64,000 bases of DNA from assembly GCA_049322915.1 (NCBI GenBank), contig JBMOPW010000034.1:616567-680566 (forward strand). The letters are read 5' to 3'. The first letter of the stretch is position 1; each line of letters starts with the position of its first letter. This document shows positions 1 through 64,000 of this stretch, one piece after another. Both the position numbers and the translations under genes were made by a program. Source of the stretch: Candidatus Zhuqueibacterota bacterium (lineage in GTDB: Bacteria > Zhuqueibacterota > Zhuqueibacteria > Thermofontimicrobiales > Thermofontimicrobiaceae). A model generated the notes under the pieces. It was given only the letters and a program-made list of their open reading frames with translations. It did no database searches and was not told the DNA's origin.

Positions 1-1
1 G

Positions 2-1168
2 GTGCGGGTTGCCATCGAGTATTTCCAGGATTTGTACGGCGATTACCCCTATCCCAATCTGACCCTCATCGATCCCCATCGAAATGCCATGGCGACCGGC
101 GGGATGGAATATCCGACGCTCATCACTGGCGGCACCAATTATTTCATGCCCGGCGGTATTCGGATGCCTGAGATGGTGATCATCCACGAATTCGGACATA
201 ACTACTGGTACGGAATGGTGGCCTCAAATGAATTCGAGGAGGCCTGGCTGGACGAGGGCATCAATTCCTATTGCGAGCACCAGATCCTGCATGATTACTA
301 CGGGCCGGACGGCGACATCATCAATTTCATGGGGCTTTGGTTGAACGACGTTCAGCTTCAGCGCGCCGGGTATATCTTTTCACCGGATCTCGACCCGATT
401 GTGAGACCGGCCTGGCAATTCGTCTCCACCGGCAGCTACGGCGTTAATTCGTACCAGAAGCCGGCGCTGATGTTACTAACATTGCAGAATTACCTGGGTC
501 CGGACATGATGAAAAAAATTATGCAGACCTATTTTGAGCGATGGAAGTTCAAACACCCGACCACCGGGGACTTTTTCGCGGTTGCCGAAGAAATCTACGG
601 TCAGGACCTGGACTGGTTCTTCGACCAGGCCTTCTTTTCGAACAGGGTGTTGGATTATGCCGTCTCGACCATCGTCAGCCGCGAGATAAAACAGCCGTCA
701 GGCTTTGACTTCAATTACCCGGCTCACGCTTCGACGGATTCTGGGGAAGCGCCGGACTCGCTGTCGTCTCTGCCAGTCGACGCAGCAAAGGATAGCGCTC
801 AAACCAAAGAACGAGGCGGGAAGGAAACCGGCTATTCCAGCGAAGTCACTGTTCGCAGGTTGGGCGATTTCATTTTTCCGGTGACGATTGAACTGACATT
901 TGCCAATGGTGAGAAAATGCGCCATGTGTGGGATGGCCAGAATACCTGGAAGCGATTCACCCACATCAGTTCCAGCCGATTGATCTCCGCCGAGATTGAC
1001 CCGGAGCGACGCGTCCCAATCGACGTGAATTTCACCAACAACAGTCGAACCCAGTCCCGCCCGGCCGGCAGTATTGTCAAATACACGCTCCAATTCATGA
1101 CGTGGATGCAGCTTTTCCTGGATTCGCCGGACGTGATGAACATGCTCCTCGGCTTCAGCGGGCAGTAG
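2..1168 (+). CDS. M1 family zinc metallo-aminopeptidase (5'-truncated by window edge)
   Basis: GGMEYP exopeptidase motif and HEFGH-x18-E (WLDEG) zinc motif; YQKP Tyr motif. Confidence 0.9.
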   Translation: MRVAIEYFQDLYGDYPYPNLTLIDPHRNAMATGGMEYPTLITGGTNYFMPGGIRMPEMVIIHEFGHNYWYGMVASNEFEEAWLDEGINSYCEHQILHDYYGPDGDIINFMGLWLNDVQLQRAGYIFSPDLDPIVRPAWQFVSTGSYGVNSYQKPALMLLTLQNYLGPDMMKKIMQTYFERWKFKHPTTGDFFAVAEEIYGQDLDWFFDQAFFSNRVLDYAVSTIVSREIKQPSGFDFNYPAHASTDSGEAPDSLSSLPVDAAKDSAQTKERGGKETGYSSEVTVRRLGDFIFPVTIELTFANGEKMRHVWDGQNTWKRFTHISSSRLISAEIDPERRVPIDVNFTNNSRTQSRPAGSIVKYTLQFMTWMQLFLDSPDVMNMLLGFSGQ

Positions 1169-1181
1169 AATTATCTCACAG

Positions 1182-2105
1182 GTGGAACCCATGATTTTTC
1201 AATCGATTCAAAGCGGATTTCGGCAGGCCTGGGCTTACAAAAAAATTGCATTGATCTTCTTCCTCACCAATGCACTGTTCGCCGCGATCATCGCGTTCTT
1301 CTTTCAGGAATCACTGAGCGCATTTTTGGGCAGCAGCCTTGCCGGAGGAAGAATTTTCAAATCGCCGGATATGGACATTGTCTTCGAGTTTCTGAAATAC
1401 AAAGGCGATTCCATCCGAACGATCTTTCTGCTGGCGGCTGTCATCTCTGTGCTGAACCGCCTGGCAATGCTGTATCTGTCCGGCGGCGCTCTGGCGATTC
1501 TGGACAGCGACCAACCATTTACCGGGGAGAGATTCTGGACAGGCTCTGCTCGCTATTTCGGTCGATTCCTTCGATTGGCAGGACTGGCGTTGCCGCTTTT
1601 GATCCTGTTATTCCTGGTTCCTTACGTCTACTCATGGATCGAACGGCTGGTATTTGGAGAGAATCCATTGCAGCATATCACCTTCTGGGGCGGTTGGATC
1701 AAAACAGGACTTCGCTATGGCATCCTTCTCCTCTGGGCGATGCTGCTGGATTACGGCCGCATTTTCACGGTACTCACCGAAGAGAACACGATGAGAATTG
1801 CCCTATCCACCAGCCTGGATTTCATTTTCAAAAATTTTATCGTCGCTTTTCTCATTGCGCTGATCATGGCGCTGATCCGAACCGGCGCTCTGGCTGGCTA
1901 CGCGCTGGTAAGCTATTTTGCTCCCCCGACGACACTGGTTTTCGTCGTGGCGCTCTGGTGTTTGCAACAAGGCTATTTCCTGCTGAGCGCGTTTTTGAAA
2001 GTTGCGCTGTACGCAAGTCAGATGCATTTTTTCACCGCGCGATATGTCAAACCCGAGCCGGTCATTCGCGTCAGCGATACGAGCGAAACGCATTTTGACA
2101 CATAA
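1182..2105 (+). CDS. Multi-pass membrane protein of unknown function
   Basis: About six hydrophobic segments; 13 bp downstream of the M1 peptidase; start may be ATG at 1191. Confidence 0.75.
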   Translation: MEPMIFQSIQSGFRQAWAYKKIALIFFLTNALFAAIIAFFFQESLSAFLGSSLAGGRIFKSPDMDIVFEFLKYKGDSIRTIFLLAAVISVLNRLAMLYLSGGALAILDSDQPFTGERFWTGSARYFGRFLRLAGLALPLLILLFLVPYVYSWIERLVFGENPLQHITFWGGWIKTGLRYGILLLWAMLLDYGRIFTVLTEENTMRIALSTSLDFIFKNFIVAFLIALIMALIRTGALAGYALVSYFAPPTTLVFVVALWCLQQGYFLLSAFLKVALYASQMHFFTARYVKPEPVIRVSDTSETHFDT

Positions 2106-2150
2106 AAAATTCACGATGGTTTTTTAAAATGAATTGAAAAAGGAACAGGT

Positions 2151-3527
2151 ATGCCCAGGATTTTACTGAAGAGCTGTTTGCAGGTCGTAACAATGAATGC
2201 GCGCCGGGAGCGTTTCAGCCATGCCGATGTGCTGATTGAGGACAACATCATTAAAGCGATTGGTACCGAGATCACCGAAAAATGCGAGCGCGTTATCCCA
2301 TGCGACTCGAAACTGGTGATACCCGGACTGGTGAATTCGCATCATCATTTGTGCCAGACATTGACCCGAAATATTCCCGCAGTTCAAAATGCAAAGCTAT
2401 TCAATTGGCTCACGACGCTGTACGAAATCTGGAAATTTTTCGATGAAAAAGCAATCTATTATTCGACGCTCCTCGGCTGCGGGGAATTATTGAAGACCGG
2501 CTGCACAACGACCACAGACCACCATTACCTGTACCCCCAGGGGATGGAAGCCGATATTCCTTCCATTCAATTCGAAGCGGCCGGGACGCTCGGCATTCGT
2601 TTCTGCCCGACGCGCGGTTCCATGTCGCGGAGCAAACGCGATGGCGGTCTTCCTCCGGACAGCGTTGTTCAATCCGATGATGTCATTTTGAAGCACAGCG
2701 AGGAAGTGATTCAAAAATTTCACGATCCATCGCCGCTGTCCATGAGGCAAGTGCACCTGGGTCCGTGCGCGCCGTTCAATGTCACGCCGGAGCTGATGAA
2801 ACAGACGTCGCAGTTAGCCCGAAAATACCATGTCCGCCTGCATACGCATCTGGCTGAGACGATTGACGAAGATGAATATTGCAAACAGATGTATGGCAAG
2901 CGGCCGCTCGCTTTTTTGGAGGAGTTGGATTGGCTTGGCCCTGACGTCTGGTACGCCCATGGCATTCATTTCAATGATGCGGAACTGGATTTATTGGCCA
3001 GCACCGGGACCGGAGTTGCGCACTGCCCGACATCCAACATGCGGCTTGGCTCCGGCATTGCGCGCGTGCCGGAAATGTTGCGCCGCGGAATTCCGGTGGG
3101 TCTGGCCGTGGACGGTTCCGCGTCCAACGACAGTTCCGACATGATCGGTGAAATGCGGCAGGCGCTGCTGCTTCATCGCGTCAATTCCGGGGCTGACGCC
3201 ATCACTGCCAATCAGGTTCTGGAAATGGCGACGATCGGCTCCAGCCGACTGCTGGGCCGCGATGATATCGGTTCCATCGAAATCGGCAAGGCCGCCGACA
3301 TCGCTATTTTCAATCTCAACAAACTGGAATATACCGGCGCTCTGTCCGACCCGCTGGCTGCCCTCGTTTTTTCCGGCATCTGCCATCTCGTCGATACGAC
3401 TATTGTCAACGGCAGGATTGTGGTGGAGGAAGGCCGCCTCGTTCATTTCGATGAAGATGAAATCATTCAGCAGGGCAACCAGTGCACAGCAACCATGCTG
3501 AAAAAAGCCGCTGACCATGCGCACTGA
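2151..3527 (+). CDS. Amidohydrolase, 8-oxoguanine deaminase-like
   Basis: PGLVNSHHH, HTHLAET, AHGIH and LAVDGSASND motifs; AAGGA RBS. Confidence 0.85.
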   Translation: MPRILLKSCLQVVTMNARRERFSHADVLIEDNIIKAIGTEITEKCERVIPCDSKLVIPGLVNSHHHLCQTLTRNIPAVQNAKLFNWLTTLYEIWKFFDEKAIYYSTLLGCGELLKTGCTTTTDHHYLYPQGMEADIPSIQFEAAGTLGIRFCPTRGSMSRSKRDGGLPPDSVVQSDDVILKHSEEVIQKFHDPSPLSMRQVHLGPCAPFNVTPELMKQTSQLARKYHVRLHTHLAETIDEDEYCKQMYGKRPLAFLEELDWLGPDVWYAHGIHFNDAELDLLASTGTGVAHCPTSNMRLGSGIARVPEMLRRGIPVGLAVDGSASNDSSDMIGEMRQALLLHRVNSGADAITANQVLEMATIGSSRLLGRDDIGSIEIGKAADIAIFNLNKLEYTGALSDPLAALVFSGICHLVDTTIVNGRIVVEEGRLVHFDEDEIIQQGNQCTATMLKKAADHAH

Positions 3528-3544
3528 TAATTGAGGAGAACAAC

Positions 3545-4768
3545 GTGGAATCCAATCCGAATTGGTTCATCGTGTTTGCTGCTTTTGGCGCGGGTATATT
3601 TATTGGACTCGCCATCGCCGCTCTGTTCAAAATCTTTCAGAGTAAGTCAGGCAAGGAACTTGCCAACGAATTGTTTCGCGAGAGCGAGCAACTCCGGCAG
3701 GCGAATCTCAATGCCATCCTGGAAAATATCAAGATGAGTTTCGGCCATCTGTCGCTGGATGCGCTCTCAAAATCCACCGAGGAATTTTTGAAACTGGCCA
3801 AAGCGCGACTGGATGTGGAACGCGAAGCGAGCGTTCGCGAAATGGATAAGAAGAAAAGCCTGATCGATGTGCAATTGCAGCGCATGACCACGGAACTCGA
3901 TAATGTCTCCAATCTGATGAAGGCTCTGGAACGGGATCGCGCTCAGAAGTACGGGGAGTTGACGCATCAATTGAAAGCCGCAGGGGATCAGACCTCCGAA
4001 CTGATCAAGCTGACCAGCACATTAAAAGACGCGCTGGCCAATACCAAAGCCAGGGGACAGTGGGGCGAGCGCATGGCCGAGGACGTGTTGCGCCTCGCCG
4101 GGTTCATTGAAAATGTCAATTATTTCAAGCAGAAATCCCTGGACTCGAACCAGTCCCGGCCGGATTTCACCTTCCTTCTTCCCCGCGATCTCAAGCTGAA
4201 TATGGATGTCAAATTTCCGCTGAACAATTATTTGAGATACCTTGAGTCCGGGAGTGAAATTGAAAAAGCGAAATACAAGTCGGATTTTCTCAGAGATGTC
4301 AAAGCGAGAATTCGAGAAGTGACCACCCGCGAATACATCAACCCGGAATTCAACACAGTGGATTATGTGCTGCTGTTCATCCCCAACGAGCATATTTATA
4401 CATTCATTCACGAACACGACAACACCCTGCTGGATGAGGCCATCCGCAACCGGGTTGTGTTCAGTTCGCCCATCACCCTGTACGCCATCCTTGCGGTCAT
4501 CCGACAGGCGGTCGATAATTTTGCACTGGAACGGACTTCCAACGAGATTCTGTCATTGTTCGGCGCGTTCAAAAAACAGTGGATCGAGTTCATGAGCAAA
4601 CTGGAACAGCTTGGTAAACGGATAAACGACGCGCAGAAAGAGTACGAGTCGTTGTCGACGACGCGCAAACGGCAACTGGAAAAGCCTCTCAACCAGATCG
4701 ATGCGCTGCGTTCCCAGCGGGGTTTGCCGATTGCAATCATTCCGGAAAGTGAAAGCGGGGAAAAATAA
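3545..4768 (+). CDS. rmuC: DNA recombination protein RmuC
   Basis: N-terminal TM helix, coiled coil, RGQWGE, RPD...DVKFP nuclease-like motif, LFIPNE; GAGGAG RBS before GTG. Confidence 0.9.
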   Translation: MESNPNWFIVFAAFGAGIFIGLAIAALFKIFQSKSGKELANELFRESEQLRQANLNAILENIKMSFGHLSLDALSKSTEEFLKLAKARLDVEREASVREMDKKKSLIDVQLQRMTTELDNVSNLMKALERDRAQKYGELTHQLKAAGDQTSELIKLTSTLKDALANTKARGQWGERMAEDVLRLAGFIENVNYFKQKSLDSNQSRPDFTFLLPRDLKLNMDVKFPLNNYLRYLESGSEIEKAKYKSDFLRDVKARIREVTTREYINPEFNTVDYVLLFIPNEHIYTFIHEHDNTLLDEAIRNRVVFSSPITLYAILAVIRQAVDNFALERTSNEILSLFGAFKKQWIEFMSKLEQLGKRINDAQKEYESLSTTRKRQLEKPLNQIDALRSQRGLPIAIIPESESGEK

Positions 4769-4799
4769 AAAACCCCCTGCTGTGCGTCAGGGGGTTTTT
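4768..4799. terminator. Bidirectional intrinsic terminator
   Basis: AAAAACCCCCTG-8nt-CAGGGGGTTTTT between convergent genes. Confidence 0.85.
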
Positions 4800-4855
4800 G
4801 TGTGCGAAACCTTTCAGGAGGTTTGTGTGATCTTTTTAGTGCGTGAAACCAGAGG

Positions 4856-5254
4856 CTACTTTTTCGCTAACTGAGCCCCTTCCATCTCGTAAACCATCGC
4901 TGTGACAACGCGTCTCACGGTTTTATTCTTGTCGTTTGCAGCGACCTTTTTCAGCAGGGGAAGCACGGATTCATCGCCGATTTTATAGAGCGACATGGCC
5001 GCTACGATTCTGGCGCTTGAATTCTTCTCGCTTTTCAGCATCCTGGTCAATGGTTCAATCGCCTCTTTCACTTTTCTCTCTCCGAGCAATTGCGCAGCGC
5101 TGGAACGAATGCCGACATTTTCATCGCTCAATGACTTGATCAAATATTTGTCGTATTTTTCCCCATCCGCTTGCTGAGCAAAAAGGCCGGTTGCCAAAAC
5201 TGACAGCATCAAAACGACTGCCATCGCCATACTGATTCTTGTCATGTGTTTCAT
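4856..5254 (-). CDS. Exported HEAT-repeat protein
   Basis: Signal peptide (MKHMTRISMAMAVVLMLSVLATGLFA), HEAT-like repeats (IRSSAAQLLG, ARIVAAMSLYKIG); GGAGGT RBS before ATG 5254. Confidence 0.8.
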   Translation of the reverse strand: MKHMTRISMAMAVVLMLSVLATGLFAQQADGEKYDKYLIKSLSDENVGIRSSAAQLLGERKVKEAIEPLTRMLKSEKNSSARIVAAMSLYKIGDESVLPLLKKVAANDKNKTVRRVVTAMVYEMEGAQLAKK

Positions 5255-5314
5255 GGTTTGTACCTCCGTCGTTAATAAGTTTGTTGCGATCGTTGTCCTT
5301 CTCACCTATCAACA

Positions 5315-5330
5315 TACAATCATTATGCCA
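5315..5330 (-). promoter_or_regulatory. Sigma54 (-24/-12) promoter of the HEAT-repeat gene
   Basis: Minus strand TGGCAT-AATGA-TTGTA matches TGGCAC-N5-TTGCW spacing (GT instead of GC at -12); adjacent sigma54 activator gene. Confidence 0.65.
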
Positions 5331-5380
5331 TAATTTAATGCATGTGCTTCAGTAATCCAATCATCGTTATTTCGCATGTA

Positions 5381-5393
5381 TTTCAACGAGTTA
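5381..5393. promoter_or_regulatory. IHF-like binding site
   Basis: TTTCAACGAGTTA vs WATCAANNNNTTR (1 mismatch), between promoter and UAS. Confidence 0.4.
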
Positions 5394-5430
5394 GTCTCTA
5401 ACGTTTTTGCTACATTATAATTTTCCTTCC

Positions 5431-5486
5431 TGGTACGTGAAGTTACACCTGGAACCTTTCCCCCACCAATGGTACCTTTCGTTCCA
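5431..5486. promoter_or_regulatory. Tandem palindromic upstream activator sites (UAS)
   Basis: TGGTAC-GTGAA-GTTACA (5431), TGGAAC-CTTTC-CCCCAC (5450), TGGTAC-CTTTC-GTTCCA (5470); consensus TGGWAC-N5-GTWCCA, 19-20 bp period. Confidence 0.6.
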
Positions 5487-5686
5487 AAGTTCCGAACCAG
5501 GTTTTCACTCCTCAGAACAATGATTTTCCAGGCGAAAGTGAAATGGATGCTGCAAGGGATGGGTGAAATGGGAGATGAATTGGAGCATGTTTGTGGACAA
5601 CGTATTGTGAAACAAGGGTATGGTTGCAGGGTACTTCGCGTATTAACCGCGCTGCCGCACCCCTGAAGTTCGTGATCAGTCGATCA

Positions 5687-7210
5687 TCAGGAAAGACCGT
5701 AGCGCTGCATTTTCTCGCGGAGAGTTTTGCGGGCGATCCCCAGAATCCGCGCGGCCTGGGATTTATTGTAATTCACCTGTTTGATGACGCGCTCGATATG
5801 CTCTTTTTCAAGTTCTTCCAAAGTGCCATTGCTATCTTGCGCGACGACCATCGGTATTTTCGAGGACAGACCCGGCAGAAAATCGAGGGCTAATTCATCC
5901 GACTGCTCCATGATCACCGCCCGTTCAATCAGGTTCTGAAATTCCCGAACGTTGCCGGGAAACTGGTATTCCATCAGTTGGTTCATGGCGTAATCGCTGA
6001 TCTTTTTGATTTGCTTGCAGTAGATGTCGATGTATTTTTTGAAGAAATATTCCGCCAACAGAGGGATATCTTCCTTCCGTTCCCGCAGCGGTGGAATATG
6101 GATTTGCATCACGTTGATCCGATAATACAAATCTTCGCGAAAGGTACCTTTTTTGATCTCATCGGACAGATCTTTATTTGTCGCGGCAATAACGCGCACA
6201 TCTGATTTCAGGGTTCTGTTGCCGCCAATGCGCTGAAAAGTCCCCTCCTGAAGCACGCGCAGCAGTTTCGACTGGGTCGTCAGGCTCATGTCGCCGATTT
6301 CATCCAGAAACAGCGTCGCTCCATCGGCAAATTCGAACTTGCCGATTTTCTGGCTGTGCGCGCCGGTGAACGCGCCCTTCTCGTGGCCAAATAGTTCGCT
6401 CTCCACCAGGTTCTCCGGCAGGGCGGCGCAATTCATGGTGATCAATGGTTTATCTTTTCGGAGCGATTTTTCGTGCAGGTCTCTGGCGACTAGTTCCTTT
6501 CCGGTTCCGCTTTCGCCGGTGATCAGGACAGTCACATCTTTGCCCGCGACACGATCGATCAGATTCCGGATTTTCTGCATCGCCGGCGAGCGGCCAATCA
6601 TCTCCGACCCTTCGACGCGGCGCCGGATTCGGATTTTCGGCGGCACAGACGTTGCCTTCTCTTCACTGCCAGGCATTGTTCTGGCGGAGAGGGTCTCATT
6701 CGCGCGCAGGCATTTTTCGATGGCAATGCTGGAGATGTTGACAAATATCCGCAGCAGTGTGATATCCTCATTGGAGTATTCTGTGCCATCCGATTTTTTG
6801 CCGATGTTCAAAATTCCAAGCAGCCGGCCTAACACGAAAATCGGGATTCGCAATTCGCAGTAGAAGTATTTCGCTTCGTCCTCATCAAAAACAATGAGAA
6901 ACTTGCTCATACCCTGTTCGGTGAGGGCAAATACTTCCCCGCCTTCATAAATCCACTTTTCCACATTCTCGGTCAGCTCGATCCTGGGCGGTTTATAATG
7001 ATCCGCCTTAAATCCCCGCACCTTCATCAGCTTCAAATTTTTGGCATCAAAATCGAACATCATGAGGGATGCCTGATTGCATCCTATGGTTTCGCTCACC
7101 GCATCGAGGATGTAATCCAGCGCTTTTTCGCAATCCCGGATTGGGACAAGCTCTTCGCTGAACCGCGCTAAATTTAACAGGATGGTTGTATGTGAATTTT
7201 GATCGGTCAT
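5687..7210 (-). CDS. Sigma54-dependent transcriptional activator (GAF-AAA+-Fis HTH)
   Basis: GESGTGKE Walker [40 protein letters not shown]-terminal [12 protein letters not shown]-terminal GAF-like domain, no receiver domain. Confidence 0.95.
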
Positions 7211-7328
7211 GTCAGCAATGTATACTTTGAGGATTCATAAAAGTTGCAACATAATCTATACTTTAACACAACTGGATCAAAATTATTCTGCTTACTGAAG
7301 ACAGCTTTCAGGTCGGCTTCCGGCTCGC

Positions 7329-8267
7329 TCATTTCATGACACCGCTTCGGCTCATGATGACGTTCAGGGCCAGCGTGAGCAATTTTGCGTCCGCAGTATC
7401 CGAACGGGAGGGAATGAGGACCGGCGCCCGGGCGCCCATGGTAGCGTGGGCCAACCGCAGGCCGGAGAAGTACGTCGTGCCTTTCGCGGCGATATTGGCG
7501 GATTCGATATTGGGGAAAAGCAGGATGTCCGCTCGGCCGGCGACCGGGGATTTGATGCCTTTTTGCGCGGCCGATTCTTCGGATATGGCATTGTCCAGCG
7601 CCAGCGGACCGTCCACAATGCAGCCGGTAATTTGTCCGCGCTCGTTCATTTTGGACAGAATCGCCGCATCGACTGTGGATGGCAGATTGGGATTGACTGT
7701 CTCCACGGCCGACAAAACCGCGACTCTGGGATTATCGTTGCCCAATGCATGAGCCACCTGAATGGCGTTTTCGAGTATCTGAATTTTCTGCTCCAGATTC
7801 GGAGCGAGATTGAATCCGCCATCGGTGATGATCAGCAGCTTATTTTCACTTTTCCGCTCCGGCCACTCGAAGAGGAACGCATCGCTGATGAGTCTGCCGG
7901 TGCGCAGGCCATGATCGGCATCCAGTATCGCTTTCAACAGCGTGGCTGTCTTCACTTTTCCTTTCAGGATGATTTCCGCATTCCCGTCATGTATTTGCTG
8001 CACAGTCCGGTAGCAGATATCCTTCTCCCCGGCTGCATCGACGATGGTGAACTGCACAGGATCGATCTCCAGCGACTCCATCGCTGCGATGATCTGAGCG
8101 CGGTCGCCCACAAGCAATCCATCCGCCATATCCATTTTTTTAGCGAGCGCTAACGCCTCCAGGGCAGCGCTATCATTCCCGGCCGCGACCACAACGCGCA
8201 CAGGTCGCGCCTGACTTATGCTCTGTTTCTGAGCATGCTCTATCAATTGATCAAAATTACAAATCAT
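7329..8267 (-). CDS. ptb: Phosphate butyryltransferase (phosphate acyltransferase)
   Basis: ILKGKVKT, LSAVETVN, VDGPLALDNA, SRSD motifs; in the same cluster as buk. Confidence 0.85.
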   Translation of the reverse strand: MICNFDQLIEHAQKQSISQARPVRVVVAAGNDSAALEALALAKKMDMADGLLVGDRAQIIAAMESLEIDPVQFTIVDAAGEKDICYRTVQQIHDGNAEIILKGKVKTATLLKAILDADHGLRTGRLISDAFLFEWPERKSENKLLIITDGGFNLAPNLEQKIQILENAIQVAHALGNDNPRVAVLSAVETVNPNLPSTVDAAILSKMNERGQITGCIVDGPLALDNAISEESAAQKGIKSPVAGRADILLFPNIESANIAAKGTTYFSGLRLAHATMGARAPVLIPSRSDTADAKLLTLALNVIMSRSGVMK

Positions 8268-8312
8268 AGGGTCTCCACAATCATTATTCGTCCTGCGTCA
8301 ACAATGCAAAAA

Positions 8313-8912
8313 TTAACTTGCCTTCCCGGCCTCGAACGCCTTGCGGTTCAATTCCAAAAACTTTGGTGGAACGCGCTGCTCGATGGCTTTCATCCAATGC
8401 TCCTCATCGAATTGAAGAAAATTGGACAATGCGCCCAACATCACGGAATTCAGCATGCGCGGATTTTTCAATTCCTCGGTAATGCGCAGACCATTCACGG
8501 CAATGATGTGCTCCGCCCGTTTTTTGCAAATCATCTCCACATCGCCCGGGTAGGCGATATTGGAAAAGAAAACTGACAGCGGCGTAATCTGCTGGTCGTT
8601 ATAAATGACAACCCCGCCCGGTTTGAGATAGTCGAGATAACGAATGGCTTCCAGTTTTTCGAACGCCAGAATGATATCAGCGTTGCCAGTCTTTATCAGC
8701 GGCGAAAAGATTTTTTTGCCAAATCGAATCTGACTGACCACGCTTCCGCCGCGCTGAGCCATGCCATGCACCTCGCTCTTCTTCGCATCCAGATCCGCCA
8801 GCATTGCAGCCAAAACCAGGACATCGCTCGCGACCAGCACGCCCTGCCCGCCCACGCCGCTCATGACAACATTAATGACAGTCGTTACTTCCGATATTTT
8901 TAAATTCACCAT
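8313..8912 (-). CDS. iorB: Indolepyruvate:ferredoxin oxidoreductase beta subunit
   Basis: GVGGQG and SEVHGMAQRGGSV motifs; start taken at ATG 8912 with AAGGA RBS. Confidence 0.9.
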   Translation of the reverse strand: MVNLKISEVTTVINVVMSGVGGQGVLVASDVLVLAAMLADLDAKKSEVHGMAQRGGSVVSQIRFGKKIFSPLIKTGNADIILAFEKLEAIRYLDYLKPGGVVIYNDQQITPLSVFFSNIAYPGDVEMICKKRAEHIIAVNGLRITEELKNPRMLNSVMLGALSNFLQFDEEHWMKAIEQRVPPKFLELNRKAFEAGKAS

Positions 8913-8978
8913 ATAGTATTCCTTTTGCATAAAATCCAAAATGGGGTTCACTTCGCCCCGGAGCCGCGGAGCATCGAA

Positions 8979-10721
8979 TTATTCCGGTTTCTGAATTGCG
9001 CCGGGTTTGCAGAGTTGCCGGCACAAATCACAGCCAATGCAAAACAGCTCATTGATTTTCGTCTTGCCATTCGCATCTTTTTCAATGGCCGGACAACCGA
9101 TTTTATGGCACATGCCGCACATGATGCACGTCTCCGCATCCACGAAATACGGCTCGCTGAATTTGATTTTCGCCCGAATCACGCACGGCGCATCAGCGAT
9201 GATGACGGATGGTTCGTCCGCAGCCATCTCCTGCTTCAGCGTGGCGATCGTTTCCTTTAAATTATAGGGATCGACTTTCACGACGCGATTCACACCGGCT
9301 GCGCGACACAAAGCTTCCAGATCCAGCTTCAACGTGGCTTCGCCTTTCAGCGTGAGTCCGGAGCCGGGGTGATCCTGATGCCCGGTCATTGCGGTGATGT
9401 GATTGTCCAGAATACAAATTTTCGATTTCGCCCTGTTGTAAACCACATCGATGAGTCCGGTGATGCCGGAATGGTAAAACGTCGAATCGCCGATGACGCC
9501 GATGATCTTGCCTTTCAATTCATCGCCGTTGGCCTTTTCGATTCCTTCGGCATAGCCGATGCTGGCACCCATGCATAAACAGGTATCAATGGTTTCAAGA
9601 GGAGGAATGGCAGCTAACGTATAGCAGCCAATATCGCCGGTGACGATCAGTTTCAATTTCTTCATGGCATAAAACATCCCGCGGTGGGAACAGCCGGGAC
9701 AGAGGACCGGCGGCCGCGGCGGGATGAGCACATCGTTCAGCACGGAGTCGGTTCTGACAGGTTCCTGGCCAAAGCTTTGCGCAATGACATCAGGACTCAA
9801 CTCACCGAGTATCGGCAGCCTATTTTTTCCTTCGACCGGAATACCCATGGCGGCAATCTGTTCTTCCAGGAACGGGTCCAATTCTTCGATGACGTACAAT
9901 TTCTGAACCTGCGCAGCGAAGTCACGAATCAATGTCCGGGGCAGCGGAAACGTGAGACCCAGTTTCAGAATCGAAGCCCGGGGAAATATTTCCCTGGCGT
10001 GCTGGTAAGCGATGCCACTGGTGATAATGCCCAGCGCTTTATCGCCCCATTCAATTCGGTTCAAACTGCACGTATTGCCAAATTCCTCCAATGCAGCCAG
10101 ACGGCGCTCGACGAGAACGTGTTTTTTCTGGGCATTGGATGGCAACAGCACATTTTTCAGTACATCTTTTTTGTAGGTCTTCCGCGCGACTTCAGTGCGA
10201 TTTTTCAATTCGACGATGCTTTTCGAGTGATTGACGCGGGTGGTTGTTCGCAGCAGAATGGGCGTATCGTAGGTCTCGCTCAACTCCAGCCCGGCCACAG
10301 TGAAATCTTTGGCTTCCTGACTATCTGCCGGCTCCAGCATCGGCATTTTCGCGGCGCGGGCAAACCAGCGGTTATCCTGCTCGTTCTGGGATGAATGCAT
10401 GGAAGGATCATCGGCGGAGACAATGACAATGCCGCTATTCACGCCCTGATAGGAAAGTGAAAAAAACGGATCGGCAGCGACGTTCAGCCCCACGTGTTTC
10501 ATGGCTGCCAACGACCGTGCGCCGCCCAATGCAGCGCCAGCCGCAACTTCGAGCGCCACTTTCTCATTGGGCGCCCATTGGGCCTGTATCTCTGCGTACT
10601 TTCCGACATTTTCAAGTATCTCCGTGCTCGGAGTGCCGGGATACGCTGTGGCAAATCGTCCGCCGGCTTCATACAGTCCCCGCGCAATCGCTTCATTTCC
10701 AGATAAAATCGCTCTTTCCAT
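8979..10721 (-). CDS. iorA: Indolepyruvate:ferredoxin oxidoreductase alpha subunit
   Basis: GNEAIARG, YPGTPSTE, KHVGLNVAADP, LCPGCSHR, GDIGCY, GDST TPP motif, two C-terminal ferredoxin Cys motifs. Confidence 0.95.
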   Translation of the reverse strand: MERAILSGNEAIARGLYEAGGRFATAYPGTPSTEILENVGKYAEIQAQWAPNEKVALEVAAGAALGGARSLAAMKHVGLNVAADPFFSLSYQGVNSGIVIVSADDPSMHSSQNEQDNRWFARAAKMPMLEPADSQEAKDFTVAGLELSETYDTPILLRTTTRVNHSKSIVELKNRTEVARKTYKKDVLKNVLLPSNAQKKHVLVERRLAALEEFGNTCSLNRIEWGDKALGIITSGIAYQHAREIFPRASILKLGLTFPLPRTLIRDFAAQVQKLYVIEELDPFLEEQIAAMGIPVEGKNRLPILGELSPDVIAQSFGQEPVRTDSVLNDVLIPPRPPVLCPGCSHRGMFYAMKKLKLIVTGDIGCYTLAAIPPLETIDTCLCMGASIGYAEGIEKANGDELKGKIIGVIGDSTFYHSGITGLIDVVYNRAKSKICILDNHITAMTGHQDHPGSGLTLKGEATLKLDLEALCRAAGVNRVVKVDPYNLKETIATLKQEMAADEPSVIIADAPCVIRAKIKFSEPYFVDAETCIMCGMCHKIGCPAIEKDANGKTKINELFCIGCDLCRQLCKPGAIQKPE

Positions 10722-10841
10722 TCCAGTCTTCTCCCATTATAAAGTCCGATTTCATTTCATTTGGTGATCCGAATCTTCCGTCCGAGTTCCAGTGATTGAC
10801 ATACGAGCCGTATTCCCGAAAGTCAGTGAAGCGATGGCCGA

Positions 10842-11906
10842 TCAGTACACTCGCGCGCGCTCTTCATTCCTGAGCACCCGGAGCGCGCCGACTGCCAGGG
10901 CTTCCATTTCAAATTCGCCGGGAAGTATGAGCACTTCCGCGATGAATTTCACGCGCTCCACAATCCAGCCGGTCAGCAGTTTTGATTTGGCAAGTCCGCC
11001 GCTGATGACAATAGCCCGAACATCGCCGTCCACCACAGTGGCCATGGCGCCGATCTCCTTCGAAATCTGGTAGGCCATTGCCTGGTACACGTCGCGGGCA
11101 TGCGAGTCTCCCTGCCCGATTCGCTTTTCCACCTCTTCCGCGTTCGTGGTATTTAAATACGCCATGAGTCCGCCCTGGCCCATCACCATTTTTGCCATTT
11201 GCTGCCGGGTGTATTCCCCGGAAAAACACAGGGAGATGAACGGCTGAAGCGGTAAATCGCCGGTTCGCTCCGGCGAAAACGGGCCGGAACTGGAGGCGTC
11301 ATTCACATCGATGATCCTCCCCTGCTTCAACGGACACACAGAAATGCCGCCGCCCAGATGCGCGATGATGAAATTCACCGCCGAATAATCAGCGCCCAGT
11401 CTGTCCGCCGCCATTCGGCCCACCGCGTGAATATTCAGCGTGTGCGACAGCGCGCGCCGTTGAATGAGCGGATGACCGGAGTAACGCGCCAGCGGTTCAA
11501 ACTCATCGACTGAGACCGGATCCACGACGTAGGCAGCAACACCGGCCTCGTCCGCCAGGCTTTTGGCCAGAGCGCAGCCCAGGTTGGAGGCGTGTTCGCC
11601 CTGAATTCCGGCGCGGGCGTCCGCGATCATCGCGTCGCTCACGAGATAGGTTCCCCCGGGGATCGATTTCAGCAATCCGCCGCGACCAACCACAGCGGCG
11701 AGTTCGCACACGGGGACGTTCACCTTTGCCAAAAAGGCCAGAATGGCTTTCAGCCGCAGGTCGAATTGATCCCACAGACCGGAAAACCGCTGCAAGTCAT
11801 CCCGCGAATGAGCAATCGACTCTTCATGGACTCGCGTTTCATCTTCAAAAACAGCTACTTTGGTGGATGTTGAACCGGGATTGATGACTAAAATTTTATG
11901 AGGCAT
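10842..11906 (-). CDS. buk: Butyrate kinase / branched-chain carboxylic acid kinase
   Basis: ILVINPGSTSTK, GRGGLL, HASNLG, AHLGGGISV, PFSPER, PGEFEMEALA; start at ATG 11906 with GGAG RBS. Confidence 0.93.
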   Translation of the reverse strand: MPHKILVINPGSTSTKVAVFEDETRVHEESIAHSRDDLQRFSGLWDQFDLRLKAILAFLAKVNVPVCELAAVVGRGGLLKSIPGGTYLVSDAMIADARAGIQGEHASNLGCALAKSLADEAGVAAYVVDPVSVDEFEPLARYSGHPLIQRRALSHTLNIHAVGRMAADRLGADYSAVNFIIAHLGGGISVCPLKQGRIIDVNDASSSGPFSPERTGDLPLQPFISLCFSGEYTRQQMAKMVMGQGGLMAYLNTTNAEEVEKRIGQGDSHARDVYQAMAYQISKEIGAMATVVDGDVRAIVISGGLAKSKLLTGWIVERVKFIAEVLILPGEFEMEALAVGALRVLRNEERARVY

Positions 11907-12016
11907 TGCATCGAACTCCTGCAAGAATGATGTCCTGCTCTCCGGCGCTGCAGAAGAGCCACTGTGAATCGCGTATTTTTTTCAACCGGTAGTCTGCTGC
12001 ATCAGCGGGCATTCGG

Positions 12017-13711
12017 TTATCCCCGCCTCAAAATCATGCCTGGCAGATTGTTGGTGTGCGTTTCATTGTTGATGACCCATTGGCCATTGACCAGAACGTG
12101 CGTGATGCCTTTGGGATATTGTTTTGGCTGCACAAACGTGGCGCAGTCCGCCACCGCGTTCAGATCGAACACGACAATGTCGGCAAAATATCCGGGCTGA
12201 ATAGCGCCTCGCTTTTTCAGGCCAAATTTCTCCGCCGGCAGCGACGTCATTTTGCGAATGCCCTCTTCCAGGCCGGTAATTTTTCTATCGCGCAGATAAT
12301 ATCCCAGCACCCGCGGGAACGTTCCGAAATTGCGCGGATGCGGATTTCCCTTGCTCAGGATGCCGGTGGTCGCAATGGAGTCGCCATCAGAGCCGATCAT
12401 GGTGAACGGCGCTTGCAGCACCTTTATCGTTGTCTCTTCATCCATGGCAAAAACGACCATGGAAACAGAGCCTTTCTCCGCGATCAGTGTCCGGCGGACC
12501 CACTCGAATGGTTCGACATTTTCATGCTGCGCATTTTGCAACACCGTTTTCCCGGCGCAGGAACGGCGTTCTTCGGAAGCGATGGAACTGATCAGGATCG
12601 AGTCCCATGAACCAATGTCGCTGATCTTTTGCTCCACGATTGGCCGCACTTTGGCAATGAGACCTTCATCCTTAAATCGGGCAAGTATCTCATCCGTGTT
12701 CCCTTCGCGGAACCAGAGCGGGAAAAGCAGCATGAGCGTGGTGTTGTAAGCAATGTAGGGATAGCGATCCGCATGGACGTTCAGGTCTTCGGCGCGGGCG
12801 GCTTCAATGGCGGCTAAAAATGAATCGACAAAATGCCAGTTTTTTTTCTGGCAGGCTTTGAGGTGTGAAAGCTGCACGCTGACTCCGGCCTTTCTGCCGA
12901 TCTCAATGGCTTCCGCCACTGCTTCCATAACCCGATCATCTTCGTTGCGCATGTGAGTCGCGTACACGCCGCCATAAGCGGGAAGAGCTTGACACAGCCG
13001 AATCAATTCCTCGGTGGAACCAAAACTGCCCGGCGTGTATTCCAGTCCGGTGGAAAGTCCCAGCGCCCCCTGATCCAGTCCTTTCTCCAACTCATAAATC
13101 ATCTGTTTCAAGTCCGACTCCGTCGCCGGCTTGTTGGCCATCCCCATCACCACCTCCCGGATGGTGCTGTGGCCGACGAATGTGGCGTAGTTGAGCGCAG
13201 TCCCTTTTTCTTCCAATCGTTTCAGGAACGATCCGGCGTCATTCCAGTTGACCTCAACGCCGTAGTCCTCCAGAATGTCCGCCGAATAGTCCGCAACGTT
13301 TTCTTTGGCGATCGGAAAGGGCGAGTAGCCGCAATTGCCGCTAATTTCCGTGGTGACGCCCTGCCGGATTTTGCTGTCCGCATTGGGATTCACCAGCAGG
13401 CAGATATCAGAATGGGAATGGACATCGATGAAGCCCGGACAAACAATATGGTTCGTCGCGTCGATGGTCCGGGTTGCTGTTCGGTCCGACAAATCCCCAA
13501 TCGCCCGAATGTACTGACCGATAATGCCGACATCGCCTTTGAACGCAGCTTTTCCGCTGCCATCGATGATCGTCCCATTTTTAATGATGAAATCAAATTC
13601 GTGCGCGGCGCAGCCCGAGTTCAGAAATGGCAATCCTCCGATGACGCCGACTCCCAGGCCTAATTGAATACTGGATTGAATGAATTCTCTTCGGGTTAAC
13701 TTGGTGCTCAT
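12017..13711 (-). CDS. N-acyl-D-amino-acid deacylase family amidohydrolase with Tat signal/lipobox
   Basis: PGFIDVHSHSD, GNCG, THMRNE, IGSDG, HPRNFGTFPR; N-terminus TRREFI...LNSGC. Confidence 0.85.
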   Translation of the reverse strand: MSTKLTRREFIQSSIQLGLGVGVIGGLPFLNSGCAAHEFDFIIKNGTIIDGSGKAAFKGDVGIIGQYIRAIGDLSDRTATRTIDATNHIVCPGFIDVHSHSDICLLVNPNADSKIRQGVTTEISGNCGYSPFPIAKENVADYSADILEDYGVEVNWNDAGSFLKRLEEKGTALNYATFVGHSTIREVVMGMANKPATESDLKQMIYELEKGLDQGALGLSTGLEYTPGSFGSTEELIRLCQALPAYGGVYATHMRNEDDRVMEAVAEAIEIGRKAGVSVQLSHLKACQKKNWHFVDSFLAAIEAARAEDLNVHADRYPYIAYNTTLMLLFPLWFREGNTDEILARFKDEGLIAKVRPIVEQKISDIGSWDSILISSIASEERRSCAGKTVLQNAQHENVEPFEWVRRTLIAEKGSVSMVVFAMDEETTIKVLQAPFTMIGSDGDSIATTGILSKGNPHPRNFGTFPRVLGYYLRDRKITGLEEGIRKMTSLPAEKFGLKKRGAIQPGYFADIVVFDLNAVADCATFVQPKQYPKGITHVLVNGQWVINNETHTNNLPGMILRRG

Positions 13712-14159
13712 TGTTCCTCCTTCTGTTTTAGGACATCAGAGAACATGCTCAGCAAGAGATGGGTGCAGTGGCAAGTCATATATCCGTAATAACATTCTTA
13801 ATTTTCTTAATTTCTCATAATTTAGTTAGCCCTGCAAGTTACCAAAATTTATATTGAAAATCAATAGAAAATTTTTCAAAAATTAAGGCTGGCTGCAGCC
13901 ATTTTGTGCGTCACTTTGCCCTGAATTTATTACCAGCCGGCATGGCGCGCCTGGACTATCCGCCTGAATTGATCACAGCCCCGGAGTGCCGGATGAATGG
14001 GATCAGGTCTGCGGGAGCTGTTTGGAATCCTCGTCATGCCTAAATTTTTTCTTGCTTTTGAAGCAAATAATGTTAAAATAGAAAACGAAACCCGGACAAA
14101 AGAATCGCGCCGGAATGGAGTGTTGAACACGCCACTATTCACATGCTGGAGGAGAACCG

Positions 14160-14678
14160 ATGTTGAACAAAGCTGAATTATCAAAGGATGATCTGTGGAA
14201 TTTACTGACCGATGCTGCGAAAAACTGGCTGGCCCATGATGGCCTCTGGTTTTTGGCGGCGGAGAAAAAATTTGGTATGGATATGGCCATGGAATTGGAT
14301 GAACGCGCCTGGCACGGCTTTGCTGTGGCTGAAGCGAATCGGATTTTGGAGCGATTGGGGATGAAACCGGGCGGAGGCATTCCGGCGCTGGTGAAAGCCT
14401 TTGATTACCGCATGTATGCGTTCATCAACACCTATGAAATTTCAGACATCAGCGAGACGCGGTGCCGGTTCAGGATGACGTCGTGCCGGGTTCAGGCGGC
14501 GCGCAAGCGAAAAGGCCTGCCCGATTTTCCCTGCAAACCGGTGGGGATAACGGAGTTCTCGCAATTTGCGCGAACCATCGATCCCCGCATTCAGACCCGG
14601 TGCATCGCCTGCCCGCCGGATCAACATCCGGACAACGAATGGTGCTCGTGGGAATTCACCGTGGTCGAGCCGAAGTGA
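14160..14678 (+). CDS. DUF6125-like protein (V4R-like, Cys-rich)
   Basis: WLAHDGLWF motif; CRVQ..R, FPCK, CIACPPD, WCSW; GGAGG RBS. Confidence 0.7.
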   Translation: MLNKAELSKDDLWNLLTDAAKNWLAHDGLWFLAAEKKFGMDMAMELDERAWHGFAVAEANRILERLGMKPGGGIPALVKAFDYRMYAFINTYEISDISETRCRFRMTSCRVQAARKRKGLPDFPCKPVGITEFSQFARTIDPRIQTRCIACPPDQHPDNEWCSWEFTVVEPK

Positions 14679-16550
14679 TCAGTTATTCTCATCCAGAATT
14701 TTTTTGATGATGTCTGTCAACAGGCTCACCTCGAAGGGCTTGTGCAGGAATCCGTTGGCGCCGAGGCTCATGATGTCTTTTACCGGGCCGGTCTCATCAA
14801 AGCCGGAGCAGAGAAGAATTTTGACGCCCGGTTTGATTTTTTTCAGGCGCTTGAACAGCATCACGCCGGCGATTCCCGGCATGACGACATCGAGGATGAT
14901 CAAATCGATTTCATTGTGATGCTTCAAAATATCCATGCCGGAGCGCCCGTCGATGGCCGTGTAAATTTTATAGCCTACCCGCTCCAGACTGAATTTCATG
15001 ATATCCAGCGTTACTTTCTCATCGTCAATCACCAGGATGCTCTCCGTGCCGGCGGTGAGTTGGACTGAAGACGCGCCCATCTCCGGCTCTGCCGGTTTCT
15101 GGGTTGCCGGAAAAGAAATGGTGACCCTGGTACCCCTGCCCACCTCGCTCTCGACCTGTATCTCGCCGTTATGAATTTTCACAATCCGATTGACAACAGC
15201 CATTCCCAATCCCCGTCCATGGGCTTTCGTACTGTAAAATGGTTCGAAAATTTTATCGAGGCTGAACGCGTCCATACCCGAACCATTGTCCTCAACGATG
15301 AGCTGCGTATGGGTTGTTGCGCCCATCTCCCGAATGACGATCCGACTTCGCGTGGTAATTTTAATGATGCCGCTCTGCTGCATCGATTCAGCGCTATTGG
15401 AAACCAGGTTCACAATGACCTGCTGCAACTGAACAGGATCCGCCAGAATGAGCGGCGGTGGTTCCTCAAAATCTGTAATAATTGAGATGGACGGGTCGAG
15501 CGTTCGGGAGATAAAAGTGATGATATTGGTGATCATAATATTGATGTTCGTAGCGACCGGTTCGAACTTGCCGCCTCGCGAAAAAACCATGAGCTGTCGG
15601 GTCAATTTCGACATTCGCTGCGCCGACTTCCCAATATCCTGGGCATATAAAAACGCTTCGCTTTCAGCGGGCAGAATCGTTTGCAGCAGCGAGGCGTAAC
15701 CCAGAATCCCCACCAGGATATTGTTAAAATCGTGAGCCACGCCGCCGGCGAGCGTACCGATGGATTCCATTTTCTGCGCTCGAAACAACTCAAGCTGAAG
15801 CTGCTGCCGTTCAAAATCCACCTGATAATGCTCAGTGACGTCATAGCCAATAGCCCACAAGGTGAAATCCGGTATTGGGACCAGTTCGGATAAGAGTATC
15901 CATTGAATGTGTCGCGCCAGTCCATCTTTTGTGGTTATTTCTCTTTCCAGATGCTTTCCGCCATTCGTCTGAACTTCATGCATTTCATCGCGACGAAGCA
16001 CGAGGGATTCGAATAATTCCCGGCTGTCCCGAAGTTCGGCGCGGCTGTAACCGGTCACATCCTCCGCTGCCTTGTTCCATACAAGCAGCGACTCTCCCGA
16101 ACCCAACGCTACCACCATCATCGGCAGGTTTTCTAAAATGAACATCGTCGGCTCGTCGATGCGAGGCGTCATGATCTCGCTCGAAAATCGGGTCGGACTG
16201 CCGATTGCCAGCAGTTGAGGGATTTCACCCTCCTGACTCGGAACAGGTGTAAAGCTCCAATCAAACAATTGGACTTGCTGCGGCGAAATGGATGTAGGCA
16301 GACGGAGCTTTCGCTCCATGCCCGAATTCCGACATGCTTCGAGCTGGTTGATCAGGGCAGGTCGTTCCTCATTGGAGATTTGAATGAAGTCCCACACGTG
16401 GAATGGTGTGGAACTCGCCGCATCGCGCGTGAGATGAATGGATTGACACTGATTCAACATTGTGCACGTGTCGTTGTTATCGATGAGCAGAACAGAACAG
16501 TTTGTATTTTTCAGCCATGTTGAGAGAAGTCGATCGATGGGACCAGTCAT
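14679..16550 (-). CDS. PAS-domain hybrid sensor histidine kinase/response regulator
   Basis: PAS (WNKAAEDVTGYS), H-box AHDFNNIL, N/G boxes (DNGSGM, GRGLGM), receiver (VIDDE, LDVVMPG, KPF); no TM helix. Confidence 0.92.
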   Translation of the reverse strand: MTGPIDRLLSTWLKNTNCSVLLIDNNDTCTMLNQCQSIHLTRDAASSTPFHVWDFIQISNEERPALINQLEACRNSGMERKLRLPTSISPQQVQLFDWSFTPVPSQEGEIPQLLAIGSPTRFSSEIMTPRIDEPTMFILENLPMMVVALGSGESLLVWNKAAEDVTGYSRAELRDSRELFESLVLRRDEMHEVQTNGGKHLEREITTKDGLARHIQWILLSELVPIPDFTLWAIGYDVTEHYQVDFERQQLQLELFRAQKMESIGTLAGGVAHDFNNILVGILGYASLLQTILPAESEAFLYAQDIGKSAQRMSKLTRQLMVFSRGGKFEPVATNINIMITNIITFISRTLDPSISIITDFEEPPPLILADPVQLQQVIVNLVSNSAESMQQSGIIKITTRSRIVIREMGATTHTQLIVEDNGSGMDAFSLDKIFEPFYSTKAHGRGLGMAVVNRIVKIHNGEIQVESEVGRGTRVTISFPATQKPAEPEMGASSVQLTAGTESILVIDDEKVTLDIMKFSLERVGYKIYTAIDGRSGMDILKHHNEIDLIILDVVMPGIAGVMLFKRLKKIKPGVKILLCSGFDETGPVKDIMSLGANGFLHKPFEVSLLTDIIKKILDENN

Positions 16551-16795
16551 TGAGTTGAACCAAATGGGTTATTATCAAATGGAAAACAATCATCTAATAA
16601 AGTCATAGGTGTTTGGAAAATGCAATAATTATACCAACCTTTAATTGCGGAAGTTTTTACGCCTCTCAATGTGAAATTGACTATTGCAGCGTTGGATGAA
16701 GACCAGAACAGGGGCGAGCATTTCTTTGATGCAGAAAAGTACTAAAAAGTGGCCAATTTTTATTGACGTATGTTCGGAATTTAACCAATGGAAAT

Positions 16796-17185
16796 TTACT
16801 GAGCAGCATGCACCATGGAAAATTGATACCCGCGATTCACCCAATAATGCCAATCTTCGATCGCTTCGTTGGTCACGTCATCGGCGTCAATGGCTCTGAG
16901 CTGGGAGAGCGGCGCCTTAATCTTTCGAAATGTGGACTGCACTTCAACGCAGATTTCCTGCAGGCAGTCCCGCTCTTTTGCCAATCCAATGACTCTGACG
17001 ATTTCACCAAAGGCTAAAGGAGAATATTTTTTCTCCGTAACACAGCGGGCGTGAAACGGGACATGAAGTTTCGAATCAAGATAATAGTACCAACCCATCG
17101 CACATTCTGCCTCGTCATAAGCGTCAACGGTGATCCCCCACATGATGCGATATTCTCGCTGTACATTTCTTTCAGCATGTGTCAT
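16796..17185 (-). CDS. Calcium-binding protein, CcbP-like
   Basis: VDAYDEAECAMGWYYYL..KL.VPF and PLSQL...EAIEDWHYW resemble the CcbP family; GAGGT RBS. Confidence 0.7.
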   Translation of the reverse strand: MTHAERNVQREYRIMWGITVDAYDEAECAMGWYYYLDSKLHVPFHARCVTEKKYSPLAFGEIVRVIGLAKERDCLQEICVEVQSTFRKIKAPLSQLRAIDADDVTNEAIEDWHYWVNRGYQFSMVHAAQ

Positions 17186-17398
17186 GACGACCTCTGAGCT
17201 TATTGTTAAAAGTAAATCATGGTTCCATCGGTAAAAACCTTGTTATTGATTCCTATCTTACTATCAGTTCGCTCACTAAAATGTATTTAATCTTGTTTTA
17301 AATTTCAACCAAAATTTTCAATATTGCCAATATTTAATAACATGGAACCGTTGGACAATTCAGGTCTGGACTGTTGTTTTTCTTCCGATTGCTTCTAC

Positions 17399-17437
17399 AA
17401 AAAAACGCCGGGGCACAGGAACTGCGCTGACGGCGTT
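17399..17437 (-). terminator. Intrinsic terminator closing the glycan/corrinoid locus
   Basis: Stem AACGCCG...CGGCGTT followed by a T-tract on the minus strand, ~75 bp after the last gene. Confidence 0.55.
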
Positions 17438-17513
17438 GATGTGGAACAAATATCGTCATAACCTGAATCGGCTTTGAAACCCGATCCGATGTCCAGCGGT
17501 ACAGTACGGCGGC

Positions 17514-18593
17514 TCAGGCCAATTTTAACTTCAAAAACCGCGGGAAATAAATGCGCAGATCATCGACGCATGTTTGCAGTGTTTTTGAATTCGTCACATA
17601 GGTGATAATCAATTCATCGTGCGCGCGCGACAGCTCCGGATGCGCTTTTACGGCGTAACAAAAATAGAGGGGACTCCAATCCACTTCCGGGCAATTGTAA
17701 ATGATCGTTGGTTCGGAGAAGGGTCCGTACGGCGTGTCGGCGAAACGAACGGTGATATGCTTTCCGTCTTTGCCAGAGTTAGCAACCAAAATATATGCGC
17801 CGAATTCACGGAGATACGTGACGGAAAACTCGGTGTTCGAGTTTTCAAAGACCGGGGAAATTTCGTTGCGATTGCCAGTCCAGCGCTGATTGATCCCATC
17901 GCGAAATTGCCAGTGGTGCATTCCGACGAAATTGAATTTTCCCTGCAGGTCCATCCGGGCAATGACGAGATTCGGCGGGTCAGTGATGACCGGCGTGGTT
18001 TTTTGAAAGCCGTAAATGTACACATAGCCGTGATCGATCAATATATTGGAACCGAAGGTACCCAGATCCTGTCGCCACGGAAGTTCATGAATTTTCAAAT
18101 GCCATTTTTCAGGCGGATCAAACGGGTTATCGATCTCGTAGATCAAATTTCCCACCAGTTTAAAACCAAAAGCATCGTTGATATTGGTCTGCACAATTCG
18201 AACAGCCAGGACGAACAACGTGCTTCCCAACAGCACCGAACTGAATGGCCAGACTCTACCGGGGACAGATGTATCATCGAACAAGGCCAGCGGGGATTTC
18301 TGTTTCATTGGCCAGAAAAACTGCAATCGGAAATCTCGTGCGCTGAAATCGCCGGTTTGAATAGCAATAGAATTGCTGATGATGACAGCGTCCACGCGAT
18401 TCTTCTGCGCCGGCGCTCGCTGTATAAATGAATCGCCGAAGAGCCACAGATTCTGGTCGTTGGTCAACGGCATGCTGAACGCCAAATCGCCGCCAATCCA
18501 GCCCTGATCATTCTGCTGAAAAGCGCACTCGAATTCAGGCAGCGGCTCGACGGAAATAACTTTCGGGAATTGCTTTTTCATATCGTTCTTCAT
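17514..18593 (-). CDS. DUF4185/DUF5005-like beta-propeller protein (putative glycoside hydrolase)
   Basis: GWIGGDLAFS..LWLFGDSF, EFSV, PYGPFSEP, YAVKAHPELS, YFPRF; no signal peptide; start uncertain (18581/18593/18602). Confidence 0.65.
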   Translation of the reverse strand: MKNDMKKQFPKVISVEPLPEFECAFQQNDQGWIGGDLAFSMPLTNDQNLWLFGDSFIQRAPAQKNRVDAVIISNSIAIQTGDFSARDFRLQFFWPMKQKSPLALFDDTSVPGRVWPFSSVLLGSTLFVLAVRIVQTNINDAFGFKLVGNLIYEIDNPFDPPEKWHLKIHELPWRQDLGTFGSNILIDHGYVYIYGFQKTTPVITDPPNLVIARMDLQGKFNFVGMHHWQFRDGINQRWTGNRNEISPVFENSNTEFSVTYLREFGAYILVANSGKDGKHITVRFADTPYGPFSEPTIIYNCPEVDWSPLYFCYAVKAHPELSRAHDELIITYVTNSKTLQTCVDDLRIYFPRFLKLKLA

Positions 18594-18709
18594 TTCTCTC
18601 AATTAAGTGAAGCGGCTCCAGCGGATTTATTCCAGCCGGACCAGCGCCGGATCGGGCAGACTCTCGTCCGGTAGGTGTGATTTAAAAAAGTGGCTCATCC
18701 GGCATGCCG

Positions 18710-19915
18710 TTACATGTGAATCGGATAGTTGCGCCATTTGATGGCCGCATCATAGGCAGCCACGATATTTTCGGGCGGGACATTGGCCTGGATATTATGC
18801 ACCTGGGTGAAGACAAATCCCCCGCCAGGCGCGAAAATTCGGATGCGGTCTTTCACCATGTCCGCGACCTCCTCAGGAGAAGCTCCCGGCAGCGCATGCT
18901 GCGTATCAACGCCGCCGCCCCAGAACGTGAGTTTGTCCCCGAATTCGGCTTTCAATCGGGTCGGGTCCATTTTAGCGGCCGAAGTCTGCACCGGGTTGAG
19001 AACGTCCACGCCGGCATCGATCAAATCCGGAATCAAATCGTACACCGAGCCGCAGCTATGGAGGAACACGTAAAGATCGGAATGCTGCTTCACATACTGG
19101 TAGATTTTCTGATGCCGCGGTTTGATAAACTCCCGATACATATCAGGGGAGAGCTGGGTTGCATGCTGCGTTCCCAGATCATCCCCCATCTGAATCACCT
19201 GAATGTATGCGCCCACCGCCTGCAAATAGCCTTCCAGGTTTTTCAGGTGCACTTCCACCAGCTTGTCCATCAAATCTTCGGCAAAGCCGGGATTGATGGC
19301 CAGGTCCATCATAAAATTCTCCCAACCGCGATACGCCTGACCCAGTTCCAGAATATTGCCGCCAAATCCGCCCATCACTGCAAAGTCCGTTTGAGTGTAC
19401 AGCTTCTTCGCTTTTAGCTCCAACAATTTCAAATCTTCATCAGTGAAATAGTACCATCGCGCCGAATCCAGATCCTGTTTGGTCGCGGCATTTTCCAGCA
19501 GTGGGTTGCAGGATTCAAAATAGAGGCATCCCTCCGGCATCCGCGAGGAAACTCTGTCCCGGTCCATGATAACCCATTCGTTGCCGCGACGAATGGGGTA
19601 GAAAATCTTTGGCACATAGCCAGAGGACTTATCCGGCAGAGGCCATTCCTGCCAGGCGTCGCTCGTTTCTCCAAATGTATTGGTGAGATCAACGACATCC
19701 ACCTGAAATCGCTTCAGAATTTCCAACTCCGGTTCAGCCAGTTGCTGACCGATATCGTACACGCGGGTGACTCCGCCGGTGATGTTGAGATATGATTTCA
19801 GTTTATTGTAGGCAATGGCCATAATGCCCGTGGACCGCATCGCGCCCAGATCAATGGGCACTTTGTCCGGCTCCTCGTGGCGCAATGTTTTCAACACACG
19901 TTCTCGCGATGTCAT
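18710..19915 (-). CDS. UroD/MtaA-fold protein (putative corrinoid methyltransferase)
   Basis: MTSRERV...EPDKVP, GDDLGTQ, FLHSCGS (HxC), NPVQ, WGGGVDTQ, HNIQ; lacks the HemE RQAGR motif. Confidence 0.8.
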   Translation of the reverse strand: MTSRERVLKTLRHEEPDKVPIDLGAMRSTGIMAIAYNKLKSYLNITGGVTRVYDIGQQLAEPELEILKRFQVDVVDLTNTFGETSDAWQEWPLPDKSSGYVPKIFYPIRRGNEWVIMDRDRVSSRMPEGCLYFESCNPLLENAATKQDLDSARWYYFTDEDLKLLELKAKKLYTQTDFAVMGGFGGNILELGQAYRGWENFMMDLAINPGFAEDLMDKLVEVHLKNLEGYLQAVGAYIQVIQMGDDLGTQHATQLSPDMYREFIKPRHQKIYQYVKQHSDLYVFLHSCGSVYDLIPDLIDAGVDVLNPVQTSAAKMDPTRLKAEFGDKLTFWGGGVDTQHALPGASPEEVADMVKDRIRIFAPGGGFVFTQVHNIQANVPPENIVAAYDAAIKWRNYPIHM

Positions 19916-19954
19916 TTCAGTTCATCCTCTGTAAAATTTGTCCGTGCTAAAAGA

Positions 19955-19986
19955 AGCTATCAGCTATCAGCTATTAGCTATCAGCT
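19955..19986. repeat. Heptamer tandem repeat (AGCTATC)x4.5, left arm of an inverted-repeat element
   Basis: AGCTATC AGCTATC AGCTATT AGCTATC AGCT; related inverted GCTGAAT units at 20089-20098 and 20247-20257. Confidence 0.85.
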
Positions 19987-20098
19987 TTTGGCGACAGGAA
20001 AAACAGCATGTTCAGATGGAATTATCCTGTCACCCAATGAGTGAAACCCGGCAAATGCATCTATTTATTATTTTTGAAAGAGCGTATGGCTGAATGCT

Positions 20099-20246
20099 GT
20101 AACCGTTCACAGGTTCATCGTTCAGGGTTCAGGGTTAATGATAACGTACAGTTGATGACGGACTATTTGAGCATACAAAATGTTTCGAGCGACCATATCC
20201 AAAACGCCAACCGGGAACGCTGAACCCGGAACCTGTGAACGGCCAC
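20099..20246. mobile_element. Miniature inverted-repeat element (GTAACCGTTCAC...GTGAACGGCCAC)
   Basis: Imperfect terminal inverted repeats of ~38 bp built from 7-bp GGTTCAN units; AT-rich non-coding core. Confidence 0.65.
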
Positions 20247-20308
20247 GAATGCGGAACGTCCGCCATCTTTTTGGCGGATCATCCGTGTTCTATGTCTTGG
20301 TTGGGAGT

Positions 20309-21511
20309 TCACTTCGATAGGTCTTTATTACCGAACCATACTTTTTTCTGTTCATCCCATGTCCACGAGTCCGCCGGCAGCGACGGATCAATGCGCTTCA
20401 TGGATTTATCCCGGATCATGGCGATTGTTTCGTCCCAGGTTTTTATGCCGCTGATCGCATCCAGCTCATGGAGATTCTGAAACCCCACGCAGTTGGCGCA
20501 TTGCAGCGCTGTCTCAATACTCTGGCCGCGAATGAGCGCCGTTAAAAATCCGGCGATGGATGAATCCCCGGAACCGGTGGCGCTGGCGATCCGCTCAATT
20601 CTATACGCCGGGCACCAGACCTCCCGATCGCTCCAGCCGTTGGCGTCGAATCCATTCAGCCGTTCGAATGCAGCATGCTTCGCCACGTCGGCGGTTCGAA
20701 TATAAAATCCGCGATGGGCTGTTTTCAATGCGACAATGGCGCAACCCAGGTCCAGACACCTCTCAGCGAGACGGCGAAAATCCTCCGGTTGAAAATAATC
20801 AATGACATCCTGCGCGCCAAATTGCTCTTTTATCCTGAAATAGCGGGAGCTATCCAGCATGAAAAACACCTCTTCGATGCTCGGCAAAAAGATGTCCACG
20901 TGCGGGAGAACGGATTCCAGTATTTTTTTCCACGGCGCCTTGCCGCTGGGATTATTGGGATCCGGCAGGGACATATCCAGCGAGGTGATGGCGCCGGCTC
21001 TCTTTGCCAGCTGAAAAATATGGGCCAATTCCTCCCCCTCACGCTCGTAGCATGCGGCCATCAGTGGAGGGTAGCCGAAATGGAACAGCCTGGATTGAGC
21101 AATGATATCCGCATCCAGTTCGCGACCGGAGAAACGATCATTGGCGCCTGGGTCGTGCAGAAAAATCCGATCGATGCCCGGCGGCGCCAGCGCGACCGTG
21201 TACGAGGTGCGATCCTCCGACGACATGGAGACGCCGTCCGTGCTGCCCTGCGCTTCCAACAGACGAACGACAAGCCGGCCGAATTCATCCTCGCCGACCC
21301 GGGCCATGAATGCGACGTTCAGCCCGAGTTTTTTCATGGCAATCCCTGTATTGGAAACCGGCCCACCTGTGCTGATTTTTGCCGCGCCCACGTTAATCAA
21401 TTTCCCGGGCACAAACAGCGACGCGATGTCCCTGAGCCCGGTGTCGGCAAATTTCGGAATGATATCAAGACAGATATGGCCGGCGACGGTCACATCATAC
21501 GCTTTTTTCAT
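20309..21511 (-). CDS. PfkB family carbohydrate kinase
   Basis: GGPVSNTG, VGEDEFG, ATGSGDSSIAGF anion-hole motif; GGAGG RBS before ATG 21511. Confidence 0.9.
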   Translation of the reverse strand: MKKAYDVTVAGHICLDIIPKFADTGLRDIASLFVPGKLINVGAAKISTGGPVSNTGIAMKKLGLNVAFMARVGEDEFGRLVVRLLEAQGSTDGVSMSSEDRTSYTVALAPPGIDRIFLHDPGANDRFSGRELDADIIAQSRLFHFGYPPLMAACYEREGEELAHIFQLAKRAGAITSLDMSLPDPNNPSGKAPWKKILESVLPHVDIFLPSIEEVFFMLDSSRYFRIKEQFGAQDVIDYFQPEDFRRLAERCLDLGCAIVALKTAHRGFYIRTADVAKHAAFERLNGFDANGWSDREVWCPAYRIERIASATGSGDSSIAGFLTALIRGQSIETALQCANCVGFQNLHELDAISGIKTWDETIAMIRDKSMKRIDPSLPADSWTWDEQKKVWFGNKDLSK

Positions 21512-21513
21512 GA

Positions 21514-22320
21514 CTACCTCCAGATGAGTCGCATCCAGCTTTTCCATCCGACCAATAGATTCACATTCGCGGCGAGCGCTTGTTCGTCCGAACGCGCTGT
21601 CAGGAATTCAATTAGTTTCAACCGGTCTTTTTCACTGATTGTTTCCATTTTTAACACAATTTCAGATTTTGTGACATCGACAACGCTCACAACGCAGAGG
21701 GCATTGACCGCCGGCGCCAAAGCAATCGTCGCCTGACCGCTTTGGCCCGGCTTCACTTTTTTGACCAGGCGCTTATCCGCAGGAAATGCGGTGACGCGGA
21801 TGGTACTCTCTCCGAAGTTGAACACGCCGCCAATTTTCTTTCCTGCTGGAATATAATCGCTGCTGTCCACCAGATCAAAATACCCATCGATCTGCGAGCG
21901 AACAACGGCAATGTCCAATTCCGGGTAGTCGCGCGATTCAATATCCATGATGATGGAACTCAGCCTGCCGGCCAGCGCTGACATCCCGGCGTTCTCCGCA
22001 GTTTCCAGTTGCGCTTCGAGATTGCTCTGAATGGTTCTGTCCGCCAGAAATTTTTCGTCCGCCGTGACTTCCAGCAACGGATCACCGGCAGCAACCGTCT
22101 GCCCGGATTCGGATCTCAAATCAAGAATGAAATGCGGTTGTTCGAACGTCAGCCATTGGTGCTCAACTTCGAAGAGTCCGTTTAAATTCACATATTCATC
22201 TTCGGCTTTGATGAACGAGAGAGCCACCAGGCCAGCGATGAACAACAGCACAAAGGCGTAGCCGATTATCTCGATGTATTTGATATATTTTGCCAGGAGC
22301 TTTTTGACAAAGCGATTCAT
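21514..22320 (-). CDS. Short membrane-fusion (HlyD-like) adaptor protein
   Basis: One N-terminal TM helix; split lipoyl-like motifs (SGQTVAAGDPLLEV; VRSQIDG..IPAGKKIG) around a short helical hairpin; VKPGQ barrel motif; start ATG 22320. Confidence 0.55.
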   Translation of the reverse strand: MNRFVKKLLAKYIKYIEIIGYAFVLLFIAGLVALSFIKAEDEYVNLNGLFEVEHQWLTFEQPHFILDLRSESGQTVAAGDPLLEVTADEKFLADRTIQSNLEAQLETAENAGMSALAGRLSSIIMDIESRDYPELDIAVVRSQIDGYFDLVDSSDYIPAGKKIGGVFNFGESTIRVTAFPADKRLVKKVKPGQSGQATIALAPAVNALCVVSVVDVTKSEIVLKMETISEKDRLKLIEFLTARSDEQALAANVNLLVGWKSWMRLIWR

Positions 22321-22334
22321 GTTTTTCTCCGAAC

Positions 22335-24176
22335 TTATACCTGTACCTGCTTCTGATACAGCGATGCGAACAATCCCTTCTGATTTAAAAGCTGCCGGAA
22401 CGATCCCTGTTCGATGACTCTCCCCTTGTTCAGCACAAATATCTCGTCGCAGTCGCGGACCGAATTCAGCCGATGGGTGATGATGATGACCGTTTTCCCG
22501 GCGCACACGCGATTGAGCGTCGCTTCTATGGTGGCAGCAGTCTGGGAATCCAGGGCGCTGGTGGCTTCGTCCAGCACCAGCACCGATGGTTTTCGAATCA
22601 ACGCCCGGGCAATGGCGATCCGCTGGCGCTGGCCGCCGGATAGTTTGCTCCCCTCGGCAAGATCGGTGTCATAGCCCCGGGGCAGCGATAAAATATCGTC
22701 ATGGACAGCCGCCAATTTCGCAGCGTCGACAATCTCGGCCTCTGTGGCGTCCGGTTTGCCGTAGCGGATATTGTCGCAAACCGTACCGCTGAACAAAAAG
22801 TCCTCCTGCAGGATGATTCCAATATGCCGATAATAGGTGGCTGATTTTAAATCCCTCAAATCCACGCGGTCAGCCTGTATTTCGCCGCTGGCCGGGTCGT
22901 AGAATCGCAGGATCAAATTCACCAGCGATGTTTTGCCGGAACCGGATGGTCCGACAATGGCCACTTTTTTGCCCGGCGCGGTGTGAATCGTGATATCCGA
23001 AAGCACTTCCTTTTCCGGCACATAACCGAAAGAAACCCGATCGATGGCGTAGCTGCCGGAAAAGGAATCCAGGGCCACGGCGTTTTCGCGCTCCCGAATG
23101 GAAGGCTCCACGTTCAGGGTATCCATCAACCGTCGCGACGGAATGAGCTGGAGCCGAATTCCCTCGAACACGCGAATCATCAGATTGATGGGGCTGAAGA
23201 ATTGATCCAGCAACAGGTACAGCCCAAAAATCGCGCCGGCGGTCTGGTTCTGCTGCACAGCAACATAAAACAACGCTGCCACAATGAACAGGTACCGGAA
23301 CAGAAAGATGAAATCATCGGTGACGAGCTTCATGAAATAATTCTGCCATTCCACTCTGAGCATGGTCACATAAAGGCGGATGTTCTTTCTGGTCTCATGC
23401 CGACCCTTGCCAAAGGCCTTGATCGTTTTGATGCCCGCGAACCATTCCTGCAGGCCAGCCAGGAAATTCTGGCTTTTGCCGCGGAATTTGAAATCGATGT
23501 TCCGCTGGACGTTGTAGAACCTGTGAATCACCCAGATGTACGGGATGCAAAAGATGATCAGGGCAATTCCCACCTGGGCGCTGAAACCAATGGTAATGGT
23601 GAATAGAATGAGCCCTAACCGGAACAGGACGCGGATGAGCAGATCCAGCGATTGCGTGAGCATGCCCAGAACGCCATCGACGTCCTTTCCCACCATCGGC
23701 TGCTGGGCAGATTTCGCCGTGCCGGTCAATTCGAACAACATGCCGAGGATGGCGAGATTGGCAAAGCCCGGATCAAAATTGCTGCCAATGCGGTACATGT
23801 GCTCGCCGATGGGGCGCTGCTGGAAAAAACTCAGCGGCAGTTTCATCACATGCCTGAACACATTCATGCCCAGCGTCATGCCGAGCCGCATGGAAACCAC
23901 GTATTTCACCAATTCATAAATCAGGCTGAATGAAAAATATAGCACAATCTGCACGAGGATGACGATCACCAGAATCCGAAAGACATGCCAATCCTGCTGG
24001 CCCAGCACCTGGTCGATGAATTTCCGAATGAGCAACGGGAGAATCACCGTGTTGATATCCAGCGTGGTGATGATTATCGCCAACACCAGCACCAGCAGCA
24101 TCAACCGCCAGACAGGCCGGAGATAGCGCAAAAAGTAGACAAATATATTCCAATCGCTCAATGAGGTTGTTATCAT
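22335..24176 (-). CDS. ABC transporter, fused TMD-NBD (type IV exporter fold)
   Basis: TM domain plus GPSGSGKT, ILQE, LSGGQRQR, LVLDEATS, ITHR. Confidence 0.93.
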   Translation of the reverse strand: MITTSLSDWNIFVYFLRYLRPVWRLMLLVLVLAIIITTLDINTVILPLLIRKFIDQVLGQQDWHVFRILVIVILVQIVLYFSFSLIYELVKYVVSMRLGMTLGMNVFRHVMKLPLSFFQQRPIGEHMYRIGSNFDPGFANLAILGMLFELTGTAKSAQQPMVGKDVDGVLGMLTQSLDLLIRVLFRLGLILFTITIGFSAQVGIALIIFCIPYIWVIHRFYNVQRNIDFKFRGKSQNFLAGLQEWFAGIKTIKAFGKGRHETRKNIRLYVTMLRVEWQNYFMKLVTDDFIFLFRYLFIVAALFYVAVQQNQTAGAIFGLYLLLDQFFSPINLMIRVFEGIRLQLIPSRRLMDTLNVEPSIRERENAVALDSFSGSYAIDRVSFGYVPEKEVLSDITIHTAPGKKVAIVGPSGSGKTSLVNLILRFYDPASGEIQADRVDLRDLKSATYYRHIGIILQEDFLFSGTVCDNIRYGKPDATEAEIVDAAKLAAVHDDILSLPRGYDTDLAEGSKLSGGQRQRIAIARALIRKPSVLVLDEATSALDSQTAATIEATLNRVCAGKTVIIITHRLNSVRDCDEIFVLNKGRVIEQGSFRQLLNQKGLFASLYQKQVQV

Positions 24177-24183
24177 GCGTCGC

Positions 24184-25989
24184 TCACACAGTTAGTGTGG
24201 ACCTGGATTGCTGCTGATAGAGTTGATAATACAGCTTTTTATTTTGGATCAACTGCGCATGGGCGCCCTGTTCCACAATCTCGCCTTTATCAACGACGAG
24301 AATGTGCGCCGCATCGGCGACAAAACTCAGCCGATGGGAAATGATAATGGTGGAGACGTGAGAAAAATTTTGCCGGAGCGTCTGCATGATTCCATTTTCA
24401 GTCTCGATGTCCAGCGACGAGGTCGCTTCATCCAGCAGCAACAGCGCCGGATTTTTGAGCAAGGCCCGGGCAATGGCGACCCGCTGTTTCTGTCCGCCGG
24501 AGAGATTTGTCCCTTCAGCCACATCCATGTCATAGCCGCCGGGCATCTCCAGAATATCGGCGTGAATGCCGGCTGCTCTGGCAGCCTGCTCCACCTGTTC
24601 ATCGCTGGCGTACGGATCGCCGTAGCGGATATTTTCCCGGATGGTGCCGCCGAATAAAAACGTGTCCTGTAAAATGACGCCGGTCTGCTCCAGGACAGAG
24701 GCCATGTTCACATCCTTCACATTCAGACCATCGATTTTCACAGCGCCGGAATCCGGCTCGAAGAGTCGCAGCACGAGCATGGCGATGGTGCTTTTGCCGG
24801 CGCCGCTGGGACCGACGATACCCAGCTTCTGCCCCGGCTTCAGTTGAAATGAGATATTTTTCAGGATTGGGAAATCGCGCTGATAGGAGAAATTCACGGA
24901 ATCAAACTCAACGGCTCCTTTCAGCGAATCGATTCGCCGGGCATTGGCAGATTCGACAATATCAGGCTGCTGGTCCAGCGTTTCGAACAGACGCTTTGCC
25001 GGGATGAGGAACAGCCGGAATCGCTGGACAAAATTATAGGTCCCGTCAAGAAAGTACAGCAGCAAACGCGAAAAGTAGATGATGCTGCCCCAGGTGATGA
25101 TGGGAATGGCGCCTTTCAATCCGAAATAGGCGAACAGCGGCAGGGACAACGGCCAGATGATATGGACAGGAATGACGCGAACCTGATCCGCGACCAGGTA
25201 TTGCAGCAGAAATGCCGCCTGTGTTGATTTATAAAACTTCTTCATGACGCTGTAATAACGCCGGGTGGTGAATTTCACGCGGTCGAACGCTTTGATGACG
25301 CGGATGCCAGCCAGGCTCTCCCTGAGCACAGCATCCACCTCCTGGGCGCGGACGCGTTTGATGTAATCCAGCTTCTGGATGCGGCTGTATAAAATGTGAA
25401 CTAAAAAATAGATCGGGATTAAAATCAGCGTCAGGTAAAATAGAATGTTGCTGCCGACAACGGAAACCAGGTATATCATTAAAATGGTCTGATAGATATT
25501 GGAAATGAAGCCAGGCAGTCCGCTCTGGGTGGAATTCAATAACGGCAGCAATGCGTCGATGTCCGCATTGGCGCGGTACATGTGCTCGCCAATGGGCCGG
25601 GATTGATAGAATTTCAACGAGAGCAGTTGCAGGCGACGGTACAGATCCAGCCGCAATTTCAGAGATAATTTCAGGCCGAGGTACCAGACGAGTGTGTACA
25701 ACAGACTATCGAAAATGATCCAGCGAAACAGAAACGCGGGTAGGAGCAGGAGGAAGCAGAAGAATAGATAATCGCCGGACTGTCCCTGGCCGATGAAGGA
25801 GGGCAATTTGGACAACAGTAACACCGGCAGTGCGCTAATGGTTCCCTGAATGATGAGGAGGACAATGATGAGGATGTATTTATCCCAATAAGGAATAATG
25901 TATTTGAGAAGCCGAACGAATAGCGCGAACTGATTTTGCTTTTCAAATAATTTGTTGTCTTCCAAAAATACCTCAATCGGATTGGTCAA
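24184..25989 (-). CDS. ABC transporter, fused TMD-NBD (type IV exporter fold), partner subunit
   Basis: TM domain plus GPSGAGKS, LSGGQKQR, LLLDEATS, ISHR; shares RPIGEHMYR with its neighbour; TTG start. Confidence 0.92.
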   Translation of the reverse strand: MTNPIEVFLEDNKLFEKQNQFALFVRLLKYIIPYWDKYILIIVLLIIQGTISALPVLLLSKLPSFIGQGQSGDYLFFCFLLLLPAFLFRWIIFDSLLYTLVWYLGLKLSLKLRLDLYRRLQLLSLKFYQSRPIGEHMYRANADIDALLPLLNSTQSGLPGFISNIYQTILMIYLVSVVGSNILFYLTLILIPIYFLVHILYSRIQKLDYIKRVRAQEVDAVLRESLAGIRVIKAFDRVKFTTRRYYSVMKKFYKSTQAAFLLQYLVADQVRVIPVHIIWPLSLPLFAYFGLKGAIPIITWGSIIYFSRLLLYFLDGTYNFVQRFRLFLIPAKRLFETLDQQPDIVESANARRIDSLKGAVEFDSVNFSYQRDFPILKNISFQLKPGQKLGIVGPSGAGKSTIAMLVLRLFEPDSGAVKIDGLNVKDVNMASVLEQTGVILQDTFLFGGTIRENIRYGDPYASDEQVEQAARAAGIHADILEMPGGYDMDVAEGTNLSGGQKQRVAIARALLKNPALLLLDEATSSLDIETENGIMQTLRQNFSHVSTIIISHRLSFVADAAHILVVDKGEIVEQGAHAQLIQNKKLYYQLYQQQSRSTLTV

Positions 25990-26007
25990 CGCTCATACAA
26001 AACGCCG

Positions 26008-27045
26008 CTATTTCAATGTCACTTCGATCAACCGGGGGAAATATTCTTCGAACTCGACGCAGGTGAGATAAATGATCTTCCCGTTTTCGCGGGCAAGCTC
26101 CGGATGTTCTTTGCCGGCGTACACCACCGGGCCGTTGTAGACGAGGGGATTCCTCAATGCTGTCCGGGATGTCCATAGCAAAAATGGCTCGCTCCACGGT
26201 CCCCAGAGATTGGGAGCTGTGCGTCCCACAATGTAGCCGTCGTTCTGCCAGGAATGCACTGCTAAAAATTGGCCGAGGTGCGCATTGAACGAGACCGACA
26301 TTTCCGTGGGCATGCCTTCCATGATGCCTATTGCTTTCTGTCCCGTTTTATTCCACTCCGGCTGATCCGAAATCAGATATTCATACCGATCCACCTGTTC
26401 AATATCAGCCACAGGAACCCGGGCAAGATAGCAGCACTGCCGTTTGCCGTGGCGTTGCGTCCCGTAGACATACACCATGTCCTCTGCCTCATCCACGAAC
26501 AGGGCCACACCATAACACGGCTTCTTTTCATCCCATAAAATGAGTGAGCCGTCCTGCGATATTCGCCGGAATGAAAAATCCGAGGTGCTCGCGCGCGCCA
26601 GTCCGCTGCCATCGACCGAAAACTTGTAGGGCCAGGCGGCGTTTTTAAGCAGGCGCACCCGAACATAGAACCAGTAAAACGCGCCGTTCACAAGGCGTCC
26701 GTCCATGCCCCAGATGCGATGCCGCTCCGGGCTTTCCTGGCCTTCGAACAGGATCAACTGGCGCGGTTGCCCATCCGGGTTGGTGAAGTACGTGAAGTCC
26801 CGGATGCCATTCGATGCGTCCCTGGTGCGACAGAGCAAACCGGAATTGCTGGGCATGCGGCTCACGATACGCCGCCCGGTGTCGTCGTAATGGCCGACAA
26901 AGGTATCGCCGAATCCCCAAAATGATTCACGGTCGTTTATCGGTGCAGAATAGGCGCAATCCTGACCGATCATGTGGACCGTATTTTCCGTGAACAGGGG
27001 GCCAAGATCGCGCGAACATTCAACTCTTGACGTGTCAAAATTCAT
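26008..27045 (-). CDS. DUF4185/DUF5005-like beta-propeller protein (paralog)
   Basis: IGQDCAYS..FWGFGDTF, TEMSV, LWGPWSEP, YAGKEHPELA, YFPRL; no signal peptide. Confidence 0.65.
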   Translation of the reverse strand: MNFDTSRVECSRDLGPLFTENTVHMIGQDCAYSAPINDRESFWGFGDTFVGHYDDTGRRIVSRMPSNSGLLCRTRDASNGIRDFTYFTNPDGQPRQLILFEGQESPERHRIWGMDGRLVNGAFYWFYVRVRLLKNAAWPYKFSVDGSGLARASTSDFSFRRISQDGSLILWDEKKPCYGVALFVDEAEDMVYVYGTQRHGKRQCCYLARVPVADIEQVDRYEYLISDQPEWNKTGQKAIGIMEGMPTEMSVSFNAHLGQFLAVHSWQNDGYIVGRTAPNLWGPWSEPFLLWTSRTALRNPLVYNGPVVYAGKEHPELARENGKIIYLTCVEFEEYFPRLIEVTLK

Positions 27046-27137
27046 ATTTGAAAAAATTAATGTTCATGAGTTCATCCTGTAACTTTGTTAAACAAAAGCG
27101 CCTCCCCCGGAGCGCACTGCCGGTTCGCCGCAGTTAC

Positions 27138-29915
27138 TTACCGGGTGAATTCAAGCTCCAGCGTCACGATTTTCTTGTGCCCGATTTTCATGGCGATGCT
27201 GCCGTCTTTCCCGACCGGCAGTGGATTGATGCGCTCCTCGTTCAGATTGGTGATGAACGCAGATTTCACCGGCAGCCAGAATGCGATGCGACCGGCAATT
27301 TCCTTTTCCGTCGGATTGAAAAACCGAAGGATGACGGACCCGCGGGTATCGCATTTTTTCAGCGCGCTCAGGACGAGCGACGCAGGTTCCAGTTTCAGGA
27401 AGCGCTGCTGCTTGGGAAGGGTTCCTTCGGTACGGCCGCATTGCACCAGTTTGAGCGGCGCGAATTGGCGGTACGCGAATTCGTAGACAGCGCCGTTCTC
27501 CCAGTTCCCCTCGTGTGGGAACAGCGCGTACGCGCAGGAATGCCGGCCGGGGCATTGCGAACCAATCTGATCCAGACGCTCCACGCGTTCCGGCGGAAGT
27601 CCCACTTTGGGATACCGCAGACCCTTCACCAGAGTCAACATCATGGTGCGCTGTTCATTGTCCTGCACTTCGTACTCCACCAATCCATGGCTGATGACGG
27701 CCAATCCGCCTTTCCCGTCCGACATGTCGAAGAACGACAGATGCGGCTGGGCGCCGGTGTACGGCTCCACCCAATCGCGCGTGTCCGGCAGCTCGATGGT
27801 TCGGGTGACCACGTCGAACGCGGCTTCCGAATCCACTGTCGTCGAATTCACGCCGCTGGGAAAGCACACGCGCAGCCGATGATCCATGGCCTGGTTATCA
27901 AATGTGGTGACAATATCCAGCCGCGGATTCCCTTTGCGCAGCGTCAGCAGAGACGTGATGGGCAATGACACCAATTCTTCGCTGCGGCGCTGTTTGCCAT
28001 CCGCGAGACGCAGAGGCACGCGCATTTCAATATCGACCCGGACCGTTGTCTGCAATCCGCCATCTTCAATCACGCTGATCTGTGCGGCGCAGCCCAGGGA
28101 CGACACCGTCCGATTTTGCAGCGGCGAAATGCGGGTCCAGGGATCGCCGGCCTCCCCCTCATCTTCAAAGAAATGGCAGTCGGTAAATTTTCTGCCGGAT
28201 TTCTTGTGCGTGAGATCGAAGGCGCCATTGGGTTTCAGGGCCACGCGCAGGTATTCATTTTCCATGACATGGTTCGCCGTCATCATTGAACCGAAGTTGG
28301 CCAGTTCCGCCGCTTTGGTTCGGACGATGTAACTGCGATAGCCCAGTTCCGGCACATTCCCGGCTTCGAACACCATCCGAAAACGCCTCGTGTGGAACGG
28401 GGACGGAATATCGAACGGATTCATGACATTGGAGCCCCATTCTTTTCGATCCAGCAATTGAAAGGGCGCCGGCGCGCCGGTCGCGGCGTCGATCAATTCC
28501 AGTGACTTATTTTTTGGCTCGGCTGGAAAATCGACGTCGACGGCAACGATTTCGGTTCGCTCATAATTCAATGGATTGAACGCGACAATGGCGATGTCTT
28601 CCGCTGCAAGGTCGCTCAGATCCATTTTTTTCACAATCGCCGCGAAACTCAGGTTGGTCAGGGTTTCGCCGATCTGCTCCACCTGGTCCCAGCGATAGAG
28701 CATATCCCGATGCACCTGATCCATGCTCACCCCGGTGATGCTGTCGTGAGGGTGATTGGACAGCAAATTGCGCCAGGCGATTTCCAGATAGCGCTCCGGA
28801 TATTCCTGTCCCATCAGAAAGGTCACCGTGGCAAATGGCTCTGCCCATTTTTCCAACAGCGTCTGCATGCGGGCATTGATCTGCTTTTGATAGAGCCGGG
28901 TCGACATATTGTCTTTGAGAAACCGATTGAACCAGTTGTCGCGGCTGGGCTGCCGGCGTTCTCCTTTGAGCACTTTCAATGTGGACCAATCCACCGCTTT
29001 CCTGATTTTCTCGACGACTGCCGGGAAAGAGCTATGAATGTAACGATCGCCGGTCGCTTTTTGATTGCAGTAATCGATCACCTTCACCGTATTGGGATGG
29101 GGAGCCACGCTGTCCATGCCATCCATCACCACCAGATAGGGCACAGTCGCATCCGTGGCCACATCGTCTTTGATGTTTTTCATCCCCTGATCCAGCAACG
29201 CTGTATTGAAATAATTCAGCGACGTCGGTTTCAGCAAGCGGTAATCCGCATCGCCGGCATTGACATCGCAGCGCCGGAATGGCAACTGACCGTTTGTCCA
29301 GCGATAATAGCCGTCGAAAAAAGCGTCCTCGTACATGGTCGCCCGGAACAGATGCAGCCAGAACGACGCGCGGCTGAACTGGGCGCTGAGCCGAAGCCCC
29401 AGAATCTGGGTGCCGTCCGGCGCTTCCAGAATGTACTCGGTATCGCATTCCTCCCGGCTGATGCCGCGATAGAACATGATGCCATCGATGCCGAACCCAC
29501 TGTAAATCTGAGCGATCTGCGAGAGCTGGCCGTAGGAAGTGGGCGTGTAGCCGACTTTCATGACGCGGCCAAATTCGTTGCCGATTTTATGCCCGCGCAT
29601 CAAATTTCTCACCACTGCTTCGGCGCTGACGGTGTTCATTTCCGGCAGCGTGTACCAGGGGCCCACCAAAATTCTTCCGCTGGAAATGTGCCGTTTCAAA
29701 ATTTCTTTTTTCTCCGGCCGAATTTCCAGATAGTCCTCCAGTGGAATCGTCTGAGAATCGAGATGATAATGCTTGTACTCCGGATATTTATCCAGGAGGT
29801 CAAGCAGCCAATCCATCAATTCCACCAGATGGGTGCGGGTTTCCTGAAATGCATAGCGCCATTCGCGATCCCAGTGCGTATTGGAAATGACATGAAATTC
29901 GTACGATGCTGGCAT
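27138..29915 (-). CDS. GH38 alpha-mannosidase-like protein with non-canonical active site
   Basis: THWDREW, GPWY, NHPHDSITG, DHRLRV; GYTPTSYGQ in place of GYxPDxFG. Confidence 0.88.
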   Translation of the reverse strand: MPASYEFHVISNTHWDREWRYAFQETRTHLVELMDWLLDLLDKYPEYKHYHLDSQTIPLEDYLEIRPEKKEILKRHISSGRILVGPWYTLPEMNTVSAEAVVRNLMRGHKIGNEFGRVMKVGYTPTSYGQLSQIAQIYSGFGIDGIMFYRGISREECDTEYILEAPDGTQILGLRLSAQFSRASFWLHLFRATMYEDAFFDGYYRWTNGQLPFRRCDVNAGDADYRLLKPTSLNYFNTALLDQGMKNIKDDVATDATVPYLVVMDGMDSVAPHPNTVKVIDYCNQKATGDRYIHSSFPAVVEKIRKAVDWSTLKVLKGERRQPSRDNWFNRFLKDNMSTRLYQKQINARMQTLLEKWAEPFATVTFLMGQEYPERYLEIAWRNLLSNHPHDSITGVSMDQVHRDMLYRWDQVEQIGETLTNLSFAAIVKKMDLSDLAAEDIAIVAFNPLNYERTEIVAVDVDFPAEPKNKSLELIDAATGAPAPFQLLDRKEWGSNVMNPFDIPSPFHTRRFRMVFEAGNVPELGYRSYIVRTKAAELANFGSMMTANHVMENEYLRVALKPNGAFDLTHKKSGRKFTDCHFFEDEGEAGDPWTRISPLQNRTVSSLGCAAQISVIEDGGLQTTVRVDIEMRVPLRLADGKQRRSEELVSLPITSLLTLRKGNPRLDIVTTFDNQAMDHRLRVCFPSGVNSTTVDSEAAFDVVTRTIELPDTRDWVEPYTGAQPHLSFFDMSDGKGGLAVISHGLVEYEVQDNEQRTMMLTLVKGLRYPKVGLPPERVERLDQIGSQCPGRHSCAYALFPHEGNWENGAVYEFAYRQFAPLKLVQCGRTEGTLPKQQRFLKLEPASLVLSALKKCDTRGSVILRFFNPTEKEIAGRIAFWLPVKSAFITNLNEERINPLPVGKDGSIAMKIGHKKIVTLELEFTR

Positions 29916-29939
29916 AATCAGTCCTCACCTTCTTCGCAT

Positions 29940-30569
29940 TTATAATAACGATTTGACAACATCGACAGCCGTGGCAGCATCGGCAGCGTAGCCATCCGCG
30001 CCAATTTCCTTGGCGTAACTGTCGGTCACCGGCGCGCCGCCAATGACGATCTTCACCTGATTCCGAATATTGGCGTTCTTGAGCGCTTCGATGGTGGCCT
30101 TCATATTCAGCATGGTCGTGGTGAGCAGCGCCGACATACCGATGACGTGGACGCCCTTATTCTTGACCGCATCCACGTATTTCTCGGGGGAGACATCCAC
30201 GCCGAGGTCCACCACTTCAAAGCCGCCGCCTTCCAGCATCATCGAGACAAGATTTTTGCCAATGTCGTGCAAATCGCCTTTCACCGTGCCAATGGCAATT
30301 TTGCCCACCGGCTCCACGCCGGTCTCGGTGAGCAGAGGCTTCAATATCTGCATGCCGTTTTTCATCGCCCGCGCGGCAATGAGCACTTCCGGCACATAGA
30401 ATTCGTTATTTTTGAACCGACGTCCTACTTCGGACATGCCCACCAGCATCCCATTATTCAGGACTTCCCGGGGAGATAAGCCTTCTTCAATGGCCTGTTT
30501 CGTCAGATTCTTGACCTCTTCTGCTTTTCCGTTGATCAGATTCGCTGCCAAATTTTCTAGTGTTGTCAT
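29940..30569 (-). CDS. Corrinoid (cobalamin-binding) protein of a methyltransferase system
   Basis: Cap domain (GMSEVG..F...EFYVPEVL) plus GTVKGDLHDIGKNLV (DxHxxG), SALLTTT, GGAP. Confidence 0.93.
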   Translation of the reverse strand: MTTLENLAANLINGKAEEVKNLTKQAIEEGLSPREVLNNGMLVGMSEVGRRFKNNEFYVPEVLIAARAMKNGMQILKPLLTETGVEPVGKIAIGTVKGDLHDIGKNLVSMMLEGGGFEVVDLGVDVSPEKYVDAVKNKGVHVIGMSALLTTTMLNMKATIEALKNANIRNQVKIVIGGAPVTDSYAKEIGADGYAADAATAVDVVKSLL

Positions 30570-30829
30570 GCTACGTCCCTTTCAAAAAATGATAGATTAA
30601 TTCTTCGTTAATTTGCATCGTTATATGGATTGAACCTCTGAACTTCTTTATCGACAGATTGTGATGATTTATTTCCCTGGTTCGGGCAGCGAGGCATTTC
30701 TACAAGCCGTTCGCGCGCTGAACGAGCGAAAAGAACCGCTCCGGCCTGAAATCTCGAAAACGGCCCATTCGATCCGATTGGAAAATGAAAGACAGGCCTG
30801 GCCGGTCGCAGCGCGGCTTTTCGCCGCGA

Positions 30830-31777
30830 TTAAAAATTGAACGACACGCTGACGCGGTTGACCGCGCCCATGATCTCGCCGAAATCTGTGTAGGAATAAT
30901 CCACCGTGCCGGCAACGCCGAGCAGCGACTGCTCCAAGCCAACGCCGAATGACCATTCACCCAGATCGGAATTCAGCCGATAGCCGCTACGGAGGAACAC
31001 CCAATCGAATGCGCCATATTCCAGCCCAAAGCTCATGCGTTCCGTATTATCCGTGGGATGAATCAAATCCACGATCAGTGTGACGCGGTTGTCCTCTGTG
31101 TGGAGCAAATCATCAGCCAGGCCCAGCTTGAACAGCAACGGCATGCGGAACGTATCGCGCAGCATCTTGATATCCGGGCCGAAATGCTGAGCCGCCACAG
31201 CGATGCGAAGATGGCGGAAGCCGGTGTCGTACAACGCGCCGATATCCATAAGCACGCTGGAGAATGAATCCTGATCCAACTGCTCCTTCACGTAGCGAAC
31301 CTGCGCGCCCATGGACAGTTTATCGGTGAATCGCCGCGCAAACGCCAGGCCCAGCGCAACATCGCTCGCCGATACCATTCTGCCGGTGCCGGCCTGTTGC
31401 AGCACCGTTGTCTCTTCAAATTCCGGCACGCCCAGATAAATGGCGCTGAGCCCCACAACGCCGATTTTTTCAATATTCATCGCCGCAGCCACGGCGCTAT
31501 GCTCGACGCCCAGCAGCCAGCCGGAATAAGAGAACGAGACCGCCCGCTTTTCAACGTGGGCAATGCCGGCCGGATTCCAGAAAATAGCGTTCACCCCCCT
31601 GGACACGGCCAGCGTCGCCTCACCGAGCGCGCATTCTTTCGCGCCAACGCCGATTTTCAAGAATTGAAGTCCGGCCGAGCCGGCCTTGCTGAAGTCAAAG
31701 CCGTAATCCCACTGAGCGTCGGCGGCGTTGACAAAGGCCAGGCTGAATATAATGATGATACTCTGTTTTATCTTCAT
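30830..31777 (-). CDS. PorV/PorQ-like (UPF0164) outer-membrane beta-barrel
   Basis: Signal peptide; FLKIGVGA...LGEA, FWNPAG; alternating beta strands; C-terminal Phe. Confidence 0.8.
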   Translation of the reverse strand: MKIKQSIIIIFSLAFVNAADAQWDYGFDFSKAGSAGLQFLKIGVGAKECALGEATLAVSRGVNAIFWNPAGIAHVEKRAVSFSYSGWLLGVEHSAVAAAMNIEKIGVVGLSAIYLGVPEFEETTVLQQAGTGRMVSASDVALGLAFARRFTDKLSMGAQVRYVKEQLDQDSFSSVLMDIGALYDTGFRHLRIAVAAQHFGPDIKMLRDTFRMPLLFKLGLADDLLHTEDNRVTLIVDLIHPTDNTERMSFGLEYGAFDWVFLRSGYRLNSDLGEWSFGVGLEQSLLGVAGTVDYSYTDFGEIMGAVNRVSVSFNF

Positions 31778-31815
31778 GAGAGAAATCTCCTCTTCCAAAT
31801 TTCTTGTTCAACCAT

Positions 31816-33645
31816 CTATTTGATCAGCATCAGCGTGCCTTTGGCGTTTCCCACTTCGGACTCGACGGTGTAGAGATAAACGCCGGCAGCCGTTTTCTGG
31901 CGGGAATCGCTGAGCTGGTCCCACACCTCTTCCCCTGAATTGGGATTATTGTGTTCCAGGGTGCGCACCAGTTCCCCATTGATGGTGTAAAGCCGAATGG
32001 TGCAAACCGCTGGCAGATTGGTGAAGACAATGGAGCTTTCCTCGCCAGCCGTGGGCAGGCCGGAAACCAACCGGAACGGATTGGGAAACACGCTCACTTT
32101 CAGCGCATTGTCCGCAGGCTCAGTGGCGGTCACCAGCGCCGCGGTATTGCGATTGGTGAAACCGCTCTCGTGGCCGTCAGCGTCCACCGACGTGATCGCA
32201 TAAAAATACCCGACGCCCACCTGGACCGTGTTGTCCTTGTATTTCCACACGTTCAAATCCCCATCGAAATAGCGGCTGATATCCGTGCTCCGATCGAGGC
32301 GAATTTCCTTCAGCCGCGTGTAGGGGCCGGTGAATGCACGGTCGCTGCGATAGACCCGATACCGCGCCAGATCATTGGTATTGTTGATCGGATCGATCCA
32401 ATCCTTCAAATCCGGCGGCCAGGTGATGACGATTTCCTGGGTGGACGGCAGCACGTACTTCTCCGTTTCCGGCGAAGGCGGCGCGATTGAGACTGGCACG
32501 TAATTGCTGTCGAACAGCGCGGACGCCCTGTCAATGGTCTTTTTCAACGAATCCAGCCCTTTGACCAGCTTCGACTGGGAGGCGAGGCCTTTAATCGCCT
32601 CGTCCTGTCCAATGCCATTGACCGCCTCGACGATCACGATTTTCGCGTTCGCGCCAGCAGCCAGGTCGTACGGCCCAAAGCCCAGCAGCATGATTGGCGA
32701 GAGCAATTCACCGGCCGGCGCCTGAAGCGAAGCATCCGCCCCGGAAAGGATGTTGTACAGCGCATCGGCAGTCTGGCTGCTGCTCGTGAAATGCTGGGTA
32801 TTGTTGATGGTCTGGGCGTAAAAGACCGTGTGCGGCTGGGCAGAACCATCTTTGGCCGGATCATAATACAGCGGCGCATAGCCGGCATAGCCTGTGGAGC
32901 GAAGCTCCCCGCGCGATTCCACAAAATTACCGTAATCCCAGGGAATGGACTCGTTGGCTGCCGCATCGTAGGCGTAAAACAACTGGCGCGACGCATCGTA
33001 TCCAACGATTTCATCATCCACGTTCAGATTATCGCCCCAGAAACCATGCGCCAAAATGTCCTGATAGCTGGGACGAATCAGGTACGGGAATCCGAAAAAG
33101 ACGTCCGTCAGATTTTCCGCCGTGGTGTTGGTGAAGATATATTCGAAAATGATGAAATCGGCAAACGCAGGGTAACTCCAGGCCCGGCTCACGCGCCGGA
33201 CATCGATGCCCCGCGTTGTGATCCAGTGCGCTGTAATTTTTTCTTCGGCTTCCTGATAATTGAAGCCGGCCGAACCGATAAAATTTTCTTCTTCCGTCAT
33301 TTCGAAGAATGTGCCCAAATCGGCAAACGTGAACGGTCCCATTTCGTTGAAGAAAACCGTGCCATTGGCATTCCTGCCGCCAATCCAGAGACCGGCGCCC
33401 TGCATGTTGGAGCGCTGCTCGTCCTTTGTGGGGAGCACTGCCGGACCACCCGGCCAGTCCAGGCTTGGATAAAATTCAAACGGCGAAAACATACCGCCGA
33501 TCTGGCCATTATCTTTCACTGTCTCCCAGAGATCGCCGCGGTCGTGTATTTTGAACAACGGCTCCCGATACTGGGCTTGGGCGACAGTCGCCAGGAAGAA
33601 AATGGCTACAACGTATATCGGAAGTAACCTTAATTTATTTGACAT
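31816..33645 (-). CDS. Secreted protein with FN3-like module and T9SS type A-like C-terminal domain
   Basis: Signal peptide; YRVYRS...YFYAITSVD; VSVFPNPF..IRLYTINGELVRTL..WD..AGVYLY..LMLIK. Confidence 0.8.
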   Translation of the reverse strand: MSNKLRLLPIYVVAIFFLATVAQAQYREPLFKIHDRGDLWETVKDNGQIGGMFSPFEFYPSLDWPGGPAVLPTKDEQRSNMQGAGLWIGGRNANGTVFFNEMGPFTFADLGTFFEMTEEENFIGSAGFNYQEAEEKITAHWITTRGIDVRRVSRAWSYPAFADFIIFEYIFTNTTAENLTDVFFGFPYLIRPSYQDILAHGFWGDNLNVDDEIVGYDASRQLFYAYDAAANESIPWDYGNFVESRGELRSTGYAGYAPLYYDPAKDGSAQPHTVFYAQTINNTQHFTSSSQTADALYNILSGADASLQAPAGELLSPIMLLGFGPYDLAAGANAKIVIVEAVNGIGQDEAIKGLASQSKLVKGLDSLKKTIDRASALFDSNYVPVSIAPPSPETEKYVLPSTQEIVITWPPDLKDWIDPINNTNDLARYRVYRSDRAFTGPYTRLKEIRLDRSTDISRYFDGDLNVWKYKDNTVQVGVGYFYAITSVDADGHESGFTNRNTAALVTATEPADNALKVSVFPNPFRLVSGLPTAGEESSIVFTNLPAVCTIRLYTINGELVRTLEHNNPNSGEEVWDQLSDSRQKTAAGVYLYTVESEVGNAKGTLMLIK

Positions 33646-33848
33646 TGTGATCTCCTTGATTGAGAGAGATAACTGAATGCGTCAACCACCGTCCCACCCT
33701 GTAGTTCAAGACTTCAACTGCTGCGAATCATTTCCCGCTATCCGGCCGTCGGATTCCGGCTTGTGTCCGGAGTGACGAAACTCGTTCTCCAACCTGAATT
33801 TCGACCGAACTGTCCGGGATCGATCCGGCGTCCTGTTTCCATCTCCGA

Positions 33849-36821
33849 TCATCTGAAATTATATTTCAATCCGAACCAGATGCTGCGCGGGGCATAATAA
33901 ATGGAGTAGCTGATATTGTATCCGTCCGGGTCAATGGGAGTGGTCTCGCCGGTCTCGACAAATTTTTCCAGCGCCTCCAGGTCCCAGAGATTGCCCCAGG
34001 CCCTGACATTTTTCTGGTTGAACAAATTGGTAATTTTAGTATACAGCGTAACGGTATGCTGGCCGAACGTCAGATATTTATTGAATTTCAAATCCCATGT
34101 CTGCCGCGCCGGGAAACGTCGGTTGTTCAGCAGATCCGGTGGATCATCCGCTTCCAGGTAGGTGAACGACTGACCGCTGATATACTGATAGAGCAGACTG
34201 AGATCGGTATTGCCGAGGACTGTGCTCAGGCCGGGGATGTTCCAGTTGTCCGGATATTGCATGAAGAAATTCGCGCGAAGCAAATGAGGCCGGCTGTAGC
34301 TCTTCTCGGTCGGCAGCCTGTCCGATGCCTCCACATACCATTGGTACGTCACGTTGCCATCCGCACCCACATGTATCTGCCACGGGGTCGCTTTGCCAAA
34401 CGTGCTTTTGGAGAAGCTGTAATTCACATCGATGATAATATTTTTGCTGAATAACGTTTTGGCTGAAACCTCCACGCCGCGCGCATCGCCATAGTCGCCG
34501 CTGTAGCGACTGCTGTAAAAGACGCGCGATTCGCTGGCCGAGTACGGATCCCAGCCGTAAACGCGCTTGTCCAAAAATTCTGCCCGTTCCGTCTGGTCGA
34601 AGACATCCTTGTAAAAACCAGTGATGTTCAAAACCGCGATATCTTCGATGTGATGTTTGATGCCCATTTCGAATTGAATGGTCTTTTCAGGTTTCAATGG
34701 TTCCAGCGTCATGTTGATGACGCGTTCAGGATCGGAGTCCGTCGAAGGCGCACCCTTGATGATTGACACGGGTCGGAAGTAGGCGAAGTCGTACTGGGCA
34801 TTGATGGCCGGCATCTGGTAGAAATGGCCGTAGCTGAAATGGAAGACCGATTTTTCCGTGATCGGGAAAGAAATGCCGATCCGCGGATTCAACGAATGCG
34901 ATGGTTTCACACGCTCGCGTTCTTTATCCAGCACATTTTGATAGTCCCATTTTTTATTGCCCAGAGAATCGATGCCATCTTTATCCGGATCCAGGGACGT
35001 GACGTAGTCGGTGTTCAAACTCGGATTCACCTGAAAACTGTTGACGGTGAACCAGTCGCGATTGCCATCGTACATGTCATATCGCAGACCCATATTGAGG
35101 ATCATGCTCTCGAATTCCATTTTATCCTGGACGTAACATGCAAACTGGATCGGATGATAGGTCTCGTTCAAACCGCGGACGCGCCAGTCGGCCAGGTCAT
35201 CGCTCCATTCGGCCATTACCCAGCTATTTTCATCGAACGTGTTGTAATGAAATTCAAATCCGCTCTTCAGCAAATTGTTGGCATTGAATTGCCAGTTCAG
35301 ATGTCCCACCAGGGAGAGGTCGCTGGTTCGGTTATGAACCAGCGGGGTGAATTGATGCGCGATGAACGGCTCATCTTCGAATCCATCGTAACGATGCCAG
35401 CCCCAGACATCCGGCTTCAACGATTCGCCCAATACCCGGTATGAGCTCGCCATCTGATCCTGTTTCAGCGTGTATGAACTCAATTTCAGTTCGTAAAACA
35501 TATTCGGCGAGATGACATGCGTCAGACCGAGACGGCCCTGATACACGTAATTATCCAGGAGCGAACCGTAGCCGCGATAATATTTGGCGAGCAGCGGAAA
35601 CGACTCCTCGGCATTGGTCGCATGCTCGTCGTGGCTGTACATGCCGCCGAATTTGATATTCATTCCCGGCCCCACCGCATAATTGCCGCTCAGGTTGAAG
35701 TCCGTCAGATTTCTGGTATCGCGCGGACGGGGCAGTTCATAGGGCTGCTGCTGATAGCGGCCGGTGAGGAAGAAAGTCATCTTCTTCAGTTCATCCCCGA
35801 TGATCGGCAAAAAACCACCGATGACCGGGCCGCCCAGTGAAAAGCGGATTTCGTGATCCGCAAAATCGCGATAGTCGTAAACTTGCTTCTGCCGATCCGG
35901 AATCCACCAGGCCGGGTCCAGATTCGAATTGCCGAGGCTGTCGGTGATTGTGTGTTTGATGAATTCGATATTCCTGGCCGGATCGAACAGGTAATCGCCG
36001 AAGTGGCGCTGATGGGGATTGTTGTACTGGTAGTCCATCGAAAACGTATATTTCTGGTCGCCCTCTTTGGTAATCACGTTGACGATGCCGGATTGCGCCT
36101 GGCCGTACTCGGCGTTGAATCCGCCGGTGATCACCTGAACCTCTTTCACCGCGTCTTTGTTGATTCGGGTGTAAGATCCGCCGGCGTCGGCCGTGGCTTC
36201 AGACCATGCGGCAGAGCGCATGCCGTCGATGTACCAGACCACTTCATCCTGATCGCCGCCGCGCACAGAATATCGAGGCTCGCCGCGACCCGTGCCGGAG
36301 AGATTGCCTTCCACCGGGATGGGATCGAAAAACACGCCGGTCTGTAAATTGACCGCTTCAATCACTTCGGTGGCAGTGGATTGCTCAATTTCCTCCAGCC
36401 CCACAACCTCAACGCTGGTGGTCAGATCTTTCTGTATGACCGGCCGCTCCGCCTGGACAATCACGGACTCACCGAGGTCCAGCACTTCCTGATCCAGGAC
36501 GAAATCAACTCTCGTCGTCTGGTCCATACTCACTTTCACATGCTGCACCTCGGTGTAGGCATACCCCATCATTTTGGCGATGACGGTGTACTCACCCGGA
36601 GGCACGGAGATGATGAAGTAGTTCCCATGGATATCCGAGCCAGCGCCGAGGTAGGTGCCTTTGAGTTGAATATTGACCATAGCCAGAGGTTCATTGGTCT
36701 GCCGATCTTTCACCACCCCGGCTATTTTTCCGGTCGTTCCTGCAAAGACCAGATAGGGCATTGTCAGGAAAAAACCGAGCCAACGAATTTTGCGGAAAAT
36801 CTTATGCGTCTTTTTGACCAT
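33849..36821 (-). CDS. TonB-dependent receptor
   Basis: Signal peptide, N-terminal carboxypeptidase-regulatory-like domain (GKIAGVVKD), plug (VRGG, TGGFNAEYGQAQSGIVN), barrel, C-terminal PRSIWFGLKYNFR. Confidence 0.92.
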   Translation of the reverse strand: MVKKTHKIFRKIRWLGFFLTMPYLVFAGTTGKIAGVVKDRQTNEPLAMVNIQLKGTYLGAGSDIHGNYFIISVPPGEYTVIAKMMGYAYTEVQHVKVSMDQTTRVDFVLDQEVLDLGESVIVQAERPVIQKDLTTSVEVVGLEEIEQSTATEVIEAVNLQTGVFFDPIPVEGNLSGTGRGEPRYSVRGGDQDEVVWYIDGMRSAAWSEATADAGGSYTRINKDAVKEVQVITGGFNAEYGQAQSGIVNVITKEGDQKYTFSMDYQYNNPHQRHFGDYLFDPARNIEFIKHTITDSLGNSNLDPAWWIPDRQKQVYDYRDFADHEIRFSLGGPVIGGFLPIIGDELKKMTFFLTGRYQQQPYELPRPRDTRNLTDFNLSGNYAVGPGMNIKFGGMYSHDEHATNAEESFPLLAKYYRGYGSLLDNYVYQGRLGLTHVISPNMFYELKLSSYTLKQDQMASSYRVLGESLKPDVWGWHRYDGFEDEPFIAHQFTPLVHNRTSDLSLVGHLNWQFNANNLLKSGFEFHYNTFDENSWVMAEWSDDLADWRVRGLNETYHPIQFACYVQDKMEFESMILNMGLRYDMYDGNRDWFTVNSFQVNPSLNTDYVTSLDPDKDGIDSLGNKKWDYQNVLDKERERVKPSHSLNPRIGISFPITEKSVFHFSYGHFYQMPAINAQYDFAYFRPVSIIKGAPSTDSDPERVINMTLEPLKPEKTIQFEMGIKHHIEDIAVLNITGFYKDVFDQTERAEFLDKRVYGWDPYSASESRVFYSSRYSGDYGDARGVEVSAKTLFSKNIIIDVNYSFSKSTFGKATPWQIHVGADGNVTYQWYVEASDRLPTEKSYSRPHLLRANFFMQYPDNWNIPGLSTVLGNTDLSLLYQYISGQSFTYLEADDPPDLLNNRRFPARQTWDLKFNKYLTFGQHTVTLYTKITNLFNQKNVRAWGNLWDLEALEKFVETGETTPIDPDGYNISYSIYYAPRSIWFGLKYNFR

Positions 36822-36952
36822 AAAGCCCTCCCTAAAAATTCTTTCAAGCTGGAACATGAAATCAAATCAACTTTTATCCGCCGCACATCACCAACAAGTT
36901 TTTGTTCAATAAAAATGCACTCGCCCGGCGCGCTCACCAATCTGCGCACCGC

Positions 36953-38374
36953 TCAGGACGGACGCGCAGCCCCATTGACTTCTGCAAGCGCTGCATCGCT
37001 CAAAAAGGCCTGATGCAGCAGCAAGGCCTCTGGCAAACCGCCTTTCAGAATATGGCTGGCATGACTCAAATCGTGTCCCTGAGTATCGGCAAACGGAACA
37101 GCCACGCACAGCCCGATGCCGGCCGCGCGAATCGCAATCAGCCCGGATTCGCTGTCCTCAAAGCCGATGACTTTGTTGTAATCCGCCGCGGGAATACCCA
37201 ATTGATGCAACGCCAGACTGTACAGATCGCGATGCGGCTTGAGTCGAATTTCACTGGAGTCCGAAGCCGTAATGATGGCATCAAAGACCTGGCCGGGATT
37301 TTCGAACGCCTGAAGGAGAAATGCCTTCTTTTCCGGGCGCACATCCCAATCGCTCACCTGCCGGCGAATCATTTTGAACACTTCGGCCAGAACGATTTCC
37401 GCTTCATAGGCGATGGATGAAGTGACAATGGCGATTTTCAGAGGATGCGCCTGAAAATAGCCGCCGATGCGTTTCAACTGCTGCCGGCCTTCAGCCAGAC
37501 GGGATTCAGCAGCGGTCACATGCGGATTGGTTCTCAGCGCGTCCGTCAAATGCTGGGAGAAACGATCCAGATCGTCGCCGAGCCATCCTTTTATCGTCGC
37601 CAGAAACACGGCGACTCCAGGCATGGGTTCGATCAGATTCATATTTTCATCCGGCAGAAGCCCTTTCAGATCATCGGCCTGGCCGCCGGCAATTTTCGCA
37701 AGTATCTCGTGATAGCGCTGGTAGTAAACATCGATTGCGGCGCGCACCTGATCGATCTCGGATCCGAACCGAATGCGTTCCGTATATCGCTGCACGAGCG
37801 CCCTGATTTCGTCGGCATCGAAAAATTCGGCGTCGCCGGATGCGTCCTGCAACCAGCGTCCGATCTCCATCTCCCGGACAATGTCGCCACACGAAAAATG
37901 ACTGAGCGTTTGCATCACTTCCCGTTTGCGGGTGGCGTCCCTGCCCTGTTTCAGAGTGAGCAGCGCTGCCTTCAAATAAGCGTGACGAAAATGGTTCACG
38001 TCAAATCGGGACTGGTAGGTCCTGACCAGATACTCCACATGTTTGGTGGTGCTATTGCCGATGATGTGCGGGTAATCGGCGTCGCGATCCAGTCCGGCCC
38101 ATTGCTGCGTTGTCATTCGTCCGCTGAATTGTCGCACCATGGTTTCCAGGGAATGCAGGCACAAATTTTCCGTTGTGGTCGTGGTGCCATCCATATCCTG
38201 AACCACAGCCACCAGCCGATCCTGGTTGGTTGTGATTTTCGGCGCCAACGGGCAGATATCGTATCGCGAATAAATGTAATCCGGATTTTTGATGGCAATG
38301 AACTCATCTCCCAATTGGGATAACAGCGCCATCACGCTTTGTTTATTTGTGTTCACATCAAATTTAGCATTCAT
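36953..38374 (-). CDS. HAD-superfamily hydrolase with large cap insertion
   Basis: Motif I DMDGT, II VTSS, III LKPHRDLY, IV GFEDSESG; start overlaps the upstream stop (TGATG). Confidence 0.82.
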   Translation of the reverse strand: MNAKFDVNTNKQSVMALLSQLGDEFIAIKNPDYIYSRYDICPLAPKITTNQDRLVAVVQDMDGTTTTTENLCLHSLETMVRQFSGRMTTQQWAGLDRDADYPHIIGNSTTKHVEYLVRTYQSRFDVNHFRHAYLKAALLTLKQGRDATRKREVMQTLSHFSCGDIVREMEIGRWLQDASGDAEFFDADEIRALVQRYTERIRFGSEIDQVRAAIDVYYQRYHEILAKIAGGQADDLKGLLPDENMNLIEPMPGVAVFLATIKGWLGDDLDRFSQHLTDALRTNPHVTAAESRLAEGRQQLKRIGGYFQAHPLKIAIVTSSIAYEAEIVLAEVFKMIRRQVSDWDVRPEKKAFLLQAFENPGQVFDAIITASDSSEIRLKPHRDLYSLALHQLGIPAADYNKVIGFEDSESGLIAIRAAGIGLCVAVPFADTQGHDLSHASHILKGGLPEALLLHQAFLSDAALAEVNGAARPS

Positions 38375-39036
38375 CAGTTCGCATCATTCAGTTTCAGTAA
38401 ATCCCTGGCAACCTGAACAGCCGATACGGCATCATCTGCATAGCCATCCGCTTTAATGAGTTGGGCAAATCGCGCCGTAATGGGCGCGCCTCCGATCAGA
38501 ACTTTTACCTTTTTCCGGATTCCGGCCACCCGCAACGCTTCGAGTGTAATTTTCATCATGGGCATGGTTGTGGTTAATAACGCGGATAGAGCGAGGATAT
38601 GAGGCGAATACTCAATTGCCTTTTCAACAAATTTCTCAGGGGCAATATCGACGCCCAAATCGATAACTTCGAAACCGGCGCCTTCGAGCATGATGATGAC
38701 CAGATTCTTCCCGATATTATGTAGGTCTCCTTTCACGGTTCCAATCACCACCCGTTTGAATAATTTCTTTTCCGATTTCGTCAACAGCGGCCGAAGCACA
38801 TCCAGGCCGGCATGCATGGCGCTTGCTGCGACCAGCACCTCGGGAACGTAAATTTCATTTTCTTTGAACAGCATGCTGATTTCTTTCATGCCGGGAATTA
38901 ACCCATGATAGAGCAGATCAAGCGGTTTTTGACGATCCTTCAGCCCGCTTTCGATCAATTCCCTTATTGCAGAACTGTTGCCCTTCCGCAAACAAGCAGA
39001 GATTTCATCGTACAACTGGTTTCCGTCATTTGCCAA
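38374..39036 (-). CDS. Corrinoid (cobalamin-binding) protein, second paralog
   Basis: EIYVPEVL cap, GTVKGDLHNIGKNLV, SALLTTT, GGAP; TTG start. Confidence 0.9.
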   Translation of the reverse strand: MANDGNQLYDEISACLRKGNSSAIRELIESGLKDRQKPLDLLYHGLIPGMKEISMLFKENEIYVPEVLVAASAMHAGLDVLRPLLTKSEKKLFKRVVIGTVKGDLHNIGKNLVIIMLEGAGFEVIDLGVDIAPEKFVEKAIEYSPHILALSALLTTTMPMMKITLEALRVAGIRKKVKVLIGGAPITARFAQLIKADGYADDAVSAVQVARDLLKLNDAN

Positions 39037-39049
39037 ACGAACAAGCCTT

Positions 39050-39196
39050 TCAGTTACTGTTCCGTCGTCTTGCTGTAATTCGCGTCGGTCGATCTACAGC
39101 GAGTTTTAGCTGGTCTCTGTTCCGTCTCCGTTTGAAAATCCCGCGATTGAATAAGGCGCGAATTTCACGGCAAAGCTGGTCTGAGTTCAGTTCCAT
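39050..39196 (-). CDS. Putative 48-aa Arg-rich small protein
   Basis: ATG at 39196 with GGAGGT 6 nt upstream; stop lies 13 bp before the corrinoid gene start. Confidence 0.45.
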   Translation of the reverse strand: MELNSDQLCREIRALFNRGIFKRRRNRDQLKLAVDRPTRITARRRNSN

Positions 39197-39290
39197 GACG
39201 CCACCTCCAATTGGGGTCGTTTTCTCCCCGATACCCATTTTTCACGGGCGCTGCGTCAAGGCGATTGAGTTGAACTGGTAAAAAAAAATT

Positions 39291-39453
39291 GTGATATTCA
39301 GGTTGTTCGGTTCATCGTTCAAGGTTCAAAGTGAATGACCTTTCCTGGTCAGTTCCCGCGCCGGTTGCCAGTCCTGAATTTCTTCAGACTGTTTAATTTC
39401 GTGTCTCGTAAACCCTGAACCGGTCACTTTGAACGTTGAACCTGAATGGCTAT
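39291..39453. mobile_element. Miniature inverted-repeat element related to 20099-20246
   Basis: Ends ATTCAGGTT...AACCTGAAT; shares GGTTCATCGTTCARGGTTCA with the 20.1 kb copy; inverted TGAAC heptamers at the right end. Confidence 0.55.
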
Positions 39454-39462
39454 AGATAATTC

Positions 39463-39534
39463 ACTATAAGTTAATATTTTTTTGAAAATAGTATTGTGTT
39501 TTGTAGCTTTTCTTTGGTAATATATTGTTTTATT
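39463..39534 (-). promoter_or_regulatory. Putative activator-dependent promoter of the locus
   Basis: Minus-strand TATAGT (-10-like, 39463-39468), poor -35, two ACAATA-core direct repeats 31 bp apart; directly downstream of the AraC gene. Confidence 0.3.
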
Positions 39535-39558
39535 CGTCCAGGTCCCGGCAGCCGTTTA

Positions 39559-40887
39559 TTAAAATGCGATGGTGTACATACGCCGATAGGTCTTGGGCGT
39601 CACCTGCTCCATTTTTTTAAACACTTTGGTGAAGTAGCTCTGGTCCGGATAGCCAACCTCCAGCGCAATCTGGGCCAATGACAGCCCTGATTCCAGCAAC
39701 AATCGTTTTGCTGCGTCGATTCGTATTTTGGTCAGGAATTCGATAAACGTGGTGTGCAATTCTTCTTTGAACAGGTGACACAGATAAAACGGGCTGATGA
39801 AAATTTTCTTCGCTACGGTATCCAGCGTCAATTTTTCCATATAATTTTTTTTGATGAACGAACAGGCCTGTTCCAGAATTCGGTAGTGATGCAGATTGCG
39901 CGTCTGGTAGATGTTATCGCAAATACTTTCCATCACCTTCACAACCCAGAAACAGAGCGATTCGTGATCCGAAATATCCGCCAATTCACTGACAAAGTTG
40001 TACCGCAATCCCAGCACGTTCTCGGGACTGCCCCCTTCTTCGACAACGGCGCGAGTGAGGATGATGGCTAATTCCAGCACATAGGTTTTCAGCAATTCAA
40101 TCTGGATGGGATCATGCAGCATCACCTGACCCAGGAACTCGTTGAGTATGGTCTTAGCGCCGACCTTGTCGCCCAGCCGGACTTTGGTGATGAGTTCCTG
40201 TTCTTTTTTCACGTTCAAAATTGGGAGCAGGTGATGGTCATCAGGATTGGAGATATATTTATATTTCTGAACCTCTTCGGCGACCTGGGCCTGTTGAATC
40301 ATCCGCTGCTTACGAACGAGCATGGGACCCAGATTGGGCGTGGATAGATAATCGGCGATGCTGAACAACAGATCCGAGGCCAGCTTCACTTTCTTTTCCG
40401 GGATCACCGGCACTAGGCTCAGCATGGCGACGTACTTCTTTTTGCATTCCACTGAAAGATTGGCTGTTTTAAGAAAAACGTCCACCTGCTGCTCATTGGC
40501 GTTGCGCATCAGAAACGGATAAACCAACAGGCCGCCAATGATATCATCATTGTAGAGGATCGGCACGCTCATGATATAAAATCCGGCGTGGCATACCGAA
40601 ATGTAGGTGTCGCCCCATCGAAGCGCTTCGTAGTAGGCTTCGCGGCAATACTTGTGACAGCGGAGAGAAATATCCGAATCCTGGCTCAGAATCTTACATG
40701 GCTTGGGCGATTCGGGATGGTGATTTGTCTCGTGGAGTGTCTCTCCCATCGTGTTGATCAATTCAACGGAGACGCCAAAAAGATCGTGAAACATCTGAAG
40801 CATGGTGTGCAACGATTTGTTCGTATTGGGATTGAGCGTGTGAGTCAGGAGATCCATGGCATCCGATAATTTTTTGAGTTCCGGCAT
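39559..40887 (-). CDS. PocR ligand-binding domain AraC-family transcriptional regulator
   Basis: N-terminal three-Cys PocR pattern (PCK..RC..CHAG..VPI), C-terminal double HTH (SPFYLCHLFK, IALEVGYPDQSYFTKVFKK). Confidence 0.88.
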   Translation of the reverse strand: MPELKKLSDAMDLLTHTLNPNTNKSLHTMLQMFHDLFGVSVELINTMGETLHETNHHPESPKPCKILSQDSDISLRCHKYCREAYYEALRWGDTYISVCHAGFYIMSVPILYNDDIIGGLLVYPFLMRNANEQQVDVFLKTANLSVECKKKYVAMLSLVPVIPEKKVKLASDLLFSIADYLSTPNLGPMLVRKQRMIQQAQVAEEVQKYKYISNPDDHHLLPILNVKKEQELITKVRLGDKVGAKTILNEFLGQVMLHDPIQIELLKTYVLELAIILTRAVVEEGGSPENVLGLRYNFVSELADISDHESLCFWVVKVMESICDNIYQTRNLHHYRILEQACSFIKKNYMEKLTLDTVAKKIFISPFYLCHLFKEELHTTFIEFLTKIRIDAAKRLLLESGLSLAQIALEVGYPDQSYFTKVFKKMEQVTPKTYRRMYTIAF

Positions 40888-41103
40888 ATTTGTAAAATAT
40901 TGCTACGGATAATATAATAATTCTCTCTCAAAAGTCAACAGAATTTTCTGAGAAGCCGGGTCGATGCAGGATGGATGAAAGAACCGCACGACGCGCCTCT
41001 TTTCCTTCGTTGAAATTTCAGAGTGAAAATTGCCGGTACCGGGCGTCACGGCTTCACCGGAATATCGACCGGGGCTGCTTGTTGCGCGCTCCCCTCTGAC
41101 GAC

Positions 41104-41143
41104 AAACAAAAATCCCCGGTGATTTTTAAAATCATCGGGGATT
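41104..41143 (-). terminator. Intrinsic terminator after the TolB-like gene
   Basis: AATCCCCGGTGATTTT-T-AAAATCATCGGGGATT stem with a T-tract on the minus strand. Confidence 0.7.
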
Positions 41144-41174
41144 CCATAAGCCATGCCAGGCATTTCATGCTAAA

Positions 41175-42494
41175 TCAATTGGCTGAAGCAATTTTCTGTT
41201 CCAATTCCCTGACCAGATCGTCGTGAGTGAGCGGTGACATAAGGTCGATCCAGTAAAGCTGGAATTTTCCGCTCCGATTGGAATGGAACAACACCTTTCG
41301 TTTGTCTGATGAGAAAGAGGGATAACTATCCTGGCTGGAATCACTCGTCAACTGCTCCAGATTCCTGCCGGTGTTGTTCATCATGTAGAGGTTGTAGCCG
41401 TCGCCGTTCTCAGAGAAGAAGACAATTTTTTTCCCATCCGGAGAAAAATGAGGCGCGCCGCAATTCCCGTTCATGTATGTGAGCTGTTCCACAAGCCCGC
41501 CCTTGGTGTTCATCCGGTAGACCTGGTAGACGCCGCTGACATTCGAAGTGAAGGCGATCCATTTGTCATTGGCGGCCACGGCCGGCGAACCATCGTCCGC
41601 TTCATTCTGCGTGAGCCGGAGAGTTGTCCCGCTGGCGAAATCCTTGAAATAGATGTCGCTCAGTTTCTCGTGGAATTGGACATCACGGTGGTCATCCACT
41701 TCGGAGACGAACACGATCTGCTCGCCTTTTCCGATCAGCGCCGGATACCAATCATCGGCGTCATTTTCCACAGCGCGGGCCACGCTGCCAGTGTTCATAT
41801 CCATGAGATAAATATTTCGATTTTTGCTCAGGCGATCCTTGTGAACAGTGTCGTCTCGCGTGGAAGTGAAAGCGATGATATTATCGCTCGATCCGTACAC
41901 CGGCATTTCGTCCTGATGCGCATTAGTGGTCAGTCGTATTTCCTGAGCGCCATCGGCGTCAATCAGATACAGTTGCCAATTGCCGGTGCGATCGGATTGA
42001 AAGATGATTTTCTTGTTATCCGGGCTGAAACTGGGGAATGCATTGTTATGGTCGCCGCGCGTGAGCTGGTGAATCGGATAAGGTTGGCCCAGTTTCGCCC
42101 GAATTTCAGCCACATAATCTTCGCCCTGGTCGCCTTTCAGAATTTCGAGATACTCGTTGTAGCTGTCTTTGATTTTGTTCTTCTTCAAAAGCAACTCCGC
42201 GCGAACCAGTCTGGCTTTGGCGAAATCGGGATCGATACTCAGCGCGGTATCAATGGTGCCCAGCGCATTATCCACGCTATCCAGATCGGCGTAAGCCGTG
42301 CTGAGATTCAAATACGCGTTGGCATCCTGCGGATTTTCTTTAACCTGCTGGCGAATAACGGACAGTCGATCTGGCTTCGTCGAGGTATCGCTTGTTTCGA
42401 CCAATCCCTTCTGACTCCCGCCGCAACCGAAATACAACATCAGACACACCGCGAAATGAAACGATACTATTTTTAATGGTTTGAAGTGGCTCAT
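41175..42494 (-). CDS. Lipoprotein with TPR and TolB-like PD40 repeats
   Basis: Lipobox-like YFGC; TPR segment; repeated PxFSPDxKxIxFxS units. Confidence 0.85.
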   Translation of the reverse strand: MSHFKPLKIVSFHFAVCLMLYFGCGGSQKGLVETSDTSTKPDRLSVIRQQVKENPQDANAYLNLSTAYADLDSVDNALGTIDTALSIDPDFAKARLVRAELLLKKNKIKDSYNEYLEILKGDQGEDYVAEIRAKLGQPYPIHQLTRGDHNNAFPSFSPDNKKIIFQSDRTGNWQLYLIDADGAQEIRLTTNAHQDEMPVYGSSDNIIAFTSTRDDTVHKDRLSKNRNIYLMDMNTGSVARAVENDADDWYPALIGKGEQIVFVSEVDDHRDVQFHEKLSDIYFKDFASGTTLRLTQNEADDGSPAVAANDKWIAFTSNVSGVYQVYRMNTKGGLVEQLTYMNGNCGAPHFSPDGKKIVFFSENGDGYNLYMMNNTGRNLEQLTSDSSQDSYPSFSSDKRKVLFHSNRSGKFQLYWIDLMSPLTHDDLVRELEQKIASAN

Positions 42495-42682
42495 GATGCG
42501 AATCCTTTCAAGTTAATGCCCTCTGTCTCCAACCGCACTGCAACGTGATACGTGCCGCTGCACATCTCCCCCATTTCAATTTTGCGATTCAATAATACGG
42601 AATTTTTTATTAATTGTCAAAGTATTTTATATTAAAAAGTTGTTACAAAAACAGATAGTTGACAGCACAACAATTTTTCCGG

Positions 42683-44098
42683 TTACTCCATCGCTCCGTC
42701 CTGTGAAAATTCTATCAGGAATTCATCGGAAAAAATTTTTTCAAAATGATGGTATGATGAGTAAGTCGGTTCAATTTTGTATCTTACTTTATATCGGCCA
42801 TTTGGGATGTTTTTCAAGTCTTTGAACCGCAGCGTCGGCGTTAACTTTTCTTTCCCGAAGACTGAATCCGGTACTGCAAAAATCCGACCATCCCAGATGT
42901 CCTGTTGCATGCCGGTCGCTTTCATGCGTTTCGTCCAAAGGCGTGTGATCAGGTTATTATCCTCATCCAGAATATCCGCCGTGACAAACGCATGCTCGGT
43001 GAGAAAATATCTGAATTTCACAGTGCGGGCATCGGGCAGAGGCGTTGTTTCGAATCGGTAGCAATCGGCGCCCACCCAGTAATACTGCGCGCCGTATTTT
43101 TCAGCGACAAAGATTTGACCAAACCTGCGATACATGGTGATGCCGCGCGGCTCGATAAATTCCCGGTCACCGTCGCCGCGCTGACCGTAGCTCGTCAGGT
43201 ACAGCAATCGGTGATTGAGCTTGTGGATGCAGTGGTTTTTCGCATCGGTGATGTAAATATTGTTGTAATAATCCAGCGCGAGAAATGCGAAGTACGGCTG
43301 TTTCACTCCCATCTGTGACGCCGAAATCAGGCCCAGCACATTTCCCTTCAAGTCGAATTTTTGGAGACGCTGATTCGCGCTATCGATCACCACGACAAAT
43401 TCCTCTTTGAAGTACGACCATCGCTGGCCGCGATCAGTGACGGCTATGGCATCCGGCCCGGACAGTCCTCCCCATTCGTAGAGATAGTCCAAATCCGGCG
43501 AAAAGACCTGGACGCGATGGTTGTCGCGATCCGTGACGTAGACATTGTTCTCGGAATCCAGAGTAACTCCCCGCGGCGCGCGGAACATCCCTGCTGCTTC
43601 GCCCCGTGCGCCGGCCGCTTTTCGGAAGACCAACTCATTGTCCTCGTTGCGCAGTTTCACCACCCGGTGATTGCCGCTGTCACATACGTACACATCGCCA
43701 AACTCATTGGCAGCGATGCCGTGCGGCGCATTCAACCGATGATTCCCCTGCTCGTCCAATCCATACACGCCGATGGATTTCATGGATTTATTGTAGATAA
43801 TATTGTTCTGCCCGGAATTCACGCCGTAGACTGTCACTTCGTCATCGTCGCGAGTGGTTGTGGTATCTTCCCAGGCCCGCAGCCGGACGACGGCCAGGCC
43901 CTGGGGATTTTCAAACTTCACCCGATTATTGGTGAATAAAAACAGGTGAAACTGTGTGGCCTTTCGAATGCCGTAGGTGTGAAGAAATGTAGGGAACACA
44001 AGCGTGGACGGATCCTGTTTCAGGCTCTCTCCGGCATGGGACAGCGCGATGGTGAGCATCAACCACGCGACCAGTCCCTGCCTCACGAGTTCACTCAT
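42683..44098 (-). CDS. Exported NHL-repeat protein
   Basis: Signal peptide; repeated PxGIAV/DxxNHRV units; FlgD-like C-terminus; ATGA overlap with the uvrC stop. Confidence 0.8.
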   Translation of the reverse strand: MSELVRQGLVAWLMLTIALSHAGESLKQDPSTLVFPTFLHTYGIRKATQFHLFLFTNNRVKFENPQGLAVVRLRAWEDTTTTRDDDEVTVYGVNSGQNNIIYNKSMKSIGVYGLDEQGNHRLNAPHGIAANEFGDVYVCDSGNHRVVKLRNEDNELVFRKAAGARGEAAGMFRAPRGVTLDSENNVYVTDRDNHRVQVFSPDLDYLYEWGGLSGPDAIAVTDRGQRWSYFKEEFVVVIDSANQRLQKFDLKGNVLGLISASQMGVKQPYFAFLALDYYNNIYITDAKNHCIHKLNHRLLYLTSYGQRGDGDREFIEPRGITMYRRFGQIFVAEKYGAQYYWVGADCYRFETTPLPDARTVKFRYFLTEHAFVTADILDEDNNLITRLWTKRMKATGMQQDIWDGRIFAVPDSVFGKEKLTPTLRFKDLKNIPNGRYKVRYKIEPTYSSYHHFEKIFSDEFLIEFSQDGAME

Positions 44099-45930
44099 TG
44101 TGCGTCGTCCTGTTGATGAAAAGCGCGCCATATTCGCTCCGCAATGGTGTGTGGAATGCCGGCCACCTGCGCAATTTCTTCGAGGGTCGCCGCGCGCAGT
44201 TTTTTCAAAGAGCCGAAATGTTTGATCAGGCTGCGCCGGCGCTGGTCGCCGATGCCGGGGATGCTGTCCAGCTCGGATCGAGTGGATCGCTGTCCGCGCA
44301 ATTTGCGGTGATAGGTCACGGCGAACCGATGGGCCTCATCCCGAATGCGTTGCAGCAACTTCAATCCGGAGGAGACCTTGGGAATATTCTGCGGTTCAGA
44401 TGATTCCGGTACAAAGACTTCGTCCAACCGTTTTGCCAGCCCGATGATGGGAACGTCGGCCAGGCCGAGTTTCTGCAGCACATCCAGCGCCGTGGAAAGC
44501 TGGCCTTTGCCGCCATCGACGAGGATGAGATCCGGCAGCGGCTGATTCTCTTTGAGCTGTCGGGTGTAGCGGCGCTCAACAGCCTCGGCCATCATGGCGA
44601 AATCATCCGGGGTCGATTTGCCGCGAATCCTGAACCGCCGATATTCGTTTTTCTGCGCCTGACCATTCACAAACGTAACCAGCGAAGCCGTGGCATCGGT
44701 GCCCTGAATATTGGAAATATCGAATGCTTCAATCCGCAATGGCGGATTTTTCAACCGCAGGTCCCGCTGCAGCGCTTTCAGCGAATGCGGGATATAGTCT
44801 TTATCCTTCAGTTTCTGCAGTTTCAGTTCATCCAATAACAGCTTTGCATTCTGCTGCGCCATTTTCACCAGCCGGGCTTTTTCGCCGCGCTGGGGGAAAA
44901 TGATGGCGGTCCGGGTTTCGTATCGCTGCGAAAGCCACTGTTCGAGATTTTCACGGTCATCCAGCGGCACAGGCACATACACTTCCGAGGGAATTATCTC
45001 TGTGTGACCGTAATGCCGGATCAGGAGATGTTCCAGCACGCGGCTCTCTGATTCTCCCTCCACGCCACTGAAATAAAAATGCTGTCGCGCAATGATGCGG
45101 CCCTGGCGCACTTTGAACAGCACGCCGCAGGCGTCATCTTCCTCGGCGTGAATGGCGAACAGGTCTCTGTCAATATCATCCGGGGTGACGATCTTTTGCT
45201 TGTACTGAAAATCTTTGATGGAATGAATCTGGTCGCGAATGCGTGCCGCTTTTTCGAACTGCTGGCTGGCGGCGAACTGCTCCATTTTTTTCGTCAACTC
45301 ATCCACAACGATATTGTCGCGTCCGTTGATGAAATCGACAACATTCTTGACGATCTGCTGGTACTCCGTCTCATGGATGAAACCTTCGCACGGGCCATAG
45401 CATTTTTTGATATGATAATTCAGGCAGACCTTGAATTTGCCGGCAGCGATGGTGCTGTCGGTCAATTGCAGATTGCAGTTACGGATGGGAAAAATGCGCT
45501 TGATAGTCTTCAGCAGCGAACGCATGGAAGCGACATCGGTGTACGGCCCGAAATATTTCGAGCCGTCCCGCACCACATTCCGCGTGGGAAAAATGCGGGG
45601 GAATTTTTCATTCGTGACCCGGATGTAGGGAAAGCTTTTATCATCCTTGAGATGGACATTGTAGCGCGGCTTGTATTCCTTAATTAAATTCGCCTCAAGG
45701 ATCAACGCTTCCATTTCAGAGTCGGTGACAATTGTCTCCACATCTCGGATATTCGCCACAAGCCGGCGTAATTTTGGTCCCTCCTCGCGCCCTTCCTGGA
45801 AATAGGACCGCACGCGATTTCGCAGGACACGGGCCTTGCCGACGTAGATCACCTTTTTATTTTTATCTTTGAATAAATACACCCCCGGGCTGCGGGAGAT
45901 ATTTTCTAATTTTTCTTCGAGTTCGGACAT
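44095..45930 (-). CDS. uvrC: Excinuclease ABC subunit C
   Basis: PGVY..YVGKA GIY-YIG, FEKAARIRD, IEAFDIS, VDGGKGQ, RDEAHRFA, HhH. Confidence 0.97.
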   Translation of the reverse strand: MSELEEKLENISRSPGVYLFKDKNKKVIYVGKARVLRNRVRSYFQEGREEGPKLRRLVANIRDVETIVTDSEMEALILEANLIKEYKPRYNVHLKDDKSFPYIRVTNEKFPRIFPTRNVVRDGSKYFGPYTDVASMRSLLKTIKRIFPIRNCNLQLTDSTIAAGKFKVCLNYHIKKCYGPCEGFIHETEYQQIVKNVVDFINGRDNIVVDELTKKMEQFAASQQFEKAARIRDQIHSIKDFQYKQKIVTPDDIDRDLFAIHAEEDDACGVLFKVRQGRIIARQHFYFSGVEGESESRVLEHLLIRHYGHTEIIPSEVYVPVPLDDRENLEQWLSQRYETRTAIIFPQRGEKARLVKMAQQNAKLLLDELKLQKLKDKDYIPHSLKALQRDLRLKNPPLRIEAFDISNIQGTDATASLVTFVNGQAQKNEYRRFRIRGKSTPDDFAMMAEAVERRYTRQLKENQPLPDLILVDGGKGQLSTALDVLQKLGLADVPIIGLAKRLDEVFVPESSEPQNIPKVSSGLKLLQRIRDEAHRFAVTYHRKLRGQRSTRSELDSIPGIGDQRRRSLIKHFGSLKKLRAATLEEIAQVAGIPHTIAERIWRAFHQQDDAQ

Positions 45931-46197
45931 ACGGCCAATTTGCGTCGTTTGAATTATAATCGAATAGTAAGGATCAGGCTAAACAAGGATTAAAAATAAA
46001 TCATTATTCATTCAAAATCAAGTGATAATTTGCCGGGGATATCGGACGCCGGGACGTCTGCGCCACTTCTCCCCCCGCAAAAATGGCCGGCGCCTGACAC
46101 AGCCCGGACAGGGAATCCGTGAGAAAGCGAAAAAAAGACTTGATTATATTGTGGTTTCTTCATATTTTTATTTCACTATTTCTATCACGTTAGGCAA

Positions 46198-46277
46198 CCG
46201 GAGAAGCGCGACTCGTTCGATTCAGGCCCATCTCCGGCACGGAGTCGGAACCAGGAATCGGCAACGATGCCCTGGTT
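46198..46277 (+). ncRNA. Candidate structured 5' leader (pseudoknot plus GNRA hairpin), family unassigned
   Basis: CCGGAGA/TCTCCGG stem; loop CGACTC pairs with downstream GAGTCG; AACCAGG/CCTGGTT stem capped by ATCG-GCAA-CGAT; follows a TTGATT-17-TATTTT promoter-like site. Confidence 0.3.
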
Positions 46278-46304
46278 TGAAACAAAATCAAAGGATTGAC
46301 AACT

Positions 46305-49073
46305 ATGAAACAGGTTTTCATCGTCTCGCACACCCACTGGGACCGCGAATGGTATCTCTCGTTCCAACAATTTCGGTTCAAACTCATCAAGCTCATCGAC
46401 AAGCTGCTGCACATCATGGAGACGGATCCGCGTTACAAGCACTTTGTGCTGGACGGGCAGACGATTGTCCTCGAAGACTACCTCGACATCAGGCCGGAGA
46501 ATGAAGGTCGCCTCAAAAAATTGATCGAGGACGGGCGATTGTCCGTGGGGCCGTGGTATATTTTGCCGGATGAATTTCTCATCAGCGCCGAAGCCCATGT
46601 CCGAAATTTAATCATCGGGATGAAGGTCGCGCGACGATTTGGAAAGCCAATGAACGTGGGCTACATGCCGGATCCCTTCGGCCACATTTCCCAGATGCCG
46701 CAAATCCTGCACAGCTTCGGATTCGACTCATTCATCTTCACGCGCGGCATGGGCGATGAACTGGAAGAATTGGGCGCTGAGTTTTACTGGCAGTCGCCCG
46801 ATGGCTCGAAAGTCATTACCATCAATCAACCGGCGACGTACTGCGATGGCGCTTCCCTGGGCTACAGCAACGTCGTTCCGCCCTACGGCCATATCGAGCC
46901 GGACATGAGTCTCGCCCGGCAGCGCATCAGCGATATCATCCGGCGGCATGACGCTTATTCCGATCTTCCGGCGATTTTGGTCAACAATGGCGTTGACCAC
47001 ATCGAACCCCAGCCGGAATTGCCGGTGATCATGGATGATCTTCAAAAACAATTTCCGGAATACACCTTTCTCCACGCAAATTTCGAGCATTACATCGACG
47101 CTGTTCAGCCGCATCGCGAGAAGCTCAAAACATATCAGGGCGAGTTTTACCAGGGGAAATATCACATCATCCTCACCGGCGTCCTCTCCACGCGCATGTA
47201 TTTGAAGCAACTCAATTACAGGGCGCAGACGCTGCTGGAAAAATATGCCGAGCCAATTCTGAGCTATGGCCTGGTTAAAGGACTGAACGCCTACCCGGAG
47301 CACTATCTGGAATACGCATGGAAACTGCTGCTGCAAAACCATCCGCACGATTCGATCTGCGGTTGCAGCGTGGATCGCGTCCATCAGGACATGGTGCCGC
47401 GTTTTCATCAGGTCGCTGAAATTGCAGAAAGCCTGGTGATGGATCAGCTCAACGCCCTGGTCGCCAATGACGACGTGTACGATCCCTCCGCCGAAAATCC
47501 ATCGCTCATTGTTTTCAATCCCCTGCCCTATGTGCGCAGTGAAATTATCCGTCGAATCGTCAAATTGCCGACGCCGCTGGCCACGGGCAGTTTGAGCCTC
47601 AGCAATGAATCCGGCGCGCCGGTTCCCTGTTTTGCCACCGTCATTGACCCGATGCCCATTGCCTGGGATTTCACCATTCCCGGCGTCGTCAGTTTCGACC
47701 AGCAAATGGAACGCTACGCGCAGTCATTGAGCTATCTGTACTCCCCGGAATCAGGCAGCGACGCCCGAAAGACGGATGGCGCGTTCAAAATTGTCGCGCT
47801 CCAGTTTTTCGCTGCAAATCTGCCGGGCGCCGGCTACAAACGATACTATCTGAAAAACGACGCGACGCAGGATTGCCCCAAACAGGTGCGGTTGGACGAT
47901 GAAAATTACGTCATGGAAAACGAGCTCGTCGCGGTGAAACTCCATGAAAACGGGACATTCGACCTGACGGACAAACGAACCGGCGTGACCTTTTTCGACT
48001 GCCATACTTTCGAGGATACGGAGGATGTCGGCGATGAATACGACTACTCTCCGGCCCGGGATTCGCAGACGATTTCTTCGTCGAATACCCGGGGACAGGT
48101 GACTGTGATGGAGAAGACGCCCATTTCTGTGAAACTGAAACTCGAAATGGAATTGGAACTGCCGATCAAAATTCGGCCGAATCGAAAAGAGCGGATGAAG
48201 GAGCGCATTCCGTGCTTCGTTTCGACCACATTCTGCCTGGAAGCGGATTCGCCGGTTGTGAAAATCCAGACCAGCTTCGACAATCAGGCGCTGGATCATC
48301 GGCTGCGCGTTCTCTTTCCGACCAATCTGACCAACGACTCCTGTTTTGCCGATGGCCATTTCAGCGTGGAAAAGCGCGATGTCAATATTCCGGGCAGGGA
48401 TTTTTCACAGTGGGCGCAGCCGCCGCTGGGAACGCGTCCTCAGAAAAATTTCGTCTGTCTGGAAGATGGCGTTGCCGGTCTGGCCGTTTTCAACAAAGGG
48501 CTGCCTGAATACGAGATCATCCAATCACCAGTGAAAAATACAATCGCCCTCACCCTGTTTCGCTCGGTGGGCTGGCTTTCCCGCGATGATATTTTGACGC
48601 GGCGTAGCAACGCCGGTCCCAGCCTGGCCACGCCGGACGCGCAATGCCCCGGCCTGTTGAAATTTGAGTATGCCGTCATGCCTTACGCGAAAACCCTTTT
48701 CACTGCCGGCGTTCCGTTGCAAGGGCTGTGCTACCAAACACCGCCGCTGGCGACGTTGATCAACCATCCCTGCGCCTCGGCGGACGATGCCGGCAAGTCG
48801 CTGGTGAAAATATCCCCGGGACGCGTGCTTTTCAGCGCCATGAAAAAATCCGACAATGGCAGCGGCATCGTTCTCCGCGTGTACAATCCTGAGGCGGAAG
48901 GCATAGACGCGCATTTCAGTTCCGATGAACCGCTCCGCAGCGTTCACCTCACGGATTTATCCGAGACGCGCCTGCACCCGGTGGAACTGGCAGGCCGTTC
49001 CCGGTGGACGTATCACGTGCCGGCGTACAAAATAGTGACGCTGGAAATCAATTTCGAAATGAACCATGTTTAA
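46305..49073 (+). CDS. GH38 alpha-mannosidase (MngB-like), canonical active site
   Basis: HTHWDREW, GPWYILPDEF, GYMPDPFGH, NGVDH, NHPHDSICG, DHRLRV. Confidence 0.92.
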   Translation: MKQVFIVSHTHWDREWYLSFQQFRFKLIKLIDKLLHIMETDPRYKHFVLDGQTIVLEDYLDIRPENEGRLKKLIEDGRLSVGPWYILPDEFLISAEAHVRNLIIGMKVARRFGKPMNVGYMPDPFGHISQMPQILHSFGFDSFIFTRGMGDELEELGAEFYWQSPDGSKVITINQPATYCDGASLGYSNVVPPYGHIEPDMSLARQRISDIIRRHDAYSDLPAILVNNGVDHIEPQPELPVIMDDLQKQFPEYTFLHANFEHYIDAVQPHREKLKTYQGEFYQGKYHIILTGVLSTRMYLKQLNYRAQTLLEKYAEPILSYGLVKGLNAYPEHYLEYAWKLLLQNHPHDSICGCSVDRVHQDMVPRFHQVAEIAESLVMDQLNALVANDDVYDPSAENPSLIVFNPLPYVRSEIIRRIVKLPTPLATGSLSLSNESGAPVPCFATVIDPMPIAWDFTIPGVVSFDQQMERYAQSLSYLYSPESGSDARKTDGAFKIVALQFFAANLPGAGYKRYYLKNDATQDCPKQVRLDDENYVMENELVAVKLHENGTFDLTDKRTGVTFFDCHTFEDTEDVGDEYDYSPARDSQTISSSNTRGQVTVMEKTPISVKLKLEMELELPIKIRPNRKERMKERIPCFVSTTFCLEADSPVVKIQTSFDNQALDHRLRVLFPTNLTNDSCFADGHFSVEKRDVNIPGRDFSQWAQPPLGTRPQKNFVCLEDGVAGLAVFNKGLPEYEIIQSPVKNTIALTLFRSVGWLSRDDILTRRSNAGPSLATPDAQCPGLLKFEYAVMPYAKTLFTAGVPLQGLCYQTPPLATLINHPCASADDAGKSLVKISPGRVLFSAMKKSDNGSGIVLRVYNPEAEGIDAHFSSDEPLRSVHLTDLSETRLHPVELAGRSRWTYHVPAYKIVTLEINFEMNHV

Positions 49074-49115
49074 TCACCACGCCTGCAAATAACCAACGAA
49101 TGGACGAGAGAGGAT

Positions 49116-50351
49116 ATGCGAATTCAGCGTATTTTGAATGAACTTTGTATTTTCAAACATCGGGCATCGGCATCGGAGAATGAACACAAAGCTGCACAAC
49201 ACATCAATCAACTCATGAGAAATCTTGGGCTTGTGGCCAGTCTGGATGCATTCAAATCCCAGCAGCGAATGACCTGGGAACTGGTGACCATCCTGTCATT
49301 TTTTCTCATCGAGATCCTATTCTTTTTCTTTGCGCCTGTTGCTGCCCTTGTCTTTGGGCTGGCCGGTCTCCTGCTTTTCTGGGGATACTTCAGCACGGTA
49401 TTCCGGCCGCTGGGACCGCTATTCCAACGAGCGACATCCCACAATGTCGTGGGAAAGCTGCTGAATCCCGAAGCTTCGTTCAGAATCATCTTCACAGCCC
49501 ATTACGATACTGCCCGCTCCGGGCCGCTGTGGAATCCAAAAACTGTCTCCAATTTCCGCTTCAACTTCCTGTTGGGTTTCTTTCTGCTGGTGATCCTGCA
49601 AGGGGTGGTCGCGCTCCGCATCGCCTCCATCGAATTCATCGGATTGGCCATCTACGCTGTCCTTGCGGGATTGCATGTGCTCGGACAAATTGCGCTGTTA
49701 ATCTACGCCGGACTGAAGGGGGAGTTGGTACAGGGCGCCTCGGACAATGCCTCCGGCGTCGCGGTGATGCTGAATCTGGCCTCTGAGTTGAAACAGGCGC
49801 CGCATCGCGATATTGAATTCTGGTTCGTCGCCACAGGCAGCGAGGAAGTGGGCGCGCTGGGCATGACCGATTTTATGAAGACATACGGCGAAGACATGGA
49901 GCCGAATAACACCTACTTCATTAATTTCGACAATATCGGCAAGGGGAATCTCCACTATTACACGGGCGAGGGCATGCTCAATGTGGTCCGATTTTCCGGC
50001 GACCTCATCGCTGCGGCCAAAAAAGCGACACAGCTCAAGGAATTCAGATCTGTGACGCCGTCGAAATATACGCTGGCCTATACCGACGCCATCATCCCGG
50101 CGAGCCGCGGATGGCAGGCGCTGCTGCTGCTGGCCACCGACGACTTCGGCCGAATTCCCAACTGGCATTGGCCCTCAGACACCATTGAACAAATCGATTT
50201 TGACGTGCCCCGGCTGGCCTCACATTTCACATTAGAATTGCTGCGCAACCTGGAACCTATTCTTGAACAGAAGCGCAAGGTCGAAGATGAAAAAATGAAG
50301 CAGCTCCAGAAGGACATTGCCAACTCGAGCGAAATCAACGGCGACGCTTAA
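49116..50351 (+). CDS. Membrane-bound M28 family metallopeptidase
   Basis: AHYD, GASDNASG, SEEVG, NFDNIG, WH..SD; two pairs of TM helices. Confidence 0.85.
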   Translation: MRIQRILNELCIFKHRASASENEHKAAQHINQLMRNLGLVASLDAFKSQQRMTWELVTILSFFLIEILFFFFAPVAALVFGLAGLLLFWGYFSTVFRPLGPLFQRATSHNVVGKLLNPEASFRIIFTAHYDTARSGPLWNPKTVSNFRFNFLLGFFLLVILQGVVALRIASIEFIGLAIYAVLAGLHVLGQIALLIYAGLKGELVQGASDNASGVAVMLNLASELKQAPHRDIEFWFVATGSEEVGALGMTDFMKTYGEDMEPNNTYFINFDNIGKGNLHYYTGEGMLNVVRFSGDLIAAAKKATQLKEFRSVTPSKYTLAYTDAIIPASRGWQALLLLATDDFGRIPNWHWPSDTIEQIDFDVPRLASHFTLELLRNLEPILEQKRKVEDEKMKQLQKDIANSSEINGDA

Positions 50352-50385
50352 ATCGTTACTCCCAAACCGCAATCGATTTTGATTC

Positions 50386-50630
50386 GTGCAAACGTTCGGG
50401 CTGATGATCGGCTACACATCGAAAAAATCGTGGGTACTCGGCGGCGGACTGATTCCCTGCACCGGTGTTGAACGGGTCGTTATCGCTGTCGCCCTGGAAA
50501 TTGGCATCATCGATGCGCGGTTATTCGCATCCATCGTGGCAGTGGTGGCCGTTACAGTTCTCATCACGCCTTTTTCATGAAGTTCACCATTACCAGACTT
50601 GAATTAAAAGCCAACGAATCAAAAGCCTGA
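50386..50630 (+). pseudogene. C-terminal remnant of a CPA2-type cation:proton antiporter
   Basis: LGGGLIPCTGVERVVIAVALEIGIIDARLFASIVAVVAVTVLITP resembles the last two TM helices; one extra T at ~50575 would extend the frame to MKFTITRLELKANESKA*. Confidence 0.55.
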
Positions 50631-50706
50631 TTCGGCGAGCAGAGCAGTAGACCAATGCCGGCATCGCCGAATCCGGGGTCATTTCATTCAACACAGAGGT
50701 ATCACG

Positions 50707-51810
50707 ATGAAAACCTATCGATTGCCGCTATTGCCCGGTCCCACCACAGTTCATCAGGAAGTTCTCAATGCTTATCACACCGACTACGGCTCAGCCGATG
50801 TGGAACCTGAGTTTTTCGAACTGTACGAGGCGACTCAGGCCAATTTGCAGAAAATTATGCGCACCAAAAATAAAATCGCGCTGATGAACGGCGAGGCCAT
50901 GGTGACGCTGTGGGGCGCTCTGAAATCCTGCCTCCAGCCTGGCGACCGCGTGTTGGCCATTGCCACTGGTGTTTATGGCTACGGCATCGGCGAGATGGCG
51001 CGCGCGCTCGGTTGTCAAGTCGAGACCGTGGGTTTCAATCACGACGAGGCGGCTGACCCCGATCGCGTGGAAGCAGCCCTGAAAATATTTCAGCCTAAAA
51101 TGGTGACAATGGTGCACTGCGAGACGCCGTCCGGCATACTGAACCCGGCGGCGGAAGTCGGCCAGTTGGTGAAAAGATATGCCGTGCCCCTGTATTACGT
51201 GGATGCGGTGTCCAGCGTGGCCGGCGCGGACGTGAACACCGATGCCTGGGGCATTGACCTCTGTCTGGCCGGTACTCAGAAATGTCTGTCAGCGCCGCCG
51301 GATGTGGGCATCGTTTCTGTGAGCGAATCCGCGTGGGACATCATTCGTCGGGTGAATTATCAGGGCTACGATGCGCTGGCGCCGTGGGAACGCGCGCTGT
51401 CCAACCGATGGTTCCCCTACACACTGTCCTGGCATTCCACGGCTGCGCTGAATACAGCGTGCACGCTCATATTGAGTGAAGGACTGGACCGCGTGTTCCA
51501 GCGCCATCGGGACGTTGCGGATTACTGCCGCACACGGTTGAAAGAAATGCAATTGCACCTGTTCCCGGTGGACGAAGGCAGTTCATCTCCGACCGTCACT
51601 GCGGTGAAAATGCCGGGCAATATTGACTGGTTCACGCTGGATGGCAAATTGCGGTCGCGCGGTCTGGCTTTGGGAAACTCGCTGGAACAGTTGTCCGGCA
51701 AGGTTTTTCGCATCGGCCACATGGGGCAGCAGGCCAATTTCGAATTGGTGGAACACGGCATGGATATTCTGGAATATATTTTGTTGCTTCATCATTGCCC
51801 GATGGCTTGA
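50707..51810 (+). CDS. Class V PLP aminotransferase (alanine/serine-glyoxylate type)
   Basis: LLPGPT, VHCETPSG, VDAVSS, GTQKCL, FRIGHMG. Confidence 0.9.
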   Translation: MKTYRLPLLPGPTTVHQEVLNAYHTDYGSADVEPEFFELYEATQANLQKIMRTKNKIALMNGEAMVTLWGALKSCLQPGDRVLAIATGVYGYGIGEMARALGCQVETVGFNHDEAADPDRVEAALKIFQPKMVTMVHCETPSGILNPAAEVGQLVKRYAVPLYYVDAVSSVAGADVNTDAWGIDLCLAGTQKCLSAPPDVGIVSVSESAWDIIRRVNYQGYDALAPWERALSNRWFPYTLSWHSTAALNTACTLILSEGLDRVFQRHRDVADYCRTRLKEMQLHLFPVDEGSSSPTVTAVKMPGNIDWFTLDGKLRSRGLALGNSLEQLSGKVFRIGHMGQQANFELVEHGMDILEYILLLHHCPMA

Positions 51811-51879
51811 GGATGACACACAAATTCTGACGTGGTCATCGGACAGACTTATGTGATTCGTGTTTGTCCGGATACTGCT

Positions 51880-52014
51880 AATATGAATGACCAGTTGAAA
51901 GCATGTGCAATAAATTCGATACTTTTTGTATTGGTAGTGGACGGTCGCGACCCTCCACTACGCGTATGTCCAATAATTATATAGGCGTCAAAATATATAA
52001 TGGTCATTCATATT
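51880..52014. repeat. Element with perfect 14-bp inverted repeats enclosing a GTAG-type REP-like palindrome
   Basis: AATATGAATGACCA / TGGTCATTCATATT; internal GTAGTGGACGGTCGCGACCCTCCACTAC (51934-51961). Confidence 0.7.
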
Positions 52015-52079
52015 GCTAATATTGACCTCACACCAGCACTGTCCTAACAGGCTAATCCTTAGCCATAAGTTGGGGGATA

Positions 52080-52187
52080 TTAACCCTACAACGTCATTTA
52101 GTAAATTTATCACACTATGTTGAGTTTTTCATCTATCAAAAATACAATATACAACGATAATAAATCTATGTGACATAGCAGGGTTAA
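52080..52187. repeat. AT-rich element with 17-bp imperfect inverted repeats
   Basis: TTAACCCTACAACGTCA vs reverse complement TTAACCCTGCTATGTCA (14/17). Confidence 0.5.
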
Positions 52188-52199
52188 CACATCAAATGG

Positions 52200-52412
52200 A
52201 ACGCAGAGGTCGCGAAGGGCGCAGAGAAAAGACCAGCGTTGAATTGGACTGAGTGATTTTAAAATTTTCAATCAACCAATGAAAATCATGTTCACCCATA
52301 GTCACAGAAGACCAGAATAACCAGGAAAATACCTGGTTTCATAAGGTTGCAAACAGCTTTTTTTCAACACCAAAGCGCTGCGGACCTCTGCGGTCTCTGC
52401 GACCTCTGCGTT
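52200..52412. repeat. Element bounded by inverted CGCAGAG ~9-bp-period repeats
   Basis: AACGCAGAGGTCGC (52200) / GCGACCTCTGCGTT (52399-52412) perfect 14 bp, with further CGCAGAG/CTCTGCG units inward. Confidence 0.75.
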
Positions 52413-52444
52413 AGAAAAGATATGGGTAAGAGTAAGCCTAATTC

Positions 52445-52602
52445 GTGTCTGTCCGGAAATTGACCCTCTCCTAAAAGGAGAGGTAGAATAGACGTTCCCC
52501 TTCTTGCCAGCAGGGTAAGAAGGATTTAGGGGATGAGGTCTGACGTAATGAAGTTTGAAAATTTCAACCCCATAGCTAATTTCAGTATTTTCGGACAGAC
52601 TC
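52445..52602. mobile_element. MITE-like element with 16-bp TIRs and 6-bp target-site duplication
   Basis: GTGTCTGTCCGGAAAT / ATTTTCGGACAGACTC (14/16), TAATTC on both sides; related end sequences at 51839-51872. Confidence 0.65.
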
Positions 52603-52644
52603 TAATTCGTCACACGCACAATAACTTCAAATTCCGGAGCACGA

Positions 52645-53202
52645 ATGAAACGCCACTTTTCAATTCTGAAACGGGAGTCCACCGGATTGCTCATCATCGA
52701 TATTCAGGAGCGCATCAGCGCCGTGATGAAATACCGCGACATGGTGCTGGAAAATACCGGCAAACTTATCCGCGGGTTCAACGTGTTGAATGTCCCGGTC
52801 TTTATCACAGAGCAATATCGTAAAGGGCTGGGCCCCACAGAGGCGCCTATTTTAGAAATTCTCAATCCTCCCGATATTGTTGATAAAATGACTTTTAGTT
52901 GCTGCGCAACGCCGGCGCTCATGGACCGGCTTCAGCGGAAGAACATCCGGCAGATCGTCGTTTGCGGCATCGAAACCCATGTCTGCGTTCAACAGACCGT
53001 GCTGGACTTATTGGCCGGGGATTTCGGTGTCTACCTTGTCTGCGACGCAGTGTCATCGCGCAAAGAAATGGATCACGAGACTGCCATCAACCGCATGCAG
53101 CAGGCAGGGGCCATCATCACCACCGCTGAATCGGTGCTCTTTGAATTGCTGGTTCAGGCCGGGACTGCGGAGTTCAAACAGATATCGCAGATTGTCAAGT
53201 GA
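52645..53202 (+). CDS. Isochorismatase-family cysteine hydrolase
   Basis: IIDIQE, TEQY..GLGPT, KMTFSC, GIETHVCV, DAVSSR. Confidence 0.9.
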   Translation: MKRHFSILKRESTGLLIIDIQERISAVMKYRDMVLENTGKLIRGFNVLNVPVFITEQYRKGLGPTEAPILEILNPPDIVDKMTFSCCATPALMDRLQRKNIRQIVVCGIETHVCVQQTVLDLLAGDFGVYLVCDAVSSRKEMDHETAINRMQQAGAIITTAESVLFELLVQAGTAEFKQISQIVK

Positions 53203-53345
53203 GAGTTTCCGCCTGCCGACCGAATGCATGGGCGTGGATTGGCTCGGACAGGTGAGGCGCTGCACGCGTGATTTAAACTGCAAGTAGTCTGCTTTTTCGC
53301 CCAACCGGGTGAGGGGAATTTTGTTGTCAAACAAAAGGGAAGCGC

Positions 53346-55178
53346 ATGAAAACAACATTTCGAGAACGCCTGGCACAAAACGATGTGTTAGTGTGCGACG
53401 GGGCTATGGGCACCATGCTCTACGACAGAGGAATTTTCATCAACCGATGTTTCGACGAGCTCAACATCACAACTCCCAAAATGGTTCGGGATATCCATCG
53501 GCTGTACGTGGACAGCGGCGCCGACATCATTGAGACCAACACGTTTGGCGCGAACCGGTTCAAATTAGCGCCCCATGGATTGGAGACAAAATTATATAAA
53601 ATAAATTACATCGGCGCGCGCATCGCCAGAGAAATTGCCAGCAATCAGGTACTGGTGGCCGGATCCATCGGGCCATTAGGCCTTTCCATTGAGCCATTAG
53701 GCCCGGTCTCAAGCGCTGACGCGTTCAATGCCTATGTAGAACAAGCGCTGCCGCTGTGCGAAGGCGATGTCGATCTGATCCTGCTTGAAACATTCAGCGA
53801 TGTCGTGATGATTCACATCGCGATTAAAGCGGTGCGCTCGCTCACGGACAAGCCCATCATTGCATCCATGTCATTCACCGAAGGGCAGGAGACGGTGTAC
53901 GGCATGAGTCCGGCCAATGTCGCCCAGGCGCTGGATGCGGAGGACATCGACGTGATCGGTGTGAATTGTAGCACCGGGCCGCAACCAATTCTTGAGGCCA
54001 TTCAGCAGATGATCCCCCATTCGCGGAAGAAATTCTCCGCCATGCCCAATGCCGGAGCGCCTCGAATGATCGATGGCCGATTATTTTACATGTCGTCCCC
54101 TGAATATTTCGCCGAATATGCCAAACGATTCATCCAATCCGGGGTGAGCATAGTCGGTGGCTGCTGCGGTACAACGCCGGACCACATCCGCGCCATCAAA
54201 GCCGCGGTGAAAGCGCTGCAACCGGCGCGCACCGTCGAGCCAGTGATAGTACCAAAAGTCACGCTACCGAAACATGAACACAAAGCGACGCGGCAACTGT
54301 CGCCGTTAGCGCAAAAACTCACCGCGCACAATTTCATTACCTGCATCGAAATGACACCGCCGCGCAGCACCGATGTTTCCAAAGCCATTGCCGGAGCGGA
54401 AATGATCAAGGCCGCTGGCGTCGACGCCGTGAATATTCCCGATGGCCCCCGCGCCAGCGCGCGAATCAGTCCACTGGCGCTGGCCGTACTCATCGAAAAA
54501 CAGGTGGGCATCGATACCATTCTGCATTACACCTGCCGCGATCGAAATATTCTCGGCATGCAGTCCGATCTGCTCGGTGCGGCGGCCCTGGGATTGAAAA
54601 ATATTCTCATCGTGACCGGCGATCCTCCCAAGTTGGGCGATTATCCCACAGCCACAGCGGTATTCAATGTCGATTCCATCGGGCTGATGCACATCGCCAA
54701 TAATTTGAACCAGAGCCTCGATATTGTCGGCAACCCATTGGGCGCTGGCACATCGTTTTACCTGGGCGTGGGGGCCAATCCCGGCGCGATCAATTATAAA
54801 GAGGAAATGGATCGACTGCGCCAGAAAGTCGAAGCCGGAGCTGAGTTTGTATTGACCCAGCCGATTTTTGACCACGATAAATTTCTTCAATTTCTTGATG
54901 ATGCGGCTGTTCATGGCATTCCCATTGTCGGAGGCATTTTGCCATTGGCCAGCTTCCGCAACGCCGAGTTCCTGCATAACGAGGTTCCGGGAATGTCCAT
55001 TCCGCTGAACCTGCGCTCGCGAATGCAGAACGCCAAAGACAGTGATGACGCCAGGAATATCGGTATTGAAATTGCCCGGGAAATGCTATTGCAAATAAAG
55101 GACCTGGTGCGAGGCGTCTATCTCATGCCTCCTTTTGGCAGATACGATACGGCGCTCAAGGTGCTGGAAGTGCTGTGA
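53346..55178 (+). CDS. yitJ: Bifunctional homocysteine S-methyltransferase / methylenetetrahydrofolate reductase (YitJ-like)
   Basis: [31 protein letters not shown]-terminal MTHFR ([25 protein letters not shown]). Confidence 0.9.
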
Positions 55179-55434
55179 CAGGGCAAGGTTTTTGCCCACA
55201 CGAGCAGTGCATTGGAAGTGTCGAAAAGGGCATGCGGCTGCGCTCCGTTCGGACAGACTGGCCCGCATCAGCCGTACGGCGGAAATGTGGACACCGATAT
55301 GACATTCGATCCCCGGCTTTATTTTGTCGTGGGCGTCGCGCTTTGATTTATTGACGCTTCGTGAGTACATGCGGTGTTAGCGAACGCGTCCAGCATCTTT
55401 TTTTTCGGCTGGCCATTGAAAGAGCCTGAAATTA

Positions 55435-55467
55435 AAAAAGCCCGAAACTGTACGTTTCGAGCTTTTT
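55435..55467. terminator. Intrinsic terminator (clpC; probably bidirectional)
   Basis: AAAAAGCCCGAAAC-5nt-GTTTCGAGCTTTTT between convergent genes. Confidence 0.8.
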
Positions 55468-55517
55468 CATTTTTATGAAGATCACTGTTTATCAATTGAC
55501 GAGCGAATATTTTTCAA

Positions 55518-57992
55518 TCAGATTTCGAGACCATTGGTCGTGTCGTCTTCCTCATCAACCGAGTGCGCCTGCTTCTGATGCTCTGAGAAGACCAGGGCGT
55601 CGCCTTTCTTCTTGACCTGAATTCGGCTGCCGTCCGAAAAGTTGCCTTTCAGGATTTCCTCGGCAATGGGGTCTTCCACATATCGTTGAATGGTTCGCTT
55701 CAGCGGTCGCGCGCCGAACACCGGATCAAAACCTTTGTCAGCGATGAACTCTCTGGCGCCTTTGGTCAAATTGATTTGAATATCGCGTTCCGCAACTTTG
55801 GCCAGCATTTCATCAATGACAATGTCCACTATCTTGACCATATCTTCCCGATTCAAATGGCGGAATACAACCACTTCATCGACGCGATTGAGGAATTCCG
55901 GGTTGAACAATTTCTTCACTTCATCCAGGATGCGATTTTTCATGGAATTGTAATCGCTCTGTTCATCACCTTTGGAAAAACCAATACCGCCGCCGTGTTT
56001 TATCTGGCGGGCGCCGAGATTGGACGTCAAAATCAGGATGGTGTTTTTGAAATCGATTTTACGACCGAGACTATCGGTCACGCGGCCTTCATCTAAAATC
56101 TGAAGCAGAATGTTGAACACATCCGGATGGGCTTTTTCGATCTCATCGAACAGCACGACGGAATAGGGATGGCGCCGGACTTTCTCGGTCAATTGTCCGC
56201 CTTCCTCGTACCCCACATATCCTGGAGGCGCACCGATCAACCGTGACACCGCGAATTTTTCCATGTATTCCGACATATCAATTCGGATGAGCGAATCCTG
56301 ATCTTCGAACAAATAGTTTGCCAGTTCTTTGGCCAACTGCGTTTTACCGACGCCGGTTGGTCCCAGGAAGATGAAGGAACCGATGGGTCGATTGGGATCT
56401 TTCAATCCGGCGCGCGTGCGGTGAATCGCCTTGGACAGCATATTGATGACTATCTCCTGTCCGATGATCCGCTTTTTCAGTTCCTCTTCCATGCCCAGCA
56501 ATTTTTCGGATTCGGACTGAGCCACCTTTTTCACCGGGATGCTCGTCATCATGGAGACAACTTCAGCGATGTCCGCCTCTCTCACCGTGGCGACATTATG
56601 AACTTCCGTCTCCTGCCAGCGCTTTTTCGCCGCTTCCAGGCGACGCGCCAACTTTTTCTCCTGATCCCGAAAAATGGCCGCCTGCTCAAATTCCTGAGCC
56701 TTGATCACCGAGTCTTTTTTCTCGCGGATGCTTTTTATCTTTTCTTCAAGCTGCAAAATCTCTTCTGGCACAACAATGTTTGCCAGATGCACCATGGCGC
56801 CGGTTTCGTCCAGGACATCAATGGCCTTGTCCGGCAAATATTTATCAGTGATATATCGCTCGGACAGCTTTACCGCCGCATTGATCGCCGCCTGATCGAA
56901 AATCACCTGATGATGCTCTTCGTAGCGCTGCTTCAGACCATCGAGGATGCGAATGGTTTCATCGGCTGAAGGTGGGTCGACCATGATTTTCTGGAATCGA
57001 CGCTCCAGTGCTCCGTCCTTTTCAATGTACTGACGGAACTCATCCAGCGTGGTTGCGCCAATGCACTGCAACTCCCCGCGGGCCAGCGCCGGCTTGAACA
57101 TATTGGACGCATCCAGCGAACCGGACGCGCCGCCAGCCCCGACGATGGTGTGCAATTCATCAATGAACAGGATGACGTCCTTCACGCGCACCAGTTCGTT
57201 CATGATAGCCTTCATCCGTTCTTCAAATTGGCCGCGGTATTTTGTCCCGGCCACAATCGCGCCGAGATCCAGCGTGACCACCCGCTTGTTGTGCAACACG
57301 CGGGGCACCTGTTTGGCGATGATGCGCAGGGCCAGACCTTCGGCAATGGCTGTTTTACCCACACCGGGCTCGCCGATGAGCACAGGATTATTCTTCTTGC
57401 GACGGCTCAGAATTTGCGCCACCCGTTGAATTTCCTCGTCGCGGCCAATGATGGGATCAAGCTCATCCTTTCGAGCCAGTTCCGTCAGGTCGCGGCCGAA
57501 ATGATCCAGCGCCGGCGTTTTGGATCGCTTTTGCCCACCCTCTTTGATGGTCGGCGTGCCGCGCAGAATATTTTCCAGTTCCTCGCGGATGATATCATAC
57601 GTCACATCGAAGGACAGCAGTACCTGCGCCGCAACTCCCTCGCGTTCTTTGACCAGCGCCAGCAACAGATGCTCTGTTCCGGTCACATCCGATTTATATT
57701 TTTCAGCTTCCATGTAGGCCATTTTCAAAATCTTCTCTGCGCGTTTGGTCAATGGAATATCGCCTATAGTCATGGTATCGCCGGTAGTTTTAATGGCATC
57801 TTCAACCGCCTTCTTTATCTCATCCAGATCGCAGCCGAGATTTCTCAAAATTTCGATAGCAATACCCTCGCCCTCTCGCAGCAAGCCTAATAGCAGGTGT
57901 TCGGTGCCAATATAGTCATGCCCCAATCGTAACGCCTCTTCCCGTGAATATTGGATCACTATTTGAACACGACTTGAAAAATTTTTTTTCAT
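55518..57992 (-). CDS. clpC: ATP-dependent Clp protease ATP-binding subunit ClpC
   Basis: Two ClpN repeats (GTEHLLL), [11 protein letters not shown] motif ([10 protein letters not shown]), [11 protein letters not shown] loop. Confidence 0.96.
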
Positions 57993-58322
57993 TACTGTTT
58001 TCTCCCTAAAGGCTATGTATAAAAAAATTCATACCCTTATACCCAATTATTTGCTCGAATTAAACATACTAAAATATTTCTTAAAATTCAACCTCTTTCT
58101 TACTAATTTTCGTATGCCAGACCTATGTGAATTTTAAGTTCTCCGCCTGAAATCGGTTGTCTCTTTCCCGCCTCGCCGGCGGACTGACTTCTGAGGTACT
58201 TCTTCATTTTGAATTTACATTCGAAGAATAGATATATCTTTTATTATCGGAAAAATGGTCATCAAATGAAGTGATTTTTCTGAAAATCATTTAAAAAAAA
58301 CCAGCATGCCCCGGAACTACGC

Positions 58323-59036
58323 TCAATCTTCAGATGCCATGCTATTCCGCCGATTGCTTTTCACGCGGCCATCGAATAGTTCAATGACCCGATGCGCCTG
58401 TTCGGCCAATTCGTGATTGTGCGTCACAATGACCAGCGTCTGATTGAACTCACGATTCAATTTCCAGAAAAGCTGGTGCAGCGATTCAGCCGATTGCCGA
58501 TCCAGGTTGCCCGATGGCTCATCCGCCAGAATCAGTTTGGGGGAATTGATGAGCGAGCGCGCTACGGCCACGCGCTGTTGCTCGCCGCCGGAGAGCTCAT
58601 TGGGACGGTGATCCAGGCGATCGGCCAGATTGACATGGCCCAACAACTCTATGGCCCTGGTTCGAACCTGATCGAGATTCTGCCCGGCCATCATCCCGGG
58701 AATCATCACATTTTCCAACGCTGAAAACTCAGGCAGAAGATGATGGAATTGGAAAACGAATCCCACAGTCTTGTTTCGGAATTCCGCCAGTCGCTTGTCA
58801 CTGAACGAAAAAATATCGGTGCTATCCACTTCCACGCGGCCGCTGGTCGGACGGTCCAACACGCCCAGAATATGCAGCAGCGTACTTTTGCCCACCCCGG
58901 AAGGTCCCATGACGGCAATAATTTCACCTTCGAAAATTTCCAGATCAATGCCTTTCAGTACCGGGACGACCGCTTTTCCGAGATAATAGTTTTTGTAAAG
59001 ATTGTCCGTCAGGACTAAAATTTTATTATTGACCAT
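58323..59036 (-). CDS. lolD: Lipoprotein-releasing ABC transporter ATP-binding protein
   Basis: GPSGVGKS, GFVFQFHHLLPEF, LSGGEQQR, ADEPSGNLD; follows lolE. Confidence 0.88.
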   Translation of the reverse strand: MVNNKILVLTDNLYKNYYLGKAVVPVLKGIDLEIFEGEIIAVMGPSGVGKSTLLHILGVLDRPTSGRVEVDSTDIFSFSDKRLAEFRNKTVGFVFQFHHLLPEFSALENVMIPGMMAGQNLDQVRTRAIELLGHVNLADRLDHRPNELSGGEQQRVAVARSLINSPKLILADEPSGNLDRQSAESLHQLFWKLNREFNQTLVIVTHNHELAEQAHRVIELFDGRVKSNRRNSMASED

Positions 59037-59041
59037 GTGTC

Positions 59042-60289
59042 TCACTCGTATCGAATCGCCTGGACCGGATCCAGTTTGGACGCCTTCCAGGACGGATAAA
59101 TTGTGGCGATAAAACAGAGCGCAATGCCGGCTAATCCGATGAAAACGAAGTCCAGGACTTTCATCTCGACCGGCAATGAATTAATGAAATAAATATCCGA
59201 CGGCAGTGAAAACCACTTATAATGCAACTGGGACCAGCACAAAATGTAGCCCAAGGTGCATCCCACCGCTGTGCCGGTCACTCCCGAGATTAAGCCCTGA
59301 TAGACGAAAATTTTCATTACGGACTCGGACGAGGCGCCCATGGATTTCAAAATGCCGATCTCCTTCTTCTTCTCCAACACCACCATGATGAGGGTGCTGA
59401 CGATGTTAAATGCGGCGACCATGATGATGAGGCTCAGGATGATGAACGCCGCCCATTTTTCGATTTGCATCCATGAGAAAAGATTTTTATTTCGTTCATA
59501 CCAGGTCTCGGCCATGTAGGGATAACCGAAATGATCGCCCATTTCCGACGCAACCCGGGAGACCAGTTCAAGATTCATCTGATCCAGCATAATTTCCACG
59601 CCGGAAATCCGATCGCCCATACGGAATAAATTCTGCGCCGCTTCGATGGAGATATAACCAAAATTACTATCGTAGTCGTACAACCCGGTCTCGAACATGC
59701 CGGTCACAATGAAATGCTTCACATACGGCTGCTGCGGGATGAGAAAATTGCTTATGTTCGTGAAGCTGGCAATCCAGATTTTATCGTACAGTTGCACGTC
59801 CAGACGAAGCGCCAGATTGCGGCCCAGCACAATGCCAGGCACTGGTTTCCCGCCATCCACCTGAACCGAGTCCAGGTTCAATTCGCCCATGACGATATTG
59901 GTGGTCAGGTCTGAGACGTCGACGACGGTCTTCGAATCCACGCCCTTGATGAGCACAGCATCGGAGAATTCGCCATTCACAATCATGCCTTTGTTGAAAA
60001 TATAGGGTGACGTGGCAATGACGTGATCAAATTTCCTGAGCTGCTCGATGGTATCCTGATAATTTTCCAGGCCGCGATTGTGAAAGCTCCGGAATCGCAG
60101 ATGCGAGTCAAAGCCGATGATGCGCGACCGCACTTCCGTTTCAAAGCCATTCATCACAGAAAGGACAATGATGAGCGCCGCCACTCCGATGACGACGCCG
60201 GCAATGGAGAAATAATTGATCAGCGAGATAAAACCGGTGCGTCGTTTCGAGTGGAAGTAGCGTTTGGCAATAAATAATTCGTAGGACAT
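59042..60289 (-). CDS. lolE: Lipoprotein-releasing ABC transporter permease (LolC/E)
   Basis: IAKRYF, LSVMNGFE, AAFNIVSTL, EIGILKSMG, PSWKASKLDP. Confidence 0.88.
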   Translation of the reverse strand: MSYELFIAKRYFHSKRRTGFISLINYFSIAGVVIGVAALIIVLSVMNGFETEVRSRIIGFDSHLRFRSFHNRGLENYQDTIEQLRKFDHVIATSPYIFNKGMIVNGEFSDAVLIKGVDSKTVVDVSDLTTNIVMGELNLDSVQVDGGKPVPGIVLGRNLALRLDVQLYDKIWIASFTNISNFLIPQQPYVKHFIVTGMFETGLYDYDSNFGYISIEAAQNLFRMGDRISGVEIMLDQMNLELVSRVASEMGDHFGYPYMAETWYERNKNLFSWMQIEKWAAFIILSLIIMVAAFNIVSTLIMVVLEKKKEIGILKSMGASSESVMKIFVYQGLISGVTGTAVGCTLGYILCWSQLHYKWFSLPSDIYFINSLPVEMKVLDFVFIGLAGIALCFIATIYPSWKASKLDPVQAIRYE

Positions 60290-60483
60290 TTACATTCGCC
60301 TTCTTGGCTTAATCGATGTATGGTGTCGCCTGACTGTTTGAGCTGTTCATCCCCAATTCCCATGGCAGCGTCGTCATGCCCCGGTACGTCCGGACATCGT
60401 GCAATCTAAGTCCATCCAATCCGCAGACAGGGGGACGATCAAAGGAAAATCGCATGCTCGTGAAGATGCATTGCGCTCCGGCG

Positions 60484-61992
60484 CTATTCCACCCGTGCTT
60501 TTTCCGGCCGCATGTGCGGGAAGAAAATCACATCCCGGATGGATGGCGAATTGGTCAAAATCATGGTCAACCGGTCGATGCCGATGCCCAGTCCGCCGGT
60601 GGGAGGCATGCCGTATTCCAGGGCGCGGACGTAATCTTCGTCCATTTGATGCGCCTCTTCGTCCCCGGAATCGCGGTATTCCCGCTGCTGTTCGAATCGC
60701 TGTCGCTGGTCGATGGGGTCATTCAGTTCTGAAAATGCATTACAAAATTCTTTCCCGGCAAAAAAGCCTTCGAATCGCTCCACAACGCCTGGCTCGGACC
60801 GATGTTTTTTAGCCAGCGGAGAGAGCTCCAGCGGATAATCGATGACATAGGTCGGTTGAATCAAATTTGGCTCGACCTTCTCGCTGAAAATTTCATCGAT
60901 GATTTTGCCGACATCGGCGCCCTTTTCAATGGGCACATTCAGTTGAGCGGCGATGGCCATCAGCTCCTGTTTGCTCTTGCCGAAGAGTTCAAATCCGGTG
61001 TATTCCCGGAGCAGGTCAGCCATTTTCTTGCGCGGCCACGGTGGAGTGAAATCAATTTCATGTTCCTGATAAACGATTTTTTGGGAGCCTGCTACTGCGG
61101 CTACAGTCGCGCTGATCATCTGCTCCACCAGATCCATGATGAAATAATAATCCTGGTACGCCACGTAGAGTTCCAGCATAGTGAATTCCGGATTGTGAAA
61201 ACGGTCGATCCCCTCATTGCGAAAATCTTTGCCAAATTCAAACACCCCATCGAACCCACCGACGATCAATCGTTTCAAATATAACTCGTCAGCGATTCTC
61301 AAATACAAATCTATATCCAGCGCGTTGTGATGCGTGATGAACGGCCGCGCCGACGCACCGCCGTAAAGCGGTTGCAGGATGGGCGTTTCCACTTCAATGT
61401 AGCCTTTATCTTCCAGAAACCGGCGCATGGTTCGGATGATCACCGAGCGTTTGATGAACACATCTTTCACATCCTTGTTGACAATTAAATCCACGTACCG
61501 CTGTCGATAGCGCATCTCTTTATCGGCAAATTCGTCGTAGATCGTCTTTTCACCCTCTTCAATTTTCTCTTTGACAATGGGGAGAGTCCGCAGCGACTTG
61601 GCCAGCAAATGCAACTCTTTCGCCAGCACTGTGATTTCCTGTGTGTGAGTTTTGAACACTTCGCCTGCCACGCCGACAATATCGCCGATATCCACCAGCT
61701 TGAACACCTCGTACATCCTGTCCCCGACCTGATCCTGGCGAATGTACAATTGAATGCGGCCGCTGCCATCCATGATGTGACAGAACGCAGCCTTGCCGTG
61801 CCGGCGCAAAGCCATGATTCGTCCGGCAACGCGCACCGGTTTATTTTCATAATTCGAAAAGTCATCGACGATTGGCTGTGCAAAATGGGTTCGATTGAAA
61901 TTATAGGCGTATGGCTCGATCCCTAACTCTTTGAGCACGGGTATTTTATCATATCGTATTTTCTGAATATCGGTCAATTCTTCCACGTACAT
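60484..61992 (-). CDS. lysS: Lysine--tRNA ligase (class II)
   Basis: [54 protein letters not shown]; start ATG 61992. Confidence 0.97.
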
Positions 61993-62000
61993 TCTCCGTT

Positions 62001-63110
62001 CTAATTGATGTAAACTCTCGGTACCCGACTGGAAACCCAGCACGTCACTTCGTACGGAATGGTTCCAGTGATATTACAAATTTCATTGACTGTAAACGCA
62101 TGGTCTTCAGTTCGCCCGAACAGGATGACCTCGTCGCCAATCTCCACCACGTCGTTCAGGCCGACATCGACTAAAATCAAATCCATACACACGCGGCCGA
62201 CGACAGGAAATTGCTTGCCGCGAATGGTGACGCGCCCTTTGTTGGTCAGCAGCCGATTATAGCCATCGGCGTAACCGACTGGGATGGTCGCGATGCGCGT
62301 CTCCTGGCGGGCAATGAATTTTCGGCCGTAACTGACACTGGCGCCGGCCGGAATGATTTTCACATGAATGACCGCGGATTTGAACGTCATCGCCGGCTTC
62401 AGGTCGATGCTCTCCGTTGTTTCATTGGAGGGATAATAGCCGTACATCATCACCCCGGGCCGCACCATGTCCAGATAAGTCTCCGGCAAATCGAGAATGG
62501 CGCCGCTATTGGCCGCATGTTTCAGCGGGATGCGGATATTCATCTCCTCGGTTTCAGCAATGACGCGCTTGAAGCGATCGAACTGCAGATTGGCGTAACT
62601 CTTGTCGCGTTCATCCGATGTCGCAAAATGGGTGTAAAGCCCTTTGATGACCACTCCCTTCAATCCATTGACATACCCGATGAATTCAATTGTCTCGTCC
62701 AGGGCAATTCCAACACGCCCCATTCCTGTATCCACTTTGATGTGGACTGAAATCGGCGCCTGAAATTGTTCGGATAATTGAGATAATCCGAGGGCTATTT
62801 CTTTTGTGTAAATTGTAGGTTCCAGATTGAAGGCGAAATAGTCGCGCAACTGAGATGTGACTGCACCGCCAAACACAAGGATCGGCGCTTCGATCCCCTT
62901 ACTCCGAAGCTCCATCCCTTCTTCCAGCAGCGCGACTCCCAGATAGGTGGCGCCGTGGGCCAGAGCCGTGCGCGTCACCGGAATCACTCCGTGGCCGTAG
63001 GCGTTGGCTTTCACCACCGCCATCACCTGAGCCGGAAAAACTCTTTTTACAACAGCATCTATATTGTGCGCAATAGCAGATAAATCGATCTCCGCAAAAG
63101 TCGGGCGCAA
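62001..63110 (-). CDS. alr: Alanine racemase
   Basis: [50 protein letters not shown] start with GGAGG RBS. Confidence 0.96.
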
Positions 63111-63302
63111 ATTCCCTCCGAAAAATTACTCGTCAACTCTCTTCAACAACTCCTTGTACGTGACCAGACTGTCTCCCACGACATCCGGCGCAATGGTTGG
63201 CTGGCATTGCATGGGCTCATTGGATTTTCTCTGGCGCCCTGGAGCAATAGCGTCATGAAGCTGGCCGAATGCTCGCTGCGCTTGAATTTCATGCGGCCCC
63301 GG

Positions 63303-64000
63303 TCAGTTCATTTTCAAATAAGCCTGGATGAAGGCATCGAGATTCCCATCCATCACATCCTGGATGTTGCTGGTTTCTTCTTTGGTGCGATGATCTTTCA
63401 CCAAATTGTAGGGATGAAATACATAAGACCGAATCTGGCTGCCCCAGGCGATTTCCTTCTTCGTCTTCTCCAGTTCCGCCAATTTCTTCTCTTCCTCTTC
63501 GCGCTGCTTTTGGTACAGCCGGGAGAGCAATATTTTCATGGCGTTTTCGCGATTCATGTGCTGGGATCGTTCCGATTGGCACTGAACCACGATCCCGGTC
63601 GGCAGATGCGTAATTCTCACAGCGGAACTGGTCTTGTTCACGTGCTGCCCGCCGGCGCCGCTGGCGCGATAGGTGTCCACTCTCAGATCCGATGAATTCA
63701 CGACTATTTCACTATTATTCTGGACTTCGGGATAAACGAACACCGAGGCAAACGATGTGTGGCGTCTGCTATTCGCATCAAAGGGCGAAATGCGAACTAA
63801 CCGATGGACGCCAATTTCTGACTTGAGATAGCCGTAGGCATATTCACCGGTCACTTCAATGGTAACATTCTTTATTCCGGCCTCTTCCCCGGCCTGCGAA
63901 TCAAGGATTTCAGCGTGATAGCCTTCCCGCTCTATCCAGCGCAGATACATTCGCATGAGCATTTGCGCCCAATCCTGGCTCTCGGTTCCGCCGGCGCCAG
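63303..64000 (-). CDS. prfB: Peptide chain release factor 2 (5' part outside window)
   Basis: HRLVRISPF (SPF), [16 protein letters not shown]; frame is open to the window edge. Confidence 0.96.

Follow-up and report, generated by a model that had tools for sequence, protein, structure and literature searches.

A candidate glycan-utilisation locus with a possible corrinoid methyl-transfer step in candidate division KSB1

A row of genes from an uncultured sediment or biofilm bacterium of candidate division KSB1 may, with about an even chance in our estimation, be a glycan-utilisation system with a corrinoid (B12) methyl-transfer step in its catabolic pathway. The gene set suggests that the degradation of a mannose-containing polymer is combined with oxygen-free sugar demethylation. 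The window, i.e., the whole stretch of DNA that was analysed, is 64,000 nucleotides long, and the locus occupies positions 17514-40887 on its minus strand (Table 1).

Gene content of the locus

The 15 protein genes named in the preliminary description are all intact open reading frames, and their family matches, obtained by Pfam and NCBIfam profile searches, are listed in Table 1. The terminator claimed for the end of the row was also recovered as a strong hairpin with a U-run (-18.7 kcal/mol, z = -5.7; none of 200 shuffles was equally stable). A small ORF claimed at 39050-39238 (62 aa) could not be upheld, as its counterpart is absent from every related locus.

Table 1. Features of the locus, with positions in the window and supporting matches
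Feature	Position	Strand	Evidence
PocR-sensor/AraC-type transcription regulator	39559..40887	-	Pfam PocR 78.5 bits, HTH_18 91.1
Corrinoid protein CP1	38374..39036	-	Pfam B12-binding 98.8, B12-binding_2 67.6 bits
HAD-superfamily sugar-phosphate phosphatase/mutase, enlarged helical cap	36953..38374	-	HAD motifs
TonB-dependent outer-membrane receptor	33849..36857	-	Pfam CarbopepD_reg_2 (CarboxypepD_reg, N-terminal), Plug, OMP_b-brl_4 (barrel)
Secreted 609-aa protein, weak T9SS C-terminal sorting domain	31816..33645	-	TIGR04183 21.3 bits, cut-off 23
PorV/PorQ-family outer-membrane beta-barrel	30830..31798	-	NF033709 201 bits (cut-off 90); Pfam PorV 33.9 bits
Corrinoid protein CP2	29940..30569	-	Pfam B12-binding 100.9, B12-binding_2 77.1 bits
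Cytoplasmic GH38 alpha-mannosidase-family enzyme	27138..29915	-	all four GH38 Pfam domains
Cytoplasmic DUF4185a	26008..27045	-	PF13810 102.5 bits
ABC half-transporter 1, exporter-type membrane domain + ATPase	24184..25989	-	Pfam ABC_membrane + ABC_tran
ABC half-transporter 2, exporter-type	22335..24176	-	33% identical to ABC half-transporter 1
Membrane-anchored HlyD-like adaptor	21514..22506	-	HlyD_3 18 bits, below cut-off 22.2
PfkB-family sugar kinase	20309..21547	-	Pfam PfkB 90.1 bits
UroD/MtaA-fold protein UroD401	18710..19915	-	Pfam URO-D 94.6 bits
Cytoplasmic DUF4185/DUF5005-like protein DUF4185b	17514..18602	-	PF13810 47.9 bits (cut-off 39.5), PF16396 34.7 bits
Intrinsic-terminator-like hairpin + U-run, end of gene row	17399..17437	-	hairpin 17437-17404

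The TonB-dependent receptor matched the SusC/RagA model with its N-terminus only (58 bits against 368). The adjoining 609-aa protein carries a signal peptide (by eye), had no match in the Pfam search, and has unnamed families of Ignavibacteriota and Fidelibacterota as its atlas neighbours. In relatives, its gene invariably lies between those of the receptor and the PorV-like protein, and the product probably assists the receptor at the surface by binding or processing glycan. Corrinoid acquisition or B12-dependent regulation, in which the receptor, the surface protein and the ABC pair would import cobamides and the corrinoid proteins would be B12 carriers, or sensors together with the PocR-AraC protein, is considered highly improbable. 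Such a role would agree with PocR-AraC genes adjoining corrinoid-protein genes in 8 of 80 cross-phylum loci, with the linkage of a corrinoid protein, receptor and PorV that is seen in family f5 too, and with the known import of cobalamin by some exporter-fold ABC proteins. However, the receptor scored 31 bits against 600 on the B12 receptor model, and an Rfam scan of the locus detected no cobalamin riboswitch, nor any other family, even at E <= 1. Moreover, neither corrinoid protein has a signal peptide, both score best with methyltransferase-cognate corrinoid proteins in NCBIfam, and the GH38, DUF4185, PfkB, HAD and UroD401 proteins would be left unaccounted for.

The GH38 protein, in which a signal peptide is absent, matched PDB 3lvt, 5kbp and 2wyh (E 1e-92 to 5e-102). 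DUF4185a is a distant match to the endo-alpha-D-arabinanase 8hhv (E 1.6e-6), and DUF4185b matched PDB 4hbs, a "putative hydrolase" (E 1.8e-6). The best NCBIfam match of the PfkB kinase is IolC-like (83 bits against 300). The HAD protein (AF2 pLDDT 90) has CbbY, beta-phosphoglucomutase and phosphoglycolate phosphatase as its best folds, and belongs to a widespread, unnamed family with 919 matches among 8000 scored. The HlyD-like adaptor has one transmembrane helix (by eye); its orthologues invariably follow the ABC pair, and because they have 268-281 aa, its true start is probably near 22320.

The import of the substrate through the ABC pair is doubtful: both proteins are exporter-type (MsbA/HlyB-like, under every NCBIfam cut-off), and relatives carry a binding-protein-dependent importer in their place. 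An exporter-type pair with its adaptor would suit the biosynthetic direction, in which the methyl group would pass from methyl-corrinoid to a sugar or glycan and the product would be exported, and UroD-fold methyltransferases (MtaA/MtsA) indeed run in either direction. Only a very small probability is assigned to this reading, since the Pfam and NCBIfam searches detected no glycosyltransferase in the locus, the GH38 and DUF4185 genes, the kinase and the uptake receptor indicate catabolism, and the importer replaces the exporter-type pair in relatives.

UroD401 and the corrinoid proteins

UroD401 is a candidate zinc-dependent methyltransferase working on a corrinoid protein. Its NCBIfam scores, 45-58 bits with the MtaA/CmuA models and 30 bits with hemE (cut-off 303), are all far under the cut-offs, and the solved structure closest to it in sequence is MtaA. 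The residues H286, C288, D246, Q250, W332-G335, H373 and N374 are invariant across 29 relatives, and in an alignment with MtaA 4ay7 the H286-x-C288 motif falls on the LHICG stretch, where the matching residues of MtaA are presumably zinc ligands. Foldseek with the AF2 model (pLDDT 93.7) matched HemE and MtaA 4ay7 equally and did not separate haem UroD. The Foldseek result would suit an inherited neighbourhood, in which CP2, and perhaps CP1, would be a shared core carrier for a modular methionine synthase or general methyl transfer that merely adjoins a glycan operon in this lineage, and UroD401 would carry out cobalamin-free chemistry on a sugar derivative, e.g., decarboxylation as in haem UroD. 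This explanation, which we regard as unlikely, is opposed by the low hemE score and by the H-x-C motif, kept as in MtaA.

The predicted complex of UroD401 with CP2 also argues against it. The ipSAE was 0.86 (0.87, 0.84 and 0.86 in the runs) against 0.00 for the best of three controls. Of 157 solved complexes, 116 attained the 0.86 mark, as did 2 of 215 mismatched pairs; the score expresses how confident the model is and may stem from a resemblance to solved B12-domain/TIM-barrel complexes. The runs had at least 79% of contacts in common, with a partner pLDDT of at least 80. The predicted interface consists of the B12 loops 97-101, 149-151 and 178-180 of CP2 and of residues 249-256, 293, 338-340 and 376-378 of UroD401, which surround the invariant residues; in this model, CP2 turns its B12 face towards the conserved side of the UroD barrel. 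This prediction lends support to the pairing of a UroD-fold and a corrinoid protein that had been proposed earlier. UroD401 could, in such a complex, be unloading the corrinoid and not loading it.

CP1 and CP2 are 49% identical to each other and are the only stand-alone corrinoid proteins of the genome. The DxHxxG motif is present in both (DLHNIG at residue 104 of CP1, DLHDIG in CP2), CP1 is composed of a cap domain and a B12 Rossmann domain, and their scores with NCBIfam MtgC_2 are 209 bits for CP1, under the cut-off of 370, and 224 bits for CP2. The stop of CP1 and the start of the HAD gene overlap by 1 base. An orthologue of CP2 was found in 55 of the 61 genomes of the class, mostly in single copy and mostly adjoining unrelated genes (a xylose-isomerase-like TIM barrel, a DegT aminotransferase, ABC-F, tricorn protease). 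Because the orthologue is near-universal and single-copy and its contexts are varied, CP2 may serve as a shared methyl carrier with a housekeeping role and not be a dedicated part of the locus, and its position here may be an inherited neighbourhood.

Conservation and genomic context

The comparison covered 16 loci, from 15 genomes and the metagenome contig L130, that encode an orthologue at least 61% identical to UroD401; they span the KSB1 families f1, f2 and f4. In 10 of them, the orthologue has a DUF4185b-like gene at a distance of at most two genes; 8 of the loci carry a GH38 orthologue (at least 70%) in the same stretch, and 6 a corrinoid protein. Full-locus synteny was found in G001 (same genus), G002 (another genome of family f1) and G018 (family f2), all with PocR-AraC orthologues; the compared KSB1 genomes are kin, and the repeated synteny is thus not independent evidence. 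CP1 accompanies the locus in these three genomes, which counts against an inherited neighbourhood, as does the adjacency of the CP2 and UroD401 orthologues in G014, where no glycan genes are near. On the other side, CP2 is absent from the glycan locus in G002 and in family f4, and no corrinoid gene was found in the stretch examined in family f4. The core UroD-DUF4185b/GH38-DUF4185a is retained in this family with a different transporter; an exporter-type ABC pair or a binding protein with two permeases is swapped around a constant enzyme core.

Outside KSB1, none of the 80 loci with close homologues of the corrinoid proteins contains GH38, DUF4185 or the receptor; RACo is present in 26, UroD in 10, MttB in 8 and S-methyl_trans in 6. 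In Armatimonadota, a RACo-corrinoid protein pair lies amid the housekeeping genes priA, def, fmt and metK. Distant UroD401 relatives (45-60%) in metagenomes occur in carbohydrate contexts with no corrinoid gene. All three observations favour the inherited neighbourhood. The co-occurrence of corrinoid and UroD genes with glycan genes, on which the preliminary description had staked its proposal, holds within KSB1 families; for the corrinoid protein, it was not seen in the 80 loci outside this division.

Other parts of the host genome (G000) contain genes for the reductive activator RACo and for candidate second methyltransferases. RACo is present in two copies: on contig C26 it lies beside a stand-alone homocysteine S-methyltransferase, a pair retained in G001, and on contig C5 it is found together with an MtaA-thioredoxin (MtaA-Trx) fusion, a CobW/ZigA-like metallochaperone and a secreted GH38. 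The genome has at least 20 UroD paralogues against two corrinoid proteins. About 8 of the 20 have a gene for a glycoside hydrolase or for sugar transport beside them, and one such group is a second GH38-UroD-UroD cluster; most have no nearby corrinoid protein, again in favour of an inherited neighbourhood. In G012, MtaA-Trx, CobW-like, UroD and CP2-orthologue genes are neighbours. G026 contains a block of MtaA-Trx, secreted GH38, MtaB (530 bits), flavin reductase, DUF4185b, UroD401, importer, DUF4185a, GH38, PorV and surface protein. That MtaB, MtaA-Trx and RACo are linked with the same set of glycan genes in G026 and G000 speaks against an inherited neighbourhood.

The MtaB of G026, which adjoins DUF4185b-UroD401, and its presence in all four f4 genomes bear on the salvage of methanol (or methyl-thiol). 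Here the glycan would carry methyl esters or methyl glycosides that release methanol on hydrolysis, an MtaB-type enzyme (another paralogue in G000) would load the corrinoid protein, and UroD401 would act as an MT2 like MtaA, unloading the methyl group onto a thiol or a different acceptor. In family f4, where MtaB is part of the locus, free methanol is a simpler source of the methyl group, which counts against sugar demethylation. The clusters of family f6, where UroD genes of this long type come after RACo-corrinoid protein-MtaB, the sequence proximity to MtaA and the UroD paralogues fused to or adjoining thioredoxin-like proteins point the same way. Even so, we hold methanol salvage to be quite improbable for the locus. 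No MtaB was found in G000 (genome 96% complete) and in G001 the gene is interrupted by an internal stop, and because both genomes retain CP1, CP2 and UroD401, UroD401 does not depend on MtaB. In addition, the Pfam and NCBIfam searches revealed no esterase in the locus, and the tight pairing of UroD401 with a glycosidase-like protein fits a sugar substrate better than a free thiol.

Proposed pathway and comparison with known systems

In the preferred reading, a glycan-utilisation system with a corrinoid step, the TonB-dependent receptor, the T9SS-sorted surface protein and the PorV-like barrel would mediate outer-membrane uptake, and the GH38 and two DUF4185-family enzymes would cleave the imported oligosaccharide in the cytoplasm. 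UroD401 would demethylate a methylated sugar residue, most likely an O-methyl ether, possibly a methylthio sugar or methyl glycoside, with Co(I) of CP2, of CP1 or of both as the recipient of the methyl group. The freed sugar would enter central metabolism through PfkB and the large-cap HAD enzyme. The methyl-corrinoid may be unloaded by the homocysteine S-methyltransferase of contig C26, yielding methionine, and/or by the MtaA-thioredoxin fusion of contig C5; RACo would re-reduce oxidised Co(II), and the PocR-AraC protein would regulate the locus. We infer the methylated-sugar substrate, the direction of transfer, the acceptor and fate of the methyl group, and the regulation.

Compared with MtaA, UroD401 has no aligned counterpart of the third zinc-ligand cysteine, which weighs against the preferred reading. 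For MtaA-like clusters, roles in methyl-sulfur or methyl-selenide metabolism are proposed by Kountz and Balskus (PMC10418091), which would suit methanol salvage. A study of Ruegeria (PMC12478193) describes one core corrinoid protein that serves both methionine synthesis and catabolic demethylation, a precedent for the shared carrier of an inherited neighbourhood. No account of cobalamin-dependent carbohydrate demethylation was found in the literature; if the preferred reading is true, the locus would represent an undescribed oxygen-free route for methyl removal from sugars.

Gene content of the locus

The window lies on contig C34 of the genome under study (G000; 6.25 Mb, 96% complete), whose nearest public relatives are MAGs of candidate division KSB1; its corrinoid protein is 78% identical to that of one of them. 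Fifteen genes, all intact and separated by short gaps or overlapping briefly, run from 40887 to 17514 on the minus strand. The labels assigned to these 15 genes in the preliminary description were all borne out by Pfam and NCBIfam searches. The 62-aa small ORF that it also listed (39050-39238) has no counterpart in any relative, nor has an ORF at 40903-41163. The row is closed by a hairpin followed by a U-run (-18.7 kcal/mol, z = -5.7), and pattern scans for sigma-70 promoters and terminators gave counts similar to those in shuffled sequences.

Genes of the glycan locus in the order of transcription
Gene	Feature	Coordinates	Strand	Basis
1	PocR+AraC regulator		-	Pfam/NCBIfam
2	Corrinoid protein CP1	38374-39036	-	Pfam/NCBIfam
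3	HAD enzyme (start overlaps CP1 stop)		-	Pfam/NCBIfam
4	TonB-dependent receptor		-	Pfam/NCBIfam
5	Secreted 609-aa protein, weak T9SS sorting domain		-	Pfam/NCBIfam
6	PorV/PorQ-family barrel		-	Pfam/NCBIfam
7	Corrinoid protein CP2	29940-30569	-	Pfam/NCBIfam
8	GH38	27138-29915	-	Pfam/NCBIfam
9	DUF4185a	26008-27045	-	Pfam/NCBIfam
10, 11	Two exporter-type ABC half-transporters		-	Pfam/NCBIfam
12	HlyD-like adaptor		-	Under Pfam cut-off
13	PfkB kinase		-	Pfam/NCBIfam
14	UroD401 (UroD fold, 401 aa)	18710-19915	-	Pfam/NCBIfam
15	DUF4185b	17514-18602	-	Pfam/NCBIfam

The GH38 protein matches the N-terminal, middle, C-terminal and C2 domains of its family in Pfam, all over the cut-off, as well as PDB 3lvt (E = 5e-102), and is similar to cytosolic enzymes of Enterococcus and Streptococcus. 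DUF4185, which we take to be GH183 (as we take DUF2961 to be GH172), is represented by two proteins that exceed the cut-off of PF13810 (39.5), DUF4185a with 102.5 bits and DUF4185b with 47.9 bits, the match of the latter spanning profile positions 167-288 only. A distant match to the endo-alpha-D-arabinanase 8hhv was found for residues 190-315 of DUF4185a (E = 1.6e-6). The mycobacterial methylmannose-polysaccharide hydrolase MmpH was considered as a DUF4185 protein and ruled out, being an (alpha/alpha)6 barrel according to the available part of its description (PMC9883506). The HAD protein is a member of a widespread unnamed family; it was also considered as a hidden methyltransferase, and this was rejected on its AF2 model and Foldseek matches, which gave the ordinary fold of C1-cap sugar-phosphate phosphatases/mutases, with the helical cap enlarged. 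Signal peptides, judged by eye, are present in the receptor, the 609-aa protein and the PorV-like protein, and absent from GH38, both DUF4185 proteins, UroD401, PfkB, HAD, CP1 and CP2.

The receptor matches the SusC/RagA model in its N-terminal part only (58 bits vs cut-off 368), no member of the SusD family was detected anywhere in the locus with Pfam or NCBIfam, and an atlas look-up of the 609-aa surface protein returned unnamed families only. The ABC pair is of exporter type in NCBIfam. Together with the adaptor (21514-25989, minus strand) it stands where relatives have a binding-protein-dependent sugar importer (L091 7141-10400, L116 11231-14338), and the G000 locus has no obvious inner-membrane importer. 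Biosynthetic methylation is to be weighed here, with an exporter and three cytoplasmic glycosidase-type proteins encoded in one row, and we regard it as highly improbable.

Several other genes of the window were recorded. A second cytoplasmic GH38 (46296-49073, plus strand), 32% identical to that of the locus and followed by an M28 peptidase, keeps its position in the same-genus genome G001 (69% identity). Directly downstream of the locus terminator lies a small protein of the CcbP calcium-binding family (16796-17185, minus strand; 121 bits), after which comes a hybrid histidine kinase/response regulator (14679-16550). A row at 7329-11924 (minus strand), comprising a phosphotransacetylase/butyryltransferase-like gene, 2-oxoacid:ferredoxin oxidoreductase subunits and an acetate-kinase-family gene, fits a fermentative, oxygen-avoiding lifestyle, as judged from gene content.

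Corrinoid proteins and UroD401

The two corrinoid proteins, each of about 210 aa, consist of a B12-binding_2 helical cap and a Rossmann B12-binding domain, both over the Pfam cut-offs. The DxHxxG loop reads DLHNIG at residue 104 in CP1 and DLHDIG at residue 99 in CP2, and D99, H101 and G104 are invariant in 37 sequences. Their best NCBIfam matches are MtgC/MtbC/MtaC-type models, all under the cut-off: MtgC_2 (cut-off 370) gave 224 bits for CP2 and 209 for CP1, and TIGR02370 (cut-off 215.3) gave 194.6 and 180.8 bits. No other stand-alone corrinoid proteins were found in G000, the remaining matches being MetH and two short B12-binding frames.

In 80 loci around close CP homologues (52-78% identity), mostly from Armatimonadota, KSB1, Chloroflexota, Spirochaetota and Acidobacteriota, GH38, DUF4185 and the receptor were each absent throughout. 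The recurrent neighbours were the corrinoid reductive activator RACo (26 loci), UroD (10), MttB (8), PocR-AraC (6 to 8), and a stand-alone homocysteine S-methyltransferase domain, a pterin-binding methyltransferase and DUF1638 (6 each). The CP family is therefore of an ordinary methyltransferase type with varied partner enzymes. An orthologue of CP2, usually single, occurs in 55 of the 61 genomes of the KSB1 class, often adjoining unrelated genes such as a xylose-isomerase-like TIM barrel, a DegT aminotransferase, ABC-F or a tricorn protease. RACo tracks CP2 phyletically: 43 of the 55 CP-bearing genomes have RACo, against one of the six others. Corrinoid uptake or sensing, to which the receptor and the PocR-AraC regulator would be assigned, is given only a very slight probability; Rfam searches, including the cobalamin riboswitch, gave nothing at the gathering threshold in the whole window and nothing at E <= 1 in 17000-41300.

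UroD401 exceeds the cut-off of PF01208 (URO-D, 94.6 bits) and falls far under every curated MtaA/CmuA/HemE model (TIGR01463, 49.5 vs 235.4; PRK06252, 57.6 vs 244; the HemE model TIGR01464, 29.9 vs 302.95). Its sole solved relative by sequence is MtaA 4ay7 (E = 2e-6). The zinc site of MtaA is presumably of the form His-x-Cys ... Cys; H286-S-C288 of UroD401 aligns with LHICG of 4ay7, and the later MtaA cysteine (APGCG) faces a glycine (APGGG). Invariant in 29 family members are H286, C288, G289, D246, G248, Q250, W332-G335, T338, H373 and N374. The AF2 model (pLDDT 93.7) shows a UroD-type (beta/alpha)8 fold with a beta-sheet insert at residues 88-126. Foldseek did not separate MtaA-like from HemE-like for this model, haem UroD and MtaA 4ay7 matching equally (E about 1e-13 each), with the zinc enzyme MetE next.

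Complex prediction for UroD401 with CP2 gave an ipSAE of 0.86 (runs 0.87, 0.84 and 0.86), and the best of three controls gave 0.00; the mark of 0.86 is attained by 116 of 157 solved complexes and by 2 of 215 mismatched pairs. At least 79% of the contacts were common to the runs, with partner pLDDT of at least 80. The predicted interface brings the B12-binding loops of CP2 (97-101, 149-151, 178-180, 55-64) to residues 249-256, 293, 338-340 and 376-378 of UroD401, round the invariant cluster. The prediction supports binding of CP2 by UroD401, and its score may owe something to solved B12-domain/TIM-barrel complexes. It is to be set beside the wide occurrence of CP2 next to unrelated genes in assessing a different explanation, namely that the locus is the inherited neighbourhood of a housekeeping carrier and UroD401 is cobalamin-independent; this explanation is considered unlikely.

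Conservation in relatives and associated methyl-transfer genes

The whole row is kept in G001, with 64-84% identity per protein, and is kept somewhat rearranged in G018 (family f2) and G002 (family f1); in G002, CP1 lies in the locus and the CP2 orthologue on another contig. The order in G010 is CP2, ABC-F, GH38, DUF4185a, a binding protein, two permeases, PfkB, an S46 peptidase, UroD401, a second UroD and DUF4185b. The DUF4185b-UroD401 pair is also kept in family f4 (G021, G026, G031, G036), with no CP in the surrounding stretch. In G021, G026 and G031, permeases, a binding protein, DUF4185a and GH38 stand next after the pair, and in the latter two PorV-like and/or surface-protein genes come after GH38. 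The exchange of transporter type and these rearrangements show that the enzyme core stayed together through several reorganisations.

Sixteen loci whose UroD401 orthologue reaches 61% identity or more were examined, from G000, 14 relatives and the metagenome contig L130; the genomes are kin, so that the counts are not of independent events. A DUF4185b-like gene lies within two genes of UroD401 in 10 of the 16 and is absent in five (G014, G017, G018, G020, G025), the G002 stretch stopping at a contig end. GH38 orthologues were found in eight stretches, several of the others being short contigs, and corrinoid proteins in six. The CP2 and UroD401 orthologues of G014 are adjacent without glycan genes. 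In G025 the usual place of DUF4185b is taken by a DUF2961 gene (282.8 bits) that overlaps with the beginning of the UroD401 orthologue (61% identity; L119 8941-11288). A metagenome scan with UroD401 recovered the locus on one further contig only (L130), the remainder being more distant relatives in other contexts.

Further methyl-transfer genes are linked to glycan genes. A block in G026 contains an MtaA-like/thioredoxin fusion, a secreted 1459-aa GH38, MtaB (Pfam 530 bits; NCBIfam MtaB 447 vs cut-off 720), a flavin reductase, DUF4185b, UroD401, an importer, DUF4185a and GH38. The orthologous fusion encoded in G000 (contig C5) is 67% identical to that of G026, scores 168 bits with mtaA_cmuA vs 90 with hemE, and adjoins a CobW/ZigA-like metallochaperone and a secreted 1433-aa GH38; RACo lies about 5 kb on, just before the contig end. 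The gene order there (C5 6000-29012; L225, L127) is ROK kinase, several unnamed genes, CobW/ZigA-like GTPase, MtaA-like protein fused to two thioredoxin-like domains, the secreted GH38 (DUF4961, beta-helix, T9SS tail), DUF6635, acyl-ACP thioesterase, two unnamed genes and RACo. G012 groups the fusion with a CobW-like gene, a UroD gene of 347 aa and the CP2 orthologue, and a CobW gene comes after the UroD401 orthologue in G017. A second RACo of G000 (C26) comes after a stand-alone homocysteine S-methyltransferase, a pair kept in G001. No pterin-type methyltransferase II besides MetH was found in G000. A full-length MetH lies on contig C32, and a fused homocysteine S-methyltransferase and methylenetetrahydrofolate reductase (PRK08645, 748 bits vs cut-off 453) lies 12 kb from the locus (53346-55178, plus strand).

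MtaB was found in 19 of the 61 genomes and not in G000. Family f6 has RACo-CP-MtaB with three or four UroD genes behind it, of which the first belongs to the long UroD401 type. These occurrences bear on salvage of methanol or a methyl-thiol, in which UroD401 would be the unloading enzyme; we judge this improbable. The MtaB gene of G001 (C11 4280-5590) contains an internal TAA, and the methanol-type methyltransferase may be decaying in the genus of G000 and G001.

The UroD family is large in G000, with 20 members recognised by their similarity to UroD401 and three or more further ones by Pfam/NCBIfam. About eight of the 20 adjoin glycoside-hydrolase or sugar-transport genes (GH89-like, GH2, GH32/43-like, GH1, GxGYxYP, and a second GH38 with two UroD genes). 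One stretch (C14 928000-941000; L220) encodes a 1028-aa GH38, two UroD-fold proteins and a thioredoxin/AhpC-domain protein. In another (C36 197500-210500; L216) the gene immediately after a UroD-fold gene encodes a 2-phosphosulpholactate phosphatase (ComB-like), of a family with a role in coenzyme M synthesis. On metagenome contigs, more distant relatives of UroD401 (45-60%) likewise occur in carbohydrate contexts, e.g. with GH116, a 3-keto-disaccharide hydrolase, or an MGH1-like hydrolase with a sulfatase; no corrinoid gene was found near them, and their unnamed neighbour families (330 aa and 550 aa) showed no similarity to any window protein. A cluster of ROK kinase, glycyl-radical enzyme (PFL-like, about 720 bits), UroD, SIS, second UroD, PfkB and HAD recurs on L156, L161 and L170, and by its gene content appears to be a different sugar pathway likewise recruiting UroD401-type enzymes.

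Proposed function and comparison with known systems

With roughly even confidence, the locus is interpreted as serving glycan catabolism, with corrinoid-based methyl transfer as an integral step. Most likely, UroD401 would demethylate a sugar residue and load the methyl group onto CP2 or CP1; enzymes encoded outside the locus would then transfer it from the methyl-corrinoid to homocysteine or a thiol, and RACo would keep the cobalt reduced. A broader proposal is held more tentatively, with somewhat less than even confidence: UroD401 together with its numerous paralogues would represent the first demethylases to act on carbohydrates anaerobically, zinc- and corrinoid-dependent, taking O-methyl (or S-methyl) groups off sugars freed by partner glycosidases and passing them through a shared corrinoid protein to methionine synthesis or a thiol acceptor, and, judged by the paralogue expansions in KSB1, would form a widespread undescribed accessory function of glycan loci. 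The partners DUF4185-like, DUF2961 and GH38 could indicate mannose or furanose glycans that carry methyl groups, for example those of actinobacterial cell envelopes.

Methyl ethers block glycosidases and are common on algal, plant, fungal and bacterial glycans. The sugar demethylases found described, in the available parts of the sources, are P450 enzymes requiring O2 (PMC6292453, PMC10033563), which bears on how methylated sugars are handled in anoxic sediments, biofilms and guts. No paper on cobalamin- or corrinoid-dependent carbohydrate demethylation was found in the openly accessible literature. If true, the corrinoid route would add a new substrate class for B12 methyltransferases, the alkyl methyl ethers of carbohydrates, account for the large UroD-fold gene expansions in glycan degraders, tie polysaccharide breakdown to methionine, C1 metabolism and B12 demand, and provide concrete candidate enzymes.

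Like the corrinoid O-demethylases of acetogens and Desulfitobacterium, G000 has a small DxHxxG corrinoid protein, a candidate UroD-superfamily methyltransferase (OdmB and VdmB are O-demethylases of that superfamily in the available text of PMC10418091) and a RACo/Ram-type activator in the genome. Those systems transfer methyl from aryl methyl ethers to tetrahydrofolate with four parts, namely methyltransferase I, corrinoid protein, methyltransferase II and activating enzyme. In G000, the CPs and one candidate methyltransferase of UroD fold are in the locus, and two RACo, the homocysteine methyltransferase and the MtaA-thioredoxin fusion are elsewhere in the genome; the module differs in lying inside a glycan-uptake and glycosidase locus, with activator and candidate second methyltransferases on other contigs. 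The methanol methyltransferase MtaB-MtaC-MtaA of methanogens, together with bacterial MtaB/MtaC systems, is resembled in the MtaC/MtbC/MtgC-type matches of CP1 and CP2, in the nearness of UroD401 to MtaA 4ay7 and in the MtaB of the relatives' block, whereas G000 lacks MtaB, the presumed third zinc-ligand cysteine of MtaA is not aligned in UroD401, and UroD401 carries the extra beta-sheet insert; no coenzyme M pathway is implied.

In Type 1 mlp gene clusters, Mlp2 and Mlp3, with or without Mlp1, are beside a corrinoid protein as well as a Ram protein (Kountz and Balskus; PMC10418091, available part). The likeness lies in the combination of an MtaA-like UroD with a corrinoid protein and an activator outside the methanogens, a tetrahydrofolate methyltransferase being absent; the present locus, however, contains a single UroD gene and two CPs but no activator (RACo on C5 and C26), and so falls outside the definition. 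The terms 'carbohydrate', 'sugar' and 'glycos-' do not occur in the available text of that article on MtaA-like clusters in non-methanogens. In the MtgB-MtgC-MtgD system of Ruegeria pomeroyi, a stand-alone core corrinoid protein serves methionine synthesis and catabolic demethylation (PMC12478193, available part), and MtgC_2 is the best NCBIfam model for both CPs, though under its cut-off; the Ruegeria substrate, in contrast, is glycine betaine, handled via an MttB-family enzyme.

On the glycan side, the locus resembles the SusC/SusD loci (PULs) of Bacteroidota in having a CarboxypepD_reg TonB-dependent receptor beside a surface protein, along with glycosidases, a kinase and a regulator of its own, but has no SusD-family gene, the partner of the receptor being a T9SS-sorted protein of an unnamed family plus a PorV-like barrel. 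D-arabinan is degraded by DUF4185 (endo-D-arabinanase) and DUF2961 enzymes in the available part of PMC10115798 (PDB 8hhv). Both DUF4185 genes of the locus share that family, and DUF2961 stands beside UroD401 in G025, yet the similarity to 8hhv is distant (E about 1e-6) and the locus proteins are cytoplasmic. A functional analogue is the 6-O-methyl-galactose demethylase of marine agar and porphyran degraders, an O2-dependent P450 that yields formaldehyde and, as far as the available parts of the two studies describe it, is encoded with polysaccharide-degrading genes and strips a blocking methyl group off a sugar (PMC6292453, PMC10033563). The two share no homology, and the chemistry in G000 would be methyl transfer to Co(I), which, if true, would make it an O2-free counterpart of the P450 sugar demethylases.
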